A stretch of DNA of 64,000 nucleotides from Candidatus Obscuribacterales bacterium (GCA_965228855.1 CBDDIJ010000002.1:320001-384000); one strand, 5' to 3'; positions 1-64,000 are shown, numbered from the stretch's first letter. Translations and numbers: made by a program. The notes: generated by a model from the letters alone, not told the origin.

Positions 1-1
1 G

Positions 2-64
2 GAAGGAGGAGCGCTTGTCGTTTCCGTCGGTCGCAAGAAGTTTCTCAAGCTCATCGGCGGCTAA
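2..64 (+). CDS. tyrS: 3' end of probable tyrosyl-tRNA synthetase (partial)
   Basis: Frame 2 reads EGGALVVSVGRKKFLKLIGG*, like the VG(K/R)(K/R)KF terminus of the TyrS S4-like domain; only 20 codons visible. Confidence 0.5.
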   Translation, partial: EGGALVVSVGRKKFLKLIGG

Positions 65-410
65 AGGCTGCCTGGAGGACGGCTCTCGGAGTCGTCCTTC
101 AGGTCAGCTTCGGTTGGCAACAACCGAAACGTGACAGGTTCAAACGTCACGATCGCAAAGCTGCAAGCGGTTTTCCGCAAGCAGAACGGCGATGAAAGTT
201 TGAACAGGCGAGCGCACGTTCGCCTTGTTAGTCGCATGTAGTCTACATGCACGGGTGAGGGCACCTCGGAGCTTGCCTTCTTGTCGGTTGGGAGAAAGCG
301 TAAAAACTTTCTCGGCCGTACGCCACACCCCGCAGAGACTGGGGGAAGGAGAGCAATCTCCTTCTCGGTCTTTCTGCTCCAAACAAACAATTGGGCGCAA
401 GCCCGCAACC
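65..410 (+). ncRNA. candidate structured RNA / long 5' leader
   Basis: About nine consecutive hairpins, three with GCAA tetraloops (109-128, 332-377, 393-404); G.U pairs favour the + strand. Confidence 0.35.
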
Positions 411-429
411 TAAAACGGAGCTGAAAGAT

Positions 430-903
430 ATGACTACAAACAACATCCCGGCGTTGAACGCCAATTCGAAAATCGGTGAAATCCTGATCGTTCTTGGTTT
501 CGCCACGCAGCAAGCTGTCGACGACACGTTTGCCTACCAGCAAGCCGAACGGGCCGCGGGAAACAATCCCGGTCTGATCGGTGAGCTGTTCGTCGCGCGG
601 GGCGTCTGCACCGCCGAACAGCGTGACCTCGGCATGAAGGTCCAGAGCCTCCTCAAGGAAGCTCATCAGAAGACCGGAGAGCTCGTCTCGCTCGACTCCG
701 AAGCGCGCATCGGCAAGATTCTGATTGCCTTCGGAAACGCCACGCCGGAAGCGGTGGAGGAAACGTTCGCCTGGCAGAAAGCCGAACGAGATGCGGGTCG
801 CGACCCGGGTCTCATCGGTGAACTCTTCGTCCAGCGCGGCGTCTGCACCGCAGAACAGCGCGACTTCGGCATGAAGGTGCAGGGTCATCTGCGTCGCGGC
901 TAA
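430..903 (+). CDS. stand-alone tandem MshEN-like domain protein
   Basis: Two ~78-aa internal repeats, each with (K/R)IGxILIxxG and LIGELFVxRG motifs resembling MshEN RLGxxLxxxG; GGAG at 417-420 precedes ATG 430. Confidence 0.7.
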   Translation: MTTNNIPALNANSKIGEILIVLGFATQQAVDDTFAYQQAERAAGNNPGLIGELFVARGVCTAEQRDLGMKVQSLLKEAHQKTGELVSLDSEARIGKILIAFGNATPEAVEETFAWQKAERDAGRDPGLIGELFVQRGVCTAEQRDFGMKVQGHLRRG

Positions 904-937
904 ACCGCATCGCACCCCCGCATCCTGAACTAAACAC

Positions 938-971
938 AAGGGAGAGAGGAGCCCCCGCTCTTCTCTCCCTT
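938..971 (+). terminator. hairpin, likely terminator
   Basis: AAGGGAGAGAGGAGC-CCCC-GCTCTTCTCTCCCTT after the stop codon. Confidence 0.6.
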
Positions 972-988
972 CGTGCTCCCCAATCCGC

Positions 989-1125
989 CTACTATATTTT
1001 TTCGTATAACGCATTTCGGCAAACGCCTTCAGGTCTTTCATTTTCAAGGATGCGGACTTCGTATTCTGATCGTTTGTCTACGACAGAATGCCGGAATTTC
1101 AAATATTCGGCAACGCACCGTAGAC
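989..1125. repeat. 50-bp palindrome (1076-1125) with CTACTATA box (989)
   Basis: GTCTAC-GACAGAA-TGCCGGA-ATTTCAAATA-TTCGGCA-ACGCACC-GTAGAC; box 87 bp from palindrome edge. Confidence 0.85.
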
Positions 1126-1500
1126 AGCGGCAGTAGACTAAACTTATCAGTGGTTCGTACAACCAAGTCCACCGGCAGCCTGCGCACAAGGTCCCATCAG
1201 CAGCTAGCGCTCAAGTTTTCTCACACCTGCGGCTAAACATGCCCGCTCATGTCACTCAGGAGCCTCAAAGGTCGGCCAGGCCCTCCAATCTCGGACCAGA
1301 AATCTCTGATGTAATCGTCGACTTCGACGTCGAGACCCTGCAGCGAAAGCCCGTTGAGTGAGACCGTGCAATCGCCGTTTTCACATCAATCGGCCACGAG
1401 CGTGCCGCCGGAATCATAAACACCTATCCTCAATTCAAACACATCGCCAACTGGTACGACGACGCTCAAGCCAATGAAAGGCGAATTTTTCGGCATTCTT

Positions 1501-1649
1501 GTCTACGCCTGGATGACGCTTTAAGCGAATTTCGTCTACGCACCGTAGCCAAAATGCAATTTTGAGAAACCACTTCAATGGCAGACCAGCCCAAAAGTCC
1601 CTCCCTGTTTACAATTGCCCTATAAAGCTGATACGCCCGCATATAGTAG
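1501..1649. repeat. 50-bp palindrome (1501-1550) with TATAGTAG box (1642-1649)
   Basis: GTCTAC-GCCTGGA-TGACGCT-TTAAGCGAAT-TTCGTCT-ACGCACC-GTAGCC; box 99 bp away. Confidence 0.8.
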
Positions 1650-1847
1650 TAAAGCTTTGGAGTAGTAAAGCTTTGGAGAGCCAAAATTCGTAAGGTGGCT
1701 CCACCGGTTGGTTGCAACTTCATCCCAGCAGGGTTTTACCTGCGTTGGCTGGTCTATGGAGAACCAGGCAGTCTTGGCTAGACGATGGGATTCCGCTTGC
1801 AGTGCCGGTGGCGCCGCCTTACGAATCTTGACCCTTTAGTGAAGAAA

Positions 1848-1909
1848 ACAGTTTCCCGGTGGACCGAGGTCCACTTGCCCGAAGGCAAGCCGCGAGGCCG
1901 GGAAACTGT
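1848..1909 (-). terminator. branched hairpin downstream of NADAR gene
   Basis: ACAGTTTCCCGG (1848-1859) pairs with CCGGGAAACTGT (1898-1909). Confidence 0.55.
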
Positions 1910-1926
1910 CGAATCAAATCGGCCGG

Positions 1927-2394
1927 TTAAGCCCGATTCTTGAACTCGTCGCGAAGCTCCGTGAGAATGCGGACGAACACCGAAGCCGGAAAGACAGTGT
2001 CTTCAGGTTCGGGGTGACCGCAATCGTGGACGATGGGACGCGGGTCGGTGGCTACGAAAGCCGTCGCAATCGCGGGATGTGCCTCCAACTTGGCACGAAT
2101 CGCGCGCTTGATCAGTTCGACGTGCTTGTCGGAGCCCAGAGCAAACGTCTCGCCACCATAGGTGGTTTCGGTGAGCTTGCTCTTCTTGCCCATGTTCTTG
2201 ACCACGATGCCGTAGAGCTTGCGAACCTTCTCGCGCTTCTCATCCTCGAGGAAAAGAAGGGAGACGTAGAAGCCCTCGACCGAAGCATACTCGACACCGT
2301 CGATGGTGAACGGGGTCGGTGCGAAGTTCGACATCAAGCGCCCGATTTCTTCATCGGAGCGCGAGTAGACGTTCAGTGCGTTGTTGCTGTTCAT
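1927..2394 (-). CDS. NADAR-family (YbiA-like) protein
   Basis: MSNFAPTPFTIDGVEYASVEGFY resembles the NADAR SNFxxxPFxxDGxxYxSVE motif; RAIRAKL...HP; AGGAG upstream of ATG 2394. Confidence 0.7.
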   Translation of the reverse strand: MNSNNALNVYSRSDEEIGRLMSNFAPTPFTIDGVEYASVEGFYVSLLFLEDEKREKVRKLYGIVVKNMGKKSKLTETTYGGETFALGSDKHVELIKRAIRAKLEAHPAIATAFVATDPRPIVHDCGHPEPEDTVFPASVFVRILTELRDEFKNRA

Positions 2395-2787
2395 GACACG
2401 CTCCTTTTGGTTTGGTGTGGGCACTTTCGTCAGAACCTGCTTTCACGACTCTTCGAGCGAAGAGAAGCGAATGCTGAGATAGCCAGATAGATATGAGCTA
2501 CTTGGTTTTTCTGGTCCTTGAGAGAAGTGTGGAATTGAATATAAGAATCACCATAGAATCATGAGCTTTCAACAATCAATAGTTTTAATAAACCGCCTGG
2601 AGCCGCTCAAGCTCAGAAAAATCGGTATCCGAACCAAGCAAAGGGCTATATTTTGGGGCGTTTTCAAAGATCATTCAAGCTCGTGAAACCAAAAGCGCTC
2701 ATGGGAATTCCACGCACATTAAACCACTCTTAGATATTCGCGCAGCTCTGCGACCAGGTCGGTCCGGTCGATTTCCAGATCCGCCCC

Positions 2788-2910
2788 GTCAATCCTAGAG
2801 CGACGGTTTCAACCAATTCCGTCGCGCTCTCATTGACAGACCGATTCTAAATCCAGCCCTGTCAATTCTAAAGCGACGATTTCAGCAAATTCCGTCGCCC
2901 TCTCATTGAC
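2788..2910. repeat. two tandem 50-bp palindromes, GTCAAT subtype (2788-2837, 2861-2910)
   Basis: GTCAAT-N7-CGACG(G/A)T-N10-TCCGTCG-N7-ATTGAC, twice. Confidence 0.85.
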
Positions 2911-2953
2911 AGCCGACTTGAGACCTATTTGTTTGACAGACCGAGCTTTTACC

Positions 2954-3973
2954 CTAACGTCCCAGCAACTTCTTGCCTGTGACATAGTCTTCGCGAATCT
3001 GCGTAAGGATGCGTTCCAGAACTTCACGCGGGAAGTCCGTTCCCGGCTTATCCGGATGACCGACATCATGAATGATCGGTCTGGGGTGCGTTTCCATAAA
3101 CGCTTTCGTCAGCGCCGGGTTCTGCTCAAATTTAGCTTGAATAGCCCTTTCGACCAATCTGTGATGTTCCTCGGAGCCAAGCTTAATCGTCTCCTTGCCG
3201 TACGTGGTCACCTTGAGACTGGAACCGTTGCCGACCTTCTTAGCCTCGAGTCCCCACATCTGCGCAATCTCCGCCCGGCGAACCGGATCACGGTACAGAA
3301 GCGAACTGTAAAATCCCTCAACAGACTCGTAGCGCTTGCCGTCCAGCGTGAACGGCGTGCGAGCAAAGTTTGAAATCTCCTGACCGATTGGCTCAGCGGA
3401 ACGGCTCCATGCGTTCAAAGGAGCCAAGTTTGCTCTGGCAGCATCGTCAGCAAACATCACGGTTTCCTTCGGAACCACCGCGGTCAGTTCAGAAGTTTTC
3501 GCTGCAAACGGAGCCGCCGCCTTAGTTTCAGCAGCCATTGTCGTAAGCGGTTTAGTATCGTCGATTAATCCAAAGTTGTCCAGCATCTTTCTGGTCCCAC
3601 CAGCGCCCGCGGCACCGGGAAGCGCTCCCAGAGCAAATGCGTCAAATGCAGCCGCGCCGATGCGTTCTTTAGTCGACGAGATGGAATTGGTTTCACCAGT
3701 CGCCAGCGACCAACCGGCCTGCACTGTTGCAGCAGCGCCGGCACCGAGAGCCATACCGTATTTGATACCACTTCCCCGCGTCGCAACTGCCACACATCCA
3801 CCCACGGCCAGCGATACCGCCGCGCGTGTGAGAGACTCGCCCGGATGGTCCGCGGCGTCGGTTGCACGCTGTTTAAATCCGCCCCAGATGCCGCTATCTT
3901 CCTGCAGCTTCGTTGAAGCTGAGGCGATATTTGTCTGGCGGCTTATAGATTCCTGAATTTCGGGAGGCAGCAT
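2954..3973 (-). CDS. hydrophobic Gly/Ala-rich N-terminal region fused to a C-terminal NADAR-like domain
   Basis: C-terminal ~145 aa colinear with the 1927-2394 protein (SNFARTPFTLDGKRYESVEGFY; PRPIIHDVGHP). Confidence 0.7.
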   Translation of the reverse strand: MLPPEIQESISRQTNIASASTKLQEDSGIWGGFKQRATDAADHPGESLTRAAVSLAVGGCVAVATRGSGIKYGMALGAGAAATVQAGWSLATGETNSISSTKERIGAAAFDAFALGALPGAAGAGGTRKMLDNFGLIDDTKPLTTMAAETKAAAPFAAKTSELTAVVPKETVMFADDAARANLAPLNAWSRSAEPIGQEISNFARTPFTLDGKRYESVEGFYSSLLYRDPVRRAEIAQMWGLEAKKVGNGSSLKVTTYGKETIKLGSEEHHRLVERAIQAKFEQNPALTKAFMETHPRPIIHDVGHPDKPGTDFPREVLERILTQIREDYVTGKKLLGR

Positions 3974-4228
3974 CGAAAGAAACTCATGAGTTGATGCTCA
4001 AATCATAAGCCAAGCGCACCGCCGCCACACTGGGGAAAGTACGAAGCTATCGCCGGATACCTCCAGCGGGAGTCGAACCCGCCTTGGCTGACTCTAAAAT
4101 AGTCAGGCTATCCTAACCGCTGGAAGATGGAGGTGTCTCTAGCATAGCCGATTGACGGGAAACAGATCGAGCGCAACTGTTCCTGCCCAAAATTGTTCCA
4201 GCTCGAACAGTTTTTGTTCGAAACAGCT

Positions 4229-7200
4229 CTAGCGCGACGCCACTGTTCTTGCGCGATAATCGTTGACCAGCTGCTCAAATTGCTGGCGATTGAATAGCGT
4301 TTGGAACCCGGGATGCTTTTCGGTACCGAGCGATTTCCATTGAGCCATCGCCTCATCTATCGATTTATTGCCTGCGACCACATCGTGAAACGCGTTGACC
4401 AGGCCGGTTCTGTCCTCTCCATGGTAGCAATGGAATAAAACATTTTTGCCTTCGCGCTGCGCTTGACCAACGACACGCTCGAATTCAGCGAGGTTATCCA
4501 GAAGCTGATTGTAATTAGGCGTGCCGCGCATAGGCCACTCCGTGGGAATGCCGAGGTTGCGCACGTCAACCTGTTTTCCAGCAAGGTCGGCAGCCCATTT
4601 AGCCTGGTCGGCAACGCTCTGCAGTTCATCTCGTCCGCCCGGTCCGCCCCGCAAATCAATCACGACATCGGCGTTGGTTTGCTCGATCATTCGAGCGAAT
4701 TCTTCGGGAGATTTCGTCGCACCAGCTCTGTATAACCCTTCCGAAACCTCTGTGACGGGCTGAGGTCTGCGTCCTGGAACTCTAGGCGTCCTGATTCCTT
4801 GTTCTTTCAAAACGCGATTCGTGAAGTCGTTGACCAGCGAGCGATTGTTCGTCGGATGGCTTCTGAACGGATGTAGCATTGCGATATCGACGTTCCGTTC
4901 AGGATCCTTGGTGACATAACCGGGATTACCAACGAGCGCATTGAGTTCGTCAGTCGTGAATCCCATCTGCTGAAGCGCTGGACTATCGAAGATTTGCGGC
5001 AAAACGCCATCGTGTGAATAAATGAATTTCGCATCGAAGTCAAAAACCGATTGCAACTTTTGCTCAGGCAGATAGCCGCCGAGGTGCGCAACTATGACGG
5101 GAGCACCAGATTCCTTGATCGCCTCGGATAAGGGACGCGGAGTCGTTCCGACGCCCTCCGCCAGCGGCTTCATCAAAAGTTTCTCGGGCTGTCTGCCGGT
5201 GAACGAATAGTCATCCAGGTAGACAACTACTTTGTCCTTAAATTTTGATGGATCCGCCTGGAATTCGGCAGCGGACACGAAGTTCTGCGAGCGCAAATCA
5301 GCGGTTCGTCCGAACAAGTGGTGGATAAGGTTGCTTGATCCATTTTCCTCCATGCGTGTGAGTACAACAACATCGTCCATGGTCTTGCCAGGCGGCAGTG
5401 CGTCCTGAATTCGCCGGTTCAGATTTTGCATTTCCTGCAACATCGTTTCGTACGTATTCACTTTCATTGTGTCGCGCAGAATGGTCGCGGCAGCTAATTT
5501 CTCGGCGTCGGTTAGCTTCTCGCCAGTCGTACTGCCAGGCTCCGGCGGTTTTCTATAATTGTCGAGGAAGCTGCGAACGTCTTTGTCGCTAACCATCGAG
5601 AAATTGTTCTTGCTTGCATCGTAAATCGGACGGCTGATTGCCTGATCGTAAATGTTTTCAGCTGAACGATTTCGCGTGCGCTGTGTGCGTGCCGGAAGTT
5701 CCGGACGTAGAATTTCCATGTTTGGAAAATCCTTCGCAGCATTATCGAGTGGTGCTCTGAGAACTTGTTGTATTGCTTCTTCGTTAGTAAGGTTTGGATT
5801 CTCTGCTTTAAGTCGTTTCGCCTGCTCAACCATCTCTGCCATTCGGGTTTGCATCGTCTCGGTGCTGCCAGTCAGCTTAGCCACACCTAGCTCCCACGTG
5901 TTCAGTCCGGAATTGAAACCGTTTAAATCAGATGCGTAAACCTTTGGAAGCTGGCGCAGGAAGTCTGATTGCGCGCCACTCAAGGAAGCAAGATCATCAA
6001 GCACGAGCACCGGATTTGATGGCGAGACTCCTTCGCGAATAGTCTGTGCATTGAGAACCTTGATTTCGACTTCCATGCTTGTATTCGTGCGAAGAAGGTA
6101 GGCTAGAGCCGCGCCGGAAGAATTTTCCTCCGATGCAACCACCGTAATTTTGCGAACTCCCTGCTCTTGCAACTTGCCGATCTGCTGTTGCAGTTTATCC
6201 AGTTGACCATCAAGAGCTTTGCGATGCAGGTTGGGAATGGACTGTTCCAGCAGTTCTAGAGCCAGTCCTCTATCTTGTGGTGGCACTTTGTCGAGCAATT
6301 CCAGGAATTGATCGCGACCAATTGGCGGGCGATTTTGAATTTCAGCAAGCTGTTCACTGACCTCGCGGATGCGCGCCGGATCAACAGGTTGGTCCTTGGC
6401 TCTGACGGGAGCGTCCGTAACCGGACGATTACGATCCGTGACATTGTCACCCTCGACTCGTGGCTCCGTCTCAGTCGGCTTCACCTCTTCCTCGACGCGA
6501 GCGGGCTGACGATGCGGCTCTACTTGACCGTCCGGAGTGGTTGGACGTTCGAGAGGCGTCGCCGGTCGCTCTGCCGGTGGAGTGATACCATCGCGCGATG
6601 GTACGTCTGTCGTTTGTGGTGCAACGTCTGTCGTGCCCGGGGGAACCTCTGTCGTTTGAGGGGGAACGTCTGCCGTCTGCGCCGGTCCGTCTGTCGTGCG
6701 CGCGGGAACTTCTGTCGTGCGACCTGGTACATCCGGAGTGTGTCCGGGCACGTCGGGCGTCACGTGGGCAACCGGCGCATCGACGCCTTGAAGAGCTTGA
6801 TCGGCGATGTTTTGTAGAGGCGAGCGTTCTCGAGAGGCCACCGTTCTCAACGCATTCCAGCCTTTTCCAGCCACCACCATACCCGGTGCCAGGAGGATCG
6901 GACCGAGGCTGCCGCCGAGTGCACCGAATGCGGTGCTAGTTGTCGCCTGCCGCAAGAACGAAGCAACGTCCCGAGCGTCTGCGCCAGCCTGAATTGTTCC
7001 CGACAAACCACTTCCCGCCATACCCGCCAGAGTGTTTTCCGGAGTGCTCATGACTATCTGCTTGAGCAATGTGCGGCTTTGCTCTTCAACAGACTCGGCC
7101 AAACTGTTTTTCAACAACGCGGCAACAGCCTTCTCATCGCCGTCTTTGGCAATCTGTTTTGCAAGCGACAGGATCGCATCGTCCGAGATTTTGCCACCAT

Positions 7201-10200
7201 TCGCCAAGCCTTGCTTCAACAGCGCTTCCGTACCCTCTTTCAGAGTTGTTTCCGCGCCTTCTCTAAGCAGATTCTTACCAGCACCTGCCAAAACTTTCTC
7301 TGCGGCAGCCTTTCCAACGCCGGCTCCAAGGAATGCGGTGAAGCCTTCAGCGAAGCCGGTTCCCGCGTCGAGAAACGCTTTACTACCCCAATCGTAGTCA
7401 CCGCCCATGATGGCAGACTTGGCGCCGACTTTGAACAACGCGGCACCGGCGCCGGTGTAGGCAAGCAGTGACAAACTAACGCCACCAGTGAAGAATGCGC
7501 CACCGACCGACACAGCCGCGATGGTCGTATCGACTACAGCGTTCGCCAGTCCTTCTTTAGAGTCTGCGTGCATGTCGACCAGCTTATAAACGTTTGCAAC
7601 ATGGTCGCGAATCTTAGCCGGGTCCTCAACCATCGTCCTGGCAAGCTGGTTGATCTCATTGTCCAACTGATAACCGGTTCCATCCCAGGCGGCATCAACA
7701 AAGGAGCTGCCTATACCGGAACGGCTTATGGAAGCGTCGTTTTGCGCGTAGAGGAACTCGCCGCGCGCGTCACGAACAGTCGATTGCCGCTGCACCTGGC
7801 GCAAGTCTTTGCCGGAAAGCTCGGAGACCAAATCCGCTGAGAGATCGGTACCATACTTACGCGCATACTCGTCCTGAACTCTCTGCACGCGGCTGCGAAC
7901 GATCTCGTCTATTTCCGCTTCTGACTTACCTTCCTGACGCAGCGCAGTGCGATCCGTTAGTTGAGCAAATGTGTCTTTGATTTCCTGCTCGCTGGTGCCC
8001 ATGCCAATTTGGTACGACCGAAGTTTATCCTCAGGTCGCATCTCGCCCTGCTGCATCGATGCAAGCGCTACCTTGCGCTCGTCCTGACTGAGGAAACCGA
8101 GAACACGATCTTGGAACGCCTGGTCTTGGAGAATACGCTGTCGCTCATCACCGGTGGCGTTCTGAATATCGCGATAAGAGCCTTGCTCGTCGTCGTCAAA
8201 AACTCCTCGGTTGAGATCCATCTGTCTTTCGATCGGAATGCTCCCCGTCTCGATCAACGGTTTAGCATAGCGCTCGTAGTCGTACGATCCCATTGCTCGC
8301 CTTGCAGCATCCTGAAAATCACGCGCGAACTTTCTGCCTTCTTCGGTGTCGGGCGGATGAATAATTCGCTCTCGAAGCGTCGGATCATTTTTGAACGCTT
8401 CCTGGATATCCCTTATCACTTGCGCTTCGTCTGAATCAAAGTGCGACGCATGCAAGTTGAGTTTGTCCATGATGGACATTTGCGGTTTTTCACCACGCTT
8501 AACCTGATCGAGTAAACCGAATGCGACTTTCTGTTCGCTCGAATCCAGCGAATCACGCAATTCCTGATTTAACTTCAGGTAGAAGTCCCGTGCTTCTTTG
8601 TTGGTAGTCGACTCGTTGCTGCCTTCTCGATACAAAGCCTGCTCACGATCGCTCATTCTCTCGACGGCCTTGTACATTTGCGCTTCGTCGTTGTTGTACC
8701 AGCGGCGATTGTCCGCGATCGTCTCGAGGATCGGTCGTCTGTTCTGCTGCGCTTCTTCGAACGTAGGCGCGTCTTTCATCGCGTTGATTCGCGTCATTGC
8801 GCGCTGAAGCTCAGACTCGGATAAATAAGTTTTCAAAACCTGTTCGACACGTTGCACTTGCATCGGATCGTTGCGAAGCTGCTGCCAGTCTTCCTTCGAC
8901 ATATCTTCGATGGAACCGATTACTTCATGCATACTCGAGTCGTAGACTGTTCCACGATGCGCGGACAAGCGTGAAACCAGCCCGCCACCCTTGTTAGCGA
9001 TCATGTCCTCCCACTTCGCCAACTCATTAACTTGCGAGTCACCGGAGTACCATTGCCCCGCTGCTCGTTCCAGCGCACCATGGGTCTTGGTGTAGTAGTC
9101 CATCGCCTGTTTCCGTTCATCCGCATCAACTTGCGGCGCCGGTTGCTCGTTTCGAGCTAACGCTCTACCTGTGGTGTACAACTGCCTCTCGCGATCGCTC
9201 ATATTGGCGAGCGAGTGCTCGATTGCTTCTTCGTTGTCGCCCAGCCATGAACGGTTGTCGTCTACCTGCGTGGACACCGATAACTTTCCGTGCTCCGCAT
9301 AGTCGCGCACGTGCTGCAAGTTCGTATCCGTGACATTGCCGCTAAGTCCAAACGTGAGCGCGTGATACCAGTGACCTTCAAATGCGTTGCGCATCGCATC
9401 CTGACCTGCCGGAGAGGCAAAATAGTCGCGCACTTCTTTGGGTGCGCGGCGCATCGCTTCCTGAAACATTGTCGGATCGCCTGACGTAACAGCGCGGTCG
9501 GCCAGGGTTCTCGTATCTTGCGGGGTGCGTTTGTCGTGACCCTTCAGATAGACATCGGCCGCTGCTTTCGTATCCGCAGACAAATGCGGGTTGTTCATGA
9601 CCGCGTCACGAAGCGACATGCCATAGCGTCTGCGATATTCAGCATCGGTCTGCGCGATTTCCGTCGAGCTCATCGTTTCAAGCGTGTTGCGCACGACCTT
9701 TTCCAGCTCGGAATTAGATCGTCCTGTCCACTCGCCGCGCTCCGTCAACGCTACCCGAATCGTGCCCGCGTTGTCGGCGCCATCAGGACGATGGAGAAGT
9801 GCGTTGGCTTTGTCCAGGTCGGAGCCTTCCATCTCGTCTTTGAACTCGGCTTCCAGAGTATGACCGTACTTCTTCCCGTATTTCTCGTTCCAGATTTCCT
9901 TGATCATCTGGCGCTCTGCAAACGTTTTGTTCTCGAGCGTGGAGTAGATCGTCTGCTCGTCTGTGCCGGCACCTGTGCCACCATTCATCGCATACTCGAT
10001 AGTGTCAGCAGCAGCTTCCATCGAGCGATGATTTACATCTTGCCTGGAACCATCAGGTTTTCGCCACTGCCGGTTCCCCTCAGCGTCTTGCTGGAAGTAG
10101 GTACCGTCTGATTGCACGGATAGACGGCCCTGCCAGTTAGTTTTACCGTTCGTCCAGTTGGTACCATCGGTGGTGGTCCAGGTTTCGTTTCCTTCCGTGA

Positions 10201-12349
10201 ATTTGTTGATCTGACCATTAGCGTCTCTTTCGTAAGTCCGCTTCACGCCTTTAGCGTCAACAGTTTCAACAAGCTGGCCGGCCTTGTTCTCCAGTCGCGT
10301 GGCGCCTGACGGTTCGCGATAAAGCGTATTACCGTCAAGTTGTTTTGCGACCGCCGTTTCACCCTGAATCGTATTGTAAGTGCCATCCGGACTGACCCAA
10401 ACAGCTCCCTTCCATTTTTCGCCGGAGCTGGCAGTCCAGTTGTCTCCATCGCTGCTAGTCCAGACTTTGCCGTCCACAGCTTTGATTTTCGATAACTTTC
10501 CGTTTTCACCATACTCGTATTCGCGAGTCTGTCCGTCCACTGAAGTAGTCGAGACCACTCGCCCCTGAGCATCCATGGCAACTTTACTGTTGTCCGGATT
10601 TGTTACGGTGAAGCGCTTCGGCACTCCGCGCTCGTCGTATTCATAACTGGTTCTGGAACCGTCGGCGTTGTCGCCGCTAGCGAGTCGCCCGTTCTTGTCA
10701 AAACTGAGATTTCGTCCATCGGTGAGTGCAAGAGTACGATCGCCGGATGCAGTGTCGCGCATCTCGGCTGAACCGTCTGGGCGCACGTTGACGCTCATAG
10801 GTTTTGTTTCGCCACTGGTCTCATTACGCCAGTTGACACCGTCCGTGGTGCTTAGTTTTAGACCTTTGCTGTCGGAGAAACCGTTTACCTTGCCCTGCGC
10901 ATCATATTCGAACGCTCTCCAGTTGCCGCGAGCGTCTTCCACACGGGTGATTCGACCGTCGACAGCCGTGATGTTGGAGCCATCGCCTTTGAAAACCTTG
11001 ACCTTACCGTCTTCACCAACCTCGCGATAAATGCCGTCCGGCGTTACTTCACGCCGCCCCTTAAAAGTTTCGTTCTTCTCATTCGTCCAGCCGCCATTCT
11101 CATTCGCCCGCCAGGTGCCGGTCTTATCGGTCATTTTGCTCATGCGACCTTGAGCATCATACTCGAAGCTGCGCACATCACCTTTTGCATCCTTGACGGA
11201 GGTGATCTGACCAGCGTCGTTTCTCGTGACCACGGACCCGTTGTCGCTCTGGCGCTCTTCTCTGGTCTGACCGCCTTCTGTGATGCGCTGCCAGCCGTCG
11301 GTTTTCCTCGCAATCTCCTTGCCGGCAGCCCACTTCTCGTGAATCGTGCCATCCTGATCTACGGATATCTCGACGTTTATCGTCGTATTCTGATCCGACC
11401 TTTTCCAGGACTTCCCGTCCGAGGTTGTCCACTGAGAGCCGTCCGCGGCAGTCATGGCCTTCAGTTTGCCGTCCTCGCCGTATTCGAAACGACGTTCTGC
11501 ACCATTTTGGTCTTTAACGGCAGTGACGTGCCCGTCCTTATCGCGCGAAACGGTGGAGCCGTCCATCTTGAAATTGGTCGTCTCACCGCGGGCATTCTTA
11601 ACGGTTTGAGTCCCATCCTCTGCGACTGAAACCTCTCCCGATCTCGTCTGGTTCGAGCCCTGCTTATGCCAATTGGTGCCGTCAGGACTCTGCCAGACGG
11701 CGCCGTCGGGCTCGACAATACTTGCGAGTTTTCCGGTGGCATCATAGCCATAGCCACGGCGAGCTCCAGCACCATCTATGGTGGCAGTCACCCGGTGCTT
11801 ATCGTCGAACAAAACCTGAGAACCGTCGCTGTTCGTTTTCTGGCGCTCGCGTCCCTGTTCATCCAAGCTGCTGACGCTTCGATCTGCGTTGCGTCGCAAT
11901 TCACCGCCATTTTCCAGTTTGAACGAGTACGTGCCGTCCGGGCGAATTTCTACGTCTTTGACGGGAATCTGCTCGCCGCCTGGTTTGAGTGTGAAACTTT
12001 TACCGTCAGCGCTGCGTGTCCATTCTGTGCCATCGGCTTCTGCAATGCGAGAAACTTGACTCTGTGAATCTTTTTCGACTGTAACCGTGTATCCGTTTTC
12101 TCGAGTAAACGTCTCCGGCGCTGTCGCTGGTTTTGAACTTGAGTCGAGCTGGCTCAGAAGGTCACGATCCGAAGCTAAACCAGTCGGTATCTCAGCGGCA
12201 GGCGCGGTTGTTCGAGATGTCGAATCCATCGACGAAAGCGCTTCATCAACCATCGCCTTGCCGGCGGTAGTTTCAGGCGCGGCGTCAGGCTTGACGGCCT
12301 TTTCGGGCACGGTCGCGCTCGCATCGGTGGAGGGATTCGGGGGAGTCAC
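4229..12349 (-). CDS. giant YD-repeat / annexin-repeat / hydrophobic / PRTase-like / Cys-based phosphatase protein (2706 aa)
   Basis: YD-like repeats (FEYDAQGR, YEYDERG); annexin-like GAGTDEQTIYSTL and YGTDLSADLVSELSG; VVVYLDDYSFTG; HCYHGEDRTG near the C-terminus. Confidence 0.85.
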   Translation of the reverse strand: MTPPNPSTDASATVPEKAVKPDAAPETTAGKAMVDEALSSMDSTSRTTAPAAEIPTGLASDRDLLSQLDSSSKPATAPETFTRENGYTVTVEKDSQSQVSRIAEADGTEWTRSADGKSFTLKPGGEQIPVKDVEIRPDGTYSFKLENGGELRRNADRSVSSLDEQGRERQKTNSDGSQVLFDDKHRVTATIDGAGARRGYGYDATGKLASIVEPDGAVWQSPDGTNWHKQGSNQTRSGEVSVAEDGTQTVKNARGETTNFKMDGSTVSRDKDGHVTAVKDQNGAERRFEYGEDGKLKAMTAADGSQWTTSDGKSWKRSDQNTTINVEISVDQDGTIHEKWAAGKEIARKTDGWQRITEGGQTREERQSDNGSVVTRNDAGQITSVKDAKGDVRSFEYDAQGRMSKMTDKTGTWRANENGGWTNEKNETFKGRREVTPDGIYREVGEDGKVKVFKGDGSNITAVDGRITRVEDARGNWRAFEYDAQGKVNGFSDSKGLKLSTTDGVNWRNETSGETKPMSVNVRPDGSAEMRDTASGDRTLALTDGRNLSFDKNGRLASGDNADGSRTSYEYDERGVPKRFTVTNPDNSKVAMDAQGRVVSTTSVDGQTREYEYGENGKLSKIKAVDGKVWTSSDGDNWTASSGEKWKGAVWVSPDGTYNTIQGETAVAKQLDGNTLYREPSGATRLENKAGQLVETVDAKGVKRTYERDANGQINKFTEGNETWTTTDGTNWTNGKTNWQGRLSVQSDGTYFQQDAEGNRQWRKPDGSRQDVNHRSMEAAADTIEYAMNGGTGAGTDEQTIYSTLENKTFAERQMIKEIWNEKYGKKYGHTLEAEFKDEMEGSDLDKANALLHRPDGADNAGTIRVALTERGEWTGRSNSELEKVVRNTLETMSSTEIAQTDAEYRRRYGMSLRDAVMNNPHLSADTKAAADVYLKGHDKRTPQDTRTLADRAVTSGDPTMFQEAMRRAPKEVRDYFASPAGQDAMRNAFEGHWYHALTFGLSGNVTDTNLQHVRDYAEHGKLSVSTQVDDNRSWLGDNEEAIEHSLANMSDRERQLYTTGRALARNEQPAPQVDADERKQAMDYYTKTHGALERAAGQWYSGDSQVNELAKWEDMIANKGGGLVSRLSAHRGTVYDSSMHEVIGSIEDMSKEDWQQLRNDPMQVQRVEQVLKTYLSESELQRAMTRINAMKDAPTFEEAQQNRRPILETIADNRRWYNNDEAQMYKAVERMSDREQALYREGSNESTTNKEARDFYLKLNQELRDSLDSSEQKVAFGLLDQVKRGEKPQMSIMDKLNLHASHFDSDEAQVIRDIQEAFKNDPTLRERIIHPPDTEEGRKFARDFQDAARRAMGSYDYERYAKPLIETGSIPIERQMDLNRGVFDDDEQGSYRDIQNATGDERQRILQDQAFQDRVLGFLSQDERKVALASMQQGEMRPEDKLRSYQIGMGTSEQEIKDTFAQLTDRTALRQEGKSEAEIDEIVRSRVQRVQDEYARKYGTDLSADLVSELSGKDLRQVQRQSTVRDARGEFLYAQNDASISRSGIGSSFVDAAWDGTGYQLDNEINQLARTMVEDPAKIRDHVANVYKLVDMHADSKEGLANAVVDTTIAAVSVGGAFFTGGVSLSLLAYTGAGAALFKVGAKSAIMGGDYDWGSKAFLDAGTGFAEGFTAFLGAGVGKAAAEKVLAGAGKNLLREGAETTLKEGTEALLKQGLANGGKISDDAILSLAKQIAKDGDEKAVAALLKNSLAESVEEQSRTLLKQIVMSTPENTLAGMAGSGLSGTIQAGADARDVASFLRQATTSTAFGALGGSLGPILLAPGMVVAGKGWNALRTVASRERSPLQNIADQALQGVDAPVAHVTPDVPGHTPDVPGRTTEVPARTTDGPAQTADVPPQTTEVPPGTTDVAPQTTDVPSRDGITPPAERPATPLERPTTPDGQVEPHRQPARVEEEVKPTETEPRVEGDNVTDRNRPVTDAPVRAKDQPVDPARIREVSEQLAEIQNRPPIGRDQFLELLDKVPPQDRGLALELLEQSIPNLHRKALDGQLDKLQQQIGKLQEQGVRKITVVASEENSSGAALAYLLRTNTSMEVEIKVLNAQTIREGVSPSNPVLVLDDLASLSGAQSDFLRQLPKVYASDLNGFNSGLNTWELGVAKLTGSTETMQTRMAEMVEQAKRLKAENPNLTNEEAIQQVLRAPLDNAAKDFPNMEILRPELPARTQRTRNRSAENIYDQAISRPIYDASKNNFSMVSDKDVRSFLDNYRKPPEPGSTTGEKLTDAEKLAAATILRDTMKVNTYETMLQEMQNLNRRIQDALPPGKTMDDVVVLTRMEENGSSNLIHHLFGRTADLRSQNFVSAAEFQADPSKFKDKVVVYLDDYSFTGRQPEKLLMKPLAEGVGTTPRPLSEAIKESGAPVIVAHLGGYLPEQKLQSVFDFDAKFIYSHDGVLPQIFDSPALQQMGFTTDELNALVGNPGYVTKDPERNVDIAMLHPFRSHPTNNRSLVNDFTNRVLKEQGIRTPRVPGRRPQPVTEVSEGLYRAGATKSPEEFARMIEQTNADVVIDLRGGPGGRDELQSVADQAKWAADLAGKQVDVRNLGIPTEWPMRGTPNYNQLLDNLAEFERVVGQAQREGKNVLFHCYHGEDRTGLVNAFHDVVAGNKSIDEAMAQWKSLGTEKHPGFQTLFNRQQFEQLVNDYRARTVASR
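6590..6780 (-). repeat. intragenic 21-bp (7-aa) tandem repeat, Pro/Thr linker
   Basis: TPDVPGH/TPDVPGR/TTEVPAR/TTDGPAQ/TADVPPQ/TTEVPPG/TTDVAPQ/TTDVPSR. Confidence 0.7.
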
Positions 12350-12533
12350 TTCGATCTGTTTGTTCTAGTAAGTCGGACTGGACAAAAAGGCTTCCAAACT
12401 TCTGTATCCGAAAGGACCAAAAATTTCCCACCCGATTCATTAAAACTTTTGATTTGGAGAATCGGATCTGCATCTACTCGTAATGACATATATTCCCGAA
12501 AACCGCCAGGAGAAAACCTCCGGACGCGCATTG

Positions 12534-12850
12534 CTACTATATGCGGGCGTATCAGTATAATCGCGACGACGCAGTAAAGGACGGTTTTTTGGGCAAACGA
12601 CTTGCCGACCACTTATGGCTTTGTCTACGACTCGTTGACGCTTTCCCGGAAATCCGTCGCTCTCTCGTAGACGATGGGGAGAGCTGACTCAAAACAGCTT
12701 TTGTCTATGGTGGAATGACGGATTCAGCGAAATCCGGCATCCCGCGATAGACAAACAACGGAATTTGAAGAGATGCTTCTTTCAAGATACCTGCAATGTC
12801 CCACCCCCACTACGCTCCGGGTGAAAACTTTTCACTCCGGGATATAGTAG
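12534..12850. repeat. composite element: CTACTATA, two 50-bp palindromes (12623-12672, 12703-12752), TATAGTAG
   Basis: Inverted outer boxes 89 and 98 bp from the nearest palindrome. Confidence 0.85.
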
Positions 12851-12852
12851 AC

Positions 12853-12896
12853 AAAACTGGAGGAGGAGAGGCGAAGTGAATCGCCTCTCCGGTTTT
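12853..12896 (-). terminator. intrinsic terminator of the VWA/SBP operon
   Basis: GGAGAGGCGA/TCGCCTCTCC stem with flanking AAAAC/GTTTT. Confidence 0.6.
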
Positions 12897-12915
12897 CATG
12901 GCCCGCCGAGGTCCG

Positions 12916-14031
12916 TTACCGGCCGGCGAGCTTGTTGAGGATGCGGTCGAACACGTTCGGCGCCGGCATGTCCATCACCGAGGTGATGTCGTGCGCGATG
13001 CCGGTCATGCCCTGAAGCGCAGCCGGATCGCTCTTCACGCCAGCGATACCGGAGCGGAAGCCGTGAGCCTTCCAGGCGATCTCCTGAATCTCCGGATCCT
13101 TGAGAGCCTCAAGCAGACGCTTGCCGTTTGCCGTCCGCGCGATGAGCGGATGGCTGCTCCACACGGTCGGGTCCGGGTAGAGAACGCGACGGTCGTCCTT
13201 GAGGTTCTGCCGGTCGTTCGGGTTCTGCAGCCAGTACTCGACGAGCTGCGACTCGTAGCCGGCGACCATCGGCTTGGCACCGATACCGGTCGTCAGATAC
13301 TGCTGGAACAGGTCTTCCGAGCTCTGCTCCATGAATCCGAGACGCGCGAAGAAAGTCGCCAGCTCGGGCAGGATCTTCTCGATCGAGACATCGTCGGGCA
13401 CCTCGCCGTTGTTGATCGCACCGGCGAGTAGCGCGGCGAACATGGCGCCGGAGTTGCTGACGTTCGGATCGGTCGTGCGGATGCCGATCTTGCCGTTCAT
13501 ACCGGTCATGCCGATCGACGACCAGGTCGCACCATTCTTGATCAAATCAGCGAGCTTCTTGAAGTCGCTGACGTAATAAGAACCGCCCCGCTCGGTGACG
13601 ATGCCCTGCTTCTCGAGCGCCCTGGTGAGCTCGGACCAGGTGTAGATGACGAGCGGCGAGTTGAAGATGTTCGCCGAGGTCAGCATCAGCCCGTTGCGCT
13701 GCTTGTAGAGCGCGAGGGCGACCTGGTTGGACGGCCACAGGAAGTCGTCCTGCGGAGTCAGAATGAGGTCGCGAACCATCTCGATGGAACCGGCCTTGCG
13801 CGCGTCGAGTGTGATGCAGTAGCGATCGTTCAGAATCCGGATGACATCCGGGTCCTTGAGGAACGAGGACTTTTCACCGCCGAAATAACCGCGAACCGTG
13901 ATCGGAGTACAGGAAGGCTGACGGCTCAGCACACTCCCGGTGTCACCTCCGAAAAACTTGATGGCGAACACAGCCAATATGGCGAGGACAAGAAGTCCCA
14001 CGCCCAGTCCGATGCGGACAGTATTGTTCAT
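12916..14031 (-). CDS. membrane-anchored solute-binding-protein-like protein
   Basis: N-terminal TM helix; GGEKSSFL, IFNSPLVIYTW, TTDPNVSNSG, YESQLVE, PTVWSSHP motifs. Confidence 0.7.
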   Translation of the reverse strand: MNNTVRIGLGVGLLVLAILAVFAIKFFGGDTGSVLSRQPSCTPITVRGYFGGEKSSFLKDPDVIRILNDRYCITLDARKAGSIEMVRDLILTPQDDFLWPSNQVALALYKQRNGLMLTSANIFNSPLVIYTWSELTRALEKQGIVTERGGSYYVSDFKKLADLIKNGATWSSIGMTGMNGKIGIRTTDPNVSNSGAMFAALLAGAINNGEVPDDVSIEKILPELATFFARLGFMEQSSEDLFQQYLTTGIGAKPMVAGYESQLVEYWLQNPNDRQNLKDDRRVLYPDPTVWSSHPLIARTANGKRLLEALKDPEIQEIAWKAHGFRSGIAGVKSDPAALQGMTGIAHDITSVMDMPAPNVFDRILNKLAGR

Positions 14032-14639
14032 GATCCAGTCTCCTCAGATCGGGCTTCGATAATCGGGAAGCTGAGTTCGACCTCATTGCCGCCCATGACG
14101 AAAGCGATATCTTTGACATGCAGCCGCTGATAGAGCTTGTCGAGCGACCGCTCCATGCGAGGCAGAGTCTCGTTCTCCGCCTCCAGACGAATGGATTCGG
14201 GCAGCTCGATTCCGCGAGAGACGACGAGCGAGTAGCGCTTCAGCCAGCCCTCGATAGGTTCGAGATACGAAACCAGGAACGGTTGAGCGGCCTGAAACTT
14301 GTTCCAGTCCAGCTCGATCGCGTCGGCGATCTTCGTGGACATATCCACGATCCGGCCGACGATGTCGCGCTGCTTGCCGGCAGGGAGCGACTGAAGCATT
14401 TCCTGCATGCTCTTGATCTTCGCGCGCCCGGAAGCCATCGCTGCCTTCTCGGCAGGCGTCGCTTCCAGCTTCTTGCCCATCGGACCTCCAGGTGCCAACA
14501 GCAGCACTGCTGCGCAAACAGCGACAGCAGGCAGAGCACTCCAGAGCAGTCCCAGGTCAATCAGAAAAACACACGCGGCATACGTGGCGGCGGCAGCGAT
14601 GCCGGACGCCAAACCCACATTGCGGTCTAAGGCATTCAT
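14028..14639 (-). CDS. XpaC-like (5-bromo-4-chloroindolyl phosphate hydrolysis family) membrane protein
   Basis: Two N-terminal TM segments plus a helical domain with AQPFLVSYLEP...LKRY; lies between SBP and VWA genes. Confidence 0.55.
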   Translation of the reverse strand: MNALDRNVGLASGIAAAATYAACVFLIDLGLLWSALPAVAVCAAVLLLAPGGPMGKKLEATPAEKAAMASGRAKIKSMQEMLQSLPAGKQRDIVGRIVDMSTKIADAIELDWNKFQAAQPFLVSYLEPIEGWLKRYSLVVSRGIELPESIRLEAENETLPRMERSLDKLYQRLHVKDIAFVMGGNEVELSFPIIEARSEETGS

Positions 14640-14652
14640 GACCAGGTGCTCC

Positions 14653-16263
14653 TCAGTTGTAGCCCTTCGCCTTGCGGAAGGCGTCGATCAAATCCTTCTT
14701 GCCGTCGAAGACACGGCCCGACGAGAAGTTGGCGAGGTCGTTGAGCTGACCGGGGCTGGCGTTGCCGAACATGATGGAGTAAACCGGGATGCCGCCCAGA
14801 CCCAGGTTGGCGAACTCCTGCTTGACCGTGTCGATCGAGCCTGCCGACTGACCGTCGGTCATCAGGATGACGGCGGTCGAGTAGTTCTCCCACTTCAGGC
14901 CCTTGAGCTCCTGAACACCACGCACGATCGGCGCATAGATGTTCGTCTCGCCGCCGGCAGACTGGCTTTCCACCCAGGCGAGCAGCTCACGCAGCTTGTC
15001 GGGATTGTTGCCGACCAGCTTCTTCACGTCGCGCACCGAGCCATCGAACGGGATGACGATGGTGATGTCTTCCGGCGACGCCTGGAGCATGTACTTGGCG
15101 GAGAGGTCCTTGTCGAGCAGAACGCGCATGGCGCGCTCAAGCTGGTCTTCGCCGTCGCCCTGCATGCTGCCCGAGTAGTCGAGGGCGAAGATCGTGATGC
15201 TGGGCTTGCGGAAAGCGGTCTGGTAGAGCATCAGCGCTTCACGAACGACGTCCGCGGACGGCATCGTGATGGGCGTCAGCACGCGCGAGACGTCGAAGCC
15301 GAGCGACTTGTCGAAGACATGCGAGTCGGCATTGGCGACATTCACACCAAGACCGGTGCGGCGGCCGCCGGCGAGCAGCTGGCGCTGGATCGGCTCGGAC
15401 TTCAGGTAATCCTGCAGCTTCAGGAAAAGAGCTTCCTTGGCGGCATCACCCTTCGAGACATAGCCCAGCGGCGCGTCGGCGATCGTGAGACCGTCGACCG
15501 GATAGATGGCATAGAGCGGCTCCTGACCACGCGCGATCAGCGCCTGGTTGGTCTCGATGACAGTGGCCTCGTAGTTGACCATGGCATCGAAGTAGTCGTA
15601 CTGGTTCAGGAACAGGTCCTTGAGCCAGCCCGAGCTGCCGGAGGAGCGGTTGACCGTGCCGAGGATGCTCTTGATCTTGCTGCGCACCTCCGGCTTCTGC
15701 AGGTCCGCCGAGGTCAGCACATCCGGGTTGCCTGCGAAGGCGTACAGATAGCCGATATAGGCGGCGGTACCCGAGTTGCTCTGCGTGGCAGAGGTCATCA
15801 TGTACCGCAACTTGCCGGTCTTGGCGGCGTCCAGGATATCGGCGACCTTCACGTCCTTGCCGACCCAGCCGAGCCGCTCAGCGACCGACTTCTTCACGCC
15901 GATGACGACGGGACTGCGGTAGATGCTCTCCGCGTATTTGACCACGCGCTGCTTGTCGCCCAGCGAGATCCACATGCTGTGCGCCGGCATGACCGCGTCG
16001 TACTGCGTGCCCGTGCCCTTCTCGAGCTCGAGCATGATGTCGACGGAGCCTTTGTACGACACGTTGATCGTGACGTTGTTCTTCTGAGCGAAGTCCTTGA
16101 TGATGGGAGCAAGGCTGCTTTCGTTCTCGGAACCGGCGACGATGTTGAAAACTTGCGTGGGCTGCGACTGCTGATTCGCCGAATTGTTCGACTCGTCCTT
16201 GCATCCGGACAGAGCGAGAGCGGCGCCAGCGATCAAAGCCATGAAAATGGCTCTTACTTTCAT
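14653..16263 (-). CDS. lipoprotein with SBP-like domain and C-terminal VWA domain
   Basis: Lipobox LSGC; MIDAS DYSGSM, GGETNIY, ILMTDG; TSATQSNSG. Confidence 0.85.
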   Translation of the reverse strand: MKVRAIFMALIAGAALALSGCKDESNNSANQQSQPTQVFNIVAGSENESSLAPIIKDFAQKNNVTINVSYKGSVDIMLELEKGTGTQYDAVMPAHSMWISLGDKQRVVKYAESIYRSPVVIGVKKSVAERLGWVGKDVKVADILDAAKTGKLRYMMTSATQSNSGTAAYIGYLYAFAGNPDVLTSADLQKPEVRSKIKSILGTVNRSSGSSGWLKDLFLNQYDYFDAMVNYEATVIETNQALIARGQEPLYAIYPVDGLTIADAPLGYVSKGDAAKEALFLKLQDYLKSEPIQRQLLAGGRRTGLGVNVANADSHVFDKSLGFDVSRVLTPITMPSADVVREALMLYQTAFRKPSITIFALDYSGSMQGDGEDQLERAMRVLLDKDLSAKYMLQASPEDITIVIPFDGSVRDVKKLVGNNPDKLRELLAWVESQSAGGETNIYAPIVRGVQELKGLKWENYSTAVILMTDGQSAGSIDTVKQEFANLGLGGIPVYSIMFGNASPGQLNDLANFSSGRVFDGKKDLIDAFRKAKGYN

Positions 16264-16805
16264 TCGATTTTTCCCTTTACGTGAGTTGCGGGTTTATCTT
16301 CAGACTGTCGTTCGCAATCTCCCAACAGCCGAACTGACTCCACCTCGCGCTTGCAAGAGGAGTGATTTGTTCGATCGTTTGCTGTTTTGGGAAGAAGTGG
16401 TTTCAGTAACCAGAAGTTGAGAGATTGGCGATATCAAAAACTGTCATTGGAACACTGCCAAATACCCTCTATGTTCATGTGTATTACAGCTTTACATCTT
16501 CACCTAAGTTAATTAGATCCGCGAAATAATGGGGCAAAACAGCCATTGACAACGGGTTCTACGATCTCGCTAAAAGCGGCGATCAAAAGACATGTGCCAT
16601 CGCTAATCAATTCCACGAGGTCGCGCACATAGCGCTACCCTCTTCTGAAGCGGTACTCATTATCCGTTTCAGCCAGAATTGAAACAGCTCGAAGCGGCGA
16701 TTGTTTTGCATCGAGTTGAGAAGTCGCCACTAAATTCGGTATCACTTCAAAATGAAATTCACCTATTCAGGCGCTTTCAAATTTTCTTGAGAAACCATTC
16801 GGCCT

Positions 16806-16855
16806 GTCAAAGAGCCAGCGATGGAACTCGCAAAATCCGTCGCTCTGGGTTTGAC
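16806..16855. repeat. 50-bp palindrome, GTCAA subtype
   Basis: GTCAAA-GAGCCAG-CGATGGA-ACTCGCAAAA-TCCGTCG-CTCTGGG-TTTGAC in the divergent intergenic region. Confidence 0.75.
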
Positions 16856-17238
16856 ACGGAAGGCGTCTAGATTCCGAGGCTACTTCCTGCACTCTAAACT
16901 ATCAGGCAAGGTTACTCGCCAAGCTGCGCTAAATTGGAAGCGCGGAACTCACCACACTGCTTGACTTCCAAACTTTTGAGCGCACTGCGGCATTAAGCTG
17001 GACGACAGCAGAGATGCCAGGTAGCTCGTTGCGCGTTTATTTATTTAGAAGACGTTGAACCGGTCTTGATATGAGATCTAGTGTGAGCGTGCTTTTTATT
17101 TCCGTCTCCAACCCAGAACAAAAACCTTTCCTCAACTACCCAGCTAAATTACAGCTCTTCTTGTTTGCCACACCGCAAGCAGGAGTTCATCTAGGTCTTG
17201 GAAACAGCTACTCAGTAGCGCCTCAGGAGATACAGTCA

Positions 17239-17985
17239 ATGAGCCTACTCCAACTTCCGGGTCGAATCTGGCACACGGCGTCGTTCGCATTCATGCGGCA
17301 CGTCATGTGGGCGATTCGACCTCCGACTTACATCGTTTTGCTTGGTGGTCCGGGCGCAGGCAAAGGCACGCTTGCAGCAGAGCTCGCTCCGGCCCTCAAT
17401 CTCACTCATCTCTCGACCGGCAACCTCTTCCGGCGCGAAATCGCTCAGGGCACCGCTCTCGGCAAAGTGATCGAACCGATCATGAATGCCGGCGGTCTCG
17501 TTCCTGACGAAATCACTCTGGCAGTGATGGCGGAAGAACTGAGCCGCAAACGCAACTGGCGCGGCGCAGTGATCGACGGTTTCCCTCGCACCGATGCGCA
17601 GGCGAGACTGCTCGACAATCTCCTCGGTGACTGGTCGCAGCGCGTGAAGTTCGCGTTCTTCCTTGACGCTTCGAAGGAGGACCTCGAAGTTCGTCTCTCC
17701 GGTCGCCGGATGTGCTCGAACAGGGAGTGCAATCGCACCTACCACGTCGTTTTCAGCAAGCCGCAGAAAGACGGCGTCTGCGACAAGTGCAATCATCCGC
17801 TCATTCAGCGCGATGACGACAAGCCGGAAGTGGTGGCACAGCGGATCGACAAGTTCAACGCAACGAACGGTCCGATCCTCAACCACTACCAGCTCAGTCG
17901 CTGCCTCCGGCGCATCAAGACAACCAACACGGATCCGAAGGGTCACGTATTCCGCGTGGTCATGGACACTCTCGCCGCAGCCTGA
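17239..17985 (+). CDS. adk: adenylate kinase with zinc LID
   Basis: GGPGAGKGT, HLSTGNLFR, GGLVPDEI, IDGFPRT, LID cysteines, QRDDDKPE; AGGAG before ATG 17239. Confidence 0.9.
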   Translation: MSLLQLPGRIWHTASFAFMRHVMWAIRPPTYIVLLGGPGAGKGTLAAELAPALNLTHLSTGNLFRREIAQGTALGKVIEPIMNAGGLVPDEITLAVMAEELSRKRNWRGAVIDGFPRTDAQARLLDNLLGDWSQRVKFAFFLDASKEDLEVRLSGRRMCSNRECNRTYHVVFSKPQKDGVCDKCNHPLIQRDDDKPEVVAQRIDKFNATNGPILNHYQLSRCLRRIKTTNTDPKGHVFRVVMDTLAAA

Positions 17986-18003
17986 GCAACTCACTTGATT
18001 CAA

Positions 18004-18044
18004 ATGAGGGAACCGTTACCCTGACCGGGTTTCGGTTCTCTCAT
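18004..18044 (+). terminator. hairpin after adk
   Basis: ATGAGGGAACCG...CGGTTCTCTCAT. Confidence 0.55.
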
Positions 18045-18056
18045 CTTCACGACCAT

Positions 18057-18300
18057 CTACTATATCATTTCGTTTCTAGTCAGCAGAAAACGACGACAGG
18101 AGCGGGTTCGAGAGCAACCTGCATTGTTCAGTCCGCCAGCCAACCCCGTTTGGCTACGAGAGAGCGCCGGAATTTTCGAATTCCGTCATAGCCAGATAGC
18201 CAAACTCGCTTTTTCTTGCCCGCCTTGAGGGACCGCTTCCTCCAAAAGCAGCACCAGGGCTTCTTTTTCCGCCTTAGCAATCTACCCTTCCATCTAGTAG
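18057..18300. repeat. composite element: CTACTATA, palindrome (18152-18201), TCTAGTAG
   Basis: Boxes 95 and 99 bp from the palindrome; core and right arm homologous to 28185-28339. Confidence 0.85.
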
Positions 18301-18356
18301 ACACGAAACAGCCACGAAAAGCGCTAAAATAGCTTTATTCGCAACGGACGGGGACA

Positions 18357-20330
18357 ATGCGCGAACATCAGATCGTCATCAATCTCAAGCGCGATCAATT
18401 CGAAGAAGTTCAAAGGCTTGCCAGGCTGGCAGGCTCTAAGTCCGTTAGCGCATATCTGAAAGAACGCGTGCTGGAACTTCTAGCACCGAATGCGGAGCCC
18501 GAACCTCAGGGCGGTCCGACCCTCGAAGAGATGCTCGATATCGATCACGAGCTTTCGAGAATGCACAGAGAGCTGCAGGTGTTTATCGCAGAGTCTTTGA
18601 GCAACAGCATTTATAGCGGCGATGATGAGCTGCAAAACGAATTTGACCCGGACGATTTCGACCAAACCTTCGCGGCTTTCCAGGAGATGGAGAGAAACAT
18701 GGAGGAAGAAATCGAGCGCATGAGTTCAGCGCCCGCCACCACAGGTGGTGGCGCCACACGCTCACAACAGTCTGATACGATCAGCAACAAACCGGTTGCT
18801 CCAAGCGCTCTGAATGGTCCACAAGCTTTCAAACGCGGCGAGTCACAGCGAGCAGGCACCGCGCACCGGAATCAAACACCGGGATCGAGGCGCTCGATAC
18901 CGGTCACGCCACGCGACCAGAGCGAAGTTGATTCCGACCAGGATTATCCAATCACCGGTTTTCCTCTGGCTTCAGAAAACATTCTGGACGCTTCGGCGGA
19001 AATTCCAGGAATGGTTGAAAACGAACCAATCGTACTGCCTCCGACACCTGGAGCCAATCGTAATCGCTCAAATCAACGAATTCGAATCATCCCGTCAACG
19101 CCTCCGCCCACTGCGGAAGAACAAGCAGCCCATTGGAAAGCGCAACAGCCGCCAACTCCAGCTCAAAAGGAGTCCGGGAAGAACGAATCATTCAACGATT
19201 CGCAAAATAGAGCGAGTAAAACACCGGATGCGGGTTCGGCATCTGGCAAGACACCGGCAGCACCTACGAATACTGGCGTTCCCGACGCTCTACCACCGTC
19301 GGAATGGTCCGGACATCCGGTTTCAAATTTCGTTGAGAGCGCCGGCATTTACACCAGTGCGTCCACCGAATCAATCTGGTTTACTCCACCGACTCAGGTG
19401 GTGAGACCGGGACCGCAGCCCGAGAATGCTACTGTGGAGAACTCATCCGGCTCCGTCACCGAGGCGCACGAGCCGCTTGAGACAAACGACGCGCCGGAGC
19501 CTGACACCAGCGACACCGTATCTGGTGCCGACACAGAAGCCTCACCGATCACGCAGAGCACCGCCCCTAGTGGCACGACAATCACAGAAAATCAACCGCA
19601 CAGTCCATTCGAACAACCGAACGATGAGCTTGAGGACCTTGCGGAGCGGGCTTTCGCAATTTCACCCAGACTTGGAGCGTTTAATTCGTCACCGAACACG
19701 CCGGCGGGAATACGAAAACGACAGGTCTCAGATCCACTAGACGAACTCATCGACGGGAACATAATGGAGGAAGCGCAGCGCTTGCGAGCGTCAAATCAGA
19801 TGCCATCGTCCCCATATGATGATGGCGTCGTCTACGCCTTCGGAGGTCCAGACGAAACGAGACCCGAATTTCCGCCAGAAGGTCGCGTAAATCCGTCGTC
19901 GCTATCACCCCAGGGAAGTGGCGAACAGAGAGCACTTCTGGTGGGCGCTAGTGCTGAAAACGAAATACAAACAGTTTACGACGCAGCAACCCAAGCAGAA
20001 ACACAGCCCGTGTCGAATTCAGAAGCGCCACTGGAAGCGCAGTCTGTTTCAGATCCAAATATGTCATTCGAAGCGCAGTCGACAAGCGGCTCCTTACCTG
20101 CAGTTAGAGGCACAGAGGACGAGCCGGTCCAGCAATCGGATGGCGCAACCTCTGACGCGGACTATGCGCAATCCAGTGAAAACACGCCCCCATCTTCTGC
20201 ACCAAGCCCGGACCCCAGCGTCCTGGGAGGCCCGCCACCAAAGCGAAAGCGGACGATGGACGATTCGACTTCAGGGGACGATGACGAAATAATCAGTGGT
20301 GGTCCTCCCCCTAAACGTCGAAAAAAATGA
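18357..20330 (+). CDS. hypothetical protein: ribbon-helix-helix-like N-terminus, long acidic/Pro-rich disordered body
   Basis: QIVINLKRDQFEEVQRLARLAGSKSVSAYLKE is RHH-like; ends with GGPPPKRKR and GGPPPKRRKK. Confidence 0.7.
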   Translation: MREHQIVINLKRDQFEEVQRLARLAGSKSVSAYLKERVLELLAPNAEPEPQGGPTLEEMLDIDHELSRMHRELQVFIAESLSNSIYSGDDELQNEFDPDDFDQTFAAFQEMERNMEEEIERMSSAPATTGGGATRSQQSDTISNKPVAPSALNGPQAFKRGESQRAGTAHRNQTPGSRRSIPVTPRDQSEVDSDQDYPITGFPLASENILDASAEIPGMVENEPIVLPPTPGANRNRSNQRIRIIPSTPPPTAEEQAAHWKAQQPPTPAQKESGKNESFNDSQNRASKTPDAGSASGKTPAAPTNTGVPDALPPSEWSGHPVSNFVESAGIYTSASTESIWFTPPTQVVRPGPQPENATVENSSGSVTEAHEPLETNDAPEPDTSDTVSGADTEASPITQSTAPSGTTITENQPHSPFEQPNDELEDLAERAFAISPRLGAFNSSPNTPAGIRKRQVSDPLDELIDGNIMEEAQRLRASNQMPSSPYDDGVVYAFGGPDETRPEFPPEGRVNPSSLSPQGSGEQRALLVGASAENEIQTVYDAATQAETQPVSNSEAPLEAQSVSDPNMSFEAQSTSGSLPAVRGTEDEPVQQSDGATSDADYAQSSENTPPSSAPSPDPSVLGGPPPKRKRTMDDSTSGDDDEIISGGPPPKRRKK

Positions 20331-20481
20331 GATTTTTACCATTGTTTTAGACGTCGTCCGTCCATACTATCAAGGTGTCAAAGGACGTTTCTCTTTTGCA
20401 GGCTTGAAGGACCCCTACATCACGCAAATCGTGGTATATCAATAGGAGCGCTTCATAGTCATCCCCGCCCAGGGCAACGAC

Positions 20482-20856
20482 ATGAGAAAAGGTCTCCAAA
20501 AGCCGGACAGTGACGACTCCTCCAAGGACAAAATGTCTACCGAAGGAATCAAAGATTCAGCTTCTGACGGAAACAATGGTGTTGGTGATATGAACGCAGT
20601 GATTGAACACGAAATTGAAGCGGCCTTCGCTCTTAACGAAGGCGCGGACTGGTCCCTGACCGGTATTATGAATCATCCCTCCGGTGTGGATTTCGCGTTG
20701 CAGCAAAATCTGGCACTGATGGAGAAACAAACCAGAGATTTGATTGAAAACGGTTCCGTTGAAGATCTTCTTGCCGCTCTTGAAGAAAACACAAGGCAGC
20801 TTCAGATGCTTCAAACTCGCATGGAAGGGCGTTTGAACTGGCTCTCGGGAAGTTAG
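20482..20856 (+). CDS. hypothetical protein, C-terminal coiled coil
   Basis: 124-aa ATG ORF filling the gap between neighbours. Confidence 0.5.
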   Translation: MRKGLQKPDSDDSSKDKMSTEGIKDSASDGNNGVGDMNAVIEHEIEAAFALNEGADWSLTGIMNHPSGVDFALQQNLALMEKQTRDLIENGSVEDLLAALEENTRQLQMLQTRMEGRLNWLSGS

Positions 20857-20937
20857 AGAAACGACAAAAATTCAATTGTGATAACGGCGCTCGATATGAT
20901 TCGAGCGCCGTTGCGTTTTCCATGTTTTAAGAACGGT

Positions 20938-22542
20938 TTAGATGTAACCGACGTTCTTCTGAGAACCGGCTGGCGGCAATATTCTCAGGCGGCGCATTGG
21001 CTCGTCGCCGATGCTTCTGCTGCTGAGACTGAAGCGTTCGACAAGTTGATGTTGCAAACGGCGGATGTAACTTCTGCGAGGCGCGAGTTCCATCGGCTCC
21101 AAACGTTCCATAACCTTGTTTATCGCCTGGCGAGCCTCTTCCAGCGCCAGTTCTGTTTCATCGATATCGCCTTCGATATCGACGGAACCGATATCAGTGT
21201 CAAGATGCAACGCCTCACGCAAGACCTTTTGGATCTGCGGAAGGTTATTGCTCTTCACTACGTAAACCGGGATCTGGCGCGCGTCTGCCAGCGAGTAAAT
21301 CTTGGCACCAGTTCTCGCGTAACTCTTCAATGCCAGAATCGCATCGGCTTCGTCGATCGACTTAACCACTTCGACCGGCAAGGCGAGAGTCTTCACAACC
21401 CGCTCCAGAAGCCCTTTGCTGACAGCGTAAGGGTATATCTTCAAATGGGTTTCACTGCCACCATCAGCCGGAGGCGCTTGTTGAACCCAGTCAGATGTGA
21501 AAGCTGCAAGCCCTTCGACGTTGGCCACCACCGGCTCTACAGTGGAGACGACGGAAACCTCTCCGGTCGCGTCGTCGCGACGGCGAATTTCCGGATGGAT
21601 CTTCCAACCGCGGAGCAGTTGGTCAACCGCCTCGCCTACATTCTGATGAACAGCCAGAGTCTGACGATCAAGAATCTCTACGCAGATATCGAAAGTCGGC
21701 TGCGCCGCTCTTTCCAAAACTGTTTTTTGAGAACCGCGGCGGCGCGCTTCATCGTCGCCCAGAGTCACGGTTTGAATACCGCCGACCAAATCGACCATGA
21801 CCGGATTCTTCAACAGATTGTCGAGAGCGTTACCATGGGCGGTGCCTATCAACATGACGCCGCGCTCTGCGATCGTCCTTGCTGCCTGGGTTTCCTGCTC
21901 CGTGCCGATCTCATCGATAATGATAACTTCGGGTGTATGGTTTTCAACCGCTTCAATCATAACTGCGTGCTGCAAGTCAGGGTGCGGCACTTGCATACGG
22001 CGTGAGCGACCAATAGCCGGGTGGGGCACGTCGCCGTCGCCGGCAATTTCGTTAGATGTATCAATGACGATTACACGCTTGCCCATCTCGTCAGCGAGAA
22101 CGCGAGCCATTTCACGAAGTTTGGTTGTTTTACCTACACCAGGAGGTCCGAGGAACAAAATCGATTTCCCTGAATCAATCAAGTCACGAATGACAGTAAT
22201 GGTGCCGGTAATCGCGCGACCAACCCGGCAGGTGAGACCAATGATTTTGCCGGATCTGTTTCGAATGCAGGAGATACGATGGAGCGTTCTCTCAATCCCC
22301 GCGCGGTTATCGCCGGTAAACTCACCGAGCAACGCAATTGCCGCGACGAGGTCATCCTGGGTAACGTTGCTTTCGGAAAGATAGACGGAGTGCTTGTCGA
22401 GGTAACGAGCTTCCGGACGACGGCCAAGGTCCATAACGATCTCGTACAGACCGTTCGTGTCCTCTGCCAGGCTGTCGCGAATTCCCGGAGGCAGAATCTC
22501 CAGGAAGCTTGTTAGATCGTCAGCAGGAGGTATTTTTTCCAT
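20938..22542 (-). CDS. Ycf45/SpoIIIAA-like AAA ATPase with C-terminal R3H domain
   Basis: MDLGRRPEARY, GPPGVGKTT, IDTSNEIAGDGD, IIDEIG, RRLQH; start chosen at MEKIPP. Confidence 0.85.
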   Translation of the reverse strand: MEKIPPADDLTSFLEILPPGIRDSLAEDTNGLYEIVMDLGRRPEARYLDKHSVYLSESNVTQDDLVAAIALLGEFTGDNRAGIERTLHRISCIRNRSGKIIGLTCRVGRAITGTITVIRDLIDSGKSILFLGPPGVGKTTKLREMARVLADEMGKRVIVIDTSNEIAGDGDVPHPAIGRSRRMQVPHPDLQHAVMIEAVENHTPEVIIIDEIGTEQETQAARTIAERGVMLIGTAHGNALDNLLKNPVMVDLVGGIQTVTLGDDEARRRGSQKTVLERAAQPTFDICVEILDRQTLAVHQNVGEAVDQLLRGWKIHPEIRRRDDATGEVSVVSTVEPVVANVEGLAAFTSDWVQQAPPADGGSETHLKIYPYAVSKGLLERVVKTLALPVEVVKSIDEADAILALKSYARTGAKIYSLADARQIPVYVVKSNNLPQIQKVLREALHLDTDIGSVDIEGDIDETELALEEARQAINKVMERLEPMELAPRRSYIRRLQHQLVERFSLSSRSIGDEPMRRLRILPPAGSQKNVGYI

Positions 22543-22606
22543 TTGTTTCTCCAATTGAATTGGTGCAGCATCAGTCAGGCGAACAAATTTGAAAACCACA
22601 AGGTTT

Positions 22607-24160
22607 TCATCCCGATTCAAGTAAAACTCTTAAGTGTCCATTTATAGAAAGAACCTCATTCTGAGCCACTCTTGCGCCCGGCACACACACCGGCATCCCT
22701 GGTGGACATGGAGCGAGGCAGTCAGCGGAAATCCGACCACCGGCGTCTTTCGCAAGCGCAATTTCAGTCGACGCGAAGAATGCTTCGCGCGGTGAAATCA
22801 CTTGCTCGATCGGCTGCGGTTTAGCCACGTCTATCATCGTACCGGTCGCGGAAGCGGAAGGCAAATCGTCCAGCGCGGCAATAACAAGGTCTATATCGCT
22901 TGAAACAGTTCCAGTTCCTAACATCAGCAAGCATCCGGAACCTAAAACAGCTTCGCAAAAAATTCCGCGTTCCACGAAGAAGTTATAAAGTTGCCTGCCG
23001 GATAGTAAGGGGCTGCCAAGTAAGACGTGGAGCGGATCGACGCCGCCCTCAGGTTCGTAAATCTTGAGCTTGGAATTCGCGGCAAAGCGGATGCGTGCTC
23101 TTAGATCAAGGAGCGAATTCAGCTTTTGCAGCCCTTCTTCAGATTCATGCACGAGAATTGCCTGCTCTATAGAAGATAGCAAAACATAGCTCGGACTTGA
23201 TGTGGAAACAAGTCGCAGTGCGGCTCTAACGTCTTCAGAGGAAACGTACTTCTGGGATGCGACATGGACGGCACCCGTTTGAGTCATCGCACCGATGGTT
23301 TTATGGAACGAATGGACGACTAGATCAGCGCCCGACTGACATGCGGTAACCGGCATCAAAACGGATGTTTCACGTTTACTAAACGCCCGAGCTTGTTCGG
23401 AAACGGTCTCGGTATCGTTTGAATCTGAAACGGGAGGCTGTAAACGGTTTAGGCCAGAAAAAAAGTGCGCACCTTGCGCCTCATCAACAATGAGCGGAAC
23501 TCCGTGCTTATGCGAAACTTCGGCAAGTGTCTTGATATCACTGAGCGCTCCGGCGTAGGTCGGCGATACGACCAGGACTCCGGCGACCGCATCCGGTCTG
23601 CCTTCGCTAAGAGCGGCGTCCAGTTGCCCGGGAGTGACGTTCTGCCAGACGGCCCATTCGGAATTCCATTCTGGCTCATACCATCTCGGTTTCAGCCCAG
23701 AAAGAACCAGCGCGTGAATAACGGAACGGTGTGCATTTCTTGGGACGAGCAGTTCAGTTCCCCGTTTTGCAATAGCAAGAATCGCAGCCAACAAACCGCC
23801 GGACGCGCCGGACACAGATAGGATGCTGTTTTCCGTGCCATACAGATTAGCAACACGTCTCTCTAGATCGCGCAGAACACCGGTCGGATAGGATAGATCA
23901 TCGAGATCATCCAGCTCCGTAAGGTCGAACTCAGATGCAAAGTCGTGGAACGACGATAGCCCGGGCAAGCTCAGACGCCCTTTGTGACCGGGGATGTGGA
24001 ACGATGCGGATTCACGCTCGTTGTGCAAACAAAGATTTTTGGTCAGAGTCCCCTTCAGTATCGGCTCTTCAAACAAACGGCGAAGGTGGAATTCCCTGTT
24101 TTGCTTTTCCAGGTGGCGCTCAGGCGCTTGGCTCTGATTGTCTGTTTGAGCGTGGGGCAA
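22607..24160 (-). CDS. Orn/Lys/Arg decarboxylase, PLP-dependent
   Basis: FHIPGHKG, PRNAHRS, SPTYAG, VDEAQG, HSFHKT (PLP lysine), STSSPSY, PCPPGMP. Confidence 0.85.
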   Translation of the reverse strand: MPHAQTDNQSQAPERHLEKQNREFHLRRLFEEPILKGTLTKNLCLHNERESASFHIPGHKGRLSLPGLSSFHDFASEFDLTELDDLDDLSYPTGVLRDLERRVANLYGTENSILSVSGASGGLLAAILAIAKRGTELLVPRNAHRSVIHALVLSGLKPRWYEPEWNSEWAVWQNVTPGQLDAALSEGRPDAVAGVLVVSPTYAGALSDIKTLAEVSHKHGVPLIVDEAQGAHFFSGLNRLQPPVSDSNDTETVSEQARAFSKRETSVLMPVTACQSGADLVVHSFHKTIGAMTQTGAVHVASQKYVSSEDVRAALRLVSTSSPSYVLLSSIEQAILVHESEEGLQKLNSLLDLRARIRFAANSKLKIYEPEGGVDPLHVLLGSPLLSGRQLYNFFVERGIFCEAVLGSGCLLMLGTGTVSSDIDLVIAALDDLPSASATGTMIDVAKPQPIEQVISPREAFFASTEIALAKDAGGRISADCLAPCPPGMPVCVPGARVAQNEVLSINGHLRVLLESG

Positions 24161-24575
24161 TGCCTTCAGTGCAGCTCTTCACTGCTTTCGTTAGAGGTCA
24201 GGCCACGGGTCGCGGGATCGTAAGCCCGGCCAGTATAGCATGCGCACGCGAAAAGCCAGTCCCCCTGAGGGTTTTCACAACCCCACAAACAGATATCTCC
24301 ATGGACGATGCCGCAGATCCATTATGCGTCATAGTAGATAAGTGTCGAACAATAATTCGAAAAAACTTCGGGTTTTCCAAATTGTTAGTATCAGATTCGG
24401 TACCGCGTTAACAATGCGAGAATAACAGTGGGGCATTGGGCGCCTCCTTACGAGCCTGCCTAGTAGACGTTATGCAAGAACAGAAACCGGTATTGCGGTA
24501 GCGCCTGACGGCGCTACCCTGACCGCAAACTACAACTAAGCGACTTGTCCTACAGACACGCCGACGAAAGGCAAA

Positions 24576-24965
24576 TCAACAGGATTGACTGGCTCGGAGC
24601 GAACGAAGCTCCGACAGGCTGAGATGCAGTTCCGCTCCTCGGCCAACCAAAATCAGTCCTGAGCGCTCACCATGGGGGAAGGCGTCTTTACCGGACGCAA
24701 TCAGCGCGGCCCGCACCTGGTCACTCAGACGACAGGGAGCGATCGCCCCGTTGAAGGTTCCGTCGGTGATCAAATAGACCGAGTTGTTTCCCATGATCGG
24801 GTTGAGGGAGCTCAACTCGACGCCTGTGATCGACAGGATTTCGCCGAGATCAGCGGCAGCCCTGGAGACAACCATGTTCATCAGAGAGTTTCCTTTGTTT
24901 GAAGATGGTGCGGAGAAACGCGAGGAAGGGAGCTGCGAACAGCCACCCTTCCCCGCTTCAGTCAA
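24576..24965 (-). CDS. hypothetical protein downstream of clpC-like gene (start uncertain)
   Basis: ORF followed by hairpin GGTAGCGCC/GGCGCTACC at 24497-24518. Confidence 0.4.
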   Translation of the reverse strand: MTEAGKGGCSQLPSSRFSAPSSNKGNSLMNMVVSRAAADLGEILSITGVELSSLNPIMGNNSVYLITDGTFNGAIAPCRLSDQVRAALIASGKDAFPHGERSGLILVGRGAELHLSLSELRSLRASQSC

Positions 24966-24977
24966 ACTAGCATCGCG

Positions 24978-27466
<2,489 letters not shown>

Positions 27467-27935
27467 TTTGTTTGTCCCAAGCTGTGGCTACGGGTGTTTC
27501 CACCCAATGCCGTTCTAAGAAAGCGGTCGCCCGAAGGTGATCGCTCTTCTTGAGTTTCCTGAGAGTTCGGGCTCATCGAGAATTTTTCTCTGATGAACTC
27601 AAACACCAACACACCCACGGTGAATCAACCACCGCTGCGGCAAGAGGACCAAACCACCGGCGCGCATCCCGTCTCGAAGAGACTGGAACTCATAACTGGA
27701 GAGGCGCACAGATAGTCTGGTTACTGAAGCCGCGATATAACGTGTGAGGAAAAACAACAAGTAATTCCTGGCTATCAGATCAGAGGCCTGAGAGGCTAAA
27801 AACATATGTTACAACAAGCCTCTTTACAACCATTAACACTCAGAGCCCGCCGGCTTTTCAGGCGAAACAACAGGCGGAACGCGTGCACATGCGCATGAGA
27901 CGCGGTTCACTAACCTCGCGCTAACTAACGAATCG

Positions 27936-28339
27936 CTACTTTAAGCCGACGTATTCACACAAATCCTCCCAAGGCTCTCCGCGCATTTGTTATCGAAGAC
28001 TATCTACTATAAGCCGACGTATTCGCACAAATCCGCCTAAGGCTCTCCACGCAGCTGTTTCGAGAGCAAAGCACATCGCTCAACCCCCGCCTACTATAAG
28101 CCGACGTATCCACACAATCCTCCGAAGGCTCTCCACTCACCAGTTTCGAGAGCATCGCGCATCGTTCATTCCGCCATCCACCTTCGTTTGGCAACGAGAG
28201 AGCGCCGGAATTTTCGAATTCCGTCATAGCCAGATAGCCAAACTCGTTTTTTGATTACTGCTTTTGAAGGGGCGTTTCCTCCAAAAGCATCATTACGTCT
28301 CAGTCTCCCGCCTTAGACGTCTACCAATCCATCTAGTAG
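27936..28339. repeat. composite element with triplicated left arm (27936, 28004, 28091), palindrome 28190-28239, TCTAGTAG end
   Basis: Three copies of CTACT(A/T)TAAGCCGACGTAT...AAGGCTCTCC; boxes 99 and 100 bp from the palindrome. Confidence 0.85.
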
Positions 28340-28419
28340 TCACATTTTGAAAAAAGTGTCGCTCCGGACTTGCTTCTGCGCAAGTTTTCGGAGCGACACG
28401 TCAAAGCCTTATGTCACCG

Positions 28420-29031
28420 TCAGAGGCTGGCGGCGAGCTCCTGCAAGCGAGCGACGACGGCTTCGCGATGGGCAGCGTGGGTGACGCGACCAACCATCTC
28501 ACGAGTGCCGTTGCCCAGATTCTTCGGATTCTCCCAGCGGACGCCGGTGACAGATTCGATCTTCTTGCGAAGACCACTCTGCTTGTCCTTGAACCTGGAA
28601 GCAGTGACACCACTGATGGTGACAGTCACGATGGTGGCGCCGTCGGTGGTGTTGACCGAGACCTTCATGGAATCATGATCGGCGACGGTCGTGTTCAGCG
28701 CCTGCGGCGATGGCGTTGTCGCGAGCGAGGTTTTCGAGCCGGCGCTCAAGTTCGGAGAAACGACCTTCTCGACTTCCAGTCCGAGCGCGCCATGGGATAC
28801 TTCATCGGGAACGGCGAGACAGTCCTGGGTGAAGTCGAGCGGGCGTTTCGACACGAACAGTGCGATGAGCGCGCAGACCGCACCGACCGCAATTTGCATC
28901 GGATCGCTCAGCGTCACTTCGAACTGCTGCGCGATGGGCTGAGCCACAAACCAAGAAATTGCACCGGTGGCAACAACCGCGAACGCGCGCGTCGACCAGG
29001 TGAGAATTCGAGCTTGACGACAAGTTCTCAT
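28420..29031 (-). CDS. hypothetical membrane protein
   Basis: Two hydrophobic segments; GGAG upstream of ATG. Confidence 0.55.
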   Translation of the reverse strand: MRTCRQARILTWSTRAFAVVATGAISWFVAQPIAQQFEVTLSDPMQIAVGAVCALIALFVSKRPLDFTQDCLAVPDEVSHGALGLEVEKVVSPNLSAGSKTSLATTPSPQALNTTVADHDSMKVSVNTTDGATIVTVTISGVTASRFKDKQSGLRKKIESVTGVRWENPKNLGNGTREMVGRVTHAAHREAVVARLQELAASL

Positions 29032-29515
29032 TTAGTACTCCATCTATCTGGGTTTAGTTTTTGGGATGAAAGCTCCTCAGACCCATCGGGCTCAAGGAAG
29101 ACAGATTGAAAACGAAGTCAGGGATTTGTTCGAGTAGATACCTGAAAGGGTGAATTGGAGGAAGACAAGCGAATCTAGCCAAACAGGCTCACTCCCCTCA
29201 ACTCGCCTAAATAGAAATTTGCTTACTTGATAAATAAAAGCTCGTAATTTTATATATAGAGCAGAAGCACACACCAGATGACAAGCGCTAGCGACACCTC
29301 TTTTTGGGGATATTTACGGGGCAGCCATACCAGGCTGATCAGGTTGAAATGGCTCTAGCCGGAAGATTGTGTAGCCATCCTGAAGACGCCAACGAATGGC
29401 AGATGAAAGCAATCGACTAGCGAGGGTCGCGCGACTTGCCGCTTCTGTTGCCGCACCGGCGGAAATTGACCTCTTAGCGGTTTCACTCAGCGCAGGTCGT
29501 TTGCGCATTTGCGTT

Positions 29516-30145
29516 TCAAGACGACGAACCGAGCTGGTTCAAGTCGACCCCGTAGCCTAATAATTCGTGATGAAGCGCCTCCGGAGAGGTAAACAAAATC
29601 GCCTGCATTCCAGCTTCTCTGGCTGCAATTATGTTCTCTTCCAAATCGTCCACGAACAAACAATGTTTTGCAGCTAAACCGCTTCTAGCCATCACCTCAC
29701 CATAAATCGGCGCATCCGGCTTAGCATGTCCAACCTCGTATGACAGAATGAGTTCTTCGAAGTGCCGCGCCACATCATAGGTTTGCTGGATCCAGCCGTA
29801 ATGGTTTTCATTCGTGTTTGAGAGCAGGTAGAGTCTAAAAGCAGTTTTCAATTTGGTCAAAATCTTTACCATCTCAAGGTTTTCCACAAATGTCGCATTC
29901 CACAAAGTCGTGAATTCCGTCTCGTCAATCTCGGTTTTCAGCGCCCTGTTTAATTCGGCAAGAAACATCTCCGTGCCGATCTTTCCGGTTTCATAACCCA
30001 ACGAGCCGAGATGCCTCAACACCGGTTTGAAGTCATCGCCCTCAAAGTTCGCGCGCTTGCAGAAGCCCGCACAGACTGCCGACCAATCGAAATCGATTAG
30101 TACGTGACCCATATCGAAGGCAAAAAGTTTGATTTCGCTTGCCAT
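29516..30145 (-). CDS. HAD-superfamily phosphatase (YihX-like)
   Basis: FDMGHVL, LLSNTN, KPDAPIY, FVDDLEEN. Confidence 0.85.
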   Translation of the reverse strand: MASEIKLFAFDMGHVLIDFDWSAVCAGFCKRANFEGDDFKPVLRHLGSLGYETGKIGTEMFLAELNRALKTEIDETEFTTLWNATFVENLEMVKILTKLKTAFRLYLLSNTNENHYGWIQQTYDVARHFEELILSYEVGHAKPDAPIYGEVMARSGLAAKHCLFVDDLEENIIAAREAGMQAILFTSPEALHHELLGYGVDLNQLGSSS

Positions 30146-30254
30146 TTATTGAAATTCTGCCTCCATCCCACGTCCGTTCGTCCATACAACACGAACCGTT
30201 CAAACCATTGCCCGGTCAGGGCTTTTATAGCGTCTATTTTACTCGCCCAGACTT

Positions 30255-30506
30255 GTCTATCGTACGATGACAGATTTCCGAATATCCGGCATCGTGGGAT
30301 AGACAAGATGGGTAGTGCATCACGGATGTAAGGGCAAAACAGCCGTGGACACTACATTCTAGCGCTTACCGCTTATGCTGTCTTATAGTAGATAAGGAAT
30401 CCGGCATCGGGGGATAGACAAGATGGGTAGTGCATCACGGATGTACGGGCGAAACAGCCGTCGGCACTGGATTCTAGCATTTAAAACATATGCTGTCTTA
30501 TAGTAG
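30255..30506. repeat. palindrome 30255-30304 plus tandem duplication of its right half and arm
   Basis: ~30284-30391 repeated at ~30399-30506; both copies end TATAGTAG 87 bp from ATAGAC. Confidence 0.85.
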
Positions 30507-30523
30507 ACAAAGTCTGAAAAAAA

Positions 30524-30569
30524 TCAACTAACGGACAGCACCACTTGTGGTGGCGCTGCCGTTAGTTGA
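30524..30569 (-). terminator. intrinsic terminator of peptidase gene
   Basis: TCAACTAACGG...CCGTTAGTTGA stem next to an A-run (U-tract on the minus strand). Confidence 0.65.
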
Positions 30570-30581
30570 AACGCTTGCCGT

Positions 30582-32453
30582 TTAGCTTGCCTTGCGGCGG
30601 CTGCGCGACTTGCTCTTGGTCTTCGCCTTGGTCGTCTTGCCCTTGCGGGGACGGCGGGACTTGCCGACGATGCCTTCGGCGACATCGCCTTCATCCGTGT
30701 CGATATCGATGGTGATATCGGTCGGACCACCGGTCGTGGCGGCAGACTCGACGATGTCGTGGTCGGCGTGAGCCTTGACGATCATCGCCTGGTACTTGCC
30801 GCTGAACAGCGTGGTGTCCGCGGTCTTCATCGCGCGCAGCATGTCGACGAAACGAACCGTGTGCGCCGGCACGAGTGCCAGAGCCGCCAGGTAGAGCTTC
30901 GCGAACGTGGTGACGCCATCCTGGATGGAGCCGCCGCCGTTCACCGTGCCGACGATGATGGCTTCGAGCAGGTCGGCGTGAGCCGCACCCGAAATCTCGC
31001 CATCGTCATGCACTTCGCCGCTCTTGCGCTTCGCCGACTTCTTGTTGCGCTGCTTGCGGATGCCGTTGGGCGGCATCGCGAAAGCGCCGATGATGCGCTG
31101 GTCGGCCTGGATCTTCGCGACAGTGAGTTCGTCGCCGATCTGCTTGCCGTAGAGCGCGCCCCAGAGGTACTGCATCACGAGCTGACCCAGCACGTCGCCG
31201 GTCGACTCGTGCATCGCACCACCTTCATCGCCAGGCAGGTCCTTGCCCGGGCACTGAAGGTACACCACGTGGTGACCGTTCTCGTGCCACTCGACGCCGA
31301 GGTCGAACGCGATGTGCTTGGTCAGACCCCAGCCGCCGCCCGAACCGACACCCATGTGGATCTCGTAGTTCTCCGGGTCGAAGTAGGCGTTGTCCTGGAC
31401 CGCCGGGTCGTCGATGTAGACCTTGATCGGGCGGTCCTGCTTCTTCATGCCCAGCGACTCGAGGAACTCGTACTGAGCCCGCAGAGCCACGTAGGTCACG
31501 ACGGCCGAGAACTTCGAGGACTCCTTCTCGCTGTCGAAGCTGTAGCTGCCGTCAGCCTTCGCCTTGACCTCGACCCACTTGCGCCCCTCCATCACGTACA
31601 GGATGAAGCGATGGTCCTTCAGGACCTTGGGGTCGGGGAGCGACTCGATGAAGTGGTCCTGCACTTGCTGCGGGATCGGCTTCTTCGCGTCCGGGATGGC
31701 GAGAAAGCACTTCACCGGAATGCGGTTGACCGCGTTCTGGATCGGCGAAGCGATGCTGGTGCGGATGAGGCTCTGCTCGTACACGATTTCGCCGTTCTTG
31801 GCGAGAACCAGGTAGAACATCGCGTGCCGCGGCTCCTGCGAGACGAGCTTGACCTCGTAGACGAGGCCGAACTTGCCTTCGTGCTCGGACAGAACCAGTC
31901 GGCTGGTGCCGGTGGCGCTGTCGACGGCGAGCTTCTTCTTGGCGATGTCGACAGCCTGCTCACCGGTCAGCATGACCTTGGGCAGGTTGGCGGGACGACG
32001 ACCGAACTTCACCGTGTTGGTGATGTTCAGCACCTTGCCGGCGCCGTCCATCGAGACGTGCACGTAGCCGCCACGAACGGGAATGTCCTGTTCGCCGATG
32101 CGGACGACCTGCTGCATCTCGACACGGTTGAGCTGGGTGCCGCCGAAGTTGAAGTTGTCCGTCTTGCCGTCGACCAGCGAAACATTGCGCAGACCGAGGG
32201 CCTGCTCGATGGACGGCTGGGCGAGGAAGTTCTTGGCGTGACCGAGCGGGTCGCCGGAGAACGGCAGCGGCAGGATACCCGCCGGCGAGCCGGACATCAG
32301 GGTGCGGACGCGACCATCGCGGCTGTAGGTGGCTTCCACCGAATTGCCGGTCTTGGCGAGACGCGCGACCGCGTTGGTGTAAAAAGACTTGGGCTGCTGG
32401 AACGCATTGCCAGCAACCACCGAACGAACGTTCAGCTGAGGATTCTTACGCAT
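30582..32453 (-). CDS. thermolysin-like (M4/M36) zinc metallopeptidase with FTP/PepSY-like propeptide
   Basis: DNAYF, HENGH (HExxH), GAMHESTGD, EVHDDGEI; AGGAG before ATG 32453. Confidence 0.8.
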   Translation of the reverse strand: MRKNPQLNVRSVVAGNAFQQPKSFYTNAVARLAKTGNSVEATYSRDGRVRTLMSGSPAGILPLPFSGDPLGHAKNFLAQPSIEQALGLRNVSLVDGKTDNFNFGGTQLNRVEMQQVVRIGEQDIPVRGGYVHVSMDGAGKVLNITNTVKFGRRPANLPKVMLTGEQAVDIAKKKLAVDSATGTSRLVLSEHEGKFGLVYEVKLVSQEPRHAMFYLVLAKNGEIVYEQSLIRTSIASPIQNAVNRIPVKCFLAIPDAKKPIPQQVQDHFIESLPDPKVLKDHRFILYVMEGRKWVEVKAKADGSYSFDSEKESSKFSAVVTYVALRAQYEFLESLGMKKQDRPIKVYIDDPAVQDNAYFDPENYEIHMGVGSGGGWGLTKHIAFDLGVEWHENGHHVVYLQCPGKDLPGDEGGAMHESTGDVLGQLVMQYLWGALYGKQIGDELTVAKIQADQRIIGAFAMPPNGIRKQRNKKSAKRKSGEVHDDGEISGAAHADLLEAIIVGTVNGGGSIQDGVTTFAKLYLAALALVPAHTVRFVDMLRAMKTADTTLFSGKYQAMIVKAHADHDIVESAATTGGPTDITIDIDTDEGDVAEGIVGKSRRPRKGKTTKAKTKSKSRSRRKAS

Positions 32454-33424
32454 GTTTAGGCTCCTTTGCGATGGCATACACCCGGAGACATTCCGTGTGC
32501 GTGTCCATCTGGTTAGAAAAAAATCGAGTCTTTTGAACTCAACGGTTAACTCACCGGCCGTCCAATACCAGGGCAGTCAAACATGTGTTCTCCAGCAGAA
32601 TGCGGATGCATTCGATACAAGGCTTTGATTTTGCCGAGCTGCTGAAAAATTTAGTGTTTGAGGTTGCCTTTGATACGTAGTGAAGCCGAATGTATACATA
32701 AGCTATATCTACAGACTTGGCAAAAGCAATGAAAATAGAGAGCCTGGACGCTTCTCAGAAAAAGTGAGATTCGCCCTCATGGGAGGAAACAGAGGCAGGC
32801 ACTGGCATACGCATATTGCGGAGCCTCGCCAACCTTCCTCTTTACAACTAACGCAAGCCAAGCCAGCCGAGAACGCAGATGAAAACAAGCAAACCGGAGG
32901 AGGATATCATGAGACGGAATTCATTCGTTCGCATAACTGCGCTAGCCCAATATCGGTGCCGAAATAGCAGATTTTAGGTTTAAAAACCTAGCGCAAGACA
33001 GTTAAGAATCAGATAAACACCTGGCTGTTTAGTCTTGAAACCATGGCCAGATAAGAGTTTCAGGGTTACCAAAATAAGACCAGGCTAATATAACGTCTGT
33101 TCTACACAAAGCTTGCTTGACAACACCCCTGTTCCATAGGGTGGATGGCGTTCATTCTTCTTTCTTTCGCTTCAGGAAATCGCCTCCCCCGAACCACTAC
33201 CTACGTTTCCAATCACAGCCAACTCAACAAACCCAGAGTCTTCGACTCCGGGGGCTTTATCGCCACAGGCTGCTCGAACGGTTACTGGAAGTTGTTCGCA
33301 GGAGAGGCGGTGTAACAGCGCGACTGCGCTCGTTCCGATCAACCCCTCCACCGTGCTTGTCCGTTCAACCAAGCGCGGTATTCCACCTGCTCGCAAGAGT
33401 GGGAGTAAAGGACAGGTACTTCGA

Positions 33425-34123
33425 ATGAAAAAGCTTGCTCAGAAGTCGGGCTTCACCACTTGCCCGGTCTGCATGATTCTCGGAATCGGACAGGAGCCGT
33501 ACATGGCCTGCCCGACCACCGATGACCGCGTCTACTGCCACGCGTGCAACCACGTCGCCCACCCCGTCGCGCAGATCGCGCACAAGGGCGAAGCGGCCAC
33601 GCTGTGGAAGGCGGTCGAATCTCTCCGCGAGCTGCCCAAGCCGCTCTTCGACCTGGTCGTGGACCTCATGGTTCACAAGGTCGGCGACGACATGACGACG
33701 CTCGAAACGTACTTCCTCGCGTCCGTCGGCTCCAAGGGCCTCGGGTTCTCCAATCCGATGACCGAAGCCGACACGGCGCGCGCTTCTGCTGCGGTGGCGT
33801 GCGGCAATGCCGACGTCCTCATCAGCGAAGCGAACCGCGTGCACATCGCTCTCGCCAACGGCAAGTACGCGTTCTCGACCCTGCGGCTGTCCTACCAGCC
33901 CGAGGACCTCGACGACGCGCTGCGCGCCGATGAAGACCGCACGGACCAGGTCCGCGCCCTGCTGGATCGACTGCCGGAAGCTCAGGCTACCGCCGTCGCC
34001 AAGCTGGCCAAGCGCGGGTTCTCGCTCGGTCACGTCAACATCGACGAGAGCATCAAGCACGTGCACATGCACAAAGGCTCGGCCGGCAAGGGTATCGCCG
34101 CCGAGTTCAGCTGGATCGTCTAA
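33425..34123 (+). CDS. hypothetical protein with N-terminal zinc ribbon
   Basis: CPVC...CHAC; strong C/G-ending codon bias. Confidence 0.65.
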   Translation: MKKLAQKSGFTTCPVCMILGIGQEPYMACPTTDDRVYCHACNHVAHPVAQIAHKGEAATLWKAVESLRELPKPLFDLVVDLMVHKVGDDMTTLETYFLASVGSKGLGFSNPMTEADTARASAAVACGNADVLISEANRVHIALANGKYAFSTLRLSYQPEDLDDALRADEDRTDQVRALLDRLPEAQATAVAKLAKRGFSLGHVNIDESIKHVHMHKGSAGKGIAAEFSWIV

Positions 34124-34325
34124 CCCACTCCTATCGGCTGCGGAGCTATCAAAAGCGGCCATCAACGTAAGGGTAAACCGTCATTCCAAGAACAACGAAC
34201 CTGCGCCAGTGGAGTGTGACGAGCTCCCGAGTGCTGGCCTGGTCTGTCGACTTGTGACGGCTCCTTCACAACGGAACCGGCCCCGTTTCACGACGGGCGC
34301 CGGACTTCCAAGGAGCATATAGGCT

Positions 34326-35021
34326 ATGAAACGCAACTACAAACTTGTGCTGCTCGACCTCTGGAAGACGCTGGTCACCTCGCATTGCGCGGAACCGGTG
34401 TGGACGCTTCAGAAGTCGCTCGGGCACAAACTTTGGACGCCATCGGATGGCGCGCCAGAAGCTTTCGAACCGGACGACGAGTTCCTCCGGTTTTGTCTTA
34501 CGACTCCAATCACCGACCCCGACGAGTTTGTGCGAGAAGCTGGGAAGCGCTTCGGCCGCCCGGTGACTTCGCGCACGCTCGAGGAGTTCGATCGGATCAT
34601 CAAGGGCGAGGCGGGCTGCGTCGCCAGGTTCGAGGACGTCAACGCGACGCTCGTCGGACTGGAGCAGCGCGGCATCGAGAAAGGTGTCCTCAGCAACCTG
34701 TGGCCCTTCCCCGCCCCGCAAATCTTCGATGCTAACGGACTCGGGAAGTTCTTCGACCCGAAGCACCGTTACTACTCGTACGAACTCCGGCATCGCAAGC
34801 CGGAGCCGGAGATCTTCCTTGCAGTGTGCGAACGCGCAGGGGTGAGCCCGGAAGACGTTCTCATGATCGGTGACAACCCCGAGGCAGACGTTGCCGGCGC
34901 TATGGCTGTCGGCATGGACGCTGCCCTCATCGACCGGCCTGGCATGTTCTCAGCGAAGGACATTCCGGAAGGCGCGATTTACCTCCGGACGCTGACGGAC
35001 ATCCTTCCCATCCTCGACTAA
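34326..35021 (+). CDS. HAD-superfamily hydrolase
   Basis: LDLWKTL, LSNLWPFP, RKPEPEIF, MIGDNPEADVAGA. Confidence 0.85.
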   Translation: MKRNYKLVLLDLWKTLVTSHCAEPVWTLQKSLGHKLWTPSDGAPEAFEPDDEFLRFCLTTPITDPDEFVREAGKRFGRPVTSRTLEEFDRIIKGEAGCVARFEDVNATLVGLEQRGIEKGVLSNLWPFPAPQIFDANGLGKFFDPKHRYYSYELRHRKPEPEIFLAVCERAGVSPEDVLMIGDNPEADVAGAMAVGMDAALIDRPGMFSAKDIPEGAIYLRTLTDILPILD

Positions 35022-35180
35022 GGAGATGTGAACGAGCTTCATCTGCGCGTCTCTCAGAGAGGCGTAACAGTGCTCACCTCATTGGCATGACCCCCTGCAA
35101 CACAGGTCAGGTCTTGTCTGTATTCACGCAAGCGGGCGACAGGATCACCCTGCCGTCTGCCAAACTGTTGGAGACTAACA

Positions 35181-36578
35181 ATGAACCTGGAACTTGCTAA
35201 GTCGAGCGGTCACCTGTTCCTCCCGGACTCCGTCTCAGAGTTCATGGGCAAGTGGTCGCGTGCGGCTGCACGTCTCAAGACGCAGCCCAAGTTCTTTCGG
35301 GTCGAGGAGCAGTCCACGGACGCGCTCCGGTGCACGGCCTCTACCGAATCCGATATCGGTGCCGGCCGCCTCTTCGGAGGCGACGGCAACGGTGAGCTGG
35401 TCGCGGCGACGCTGGTCAAGAAGTGCCTCACCACGCCTTCTGCCATCGACAAAGCGATCGGTCTGATCGGCTCGGCTGACGACCGTCACCGGGTGCGCAT
35501 CTCGTACGCTGGTCTCAAGGATCGCTGGGCGGTCACCGCTCAGCGCGTCGTCATCGACGGCGCCAGCTACGCGGACGTCGTTCGGGCGTGCATGCCCGAC
35601 GAGTCGCAACTCGACGACATCGGTATTTTCCTTAAGGACCCGGAGCGCACGAACAAGCGCCTCGCGCGGGGACACCTCGTCGGCAACAACTTCACCATCA
35701 AGGTGATTGTGCCGGGTATGTCGGCAGCTGAGCTGCAGGCGTACGTGGACCCTCGCGTCGCGCACCTCACGCGCGGCGGGCGAATCATCATCCCCAACGC
35801 TTTCGGACGGCAACGTCTGGGCAAGCGCCAGAACCTCTTCGGCGTCGGGCACGACTTCATCGTGCACGGACCCGAGGTGGCGATCAAGCGCTTCCTGACG
35901 GAGACTTCGCCGAACGAGAGCCCCTGGGCCGCGGAGGTCCGCAACCGGCTCCTCTCCGAATGGGAGTCGGCAGAGCAACGGGCGGCCGCCACCGGTGGGT
36001 GCGTCGCCAATCAGATGCTGCACCTGCAGGGCATGCGCCAGATTCTGGAGCAGGGCGGTCACGACCGCGCTGCCTACCGGAAGCTGAACATGACCATCGA
36101 GCACCGGATCGTGTGCCAGCTGCTTCAGACGCTGGATTACGCGAAGACGCTGAAGAATCTCTACGAAGACTTCTCGCTGTGGACGGGCGCAGTGCAGGGC
36201 TTCTGGTTCAACCAGGTCCTTGCGCGCGTGCTCAACGGCGACGTCACGCTCGACAATCAGGACGACCCCGAGGCGCACATCCCGCTCTTCATGGACGAGA
36301 AGCGCGCCATCAACTTCTACCGCAGATACGCGCCGGAGGCGATTCCGCAGCAGATCGACCCGCTGGTGCGCAAGATGTTCCTGACCCCGCAGCGTCCGAA
36401 GGACCGTGGTCCCCGGCGCCCGCTGTTCGTGCCCGTCACGAATCTCGACTACGACGTCGAGGACGGTGCCGTGAACATGCGGTTCCGTCTGCGGAAGGGT
36501 GCATACGCCACCACTTTCCTCGGCATCCTCTTCAACCTCGAAGGGGACCAGGACCCCGTCCCGACCGCCAAGGACTAG
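35181..36578 (+). CDS. truD: TruD/Pus7-family pseudouridine synthase
   Basis: FRVEE, YAGLKDRWAVTAQ (catalytic Asp), GNNFTI, PNAFGRQRLG, FRLRKGAYATT. Confidence 0.8.
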   Translation: MNLELAKSSGHLFLPDSVSEFMGKWSRAAARLKTQPKFFRVEEQSTDALRCTASTESDIGAGRLFGGDGNGELVAATLVKKCLTTPSAIDKAIGLIGSADDRHRVRISYAGLKDRWAVTAQRVVIDGASYADVVRACMPDESQLDDIGIFLKDPERTNKRLARGHLVGNNFTIKVIVPGMSAAELQAYVDPRVAHLTRGGRIIIPNAFGRQRLGKRQNLFGVGHDFIVHGPEVAIKRFLTETSPNESPWAAEVRNRLLSEWESAEQRAAATGGCVANQMLHLQGMRQILEQGGHDRAAYRKLNMTIEHRIVCQLLQTLDYAKTLKNLYEDFSLWTGAVQGFWFNQVLARVLNGDVTLDNQDDPEAHIPLFMDEKRAINFYRRYAPEAIPQQIDPLVRKMFLTPQRPKDRGPRRPLFVPVTNLDYDVEDGAVNMRFRLRKGAYATTFLGILFNLEGDQDPVPTAKD

Positions 36579-36738
36579 TGACTGCAGAAGAAGTGCAACA
36601 CCGTTCGTAGCGGTGAAGCAAAACGCAGGCGGCACCGTGATGAACAGTCGCGGTGCTGCTTGCGGCCGACCCTGGAACGGCATCAGGAACTTCCTGGTGC
36701 CGTTCTTCCCAACAAAATGAGCATCTGGAGTGAATGTG

Positions 36739-36942
36739 ATGAGGAACTTCGCGGAAATCCCCGGCGGCGGCAAGAGCAATCGCTTCCCGACCCGCAAGGA
36801 CGGCAACCAAGACCGTCACGAGGATCACGAAGACAGCTTCTTCAAGGGCGACCGCCAGCAGGACAAGCGCAGGGAGCGTCGTGAATCGCGGCAGCTCATG
36901 CGCAACATCTGCGCCGGCGGCTACGACCCGACCGAGGACTAA
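36739..36942 (+). CDS. small charged hypothetical protein
   Basis: GGAG upstream; same codon bias as neighbours. Confidence 0.5.
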   Translation: MRNFAEIPGGGKSNRFPTRKDGNQDRHEDHEDSFFKGDRQQDKRRERRESRQLMRNICAGGYDPTED

Positions 36943-37053
36943 GCCCCCCCCCCGGGTCCGCCATACCTCACAACTTTAGATAGGAGAACTGCCTAGTTTC
37001 AGGAAACCCCTTAAGCCGACAACGCTTTCGGGGTTTCCGCCTTCCAATCCCAT

Positions 37054-37370
37054 CTACTATATTCCAGCGTATACGTATTTTCGACAGACTCCCACGAGCT
37101 CTGGTTTTCCGAGAACCGTTCCAACTGTTTACTCCCCAAATTGGCAGTTTGTCTACGGCTCGTTGCCGGATTTCGCAAATTCCGGCAATGCCACGTAGAC
37201 ATCGCTCTTAAGCGATATTGATTTCGCAAATTCCGGCAACGAGGCGTAGACAAAGCTCATGAGCGACGCCGATTTCAAGTCGCCTTCTCACGGAAGCTCC
37301 CCCACAGGCAATGGCGGCGAAATCGTCTTCCAGTTTCGCTAGTGCCCCGACAGCCGAAACGCGATAGTAG
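37054..37370. repeat. composite element: CTACTATA, palindrome 37151-37200, extra right half ending 37251, GATAGTAG
   Basis: GTCTAC-GGCTCGT-TGCCGGA-TTTCGCAAAT-TCCGGCA-ATGCCAC-GTAGAC; boxes 97 and 119 bp away. Confidence 0.8.
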
Positions 37371-38072
37371 TTTCACGCACCTTCATGGCACCATCAGCGG
37401 TACCGCCTCCCAGTTACCGCGACTTCCGTACGTGGACTATTGATCTATGTAGTGTTTTGCATGAAGTCGCGGCAGAGCGTGACAACAACGTGACTGATAG
37501 CAGGAGTCGCGCAAGTTCAATTTTTGAAAACCCTGTTTTTGCGCGCACAAAATTTGCGCCAAGACAAATTTCCACAAGCTGGAGAAACATACTGTCACCC
37601 TCAAGAAGCGCTCCAACAGACACGTTTCAACATATGCATATCCGATGCGGAAAGACGCGATACACTCCGTTACGACATAACTTACGAAACTTAGTTTAGA
37701 AGATGAACTCGGAATCGGTAGATTGATTGGTATCAACACATCCCATGTAGTCATCACTTAGACACTCCTCGACCTTTGCCAGATGCAGCCAAACCGTTTC
37801 CGCAGCTCACTTTATTGTGGCTCGGTCGGTCTCGCATCCGGAAGGCAGGCGTGTGATGGGTTGATTGGGTCAAGGCTGCACGACCGGCTTGCCGCTCGCT
37901 GACGGTACCTTGACGCAAATAGCGACTTCCACCGCGACAGGCGAAACCTGCCGCTAAGGAGCTATTTGCAATGAAGAGTCTGGACACGAACTATCATCTA
38001 GACTTTCGTGGCAACAATTGGCCTTCTTTAGCTGTTCATGTGTGCCTGCGCGAGAGCAAAGGTACAACCATT

Positions 38073-38789
38073 ATGAACACGCTCAACAATGCCAATCACG
38101 CCGCTGCCTCTTCCCACAAGAACTCCAAGAAGAGCTTCTCCGTCTATCTCGCTGGCGACCTCTGGACGCACAAGGATCTGATCGGTAATGCTCTTCTCGG
38201 CGACTACATCAAGAAAGTCTCGCGGGGGCGCTATGAATGCGTTCTGCCGCAGGACCTGGAAGAACCCGTCCATCGCACTGTCGACATTCGCAACGTCGAC
38301 CTGAAACACGTAATGATGTGCGATATGGCAATCTTCAACTTCGACGGTTCCAATCTCGATTCCGGAACCGTGGTCGAGTTCATCTACGCCAAGATGATCG
38401 ATGTTCCGTGCGTCATCCTCCGCACCGACTTCCGGGCTTCCGGCGAGGGCGCAGAGGGACAGGATCCGTGGAACCTGATGGCTTCGCACTGGCCGCGTTC
38501 CAAAGTCGTTAAGCTGCACGGCATGGCCGAGTACCAGAGCGCCAAAGCAGGCACTCTGGGCAGAACCATCGAAAAGCTGTACAAGAAGATGTCCAGCCAG
38601 ATCGTCGAAGGTCTCGATGCCGTGAGACAGGAAGCGCCGCTCGTGGCAAATCCGGCTCGCATGGCGATGCTGTACGACTGGGCTATTGAGTGCCCCGGTG
38701 CCGGTTACAGCAACCTCTTTGAGAAAGCGGACCTGCAGCAGCTCCTCGCCGCCAAGATGGCGAAGGGTCTTCTCGCTAAGCATTCGTAG
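38073..38789 (+). CDS. nucleoside 2-deoxyribosyltransferase-family protein
   Basis: VYLAGDLW, LPQD, FDGSNLDSGTVVEFIYA, LRTDFR, WNLM. Confidence 0.8.
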   Translation: MNTLNNANHAAASSHKNSKKSFSVYLAGDLWTHKDLIGNALLGDYIKKVSRGRYECVLPQDLEEPVHRTVDIRNVDLKHVMMCDMAIFNFDGSNLDSGTVVEFIYAKMIDVPCVILRTDFRASGEGAEGQDPWNLMASHWPRSKVVKLHGMAEYQSAKAGTLGRTIEKLYKKMSSQIVEGLDAVRQEAPLVANPARMAMLYDWAIECPGAGYSNLFEKADLQQLLAAKMAKGLLAKHS

Positions 38790-38896
38790 CCAATTCTAGC
38801 GGTTTCGAATCAACAGGTACTTCTAAGTTTTGAAACGCGCTGCCGGCGATCGAAACTACGGTTGCCGGCAGCCATCCCAATTCAAGGGAGGCTCAC

Positions 38897-39712
38897 ATGA
38901 AACAAGCAGAGAGACCGTTACCTGACTGGATGCAGAAGGCAGCAGCTGCCAATGCTCCTTTCAATGAAGAGAACACGCCGCTACTCCGACTATGGAAGGG
39001 CCTGGCCAATAAAGCTCAAGGGTTCGAGACCCTGGTCACCACCATGAAACAGGTTCAGGACCGTATGGCTCTGCTCGATACCGCGCCTCGCCACGACACG
39101 ATTCTAAGCGACGAACTCCTGCGGCAAGTAGCGCACAACAGCTATCACTGGCCGTTGCATGCCGCTCGAAATCGGCTCGAGCACTCACTAACGACAATCG
39201 ATGAAGCTTTCGCCAAGCTTCAGCACGTATTCCGCGGAGATCTGAAAGTCGCCTATTACGATCGCCTGGCACGCCATCGCGCTGAGGCTCAGAATCTGAT
39301 CGAACTGTTTTCAAAAATGCCATTCGACAAGGCTGTACAGCCTTTTACGATCCGGCAGCAAAACATGGCCAACCTCTATCACCAAATCAACGACTTCGTT
39401 GGTATCATCACGCCCCTGCGGCGGAGGTTCAAACCTGGAGAACTGCCCGAGGGAGTCTTAGAGGATCTTAAAGAAGTCGAGGCGGAGATTTATCGTCTAA
39501 GGTCGTCATTCGCGCGCTGGCGCGACAATCCCAGTCAAAAGCTGGGACGCAAGATGGCTGACGCACACGCTCGCTGCCATAAGATGTACATGACCGTCTC
39601 ACGTATCGCGCACAATGCGCGGTACGAATGCCAGCAACTCGGCATGATCTTCTGGGGGCGAGGCGGTCAGATCACCCTCCGGCCGTGGACACCGCCGACG
39701 CCGCTTCTGTAG
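38897..39712 (+). CDS. hypothetical helical protein
   Basis: 271-aa ORF with GGAGG RBS. Confidence 0.6.
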   Translation: MKQAERPLPDWMQKAAAANAPFNEENTPLLRLWKGLANKAQGFETLVTTMKQVQDRMALLDTAPRHDTILSDELLRQVAHNSYHWPLHAARNRLEHSLTTIDEAFAKLQHVFRGDLKVAYYDRLARHRAEAQNLIELFSKMPFDKAVQPFTIRQQNMANLYHQINDFVGIITPLRRRFKPGELPEGVLEDLKEVEAEIYRLRSSFARWRDNPSQKLGRKMADAHARCHKMYMTVSRIAHNARYECQQLGMIFWGRGGQITLRPWTPPTPLL

Positions 39713-39923
39713 AAGATCGTGCAATTTAACAGAAAGTCGCAAAGCAGTGAGCCGACCAACTTCGACCGGTGAACGAATGTATATTCGCTCGCCGCAAAAC
39801 AGAATATCGACACTGCCCGCGGTGTCGATATTTTGAGAAAACATTCACGACGAGCCGGTGTTCATCGCCGACTCGTCATATCGGCTTATCGACCGGCCGC
39901 AACAACGACAATTGGAGTCCAGC

Positions 39924-40571
39924 ATGCCAGCAGTCTATCTGTTCGACCTGTGGCTGACTCTTGTCTTCGGTCTCACGACGGACCCGATCCTGACACTTCA
40001 GGAACAACTCGGGCTCGGAGTGAGAGTGGGTCATGTCACCACCATGAACGACGGCTTCCTGAACACCTGCCTGACGACCAACATTCCCGACGAACGCGAG
40101 TTTCTGCGGAACATCGCGCGAAGGCACGGCATTAAGGTGAACAGGAAGCACCACCGGCAGTTCCGCGAGCTCACCGCTCTGGAACAGCAAAAAGTGACTC
40201 TCTATCCCGAAACGCTCGCCGTCTTGACTGAACTCAAGGCACGCGGCGCGCGCATCGGTCTGATCTCGAATCTCTGGCCGTTCCCAGTGCAACGAGTCTT
40301 CGACGAAATGGGTCTGGCTGTTCACTTCGAACACCGGCTCTACTCATTCGAGGTGGGTAGCCGCAAACCCGATGGTCGCATCTTCCTGGAAGCGTGTCGG
40401 CGTTTCGGCGTCACGCCTGCCGACTGCCTGATGGTGGGCGATAGCTTGAGCTCCGACATCGCCGGCGCCCTGAGCGTTGGCATGCCGGCGGCTTTCGTGA
40501 ACCGCTCCGGCAAGACCGTTTCCAGTCCTCCAGGCGTGAAGCAAATCGTGTCGCTCAACGACTTGCTCTAG
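39924..40571 (+). CDS. HAD-superfamily hydrolase, paralogue of 34326-35021
   Basis: FDLWLTL, ISNLWPFP, RKPDGRIF, MVGDSLSSDIAGA. Confidence 0.85.
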   Translation: MPAVYLFDLWLTLVFGLTTDPILTLQEQLGLGVRVGHVTTMNDGFLNTCLTTNIPDEREFLRNIARRHGIKVNRKHHRQFRELTALEQQKVTLYPETLAVLTELKARGARIGLISNLWPFPVQRVFDEMGLAVHFEHRLYSFEVGSRKPDGRIFLEACRRFGVTPADCLMVGDSLSSDIAGALSVGMPAAFVNRSGKTVSSPPGVKQIVSLNDLL

Positions 40572-40586
40572 GCCAGAAATAGTCCG

Positions 40587-40617
40587 GAAAGAAGGGGCAC
40601 CGCTCGCCCCTTCTTTC
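40587..40617 (+). terminator. hairpin after HAD gene
   Basis: GAAAGAAGGGGC/GCCCCTTCTTTC perfect 12-bp stem. Confidence 0.65.
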
Positions 40618-40652
40618 GGCGAATCGCCCCACTTTCCAATTGCCCAGCCTCT

Positions 40653-40798
40653 CTACGATAGCGAACAGTAGAAACGATTCACGCGTTCCCGCGCCAGCCT
40701 GGCTTTCAGGACACTGGTCTCGAATACTTCCTCAAAATTCTGCTCGTTGTCTATGCCACATTGCCGGAATTCGCAAATTTCGTCAATGCTGCATAGAC
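40653..40798. repeat. CTACGATA box plus 50-bp palindrome (40749-40798)
   Basis: GTCTAT-GCCACAT-TGCCGGA-ATTCGCAAAT-TTCGTCA-ATGCTGC-ATAGAC; box variant 96 bp away. Confidence 0.8.
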
Positions 40799-40962
40799 AT
40801 CGTTCGACTTCCGTCCGCGCTCTGTCGACGGAACACGTCATGCTCCTTACGGTATGGACGATTGACCACTTTCATACCGCGAACGGAAACGGCGCCCCGG
40901 AATTCCTCAGAAGGAATAGGACCTCGCCAACTTTCATATCTCGAAAGGAATACTGAACTTCA

Positions 40963-41063
40963 TTGAATTGAATTGAATTGAATTGAATTGAATCGAATCG
41001 AATTGGACTGAACTGAATTGAACTGAACTGGACTGGACTGGACTGGACTGGACTGGACTGGAC
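40963..41063. repeat. pentanucleotide microsatellite, about 20 units
   Basis: TTGAA units grading through TCGAA/CTGAA into CTGGA units. Confidence 0.95.
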
Positions 41064-41528
41064 ACCGCCGATGGTGTCACTCGAATTTCAAGGCGCGCAA
41101 ACGGTTTAGCAAACAGAGTCAAAAACGCTCACAGTATGAGCGTTTGATAAGGTTGAAAAGAGGTCTTAGCGCAAGCTCGGTGAGGTCACGTTCAGCTTGA
41201 TTTGCACGAGCGCGCTTCAAACTTCAAAATATACGTTATCTAAGAAACGCGGGAAGTAAGAGAGCACGGACTGAAGCAGAAAGCCAAGGCTGAGAGCTAT
41301 CTTTGAATTTTCTACGCGATAAGTTCTAGGGTCCGTTGTCCCCTATCAAATCCGCGTGAGATTGCCAAACCACCAGAAAGTCCGCCTTGTAGCCCTTCCG
41401 CATCCCTGTTCAGCTGACGCTCAGGTTTTTCCTGGACGGTAGTTGCTCAGTGCAGATATTGAGCGCAACTGGCTGGCGCTGGCAATCGACGCGAATTCAA
41501 ACCTAAACCGCAAGGAGATTCTTGCTAA

Positions 41529-42533
41529 ATGTCTCTTGAAATTTGGAAGGACATCCTGGAATACGGACGTTGGGCGCCGTCGCCGCACAACATCCAATCC
41601 TGGCGTTTCCGGCTGGAAGCGGACGAGTCGTGCACGCTGCTGTACGATCCGACGCGCCTCCTGCCCGACACCGACCCGACTGGTCGCTTCTGCACCGTCG
41701 GCTTCGGCATTCTCCTCGAGATGCTCTCCATTGCAGCCGCTCCGCACGGGCTGGCAGTGAAGACCGACTACATCACGCGACATCTGGACCCTAACGTTCC
41801 AGGTGCCACGCCCTTCGCCCGACTCACACTCGTGCCGCGCGAAGACAAGGAAAAGCTCGACCGCCAGCTCATTCTCGACCGTCGCACCTCGCGACTGCCG
41901 TACGACGAGGTGCCGGTTTCCGACTCGGTTCTGAATGAACTCGCGGCAGTCGCCGACGGTTTCGGCCACAAACTCGAGTTCTCCTCTGACCCCAAAGAAG
42001 TGGCTTGGGTTGTGCGTCTCAACGCCGACACCATGTTCTTCGACATGTCGGACCCGGTCGCGCGCAACGAGGTCGGCGGCTGGATACGCTTCAGCTACGC
42101 CGAAGCCAAACGTCGCGCCGATGGTCTGGCGGCCTACGCCATGCACTTTCCGGGGCTGCTCATGAAGCTCTTCGTGCATGCCAACTACCTCTTCCGCATC
42201 CCCGGCATCTACCAGGGAGTGCGCTGGTTCTACGAGCGGAGCATGCGCGGCACGCGCACTGTCGCCTGGCTCTCCGGTCCATTCGAGAAGCACGAAGACT
42301 GGGACAACACCGGGCGGATGATGGCGCGGCTCTGGCTCACCATGACGAAGCACGGTGTTTACCTGCACCCGTTCGGGTCGGTGATCACGAATCCGAAGGC
42401 GCATGCGCGTCTCGCGGAGCACTTCGACGACGGCACACGCAAGCACGACCTCTGGCTGCTTCTGCGGCTCGGGCACAGCGACTTGCCTCCGTCGGCTCAA
42501 CGTCTCACCCTCGAGCAGCTGCTCGAGAAGTAG
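41529..42533 (+). CDS. Acg-like nitroreductase-family protein
   Basis: WAPSPHNIQSWRF, DPTGR, ILDRRTSRLPY, GRMMARLWL, LLLRLG. Confidence 0.75.
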   Translation: MSLEIWKDILEYGRWAPSPHNIQSWRFRLEADESCTLLYDPTRLLPDTDPTGRFCTVGFGILLEMLSIAAAPHGLAVKTDYITRHLDPNVPGATPFARLTLVPREDKEKLDRQLILDRRTSRLPYDEVPVSDSVLNELAAVADGFGHKLEFSSDPKEVAWVVRLNADTMFFDMSDPVARNEVGGWIRFSYAEAKRRADGLAAYAMHFPGLLMKLFVHANYLFRIPGIYQGVRWFYERSMRGTRTVAWLSGPFEKHEDWDNTGRMMARLWLTMTKHGVYLHPFGSVITNPKAHARLAEHFDDGTRKHDLWLLLRLGHSDLPPSAQRLTLEQLLEK

Positions 42534-42579
42534 GCGGTCAGCTCATTTCGAAATGGAACTCTCAAAGGAGAAATTCAAA

Positions 42580-44133
42580 ATGCGGAAGCATCTGATCTTC
42601 GCATTCGTCGTCTTCGCAGCGTTCGTTCGCTCGCTGCTCGAGAAAACCGACCTGGGATACAAGCTTCTGTTCCTGCCAGGAACAGGCGGGTTCCGCACTG
42701 TGATGGGACTCTGGAAAGCCTGGTACACCTTCGAGAAGGCGCGCAAGGAGTGCCCGGCCTATGAGGACTTCTGTCGGAAAAACAGCTGCGAGGTCACGCT
42801 CGACGGCTGGATTCCGGACTTCTCGAAAGTCGTGCCGATCGACAAGCCGAACTTCATCAAGGTCTACGACATGGCTTCGCGCTGCATCGGCGGCAAGATC
42901 CCGACCCGTGGAGCAGTCATCGACCAATCCTCCGGCTCCACCGGCAAGCCCACCAACTGGGTGCGGGGAGACGCGGAACGTCGAGCGGTCGCGCGCACCA
43001 TGCAGCTCGCACTGCGCGAGTTCGTCGGTCGCGACAAGAAGATTCTCTTCGTTAACGCTTTCGCGCTTGGTCCCTGGGCGACCGGGATGTGCGTCAGCTA
43101 CTCGATCTCCGACGAATGCCTGCTCATCTCGACCGGTCCCGACATCGACAAGATCATCGGCACGCTCGAGGACTTCGGCTCGGAAGGCTGGCTCTACGTT
43201 ATCTCGGGATACCCACCCTTCCTCAAGATGCTCGCGGACTCGAAGCGGCTCGACTGGAGCAAGTACCAGGCGATCGGCTTCTACGGCGGAGAGGGCATGT
43301 CGGAAGGCATGCGCAGCTACCTGATGGGCACGTTCAAAGAGGTCTACGGCGACTACGGCGCCAGCGACCTCGAGATCAACATCGGCGCGGAGAACGCTTT
43401 CACGGTCGCCGTGCGGCGTCTCATGGTTTCCAACGAGAAGCTCCGCCGGCGCATCAATGCGCCGCTGTCGCAACTCAAAGGACTGGAGCGGGTTCAGGAC
43501 CACCTGCCGCACATCTTCCAGTACAACCAGCTCGATTATGTCGTCGAGACGAACGCCGAAGGCGAGCTTGTCATCACGCTCACGCGCTCGACGAATGTCT
43601 CGCCGAGAATCAAGTACAACATCCACGACAACGGTCATGTGATGTCGTACGGCGAGCTGTGCCGCATGCTTGAAGCCGAGGGCATCAGCGTGAGCTCGCT
43701 TCCGCCGGCGATTGCCAATCTGCCGATCATGCTGCACTACGGTCGCTCGGACCTCGCAGCCTCGTACTACGGCTGCAAGATTCCGCCGACCGACATCGAG
43801 AAGATCTGCTTTGAGATTCCGGAGCTGGCAAAGATCTTCAACTCGTTCCGTCTGATCACGAGCGAGGACGCCGAGCACAACAAGCACCTGGAACTCGCCA
43901 TCGAACTCGGCGACGGGCAGCCCATCCCGGCCACCGCCGATGCCGAAGCGATCGAGAAGCGCGTGTTCGAGCTGCTCATGCACCACAACCAGGACTACCG
44001 CGAGTCGTCGCGCATCGCGGCGCAGAAAGGCATCTACGCCAAGGTGGTCTTCTACGGTTTCCGCCAGGGACCGTTCGTGGGCTCCGACATCCGCCTCAAG
44101 AACAAGTACACCGAAGAAGGCGGCAAGAAGTAA
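42580..44133 (+). CDS. PaaK/CapK-like adenylate-forming ligase
   Basis: SSGSTGKPT, SGYPPFL, GGEGMS, DYGASDL, IKYNIHD; AAGGAG before ATG 42580. Confidence 0.8.
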   Translation: MRKHLIFAFVVFAAFVRSLLEKTDLGYKLLFLPGTGGFRTVMGLWKAWYTFEKARKECPAYEDFCRKNSCEVTLDGWIPDFSKVVPIDKPNFIKVYDMASRCIGGKIPTRGAVIDQSSGSTGKPTNWVRGDAERRAVARTMQLALREFVGRDKKILFVNAFALGPWATGMCVSYSISDECLLISTGPDIDKIIGTLEDFGSEGWLYVISGYPPFLKMLADSKRLDWSKYQAIGFYGGEGMSEGMRSYLMGTFKEVYGDYGASDLEINIGAENAFTVAVRRLMVSNEKLRRRINAPLSQLKGLERVQDHLPHIFQYNQLDYVVETNAEGELVITLTRSTNVSPRIKYNIHDNGHVMSYGELCRMLEAEGISVSSLPPAIANLPIMLHYGRSDLAASYYGCKIPPTDIEKICFEIPELAKIFNSFRLITSEDAEHNKHLELAIELGDGQPIPATADAEAIEKRVFELLMHHNQDYRESSRIAAQKGIYAKVVFYGFRQGPFVGSDIRLKNKYTEEGGKK

Positions 44134-44230
44134 GCACCGCCTGCGGTGCCGGCAATGTTTTCCGGATGGCGAGGTCAACGCGATTTGACCTCGCCGACCA
44201 TTCTCTGCTCCAGGGTCTGAACCTGGCTCC

Positions 44231-44280
44231 GTCAATCCAGCAGCGACGGTTTTAGCGAATTCCGTCGCTGTCTCATTGAT
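44231..44280. repeat. 50-bp palindrome, GTCAAT subtype
   Basis: GTCAAT-CCAGCAG-CGACGGT-TTTAGCGAAT-TCCGTCG-CTGTCTC-ATTGAT, ending 44 bp before the next ATG. Confidence 0.85.
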
Positions 44281-44323
44281 GGACGGTCTCGTTCAACACA
44301 CCGATTGTTCGAAAAGGAACGAT

Positions 44324-45448
44324 ATGAAAAACTTCGATTCCATGGCCGCGCACGTAAGCGCTCCGCTCATGCGAGCGCGCGCGCGGCTCTATCAAGTCTC
44401 CGGCGGCAGCCCGCTTTCCGGAGATGTTCGTGCGGCGCGCCTGACCACGGCACAGCGCATCGAGTACTTCAAATCTTCGGAGTTCCGAGATTGGGTCGCC
44501 TACGAGAAGTCCTTTGGACGCCAGGTTTTCTGGCTCAAGGACGTCGACAAGACGCAAGCATCGGGCGACATTTTCACATTCTTCTTCAAGTGGCGCGCCG
44601 ACAATGGCAAGTTCACGAAGCCGCAACTCAACGCGGTTTCGCAATACCTGCTGAAACGCCAGAGCCTGGCAAGCGCGGCCGGCGTGCGCATCACCCATGG
44701 TGCCCTCGCCCTGGTCAACGGCTTCGGCGCGGCGATCAAACCGCCCGCCTTCGCCGACCTCAGCCCCTACGAGGTGCTGCGCCTCTGGGATAGCAAGGAG
44801 CGCGGCGGCAGCGGCATCGGCTTGCTGGACTTCTGGGCGCAGGTCTACTGGCCGTCGCAACGCGGTCTGACTCGCGAAGAGAAGCTTCGGCAAGTCCAGG
44901 CGTTCGCACCGACATACGCGGACCGCGTCTATCCGGGTGTCAAGGAAGAGAATCTGGCGCTGACTGACGCGGGCGTCGAGGTTGTGATCGTCACGAACGG
45001 CGACCAGGAGCTAGCCACAGCGGCGGCGCCGTACATGGGCATCAAGCCCGAGAATGTCGTGGGCTCACACCTCATCTATGAAGGCGAAGAGTCCACCGGC
45101 GAAAATCACGCCTACGAAATCTTCGCAGAGGATTGGGCAGAGCGTCCGCAGCCAGGCAAGCCGCTGAGCTTCCACTACTGGATCTACATCAACCGGTCGC
45201 GCTGGGGCTGGGACCACCTGGACGAACATCTGATCCTCATCGCCGGGCGCGATGGCGACTCGGCTTCGTCCGACGGCGGCATGATGATTTTCCTGCCCAC
45301 GCCTGCGATCGGCAACTTCATGGTCGACACGCCCGGCGAGCCAGCCAGGCTGCAAAAGTTCCATTCCGTGACCTCGAAGTACGGATGGACGCGCGGTCAG
45401 TTCTTCACGCTCGTGCAGGAGCAGTCGAAACTCGGCGCCAAGCCTTAA
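44324..45448 (+). CDS. HAD-superfamily (SerB-like) hydrolase
   Basis: DVDKT, IVTNG, GKP, GDSASSD motifs I-IV. Confidence 0.65.
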   Translation: MKNFDSMAAHVSAPLMRARARLYQVSGGSPLSGDVRAARLTTAQRIEYFKSSEFRDWVAYEKSFGRQVFWLKDVDKTQASGDIFTFFFKWRADNGKFTKPQLNAVSQYLLKRQSLASAAGVRITHGALALVNGFGAAIKPPAFADLSPYEVLRLWDSKERGGSGIGLLDFWAQVYWPSQRGLTREEKLRQVQAFAPTYADRVYPGVKEENLALTDAGVEVVIVTNGDQELATAAAPYMGIKPENVVGSHLIYEGEESTGENHAYEIFAEDWAERPQPGKPLSFHYWIYINRSRWGWDHLDEHLILIAGRDGDSASSDGGMMIFLPTPAIGNFMVDTPGEPARLQKFHSVTSKYGWTRGQFFTLVQEQSKLGAKP

Positions 45449-45561
45449 CGTCTGCTGCGTTTGGATTTAAACCGTTTGAGCCCACGGCTCAGCGCGTTTA
45501 ATTGTCGGGGAGGTGATACTGGCAAATCGCCACGTCACCTCCCTCGGCTTCCACAGCCCGC

Positions 45562-45798
45562 CTACTATATTCTTCCGTATCGTTCAAACGAGCACATCGA
45601 CTGCCCAGTCACGGTTTTCGCGGATCATTCAAGTTCATCCTCCGGAAGAAGGCTGTGTTTGTCTACGACAGAATGCCGGATTTCGCCAAAAGCGTCATTC
45701 CAGGATAGACAAAATGACTTACGGCTTTTACATAACAACCGCTAAACCAGCGCCATTGGGCATCCCGAGACCATCACAGAAACGATATCCTATAGTAG
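45562..45798. repeat. composite element between convergent genes: CTACTATA, palindrome 45661-45710, TATAGTAG
   Basis: Boxes 99 and 88 bp from the palindrome. Confidence 0.85.
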
Positions 45799-45856
45799 CT
45801 AATTCGACAGGAGAAACCGGCTCGGAGAGCCGGTTTCGGAGAGAGCGAGAGAGTGG

Positions 45857-46204
45857 TCAGTCGAACTCGCTCGCGGGACGCGGCGGGACCGGACCCATCG
45901 TGACATAGAGCACGATGTTCGCGACCAGGGCGAAAACGATCGCGCCGACGCAGGCGAGAGCCGCGGTGCCGATCGAGGGAGCGGCGAAGCAGCAGAACAG
46001 CGCCCAGATGCCGCCGAAGATGCCGGCACCGATCAGGGCGTCACCGTCCTGGTAGCGACCGGTGCGGAACGCATCCTGAATCTCCCAGGCGGTGCCGCCG
46101 AAGAGACCGACGAAGTAGGTCGTCATCGCGATGAGAAAGAGCCCGAGCACCGACATGCCGGCGTAATAGAGCAGATTGAGGATGCCTTCGATGATCCAGT
46201 ACAT
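45857..46204 (-). CDS. small membrane protein
   Basis: Three hydrophobic segments; AGGAAGG upstream. Confidence 0.6.
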   Translation of the reverse strand: MYWIIEGILNLLYYAGMSVLGLFLIAMTTYFVGLFGGTAWEIQDAFRTGRYQDGDALIGAGIFGGIWALFCCFAAPSIGTAALACVGAIVFALVANIVLYVTMGPVPPRPASEFD

Positions 46205-46349
46205 GACAAAATTCCTTCCTGTCATAGCTTGTGAAATTCGGCAGGCTGAAGGAGTTTAAAACCCCATCGCCCACCAGCGGACCGACACCACTTGTAGTAT
46301 CAACACAAGTGGTGCCGGTTTGTGGCTCATTCACGAACCACCAGCTTTG

Positions 46350-46841
46350 CTACCCCTCACTTTCGGGAGTGGCAGTCTTTCCGGGACAGCCGACGCATGT
46401 GCAGGTTGCACAAACACGCGGGCAAGCCGAATCGGTTTCGTCAGGCGAACCGTTCGACCCAGTCGCAACGGGAGAAGCAGCGGTCTCCTCAACGGCTTTC
46501 GCCGAGCGAGCGCGGTCTCTGGCCGTTGCGCGCTGCCAGTCTCGAGCGCGGACTAGCGCCGAGTCGGCAGAACCACGCGTGCGCGCGGTCGTGACGGGAG
46601 CGTCGGCAGTCGACACCTCCGAAGATTCGCCTGCACCATCAGCGGTGGCACTGATATTGCCGGCGGCGATCTCCTCATTCAAGATCTTGTAGAACAGCTC
46701 TTTGGCCTGGCGACCGCAGATACCACACTGGGTGGCAAGTCCGGTCGTTTTCGCCATTTGAGCGAACGTCTTCACCTTGCCGGACCGGATGAGAGCGCGC
46801 ATGGCTCCGTCGGTCACGGCGTGACAGCTGCAGATATACAT
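46350..46841 (-). CDS. Bfd-like [2Fe-2S] protein with Ala-rich linker and Cys-rich tail
   Basis: MYICSCHAVTD...TQCGIC; tail CPRVCATCTCVGC; AGGAGG RBS. Confidence 0.7.
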   Translation of the reverse strand: MYICSCHAVTDGAMRALIRSGKVKTFAQMAKTTGLATQCGICGRQAKELFYKILNEEIAAGNISATADGAGESSEVSTADAPVTTARTRGSADSALVRARDWQRATARDRARSAKAVEETAASPVATGSNGSPDETDSACPRVCATCTCVGCPGKTATPESEG

Positions 46842-47165
46842 CGTGACCTCCTTTCGGTCATGAGCACCGAATTAAATCCGGCATGGTTGTTGGTGTTTGA
46901 AAGAAGCGCGAGTGGCGTCTTCGCAGGTCGACGCGCACAGCCGTTCAAGCTGATGCACGCCGCATGGTGGCGCCGACTTGCTTCTTCTATTTTTCTTGGA
47001 AGTCGGGAGCCGTCGCGAGGGAAACCGAGGCGGACAGCGCCTGCGGTTTCCACCTCACAGGAAGCGAGGGTGCCGGCACAGCTGGGTTTCAGGGACGAAA
47101 CCCAGAGCGTCGGCAGCGACGATATTGAACCGGCTACGTTCCCGGCGTACCGGCAGGTGCCTGGT

Positions 47166-48017
47166 TTAGAGGCACTCGGGTCCGAACGAGTCGGGCAGGG
47201 CGGCGTCGAGCGTGGTGCGCACGACGGTCTTGTCGGTGCCGACGTAGAGAATCTCGGCGGTCAGACCACCGAACTCGCGCAGCACTTGCAGGCATTCGCC
47301 GTCGATCGGGTCAGCACCCGCGACAGCAAGCTTGCTGACGTTGGTGTAACCGGCGCTCACGGCGGCGAAGATGGCGGCGCGCTCGGCGCTGACACTGCCG
47401 CCGTAGCTGGCGTTGTCGATCTGGGCGCCGGCGAAACGACGACGGTCACCCGACTTGTTCGCTGCCACGACGACGGCGCCGCGCGGCTGCTGCGAGTACG
47501 GGACGTGCGACTTGCCGACCATGCCGAGGACGCGGTCGACGATCTGGCGCTCCGTGTAGTGCAGACCGGCGTAGGCTTCCGCATTCGCGGTCGGTCCGGG
47601 CAGCAGGTCGGCGACGGTGGCGCGCAGCACGTTGCTCTCGCGATCGCAGATGTTGAGCAGAACGGCGTCGCCGCCGAACTGTCGCAACACCTGACGGCAG
47701 AGCCCGCACGGCGAACCGCCGGGGTGCTTGGCGCAGACGACGGCGACCGCGCGGAAGCGCGTGTAGCCCTGCTCGACAGCAGTCGTGGCCGCGTTGCGCT
47801 CGGCGCAGATGGTCGCGGCGAAGGAAGCGTTCTCGACGTTGCAACCGCTGAACAGCTTGGTCTCGCCCTTGCCGTTCTCCGCGAAGATCGCGGCGCCGAC
47901 AGGGAAGTTCGACCGGAAGCAGTGCGCGTTCTCGGAAGAACGCCAGGCGGCCTCGACGCACAGTGCTTCGACGGCGGTGAGGTCAGCCTTCTTGGTGAAA
48001 ACTCCGAGTGTGCTCAT
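47166..48017 (-). CDS. cdd: cytidine deaminase with two tandem CDA domains
   Basis: Domain 1: SNFPVGAA, GCNVENAS, CAERNA, PCGLCRQ; domain 2: PYS, SAERAA, DGECLQ. Confidence 0.8.
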   Translation of the reverse strand: MSTLGVFTKKADLTAVEALCVEAAWRSSENAHCFRSNFPVGAAIFAENGKGETKLFSGCNVENASFAATICAERNAATTAVEQGYTRFRAVAVVCAKHPGGSPCGLCRQVLRQFGGDAVLLNICDRESNVLRATVADLLPGPTANAEAYAGLHYTERQIVDRVLGMVGKSHVPYSQQPRGAVVVAANKSGDRRRFAGAQIDNASYGGSVSAERAAIFAAVSAGYTNVSKLAVAGADPIDGECLQVLREFGGLTAEILYVGTDKTVVRTTLDAALPDSFGPECL

Positions 48018-48595
48018 ATTGTGCCTTTCGAAAGTTTGCAGAAACAGCCCTTTGGGGTGAAGCGCGCGCCAAGTGGGCTTGTAACCCGGCGCGTGCACCT
48101 TATGGTTTCAGCCAGCCCAAGCAATCGATTCGCCGCCCAGACCCATCTCCGTGTCCCACCACCGCATAATGTGCGAAGAGGCAGGGGAGGATTGCGTCTG
48201 TTTTTCGGTGGGCGGGTTCTCGAATGCAGTGAGTGAGGCAAGTACAAATCTTTGGTATCAAAAAGATGACAGCCGAGACAATCACCGCGAGCATTAGTAT
48301 TTGGAAATAAGAACTTTCGCGCATCATGAACCGAATGTGAAAAGAGCCGAATTCTTGATCAGTTCTACTGCGACCACGCGCGTGATAAAGCTCCGCGCAC
48401 CTAGCGCTAGCTCGCTTGTAAAGAGGATCGTTACACAGTAACCATGCGTAACCTCCCCTGTCGAAAAACCATCCGAGCTGGCACAACATCGTGATATTTT
48501 GCCATTTCACACAAAGCTCTTCACCTGCATACTTTCTCAGGAGCTAAACCGTTTACAGCCTCGCACCGCATACGGTGCACAGATGTCTCGCCAAA

Positions 48596-48886
48596 ACCGT
48601 CGCTCTCTCATTGACAGGGCTTGAGACTCATTTATGACAAGCTCGGATGCCTTGCCTCGCAGGTCTTTATCAATTAAACTGTTCGCTATGAAAGGCTCCG
48701 CTTTCGCGTAGAAGCCTTTCATCCTTTTTCAAATGAAACGGACTGTCTTTGTCTATCCTACGATGCCGGAATTCGGAAATTTCGTCGCTCTCCGATAGCC
48801 AAAAAAACTCTCCGCCTCGAAGCGATCCGGAGAACCCCGACCGCATCAAGGTTTCCGGAATCCACTTTTCCTATGTTTTATAGTAG
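48596..48886. repeat. half palindrome (48596-48615, ATTGAC type), full palindrome (48751-48800), TATAGTAG (48879-48886)
   Basis: GTCTAT-CCTACGA-TGCCGGA-ATTCGGAAAT-TTCGTCG-CTCTCCG-ATAGCC; box 86 bp away. Confidence 0.8.
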
Positions 48887-48901
48887 CAAAGATCGAGAAA
48901 C

Positions 48902-48928
48902 GAAGCGCAAGCGGTGGGCTTGCGCTTC
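48902..48928 (-). terminator. hairpin after Tyr/Gly/Asn/Pro-rich gene
   Basis: GAAGCGCAAGC/GCTTGCGCTTC perfect 11-bp stem. Confidence 0.6.
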
Positions 48929-48979
48929 TACGGGTGGATGTTAATCCACTAACATCCATGCGACTCGGCTACGCGCCAC

Positions 48980-49303
48980 TCACCAGCCCCGCTGGGGGTA
49001 GCCAGGGTAGTAGCGCGGCGTGTTGTAGCGCGGGTAGTTGTACCGGTTGCCGTAAGGGTTCCCGTAGGGGCGGTTGTACGGATTGCCGTACGGGTTGTAG
49101 CGGTTGCCGTAAGGATTCCCGTAAGGGTAGCCGTACGGGTTTCCGTAGGGACGGTAGTACGGGCTGTACCGATAGTGCGGATTCCCGATATCGATGTGGA
49201 TGCCGCCGGGACCGACGTGAACGCCACCGGCTTGCGCCTGCGAAGCGCCGACGGAGAAGAAGAGGGCGACACCGACGATTGCGGACAGGATCATGGTCTT
49301 CAT
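48980..49303 (-). CDS. secreted low-complexity protein with PYGN repeats
   Basis: Signal peptide ending AQA, then repeated PYGNPYG/NRYN. Confidence 0.75.
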   Translation of the reverse strand: MKTMILSAIVGVALFFSVGASQAQAGGVHVGPGGIHIDIGNPHYRYSPYYRPYGNPYGYPYGNPYGNRYNPYGNPYNRPYGNPYGNRYNYPRYNTPRYYPGYPQRGW

Positions 49304-49828
49304 AGGTTTCTTTCGTTTGTTGTTGTTGTTCTGGAAAGAGCTTCTCGCCGAACCCCTCCGAAAACCGGCTCACGACCTGCCACTACGGTGCAGCAGAGAA
49401 AACGTGAGAAGAAAGCGTGCTTGTGTTTCTAGTTAGAGAATTCCGGAAAATCAGATAGGGTCGAGAAGTACACCGAGACTATCGATCCAACGACAGCAAC
49501 ACAAGGTTTGATTATTACATATAAAGGCAAAGGTTCATCGAAAGAAACGCTGATAACCAGGCACTCTTCGAAGGTTTCAATAATGCGAGCCGCTCGCAAC
49601 TGTTTCACTCCGGACGAAAAACATTCGCACATTCGGATCGGGTAGCTCGCCGCTTTGATATTGCAGAAAACTTTTTGATGCTTGGAAACACTGATAGGTT
49701 CGGCATTCCCGCCCCTATCGTAATTTTCCCATGAAAACGGTACAGAATGTTCACACAATATCCCTAGGGTATTCGTGTCGGGACTCCGCAATATCAATCC
49801 CGATTCGAGTCAAACAAAAGGTTGGGTT

Positions 49829-50713
49829 ATGGTCATGGTTAAAACTGCACTTCCGCAAGAGCTTTCAAATCTAATCGGCGAGTACGAGCGCAGCCTCAAT
49901 AGTAAGGAATTCTCCGCTCACACGAAGCGCGCCTATATCTCAAGAAACAAAAAATTTCTTTCCTACCTACATGAGTCCGAGGGAATCTCCTCGATGACGA
50001 ACTTCGACAAAGGCTGGTCAGAAGTCATCAATAATTACAGAGAATTTCTCAAGAGCGAGCATCAAGCATCTCTGAATTCAATCAATAACAGCTTGACCGC
50101 AATCGAAGACATCTTTTCTTTCATCGGCGTCGACATGGGTCGGGTCGAGCGCGAAGCATGGCCGAAATCGACTCCGCGCTGTCTGACGCAGCATGAACAG
50201 GAGCTGTTCATAAACGCTGTTTACCGTACAAAATCGTCTAAAGATAAAGCGATTGTTCTACTGATTTTGTTTACCGGTATTAAAATCGGAGAATGCGCAT
50301 CGTTAGATATAGACGACATCTTCATCAGCGCACACACAGGTCGAATCACTGTAAAAGACGGTCGCATCATACCACTGAATACGGTGGCACGCCGGGCCCT
50401 TATTCAATGGCTTATCGACCGCCACAAAAAATTTGGCGAAACCGCTGAGCGCGCATTATTCCTCAATCCTCAAGGAAAACGTATTTCAACGGTCGGCATC
50501 GATCTTATCGTCCGCAAGATCGGACACAAGGCTCACCTCAATATCTCAGCACAAGTTCTTCGTGACACCTGCTTGAGCAACCTGGTGAGAAACGGAAACG
50601 ACCTCTTGCTCGTCGCACAGATCGGCGGACATAGAACGATTGAAACCACAAGACGCTATACCAGCTCCCGGAGCTTTGATGCTCACGAGGCGATGGAAGC
50701 GCTCGGTCACTAA
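49829..50713 (+). CDS. XerC/D-like tyrosine recombinase with non-canonical active site
   Basis: SAM-like N-domain; FTGIKIGE, SAQVLRDT, GGHRTIETTRRY. Confidence 0.8.
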   Translation: MVMVKTALPQELSNLIGEYERSLNSKEFSAHTKRAYISRNKKFLSYLHESEGISSMTNFDKGWSEVINNYREFLKSEHQASLNSINNSLTAIEDIFSFIGVDMGRVEREAWPKSTPRCLTQHEQELFINAVYRTKSSKDKAIVLLILFTGIKIGECASLDIDDIFISAHTGRITVKDGRIIPLNTVARRALIQWLIDRHKKFGETAERALFLNPQGKRISTVGIDLIVRKIGHKAHLNISAQVLRDTCLSNLVRNGNDLLLVAQIGGHRTIETTRRYTSSRSFDAHEAMEALGH

Positions 50714-50982
50714 ACCCAGTTTTCAAACCGCACACATAGTTCAAACCCACACCCAGTCAGGTCCGGCGAAGGTTATCCGATGCCGGACCTGCCTATTTGA
50801 ATCGCGCTTTCGCTGGCCGGCAGTACGTTACATCGCGGTCACCTCTAGCGCGAAAACAACTCCTGTGCAATAGTGGAATTAGAGGGGCGATAAAACCCTG
50901 ATGAACAGCCAACTGTTCCAAGTCCACAGATTTACGACGCCCCGGCGAGCTTACGGGCGGCGCAACAACAGCAGACGAAGCA

Positions 50983-52212
50983 GTGAAAAACGCAAAGAGA
51001 TTCTCAACCGTTTCGGCGGGCAGTTTTCTGACCCTGGGTTTTCTTCTGATGATTTTCCAGATGGCTGCACCCGCAACCGCTCTGGCAGCAGGTTCGACAA
51101 CGGACCTTAGCGAGATGGACCTCGCTGAGCTGGTGGAGGAAAACGACCGCGCCTACGACGAGATCTGGTCACTGGTGGAAGCCAACTTTCTCTATCGAGA
51201 ACGGCTTCAGAACTGGAATTTGTGGCGGCACAAGTTCGATCACAAAATGAAAAATCGCGCCGAAGCCGAGAAAGCGATTAACTCAATGATCGAATCTCTC
51301 AAAGATGAATACACATTTTTCCGAGACGAGCCCACGACTGAAGAGCGCAAGAATCTGCGCCAGAAGACGAAAGTAGTCGATTACAAAATGCTCGAGGGTC
51401 AAATAGGCTACGTCCACATCAGTACGTTTAACTCAATGTTCTGCGTGCCTGAAACACGGAATGCGCTGATTGAGTTAAATCAGGCCCACGGCTTGATCAT
51501 CGACTTGCGCGATAACTGGGGCGGTTCCATTACGACCACATTCGATGTCTTTTCTCTGCTGACCGGCAGCGGAAAGTTCGTCAGCATGAAAGGCACCACA
51601 GATGATGCCGAATATACGGAGGAGATGACTTTATCGGAGAATTCCGCGATTACGAATACGGACGGAATTGAAACTTCAAGCGTCCGAGAATTCAATTTGA
51701 CCGCCGGGAAACCGCTTGTAGTGCTCGTAAACGAGACCACAAAATCCGCGGCGGAGATGCTGGCAGGGGCACTCAGGGATAATGGCAGAGCATTAGTGCT
51801 TGGCAGTCGCACCTTCGGAAAAGGCATCGTGCAAAGAGTTTGGGAGTTCCCAAACAATACGTCCATCAAGATTTCCTCGGCTCGCTACTATTTGCCGAAC
51901 GGCGAATACGTTCATCGAGTGGGTTTAACTCCCGATTTGATCGTCCCCAACGACGGTACTTTGAAACGAAAAGGCGTGGAAAAACAGCGCAACAGTGAGG
52001 CACCGCCCGTCGATGCCTGCATGAGTTTACTGCGAAAAAAATGCGGCGGGAAACGAACATATTCCATGGTGATGCAGTTGCAGATGGACAAAATCGCGCA
52101 TGAACAGAGCGCCTCAGCGTCCGTTGACACAGGTTTCGCTAACGGCGATCGTCAACTCAGCGAAGCGCAGGTAGTACTGCGCAGAAAGTTAGTATCGCTA
52201 GCGAAGCCTTGA
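50983..52212 (+). CDS. S41 (CtpA-like) peptidase lacking PDZ
   Basis: Signal peptide; IGYVHISTF, DLRDNWGG, TKSAAE, GSRTFGKG, GLTPD. Confidence 0.85.
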   Translation: MKNAKRFSTVSAGSFLTLGFLLMIFQMAAPATALAAGSTTDLSEMDLAELVEENDRAYDEIWSLVEANFLYRERLQNWNLWRHKFDHKMKNRAEAEKAINSMIESLKDEYTFFRDEPTTEERKNLRQKTKVVDYKMLEGQIGYVHISTFNSMFCVPETRNALIELNQAHGLIIDLRDNWGGSITTTFDVFSLLTGSGKFVSMKGTTDDAEYTEEMTLSENSAITNTDGIETSSVREFNLTAGKPLVVLVNETTKSAAEMLAGALRDNGRALVLGSRTFGKGIVQRVWEFPNNTSIKISSARYYLPNGEYVHRVGLTPDLIVPNDGTLKRKGVEKQRNSEAPPVDACMSLLRKKCGGKRTYSMVMQLQMDKIAHEQSASASVDTGFANGDRQLSEAQVVLRRKLVSLAKP

Positions 52213-52573
52213 ACCGAGCCCCCCACCGACACCACATGACAATTCCAAATTTCTCGCATACCAATAAGCGCGAACGGTTTGTTCCTGGGGGCTAAAAGCG
52301 ATCGTTCGCAAGGCCCGACGCAGGAGGCGCACCTTAGTGTGAACTAGAAATTAGATCTCAAGATAGATGTACCGAGTTGTCATTGTTGTTTGGCTATCAA
52401 GACTTCTAATATCATTCGGCGTTTCTTTTACACGGACCATTTGAAAGCTCTAGAACTCGAATTCTAAGCTGTGCAGCTTTTGTAGGACTCTGACTCGTGC
52501 TCTTGAGCATGCGAAATCTCACGCGTTCAGCCAAACGCCGCGAGCACGATCTGTCCGCAGCCCCTGGGTTCAA

Positions 52574-53122
52574 ATGAAAATCATGGCATTAGCGCTGGCT
52601 GGTCTGGCGGTTCTTGCGGCGGTGTTCCTCTTCGGCATCAACCATATCGTCGACCTCAGCAACCCGCCTCTCGCGATCGTCGGCACCACTGGTAGTGTCG
52701 TCGCGGATCCCGATGACCTGAAAGTCATCATTCCCGACGGCACTGAGATGTCTTTCGACGAATTCAAACAGAAGGCGCCGGACGTCGCGAAACTGTTGAC
52801 ACCGCTCAACCCGACCAAGATTCGGCGAGACGGCGATCTGTTCACGCTCACCGGTACTCCGACGACGATCGCAAAACAAGGCGTCACCGTGTACATAGCC
52901 GGGAAGGTCTCGTCCGAGGTCACGAGGTCCGGCAATGTGATTACGCTCAAGAAAATCGACGGAATCGACGTCGACACAGGCATCGGCAGGGCGAAACTGC
53001 GAGAAGCGGTTATCACACCGGGTGCGAACAACACGGCGACAATCGACGGGAAACTTGAGCTCAGCCGCTGGCTGCCCTGGATCTCGTTCTCCGTCACCGT
53101 CGACACGACCCAGACACCCTGA
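52574..53122 (+). CDS. secreted or anchored beta-rich hypothetical protein
   Basis: Hydrophobic N-terminus; 182 aa. Confidence 0.6.
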   Translation: MKIMALALAGLAVLAAVFLFGINHIVDLSNPPLAIVGTTGSVVADPDDLKVIIPDGTEMSFDEFKQKAPDVAKLLTPLNPTKIRRDGDLFTLTGTPTTIAKQGVTVYIAGKVSSEVTRSGNVITLKKIDGIDVDTGIGRAKLREAVITPGANNTATIDGKLELSRWLPWISFSVTVDTTQTP

Positions 53123-53259
53123 CGGCAACAGCCGTTTCCCGAGTGTCCCTGAACAAGCATCTTTTACCCGCGTGAACGCTGTCGACTCGATTGCCATCGC
53201 TGCTTGCAGTGAGCAATCGACTCGGCTGTCGCCGCGCACAACTTTCGAAGGACGGAATC

Positions 53260-53859
53260 ATGCGCCATCTAGGCATCATGGGCGGAACCTTCAACCCGCC
53301 GCACAACCTCCACTTGCTGGTCGCGCAGCTCGCTGCCGAACAGTTCGACATGGAGAAAGTTTTGTTCGTCCCTTCGGGACAACCGCCTCACAAGAAGGCG
53401 GATCTGCTTCCCAAGGAAGTCAGGTTCGAACTGACCGCCGCTGCCGTTCAAGGCAACGAGATGTTCGAAGCATCGCGCATCGAAGTCGATCGCCCGGGAG
53501 TCACCTGGTCGATTGACACTCTGCGCGCATTGAGCCGGATTCACGGTCCGGATGTCCGTTTGAATTTCATAATCGGCGATGACAATCTTCCGGTCATCCG
53601 GGATTACGAAAAGCGTGATGAACTCTTGAGCTTGGCTCGACTGGTCGTCTGCCCCCGCAAGCGCGTCGGCAACAAGGCGAACATTCGCAGCTGGCGCAAG
53701 GTCATTCCGAACGCCGATATGGTCTTCGTCGATTGCCCGCAGTTTCCTTTCTCCAGCACGCTGGTTCGCGACTGGCTGGCGCAGGGGCGTGACGTTCGAT
53801 ACCTGGTCCCCGAGCCGGTTCTCGACATCATCAAGACGCGCGGCTATTTCACGAAGTAG
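53260..53859 (+). CDS. nadD: nicotinate-nucleotide adenylyltransferase
   Basis: GIMGGTFNPPHNLH, PPHK, WSIDTL, FIIGDD, SSTLVR, YLVP. Confidence 0.85.
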   Translation: MRHLGIMGGTFNPPHNLHLLVAQLAAEQFDMEKVLFVPSGQPPHKKADLLPKEVRFELTAAAVQGNEMFEASRIEVDRPGVTWSIDTLRALSRIHGPDVRLNFIIGDDNLPVIRDYEKRDELLSLARLVVCPRKRVGNKANIRSWRKVIPNADMVFVDCPQFPFSSTLVRDWLAQGRDVRYLVPEPVLDIIKTRGYFTK

Positions 53860-53943
53860 CGACTTATATCTTTGGCGGCGGCGGCGTCTTTGACAGGACG
53901 CCCGCCTCCGAGTACAAACGGTGTAGAAACACCTGGGAAATAT

Positions 53944-54900
53944 ATGCGACGAAAAATTCTCAGCACACTTTTACGCATCGCCACGGCGCCGTATACCCTC
54001 ATGCCGGGGCGGTCCTGGAAAGGTGCTTTGCCGCAGCTCTCTGCGCAACAGACGTCGCTGTCTCAACTGATACGGCGACATGTTCACGAGCTGTCGGTAG
54101 TCATCGGCGAGCGCCACATCGGACGCCCCGACGCACTGACGAAAACGGTTGATTATATCCTCGCCGATTTGTTCGACTCTGGATACGAGCCCAAGCTGCA
54201 CGACTTCCCGCTTGAGGGCACAACGCAGCAGAACGTCGAAGCAGTCTTGCCAGGCAAAAGCAAACGCGTGCTCGTCATAGGCGCTCACTACGACTCGGTT
54301 CCGGGCTCTGCAGGCGCCGACGACAACGCCTCTGGCGTGGCAGCTGTTCTTGCACTAGCCCGTCTCTTGCGAGACTACGAGCCGAACGACACGATTCGTT
54401 TCGTTCTCTTCGCAAATGAAGAACACGTTGGTTTGCCGGCAGAAACCATGGGCAGCTACCACTACGCCAGGATGTGCAGTGAAAGCGGAGACCAGGTTCG
54501 CATGCTGGTTATGGAGATGCTCGGCTTTTTCAAAGACGAAGAAGACACGCAGCATTACCCGCCACCGCTCAATCTTGTCTATCCGACCAAGGGCAACTTT
54601 GTCGGTTTCGTCGGCAACTGGAAGTCGCGCTCGCTCGTTCACGACTGCATCCGCGCGTTCCGCAAAACCGCAAAATTTCCGTCGGACGGCGTCGCGGCAC
54701 CGGACAAGCTGAAAGACATCGGTCGCTCCGATCACTGGGGCTTCTGGCAGTTTGGCTATCCGGCGATCATGATCACGGACACCGCGAATTTCAGAAACCC
54801 CCACTATCACACCGAACACGACACCCCCGAAACACTCAACTATGAATCAATGAGTCGCGTCGTGAGCGGTTTGGCAACAATGGTGCGCACCATCGCCTGA
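53944..54900 (+). CDS. M28-family peptidase
   Basis: GAHYDS, GADDNASG, FANEE, RSDHWGF, YHTEHD. Confidence 0.85.
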   Translation: MRRKILSTLLRIATAPYTLMPGRSWKGALPQLSAQQTSLSQLIRRHVHELSVVIGERHIGRPDALTKTVDYILADLFDSGYEPKLHDFPLEGTTQQNVEAVLPGKSKRVLVIGAHYDSVPGSAGADDNASGVAAVLALARLLRDYEPNDTIRFVLFANEEHVGLPAETMGSYHYARMCSESGDQVRMLVMEMLGFFKDEEDTQHYPPPLNLVYPTKGNFVGFVGNWKSRSLVHDCIRAFRKTAKFPSDGVAAPDKLKDIGRSDHWGFWQFGYPAIMITDTANFRNPHYHTEHDTPETLNYESMSRVVSGLATMVRTIA

Positions 54901-54903
54901 CCC

Positions 54904-54934
54904 GAAACCTGGAAGGTCCCACCTTCCAGGTTTC
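54904..54934 (+). terminator. intrinsic terminator
   Basis: GAAACCTGGAAGGT/ACCTTCCAGGTTTC perfect 14-bp stem. Confidence 0.7.
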
Positions 54935-54948
54935 ACCGCCAAGCTCGC

Positions 54949-55381
54949 CTACTATATTCCGGCGTATTCACATTTCCCGGAGAATGATTGACCAGTGGAG
55001 GTTTGCGGCGTTCATCCTTCCAAACCAGTGTGCATTCTTGCCAGTTTGTCTACGCCTCATTGCCGGATTTCGAGAAAAGCGGCAATGGCTCGTAGCCACC
55101 GCTCACTACTATATTCCGGCGTATACGCCTTTTTCGGACAACCCTCTCCCCTTGGAGCTTTCGGGCATCACCCATCCGGATCGGAGTCAATTTTTGCAGG
55201 CTTGTCTACGCCTCATTGCCGGATTTCGCGAAAAGCGGCAATGGCTCGTAGACAGAGCCCAGCCAAAAGCTGGTCATAAAACCTGAAAGCCCGCTCGGTG
55301 CTTAAACCACCTTTGATATGATCTAGTAGTAGTCCTGAAAGCCAGACCGGTGCTTAAACCGCCTTTAAAACGATCTAGTAG
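54949..55381. repeat. duplicated composite element: boxes 54949 and 55106, palindromes 55048-55097 and 55204-55253, duplicated right end (55282-55329, 55334-55381)
   Basis: 157-bp tandem unit starting at CTACTATATTCCGGCGTAT; 52-bp tandem unit ending GATCTAGTAG. Confidence 0.9.
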
Positions 55382-55456
55382 ACAAGCTTTCGAAAGAAGC
55401 CCTCGTTGCGGAGACGAGGGCTTCGGGAAGAGGCGGATTGGATTGGGTTGGATGAT

Positions 55457-56125
55457 TTATTCGCCGCAGGTTCCGGGCGCTCTGAGGGCGCGACCGTTTG
55501 CGAGATCTTTCGGCATCGGGAACTTCGACCACTTGCCGTCGCTTCGCATTCCGTAGACCTGTCCATCTTCAGCCTGGACATAAATGCGCTGACCGCCAGG
55601 TACGCGGTCGCCGATGATTACGTCCCCGGGCTGACTTTCACTAACTGGTTTCTGTTCGAAACCGGAATTTTTCATGTCTTGCTCGAGTCCACGAATGCTG
55701 GCGTTATCGAGGTGGGTGTAACCGGACTGTTGAAGCAGGACGGAGACCGATGCAGCCGCGCCAAGCTTCCCATCCTGAGTGATGTCGGCGTGCTTGCTGT
55801 CTCTCCAGAGGTCTTTTCCAAGACCGGCGTCAGCGCTATCTAACATTGCCTCCTGCGAATCGCTCAGCATCGGGCTGTCTGAAACTTGTTCTGCCGATTT
55901 GTTAGTGCTGTCGCTAAACTGATTGAGGCTATCAACTTTAGAGTTTTTCCAGTCAGACGTATCAATTTGGGGAAGATTGTTGGCGGCGCTTGAGTCGCTT
56001 GACGGAGGCACGATCTGAATCGGAGCAGACTCTGGAGGACCAGCAGGTATGTACTGATTAAGACTCGAATGTACTTCTTCGTGCGGTGCGGGTTTTACAG
56101 CGACGCCGTCATTAATGTCTGCCAT
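55457..56125 (-). CDS. hypothetical protein; C-terminus resembles an inactivated NlpC/P60-like domain
   Basis: LGAAASVSVLLQQSG...QPGDVIIG; start chosen at MADIND. Confidence 0.5.
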   Translation of the reverse strand: MADINDGVAVKPAPHEEVHSSLNQYIPAGPPESAPIQIVPPSSDSSAANNLPQIDTSDWKNSKVDSLNQFSDSTNKSAEQVSDSPMLSDSQEAMLDSADAGLGKDLWRDSKHADITQDGKLGAAASVSVLLQQSGYTHLDNASIRGLEQDMKNSGFEQKPVSESQPGDVIIGDRVPGGQRIYVQAEDGQVYGMRSDGKWSKFPMPKDLANGRALRAPGTCGE

Positions 56126-56417
56126 GAGAAACTTCCTCTTATATACGTGGGAGGGGGGTAGAGTGCGAGCTTGAACACCATAACTTTCCATCGTGACTTC
56201 TGCGTGACGGCCTTCACTGACGTACGCGGTCACATCAGAACAGCAAACCACTCCCGTGACCTGAACAATTCACTCTAATAGGCAAAAAACGGTTATTATT
56301 ACCGCGTCGTCTCCACGAACTTGAGCCGGACTGCTAAAGTTTTCCCGTCCGCAACGTCAAAAAATCAATTTAAGTCGTTAGTCAGCATACGTTCACAAGC
56401 CCTCACCTCACAGAACG

Positions 56418-59400
56418 ATGTATCACCTGGTCGACAAACTCGTTAACGGCGCACTCAAGGGGCGCTACTTGACACTGATTGCAACGCTGATCATTATCAT
56501 CGCTGGTGTCGTGGCGTTGAAACGTTTACCGCTTGAAGCATACCCGGAACTCTCAAATCCTCAGGTCCGAATAATCACTTTGTATCCCGGCAAGGGTCCG
56601 GAGGAAGTCGAAAAGCTGGTAACCATTCCGCTGGAAAAAGAACTCTACGGAATTCCTGCGGAAACAGACCTGCGCTCGCTATCGCTGTACGCCCTTTCGG
56701 TGATTACCGTGACTTTTGCGGATGGCACGGACACAACGCTGGCTCGACAGCGAGTTCTGGAACGAATCACCCAAGCCGATATCCCGCACGATGCGGAACC
56801 CGGACTGGAACCGGATGTCGGTTCCTTGAGAGAAATTTATCGCTACTGCCTGCACAGTCACTACTACTCGCCTATGGGTCTGCGCTCAATCGAGCAGTGG
56901 GACCTGGAGAAGATTGTTCGCCAGGTTCCCGGAGTAATCGGTATCGTCAGCGAAGGCGGTCCGACTAAAACATATCAAATCCAGCTAAACCCTCACCGTT
57001 TGCAGGCTTACGACGTAACCTTACAAGAAGTGTTTACCGCAATTCAAAAATCCAATGCCACTTCAGGTGGTGGCTTCATGGAACGAGACGGACAGGCAAT
57101 GATCGTCCGCCAATTAGGTTTGCTAAACGGAATCGACGATATAAAAGAGGTTGTCGTAAAGGAAAACGAGCAGGGAATCCCGATTCGAATCAAGGACGTC
57201 GCTACTATTGAGATCGCGCCAATGGTGCGTCGAGGGCAGGTCGGAAAGAACTACGAGGACGACGTTGTGGAAGGCATCGTCCTTCTTCGCAGAGGCGAGA
57301 ACGTCACCCGTGTTCTCAACGCATTCAAAGAACGAATCCCGGACTTGATTTCCAGACTACCGGAAGGCGTAACTTTCGAGACACTGTACGATCGGTCAGG
57401 TCTTGTAGATCAAACTTTGAAAACGGTTGGGAAGAACGTCGCCATCGGAATTGGGCTTGTTCTGCTGTTCCTCGTGCTTTTCCTCTTCGACATTCCGGCC
57501 GCCTTCATCACTGCAATCGTGATTCCCCTTTCAATTCTGATTGCGTTCATCTATCTGACCTTGTTCGATATTCCCGCTAATTTACTCAGCCTCGGCGCGA
57601 TCGACTTCGGAATTCTCGTCGACAGCGCAGTGGTCATGACGGAAAATATAATTCGCCGACTCTCCGAGGAAGGAAAAGATCTCAGCCCGACAGAACGCTT
57701 GATTCTACTTGGAGAATCAGCCCGGGAAGTTGCCGGTCCAATTGTATCCGGGATAGCCGTAATCATCGCGACATTCGTGCCCATTTTTACTTTCAGCGGC
57801 GTGGAAGGAAAACTGTTTCGCCCGCTCGCAATTACAATGGTCACTGCTCTGATAGGCGCAGCCATCACCGCGCTCACAGTAATTCCGGTGCTCCTCTCGT
57901 TCTGGTATGCAAAGAGACCTCCGACCGAGCGCCTGAGCCCGCTGTTGAAAGTCTCCGGTTTTCTCTATGCCCCAAGCCTGCGCTGGTCACTTCGCCACCC
58001 GATTCTGGTGATCGCTGTCGCGGTAGCGGCTTTTGCGGGTTCCGTACAAATGTTTCTCAATCTCGGTTCGGAATTTTTACCGCACCTGGAAGAGGGAAAC
58101 ATCTGGCTAAGAGCGACAGTAAAACCGGGCAGCGTAACTCTCGATGAGTCGGTCAAAATCGCGCACGAAATACGCGCGCGCGTGATCAAATATCCGGAGG
58201 TCACAACCGTTCTCTCTCAAGTCGGCGGACCGGACGACGGTACAGATCCGGCTCGCTTTGCCGATCAAGAGTTCTACATCGGACTTAAACTGCCCGAGGA
58301 GTGGCGCGAAAGGTTTCACCAGAATAAAGAATTGCTGATTGAGGATATGCGCAAGGACCTCGAACAGTTGCCCAACGTCAGCTATTACTTCACTCAATAC
58401 ATCCAAACAACACTCGACGAAGCACTCTCGGGCGTGCAGGGCTCCCTCGTGGCCAAAGTCTCCGGTCCGGATCTGGTTATGCTCGAAAAGAAGGGTCAAG
58501 AAGTCGGACGAGTGATGAATCAAACGCCAGGAATCGTTGACGTAATTGTAGATCCGCTCATTGGACAACCTCAGGTTTCAGTACAGATCGATCGAGCAAA
58601 AGCAGCGAGGTATGGTTTAAACGTTGGCGACTTGCGCGATCTCGTCGAAATCGCAGTCGGCGGAATGCCGGCAACGACGGCAATTGAAGATGAACGCCGA
58701 TACCAAGTCATCTTGCGCCTGGAACAAGCCTATCGGGACACGCCGCAAGCCCTGGAGCAGATTCTCGTGGATACGCCGTCCGGCGAACGCATCCCCCTTT
58801 CTCAGGTCGCCGAGGTTCAAGAGACAATCGGCGCAACCCAGATCTGGAGAGACGCGGGCTCTCGCCTCGCCACAATTCGAGCCAATGTAAGAGGACGAGA
58901 CCTGGCCACTGCGGTTCACGAAGCGCAAGAAAAGGTGAAAGCCTCGGTGAAATTACCATCCGGATATCGTGTCGAATGGACGGGCGAATTCCAGCGCCAG
59001 CAAGAGGCGTCTCACCAACTGGCAATAGTCGTTCCGGTGACGCTCGCCTTGATTATCATCATTCTCTATCTAGCCTGCGGTACGCTTTCAGGCGCGCTCG
59101 TCATGTTCTCCGTAGTACCGCTAGCCGCTATCGGAGCCATTCTCGCGCTGAGATTGACCGGAACATACATGTCTATTTCGGCCGGCGTCGGGTTTATCGC
59201 ACTCTTCGGTCTGGCTGTTAAGAACGGCATCTTGCTGGTTTCATTTGTCAACGAGCTACGCCACGAAGGCTTATCACTGGCAGAGGCCGTTTACCAGGGC
59301 GCAGTGACACGATTGCGTCCCGTGCTTATGACCGCAACGATAGCGACAGTCGGTTTATTACCGGCAGCATTGTCAAACGAAATCGGAGCCCAAACACAAA

Positions 59401-59519
59401 AGCCATTCGCTATCGTCATAATCGGTGGACTAATCTCGTGTACTTTTCTTACACTGTATGTGTTGCCCGCAATCTATCTGAGGTTCTCACCCAACCCGGG
59501 CAGAAAACGAAAGAGCTGA
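56418..59519 (+). CDS. CusA/CzcA-family heavy-metal RND permease
   Basis: EAYPELSNPQV, SLGAIDFGILVDSAVVMTEN, EGKLFRPLA, AVKNG, RLRPVLMTA. Confidence 0.95.
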   Translation: MYHLVDKLVNGALKGRYLTLIATLIIIIAGVVALKRLPLEAYPELSNPQVRIITLYPGKGPEEVEKLVTIPLEKELYGIPAETDLRSLSLYALSVITVTFADGTDTTLARQRVLERITQADIPHDAEPGLEPDVGSLREIYRYCLHSHYYSPMGLRSIEQWDLEKIVRQVPGVIGIVSEGGPTKTYQIQLNPHRLQAYDVTLQEVFTAIQKSNATSGGGFMERDGQAMIVRQLGLLNGIDDIKEVVVKENEQGIPIRIKDVATIEIAPMVRRGQVGKNYEDDVVEGIVLLRRGENVTRVLNAFKERIPDLISRLPEGVTFETLYDRSGLVDQTLKTVGKNVAIGIGLVLLFLVLFLFDIPAAFITAIVIPLSILIAFIYLTLFDIPANLLSLGAIDFGILVDSAVVMTENIIRRLSEEGKDLSPTERLILLGESAREVAGPIVSGIAVIIATFVPIFTFSGVEGKLFRPLAITMVTALIGAAITALTVIPVLLSFWYAKRPPTERLSPLLKVSGFLYAPSLRWSLRHPILVIAVAVAAFAGSVQMFLNLGSEFLPHLEEGNIWLRATVKPGSVTLDESVKIAHEIRARVIKYPEVTTVLSQVGGPDDGTDPARFADQEFYIGLKLPEEWRERFHQNKELLIEDMRKDLEQLPNVSYYFTQYIQTTLDEALSGVQGSLVAKVSGPDLVMLEKKGQEVGRVMNQTPGIVDVIVDPLIGQPQVSVQIDRAKAARYGLNVGDLRDLVEIAVGGMPATTAIEDERRYQVILRLEQAYRDTPQALEQILVDTPSGERIPLSQVAEVQETIGATQIWRDAGSRLATIRANVRGRDLATAVHEAQEKVKASVKLPSGYRVEWTGEFQRQQEASHQLAIVVPVTLALIIIILYLACGTLSGALVMFSVVPLAAIGAILALRLTGTYMSISAGVGFIALFGLAVKNGILLVSFVNELRHEGLSLAEAVYQGAVTRLRPVLMTATIATVGLLPAALSNEIGAQTQKPFAIVIIGGLISCTFLTLYVLPAIYLRFSPNPGRKRKS

Positions 59520-59523
59520 TGAC

Positions 59524-60783
59524 ATGTTAGAGAAGGACCATGTTACGGCAATAAAGCGAGCCAGACATCTGGCTCTGGTTTTGTTTGCTGTATTGCTGAC
59601 AGGCTGCGCCGAAAAAACGAATTCGCATGAAACGCCGAAGAATTTCATAGAGCATGGCGGCCCGCGACTACTTAAGTTATCGCCAACCCAGATTCGCGAT
59701 CTGCAGGTCACAACAGCACCGGTACTGGATAAAGTAATTCCGGATGAGATTGAACTGGTCGGTCAGATCGACGAAAACAGCACACTGTCCACCCCTGTTC
59801 TATCCCTTGTCCCCGGTCGCGTCGAAAAGGTACACGTACAGGTCGGCGATCACGTCAGACTGGGTCAGCATCTTGCTGAAATACGAAGTGATGAAGTGGC
59901 GCGCATCGAGGCGGATCTTCTGCATGAGTTTCTCACGCTTGAGGTTGACGTGGAAAGAACCAAAGTCAAACTGGAACTCGCTCAGAAAGCCAGAGATCGT
60001 CAGCAAATGCTCTTCAATGAGGGCATCGGCGCACGAGCACAATTGGAGACCGCCGAGGGCGAATATCGAATGGCGGAAGCTGAACTTAAGGCTTTCAGAG
60101 AAAAACGCAGATCCGCTATCGAAACCACACGCGAACGCTTAAAGCTCTTCGGCATTACGGCAAACGAAATAGATCGATTGCTCAGAACACGAGTTACGGA
60201 CAATTTGGTCGAAGTGACATGTCCGCGCGCTGGTGTCATAGTTCAGCGCGACGTAGACCTTGGACAGATGGTTGAAGCCACCCACGCCATGTTTACGGTT
60301 TCCGATCTATCTCAAGTGTGGGTAAACGCTCAAGCGTTTGAGAAGGATATTCACTCAATCCAGCTCGGTGAGCCAATCTACCTTACCGTGGAAAGTTATC
60401 CGGGCAGAGTTTTTAAAGGGCGCGTGGACTATATTGGTGAAACGCTAGACCAAAAAACCAGGACGCTGGCTGTCCGCGCCACGGTTCCAAATCCGGACGG
60501 CAAGCTCCATCCGCATATGTACGCTCGAGTCACTCTCAAGGTCGGCGAGCGAAAGGCATTGCTCGTGCCCGCTGCGGCGGTCAGGAAAACAGGCGAGACC
60601 TTTCTCGCATACGTAATGTCCAGACCCGGCCAGTACGAAGAGCGCAAAGTCGAAATCGGTGAAAATAAGAATCACGATATCGTCATCACACAGGGACTGA
60701 AAGCTGGCGAGACGGTCGTCGTAAAAGGAAGCCTCGAACTGAATGGGCTTGCCATAAAACAAGCGAGCGAGGCGGCGGAGTAA
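59524..60783 (+). CDS. CusB/CzcB-family RND periplasmic adaptor
   Basis: Lipobox LTGC; GRVEKVHVQVGD, SDLSQVWV, TRTLAVRA, GLKAGETVV. Confidence 0.9.
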   Translation: MLEKDHVTAIKRARHLALVLFAVLLTGCAEKTNSHETPKNFIEHGGPRLLKLSPTQIRDLQVTTAPVLDKVIPDEIELVGQIDENSTLSTPVLSLVPGRVEKVHVQVGDHVRLGQHLAEIRSDEVARIEADLLHEFLTLEVDVERTKVKLELAQKARDRQQMLFNEGIGARAQLETAEGEYRMAEAELKAFREKRRSAIETTRERLKLFGITANEIDRLLRTRVTDNLVEVTCPRAGVIVQRDVDLGQMVEATHAMFTVSDLSQVWVNAQAFEKDIHSIQLGEPIYLTVESYPGRVFKGRVDYIGETLDQKTRTLAVRATVPNPDGKLHPHMYARVTLKVGERKALLVPAAAVRKTGETFLAYVMSRPGQYEERKVEIGENKNHDIVITQGLKAGETVVVKGSLELNGLAIKQASEAAE

Positions 60784-60785
60784 GA

Positions 60786-61106
60786 ATGAAACTGGTTTCG
60801 GCGATTATTCAACCTTACATGTTCGACAAACTATCCAGAGCGTTGCGCAAACAAAAGCTCACTCGATTTACAATGTGCGCGGTCAAAAGTTACGGCGTTC
60901 CAGACGGCGAGTCTTCCATAGATTTGATGTCGGATAAAGTCCGTATCGATTTGTTCGTTCACGACGATCAGGCGATTGAGGTTTCGGAGCTCATAGCAAA
61001 AACGGTGGGAACGCACCAGGAGGGCGATGGGTTGATATTTGTCTCCGAGTTAACTCATGTTATCAACATCGACACCGGCAAATACGACTCCCAGGCGTTT
61101 TCCTGA
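60786..61106 (+). CDS. PII-like protein
   Basis: MKLVSAIIQP, KVRIDLFV, GDGLIFVS, INIDTG; short T-loop. Confidence 0.8.
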   Translation: MKLVSAIIQPYMFDKLSRALRKQKLTRFTMCAVKSYGVPDGESSIDLMSDKVRIDLFVHDDQAIEVSELIAKTVGTHQEGDGLIFVSELTHVINIDTGKYDSQAFS

Positions 61107-61168
61107 CAAAATTGAATTGGCAACCTCTAATGAGGGATAATGTCCGAGTCACCGCTCCAATCCTTACC

Positions 61169-61786
61169 ATGTCCGACCCCATTCGCATTGTCGTTATTGA
61201 AGATCATCACGTCACACTCGACGGGTTAATTCACGGATTGGCACGGGAAGCGGATTTCGAAGTCGTGGGCAGTTCCGATAATTCGGAGGATGGGTTGCGC
61301 GTCTGTGAAGAAGCACGCCCCGACGTCATTGTTTTAGACCTGCACCTTCCTGGGCGCCTGGGACCGGTCGGCATGATCAAGGAATTTCTACGCTTCCCCG
61401 ACGTGCGTCTGGTGATTTTTTCGGCGGAGAGCCGGCAAGCCTTTATCCAGGAAGTTTTAAACATGGGCGTGAGCGCCTATCTGCTCAAGTCTGAAAGAGT
61501 TTCGAAAGTGGCCGATGTGATTCGGCGCGTGCACAAAGGCGAAAAAGGGCTTGTAACCGAGGATATAACAACTGATCGCAAGAAGTTAACACCTTCGGAA
61601 CAAGAAGTGCTGCACATGCTTGGACGGGGAATGAAGTATCAGGAGATCGCCGAACAGCGCTTCACGTCGGTCGCGACCGCAAGAAAGCAATGCGAAGTTT
61701 TACTGTTGAAACTGGGATTGGAAAACCGCGAACAACTGATCGCATGGGCGGTACAAAACGGATACGGCAGCGAGGAGCTTAGCTAG
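61169..61786 (+). CDS. NarL/LuxR-family response regulator
   Basis: IEDH, VLDLHLP, YLLK, LTPSEQEVL HTH. Confidence 0.9.
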   Translation: MSDPIRIVVIEDHHVTLDGLIHGLAREADFEVVGSSDNSEDGLRVCEEARPDVIVLDLHLPGRLGPVGMIKEFLRFPDVRLVIFSAESRQAFIQEVLNMGVSAYLLKSERVSKVADVIRRVHKGEKGLVTEDITTDRKKLTPSEQEVLHMLGRGMKYQEIAEQRFTSVATARKQCEVLLLKLGLENREQLIAWAVQNGYGSEELS

Positions 61787-61841
61787 AGCGGCTTTCGTTC
61801 TGTCTAAACGGAATAAAACGGCTCCACGTTCACGAGGCATC

Positions 61842-63488
61842 ATGACTCAGCAACCGACTATCACAGTTGCAGACCTGCTCTACCGAGCACAAGTCATCTC
61901 GCAAGACCAGCTCGCCCGAGCTGTCGCCACGTCCATAAGAACGAAAGAGTCGATCGCCAAAGCGCTTGTTAAAAACGGAACATCCGCTGAGGTGGTGAGA
62001 ACAGGAACGCTTGCGCATTCACTGTTCATCGACAATTTAATCGTGCTCGACATGGCCATAGATGCGGTGCGCAAATCAGTAGAAGAGAGAGTCAATCTAG
62101 AGGAATCGCTGGAACGCCTCGGCTGGAAGACCGATTACAGGCTGATTGTAGGACGCCTGTGTCAACTACTCACGGATTCGGGAACAGTTTCCGAAGCAGA
62201 TATAAATAACGCTGTCGAGGCGAGCACAGCCAGTGGACTGCCTCTCGGCCGAGTTCTTGTAGTGCGGCGAGTGGTTCCCGAGGCATTGGTTTACGCTGCA
62301 TTGACCGGGCAGGTTTTAATCAAGGAAGGTCGCATAACCGCTGAGCAAGCCATTGCCGGACTGAAGCTGGCGACAAAACAACAATCGAGCATGGAACTAG
62401 CACTATCCCAACTCGGTGCGCTGCCGATGGAACGGAAGGACCCGATTCGGCTTGGTGAGCTGCTTAGCGCAGCGGGAATGGTTTCAGAAATAGACTTGTT
62501 GTCGGCCGTGGAAAAGGGCATGGGTCACGATGTGCCCATCGGGCAGGTGCTTTTGAAACACGGCTTGCTGCCGCAGCACGTGCTCGACAAAGCGCTGACG
62601 CTGCAGTTTATGGTGAACAACCGCTCTCTGACTCCGAATGACGCGATCGCTCAGTTGCAACGAATCACCAGAACGCCCAGAGAGGAGCCCGCACAGGACA
62701 CCGCCCGTGGTATCGATCACAATTACCGCAATAGCTCGAGAACGGCTCTCAACGATGATTATTCAGAGGCGCCGGACCCGAACAAGATTATGGGTCTTTA
62801 CAAAAAAGAAGACTGGATGAGAACCATTCAGGAACTCACGCTGGAGAAACAAAACCTCGCATATAAGGTGGTAAGCCAGCAAGAGGAGATGAAGTATCGG
62901 CTGGCGCGTGAATTGCATGACACCATAATCGCAGACCTTATGATGCTTAAGCGCTATCTCGGCGGCGACCGCAAATTGTCGACCGATGAAACGATAGAGA
63001 TCGTTGATCATATAGTTATGCAATTAAGAGACATTTGCAGCGACTTCGCGCCAAGGAATTTCAAAGAGTGGGGCTTGAAGATGACGCTCAAAGACACACT
63101 TGATCGGATGAGCGAGCGCACCGGAATTCAGTCGACTTTTCTGTGCGAATTCGAGATTCCGGAACTGCCTGATCCTGTGGGTTTGCACACTTACCGTATT
63201 ATCCAGGAAGGTTTGAACAACGTCGAGAAATATTCGGGAGCAAGCGAAGTGTCGCTCATCATCGAGCGTCCGCGCGAGAAGTCGCTGCGTTTTCGGCTCT
63301 CGGATAACGGCAAAGGTTTTACTACTGAAGGAAACAGCTCGCCGCGCAGAACCGGCGACTCGGGCGGAATGGGCATGGGCGGTATGAAGGAGCGCGCCGA
63401 TCTTATCCGTTGTTTCTTTCCGACAAGCCTCTCTGTGGACTCGTCTCCGGGTCACGGGTCAACAGTCACGCTAGAAATTGATTTGTAA
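61842..63488 (+). CDS. cytoplasmic HisKA_3 histidine kinase with N-terminal MshEN-like repeats
   Basis: RLGELLSAAG, PIGQVLLKHG, PLGRVLV; LARELHD, QEGLNNVEKYS, DNGKGF, GMGMGGMKERA; no TM segment evident. Confidence 0.85.
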   Translation: MTQQPTITVADLLYRAQVISQDQLARAVATSIRTKESIAKALVKNGTSAEVVRTGTLAHSLFIDNLIVLDMAIDAVRKSVEERVNLEESLERLGWKTDYRLIVGRLCQLLTDSGTVSEADINNAVEASTASGLPLGRVLVVRRVVPEALVYAALTGQVLIKEGRITAEQAIAGLKLATKQQSSMELALSQLGALPMERKDPIRLGELLSAAGMVSEIDLLSAVEKGMGHDVPIGQVLLKHGLLPQHVLDKALTLQFMVNNRSLTPNDAIAQLQRITRTPREEPAQDTARGIDHNYRNSSRTALNDDYSEAPDPNKIMGLYKKEDWMRTIQELTLEKQNLAYKVVSQQEEMKYRLARELHDTIIADLMMLKRYLGGDRKLSTDETIEIVDHIVMQLRDICSDFAPRNFKEWGLKMTLKDTLDRMSERTGIQSTFLCEFEIPELPDPVGLHTYRIIQEGLNNVEKYSGASEVSLIIERPREKSLRFRLSDNGKGFTTEGNSSPRRTGDSGGMGMGGMKERADLIRCFFPTSLSVDSSPGHGSTVTLEIDL

Positions 63489-63745
63489 TCGAAGCGGACT
63501 AACACCAAGCTTTCAAAGTCGGGGCAAGCGTTCGCGGTTTTAGCTCCGTGAAAACGTCAACGTCAAACACGCTGGCAATCTTGCGATTTAATCTTGCTGC
63601 TTGGAACGCCCAGCGCCGCTGTTCATCTGCATCTTAGTAGTTTTATACACGATTGTGCTAAATGCTTTTCGCGAATTCCTTTATGCCGACATCGAACCTA
63701 TGATGTAAGCATCCCCGACGAAGCCTTTGCAACGGAGTTTCCGCC

Positions 63746-64000
63746 ATGCAACCCGTAAAAGATACATTTACCAGCCGAGTGATACCACTGAGAGCAAGCC
63801 AGACCGGCATGAAACCTGCCGTTCCAATGGCTCATGCCAAACGCTCGCGACAGCTCCGCATCGGCAGAATACTTTTAGCAGCCGACTTGATTTCGCAAGA
63901 TTGCCTCCAGGAAGCACTTACCATCGCTCAAGAACTTCAACAACCAATCGGCAAAGTACTTACCAGCACGCAACAAGTTTCGCAACTCGACTTGCAATCC
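63746..64000 (+). CDS. MshEN-domain protein (partial, runs off the window)
   Basis: RIGRILLAADLISQDCLQEALTIAQELQQPIGKVL; GGAG upstream of ATG 63746. Confidence 0.7.
   Translation, partial: MQPVKDTFTSRVIPLRASQTGMKPAVPMAHAKRSRQLRIGRILLAADLISQDCLQEALTIAQELQQPIGKVLTSTQQVSQLDLQS

Follow-up and report, generated by a model that had tools for sequence, protein, structure and literature searches.

In the MatP–matS system, many palindromic sites define a single chromosomal domain, at the terminus rather than the origin; these sites are about ten times fewer than those described here, and we know of no phased partner box among them. TA-duplicating MITEs (Correia, RUP, ERIC) are units of 100–250 bp with short inverted ends that are copied between loci. 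In two origin-anchoring systems, RacA–ram of Bacillus subtilis and RicO–ricS of Staphylococcus aureus, palindromic sites are scattered through several hundred kb surrounding oriC: the available text of the two accounts gives 25 regions bound by RacA, from -412 to +200 kb (PMC4914108, where bridging by MatP is also mentioned), and nine intergenic RicO sites in about 700 kb around oriC (bioRxiv 10.64898/2026.03.06.710092). As described there, ram sites cluster, and each binder carries a coiled coil after its MerR-type head. The REP/BIME/REPIN repeats (GTAG type, RAYT-associated) are, as described, high-copy and extragenic, are enriched between convergent genes, form flanked tandem arrays and are targets of IS110.

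The family described here was detected in a 64,000-nucleotide stretch of DNA from an Obscuribacterales bacterium (the window) and comprises a 50-bp palindromic core and a 19-bp palindrome, the T-box, spread, like ram and ricS, over several hundred kb around the origin. Its sites cluster, as ram sites do, and are intergenic, as ricS sites are; its candidate binder also has a MerR head. Compared with the accessible accounts of the known anchoring systems, the present sites are far more numerous (120–210 versus 9–25); the T-box is an AT-rich 19-mer, as opposed to the GC-rich 14-mer of the ram consensus, TGACGCCGGCGTCA; and the cores are mostly intergenic, whereas a location within coding sequences is stated for ram sites (bioRxiv 10.64898/2026.03.06.710092). 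Coupling to terminators and a phased second box, neither of which was noticed in the available RacA and RicO texts, are both present here. All the REP features listed above recur in the present family, and the GTAG 4-mer is found in its core ends and T-box; in the GTAG REPs as described, however, stems of 6–13 bp are directly tagged by GTAG, while here the hairpin lies 14–17 bases away and has an unconserved sequence. No conserved 6–13-bp stem directly tagged by GTAG or CGTC was encountered here. A strict-pattern search of a genome-contig collection gave 0 matches, and no publication on these repeats was found in the literature searched, most subscription journals lying outside that scope.

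We tentatively propose, at a probability of roughly 0.45, that T-boxes and cores may form arrays on which a DNA-bridging protein would dock, anchoring or compacting the origin region in the manner of ram and ricS and replacing ParB–parS. This would bear on how the 5–9-Mb chromosomes of non-photosynthetic cyanobacterial relatives are organised and segregated, and it provides a site, a mapped domain, a rule of spacing and a specific candidate protein, all open to testing in vitro without culture of the host. The family behaves like a REP or MITE, yet is kept in helical phase with a host site that is itself conserved.

Anatomy of the repeat unit

The initial annotation reported 17 full and three half copies of an invariantly spaced 50-bp palindrome in the window. 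Each of the 17 is a 50-bp match at the start given for it, and a symmetrised position weight matrix of the core, run over the whole genome at a threshold of at least 20 bits, recovered exactly those 17 within the window and 211 copies genome-wide; a block-shuffled genome contained no core above 10 bits. The half copies are genuine (arm matches near 30397, 37229 and 48593), and the fixed spacing holds as well, the left and right arms of the core pairing at offset 0 in 206 cases and at other offsets in five. The description of the copies as all intergenic is nearly correct: 209 of the 211 cores lie outside confident ORFs, but the copy at 44231 touches the next ORF start. The N7 spacers are variable, as claimed, but not free, positions 7 and 11 being C or G, and the statement that they usually cannot pair needs qualification (a mean of 2.8 of 7 positions paired in the 17 copies; genome-wide somewhat above chance). 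The length of 50 bp fits the core but not the element, which is larger.

The core consists of two 17-bp palindromes, 33 bp apart, and each of these core arms is itself palindromic (GKC-WAY-S-NNN-S-nnn-GMC). In 96% of cases the core is bordered by T and A. The outer half-site is CTA in 322 of 422 core arms, with a CTA-N7-TAG spacing that matches that of the T-box, while the inner half-sites are rarely CTA (58/422). The T-box, an AT-rich palindrome with a 6-7-6 layout (CTACTA-N7-..GTAT), is present in 211 of 322 core flanks. The core is thus the centre of a larger unit of roughly 240 bp, made up of T-box, arm, core, arm and T-box (Table 1). In 209 of 211 arms, the distance between the centres of core and T-box falls into classes of 75.0, 86.3, 97.7 and 108.5 bp, that is, 11-bp steps. 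The phase concentration of these distances, 0.82, was matched by 0 of 2000 nulls, and the means of the classes correspond to 7–10 full turns of 10.8 bp. Tandem arrays and half copies of the core are common; core-to-core tandem spacings show no significant helical phasing (p 0.16). Among cores of the GTCAAT type, 20 of 23 have no T-box.

Table 1. Cores, T-boxes and half copies in the window (positions counted from its first nucleotide)
Position	Strand	Composition	Remarks
989–1125	.	T-box 989–1007, arm (87 class), core 1076–1125
1501–1649	.	core 1501–1550, arm (99 class), T-box 1631–1649
2788–2910	.	cores 2788–2837 and 2861–2910, both arm-less	GTCAAT subfamily; 73-bp period
12534–12850	.	T-box 12534–12552, cores 12623–12672 and 12703–12752, T-box 12832–12850	two-armed; convergent genes
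16806–16855	.	arm-less core	between divergent genes; weakest copy, 29 bits
18057–18300	.	T-box 18057–18075, core 18152–18201, T-box 18282–18300	two-armed; T-box 18057–18075 also at the orthologous place in G002, which lacks the core
28091–28339	.	T-box 28091–28109, core 28190–28239, T-box 28321–28339	two-armed; core and right arm related to those at 18152 and C2:833855
30255–30506	.	core 30255–30304, arm, T-box 30373–30391, tandem half copy from ~30397	own arm of the half copy ends TAGTAG at 30506, followed by the hairpin of gene 30582–32477
37054–37370	.	T-box 37054–37072, arm, core 37151–37200, half copy near 37229–37252, TAGTAG 37365	arm between T-box and core: an unrelated arm instead in other strains
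40749–40798	.	core	no T-box scored in the G000 strain; left flank replaced in other strains
44231–44280	.	arm-less core	GTCAAT subfamily
45562–45798	.	T-box 45562–45580, core 45661–45710, T-box 45780–45798	two-armed; convergent genes
48593–48886	.	half copy near 48593–48616, core 48751–48800, arm, T-box 48868–48886
54949–55329	.	T-box 54949–54967, core 55048–55097; T-box 55106–55124, arm, core 55204–55253; T-box 55311–55329	T-box 55106–55124 is a duplicate; T-box 55311–55329 is of the 76 class

RNA and Hi-C runs over positions 27500–47000 yielded just scattered short pieces and 20 partial reads and were uninformative.

Cross-centre pairing exceeds that of shuffled arms at several spacer positions (z 3–7.6), as would be expected of an RNA or single-stranded DNA hairpin, whether attC-like or a structured RNA. 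This reading is largely refuted: pairing falls below expectation at positions 19–20, spacers are identical in just 4 of 161 cases, the fold energy of the core is -9.05 kcal as against -8.13 kcal for arm-shuffled controls, and a search of Rfam at the gathering score gave no match. There is no fixed orientation of gene and core and there are no bulged bases, and the cores lie beyond a terminator-like hairpin. Nor was there an overlap duplicated at both ends or an array of oriented one-gene cassettes, as in attC and att systems. The earlier preference for a symmetric double-stranded site of a multimeric protein over an RNA hairpin, REP or attC is supported, as a predicted site, by the invariant spacing, the helical-step distances, the fold gain of only ~1 kcal and the lack of an Rfam match and of a Y1 transposase; the second box, the link to terminators, the origin domain and the REP/MITE-like copying are additions to it. 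As identities of the family, REP/RAYT, an IS630-type MITE, attC, an RNA stem and a sigma-54 enhancer all failed their tests.

The pair of 17-bp boxes, with a separation of about 33 bp, is reminiscent of NtrC enhancers. Together with TATAGT, which is conserved in G000, and the helical-step distances, this resemblance would suit activated outward promoters, with TATAGT as the -10 box and the core as an upstream enhancer of antisense transcription. We consider this very improbable, as G000 has no convincing sigma-54 activator (best E 2e-13, split or Clp-type matches), neither a -35 signal nor a -24/-12 promoter is present, the T-box of other genera is a symmetric palindrome, and a distinct -10-like box comes after several of the arms that face gene starts.

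Distribution around the origin and gene context

In G000, 175 of the 211 cores fall into a 1.1-Mb block (C2:77–1,121 kb) that surrounds dnaA (793 kb) and the GC-skew switch; 36 lie outside, some near the inferred terminus. The density of one copy per 4 kb previously noted applies locally but not to the whole genome, with ~160/Mb in the origin block and ~5/Mb elsewhere. The pattern recurs in G007, which has 120 cores in the 540 kb that hold dnaA and one in the next 140 kb, and, for the T-box, in G093, a member of another genus, where the 700 kb surrounding dnaA contain 122 T-boxes and 100 kb of control DNA contain one (118 versus 7.2 in shuffled sequence at 13 bits). Of the G093-block genes with a match, 253/375 map into the G000 block. 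In G012 and G108, four T-boxes lie in 48 kb close to dnaA and none in 24 kb distant from it; in most of 81 family genomes, matches to the exact T-box pattern did not exceed those of its reversed control. The T-box is the older of the two boxes. The core was found solely in one narrow clade (about 91–95% identical), and T-boxes without any core occur in other genera. An origin of the block as an integrated 1.1-Mb foreign element or prophage was rejected because it holds dnaA, is syntenic in sister species and has genes in common with another genus; no match was found in viral contigs either. As for a DnaA-trio or an extra origin, no such motif was seen in the dnaA intergenic DNA.

T-boxes mostly lie directly behind a terminator-like hairpin that carries no conserved sequence, and they start 14–17 bases past the stem in 71 of the 127 cases having one. 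Cores are depleted between divergent genes (18/203 versus 143/639 in the background) and enriched between convergent genes (87/203 versus 107/639); they are not ordinary operators, for which the density had earlier been called very high. Such placement could also reflect a transcription or supercoiling device, in which a T-box protein would be a roadblock sealing strongly transcribed operons, and core plus arm would create, between convergent units, either a topological barrier by looping or wrapping or a site at which gyrase is loaded. The 99-class arms have a weak AA/TT periodicity at 10.5 bp, and at co-directional G093 loci the upstream side exceeds the downstream side in silent-site GC in 25 of 28 cases, as against 53 of 116 controls; the site is therefore tied to transcription units. 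However, T-box hairpins have U-tracts no weaker than those of other hairpins (3.8 versus 2.9–3.4 U in G000, 5.0 versus 3.7 in G093), and a roadblock compensating for weak U-tracts is thus not supported. Furthermore, the ribosomal-protein operon lies outside the block and has just moderate silent GC (0.39–0.70), 57 of the 211 arms point toward a gene start, in most cases with no hairpin, and confinement to the origin is not explained. We regard this reading as doubtful; it is compatible with origin anchoring.

Genes transcribed toward T-boxes are GC-rich at silent sites, a richness that the anchoring model leaves unexplained, and the sharp polarity of silent-site GC at T-box sites is conserved across genera (r 0.75, 228 gene pairs). 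The core was rejected as the cause of the gradient because orthologues in core-less species are equally GC-rich (0.71–0.82 for TruD). DGR-like adenine-specific mutagenesis was not supported, the polarised changes showing halved GC-to-AT rates and a lower overall rate. A bolder and, in our estimate, unlikely reading is that Obscuribacterales have a transcription-coupled centromere instead of ParB–parS: hundreds of T-boxes directly behind the terminators of one co-regulated class of GC-rich genes would mark an origin domain of 0.7–1.1 Mb, and species would evolve self-spreading 50-bp double boxes that strengthen it at whole helical turns, a turnover comparable to that of eukaryotic centromeric satellites.

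Copying, conservation and mobility

Cores and arm lengths are conserved. Between G000 and G007, cores diverge by 3.4%, arms by 10.1% and silent sites by 8–15%; arm length is identical in 26 of 30 cases and off by 1 in four, and 86 orthologous loci keep a core. The unit is also copied between loci: C2:1120500 and C5:1318274 have the core and both arms in common, and among 29,509 distant arm pairs, 10 show a likeness of 70% or more, which ends at TAGTAG in the pairs inspected. Median arm identity between copies is 50%, and the interior is not homologous in most.

These data invite a selfish reading, in which a non-autonomous MITE- or REP-like unit of ~240 bp parasitises the T-box, and the constraints serve an unknown mobilising enzyme rather than the host. 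Copying of core plus arm with defined ends, wholesale replacement of arms in other strains, the frequent tandem arrays and half copies, the restriction of the core to one clade while sister species bear other 50–51-bp double-box families, and the targeting of core plus arm by all seven IS110 copies (7/7), as reported for REPs in the available text of PMC1525189, would all fit. Against it, there is no target duplication at the core (0/161), and at the ends of whole units (69 units) duplication is at chance level; the 10 empty orthologous sites have the look of deletions, replacements or IS insertions rather than of clean sites that predate an insertion; and the 86 orthologous loci mentioned retain the core. 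The Y1 transposase (PF01797) was not found in G000 (95% complete) or G007 and occurs in three of eight genus genomes, all three without the core; a DDE_3 family search for IS630-type transposases found none in the eight. Thus, in contrast to TA-duplicating MITEs, interiors are mostly non-homologous, ends are not duplicated and no IS630 transposase was found; in contrast to REP/RAYT, the Y1 transposase was found in neither genome and the sites are confined to the origin domain. The T-box, moreover, also exists without the core in other genera. We consider the selfish reading rather doubtful.

The geometry is comparable to that of an att site with phased accessory DNA, and the T-box (6-7-6) could be a tyrosine-recombinase crossover site with the core as an accessory or arm-type site, genes then being moved about in the way of pdif or integron cassettes. 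The block contains two Xer-like genes, and some strain-specific gains and losses adjoin sites. The PF00589 matches listed numbered 17. Both Xer-like proteins of the block, however, have altered catalytic motifs, left and right T-boxes do not share a duplicated N7 (49 units), the 680 kb over which G000 and G007 are collinear contain no inversion at a site, and G002 largely retains the gene order, which makes such modules improbable. The Xer-like gene of the window was also rejected as the binder, G093 having no close homologue.

A candidate binder and the proposed anchoring model

Under the anchoring model, the core would be a double 17-bp box added, in a narrow clade, beside the older, family-wide 19-bp T-box, and the boxes would be recognised in duplex form, along one face of the helix. 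They may lie just past terminators because the DNA there is not swept by RNA polymerase. Cores would spread by ectopic conversion and tandem slippage, and those that spread may be retained because they add boxes in register.

ParB_N was detected in 4 of 61 family genomes, and in G000 solely on contig C4, which has aberrant GC. A RacA-like, single-copy MerR winged-helix protein (C2:82811–84028) would be a candidate binder on circumstantial grounds. Its predicted build resembles that of RacA, RocS and RicO, with a putative coiled coil judged by eye from the alignment; no amphipathic tail was evident in it. It occurs in 55 of 81 family genomes and in 0 of 50 outside the order, and its helix-turn-helix is nearly invariant among 16 aligned sequences. 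Its profile matches CarH, RacA and TnrA in the PDB (E 3.5e-5 to 9e-4), as is typical of any MerR head, and an Atlas search with the C-terminal domain gave nothing above 0.77. The candidate was not found in G022, G072 and G086 (90–91% complete), despite T-box matches there. Its DNA-binding head is 97–100% identical across the genus and therefore cannot alone explain a clade-specific core. Around its orthologues, five T-boxes occur in 48.6 kb, as against 0.3 in shuffled sequence. A second MerR-type protein is encoded beside an XerD-like gene.

Architecture of the core and its phased flanking box

All 17 copies of the 50-bp palindrome (the core) listed in the initial annotation are present as described, and a symmetrised profile finds exactly those 17 in the window. 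Genome-wide, the profile yields 211 copies of at least 20 bits in 8.2 Mb; once the genome is block-shuffled, no match exceeds 10 bits. The intergenic placement and invariant spacing reported for the window extend to the whole set: 209 of the 211 copies lie outside confident ORFs (gene-finder calls), and 206 left-right arm pairs of the core itself keep the exact offset, against 5 with a different one. Each core comprises two 17-bp boxes, themselves palindromes (GKC-WAY-S-NNN-S-nnn-GMC), whose centres lie 33 bp apart across a 16-bp AT-rich linker; T/A flanks the core in 96% of cases. The earlier view that the spacers usually cannot pair needs qualification, as spacer positions pair across the centre somewhat more often than arm shuffling predicts (z 3-7.6), and positions 19-20 less often. 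Fold energy lies ~1 kcal from that of arm-shuffled controls, a search of Rfam gave zero matches, and family structure plus conversion appears to fit the pairing pattern better than a selected stem.

The outward ends of the cluster flanks carry a motif of at least 9 bits in 211 of 322 cases, compared with 1.9% for the reversed control. This T-box is an imperfect 19-bp palindrome (CTACTA-N7-..GTAT when read inward), and the DNA between it and the core is termed the arm. Core-to-T-box distances between box centres fall into four classes, at 75.0, 86.3, 97.7 and 108.5 bp (11, 94, 87 and 17 arms, respectively, with 2 outside), and their phase concentration of 0.82 was equalled by none of 2000 nulls. 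At 10.8 bp per turn, the class means correspond to 7-10 turns, a count that is our reading because the raw distances gave a best zero-phase period of 12.25. Core-to-core spacings overall show no significant phasing (p 0.16). A GTCAAT core subfamily, arm-less in 20 of 23 cases, builds 73-bp arrays.

Cores favour convergent gaps (87/203 versus a background of 107/639) and avoid divergent ones (18/203 versus 143/639). Arms directed toward gene 3' ends number 154, of which 127 have a stem of at least 8 bp, beginning 14-17 bases past the T-box in 71; the 57 arms directed toward gene starts are mostly devoid of a hairpin.

Distribution around the origin and gene classes of the domain

In the host genome, 175 of the 211 cores lie within a block of contig C2 (77-1,121 kb) that surrounds the single dnaA (793 kb) and the GC-skew switch. 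A close relative, G007, which is ~94% identical and collinear across the 680 kb compared (of a 1,248-kb contig), has 120 cores in the first 540 kb, dnaA included, and one in the following 140 kb. The core pattern was detected in 2 of 61 related genomes. Of 61 core loci in a genome-contig collection (51 of 64 parts scanned), 59 belong to one Obscuribacterales-labelled assembly, not treated as independent of G007, and 2 to an Acidobacteria-labelled contig that matches the host at 76-94% and is probably misbinned. Metagenomes contain 91 core loci, with two assemblies as the source among the 80 matches listed; aligned parts average 91% identity to the host, and 3 loci have no long match. No core was found in the viral contigs scanned.

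The T-box is older and more widespread than the core. In the core-less congener G002, it stands behind the same hairpins as in the host at four of six comparable loci, and at one locus 74 bp correspond to a 262-bp unit of the host with two arms. The single-contig genome G093, from another genus, has 122 copies of the symmetric YTACTA-N7-TAGTAR in 700 kb around dnaA, a stretch that may stop short of the domain's edges; 67 of the 122 are in convergent gaps, and 100 kb of control DNA has a single one. Small samples from two other family genomes held 4 T-boxes in 48 kb near dnaA and 0 in 24 kb far away. In most of 81 family genomes the exact pattern shows no excess over the reversed control, and in many genera the T-box may therefore differ in sequence or be thinly spread. 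Among 375 G093-block genes with a match in the host, 253 have their best match inside the host block (326 more have no match), and the domain is therefore ancient and native.

Within C2:60-1140 kb, as in retrieved loci L266-L300, two gene classes interleave by silent-site GC (~0.8 versus 0.55 in the host); they are conserved across genera, and GC-to-AT substitution is halved in the rich class. Where transcription runs toward a T-box arm, GC at fourfold sites is 0.77 in genes close to the T-box and declines to 0.57 at distances over 10 kb. For such genes outside the block it goes from 0.69 down to ~0.55 within 1-3 kb, and arm-less core sides there show no effect. At co-directional loci of G093, the upstream gene is GC-richer than the downstream one at silent sites in 25 of 28 cases, versus 53 of 116 controls. 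This polarity does not stem from the core, because species without it have orthologues that are just as GC-rich. Many of 75 shared GC-rich genes scanned encode peptidases, fatty-acid breakdown enzymes or stress-type proteins, and 26 have no Pfam family. Separately, C2:1-60 kb (GC 0.66) and contig C4 (GC 0.29-0.66) differ from the host in GC and codon usage and are probably chimeric or contaminating.

Evolution of the units and competing readings

Between the host and G007, divergence is 3.4% in 22 orthologous single cores, 10.1% in arms and 8-15% at silent sites, and of 30 arms compared, 26 keep exactly their length and 4 differ by one; cores and spacing are therefore constrained, arm sequence is not. 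The units nevertheless move: 10 of 29,509 distant arm pairs are at least 70% alike, with the likeness ending at TAGTAG in the pairs listed, and C2:1120500 and C5:1318274 have the core and both arms in common. The arm at 37040-37138 of the window is replaced in contigs of three other runs, with the same length shown in one.

Target duplications, looked for at core ends and unit ends, were not found, nor is the N7 of the left T-box repeated in the right one. All seven IS110 copies in the host, 4 from one family and 3 from another that is 52% identical to it, sit inside cores at two fixed positions (one copy at C2:987643-988926, six elsewhere) and provide natural target sets for bridge-RNA study. 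IS110 elements also insert in REPs (PMC1525189), and cores spread and draw IS110 as a REP or MITE does. The family nonetheless fails the defining tests of both (REP criteria from PMC3733652). That the family is a selfish repeat, a reading such spreading would suit, we consider unlikely.

The layout resembles that of the ram/ricS origin anchors, but sites here are ~10 times as numerous, are coupled to terminators and have a second box in phase, features of which we found no description in the literature searched. We give a probability of about 0.45 to the reading of core and T-box as a putative origin-domain docking array. A transcription or supercoiling barrier, which terminator coupling might bring to mind, seems unlikely as well, and slightly less probable than a selfish repeat.

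Other families share the double-box design. TGCAA-N6-TTGCA occurs twice, with centres ~33 bp apart, in ~31 host copies, and at one locus occupies the place of another strain's two-armed core unit. A TGTGAG family with the 17-16-17 layout and TG...CA ends has 5 copies (L326-L330), only in congener G005 among 8 genomes, and is young; one copy adjoins the orthologue of the gene beside copy 30255, and in this single case a T-box ends 78 bp off.

Candidate binders and neighbouring genes

Features of the window and of host contigs C2 and C3
Feature	Location	Strand	Remarks
Single-copy candidate binder, MerR head	C2:82811-84028		block's edge; cores and T-boxes on its flanks
Xer-like paralogue 1	window 49775-50713	+	89-92% conservation across four further species of the genus
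Xer-like paralogue 2	C2:923114-924026		~51% identical to window copy
TGCAA-family arrays	C2:572608-572960 and ~9 others		period 102-103
Second MerR-type protein	C3:2411234-2412370		charged low-complexity body; directly after XerD-like gene
tRNA array	C3:724518-727973		21 genes; core at 729323 adjoining
RHS-repeat protein	window 4229-12349	-	2,706 residues
ClpB/ClpC-like gene	window 24978-27466	-	two ORFs (347 + 445 aa)

ParB_N was detected in 4 of 61 family genomes. Besides its head, the C2 MerR protein has a probable coiled coil, a linker of low complexity and a conserved C-terminal domain of small size. It was detected in 55 of the 81 family genomes searched, including 30 of the 36 high-quality ones, and in none of 50 genomes outside the order. 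The head is nearly invariant and matches CarH, RacA and TnrA. A MerR/MarR-type head plus coiled coil is common to RacA, RocS and RicO, all of which anchor origins, as described in bioRxiv 10.64898/2026.03.06.710092 and PMC4914108. This circumstantial evidence makes the protein a candidate binder of T-box or core. It was not found in three genomes having T-box matches, and it alone cannot account for the clade-specific core. In both Xer-like paralogues, the catalytic Arg and HxxRH motif are altered and the Tyr is retained; judged by these residues, they are possibly catalytically dead DNA-architecture proteins. The second MerR-type protein has similar matches in all four other genomes searched.

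The two-ORF ClpB/ClpC-like gene, apparently one long ORF at this place in G002, G005 and G006, is either genuinely split or interrupted by a frameshift from long-read sequencing. The RHS-repeat protein has annexin-like and tyrosine-phosphatase-like Pfam matches.
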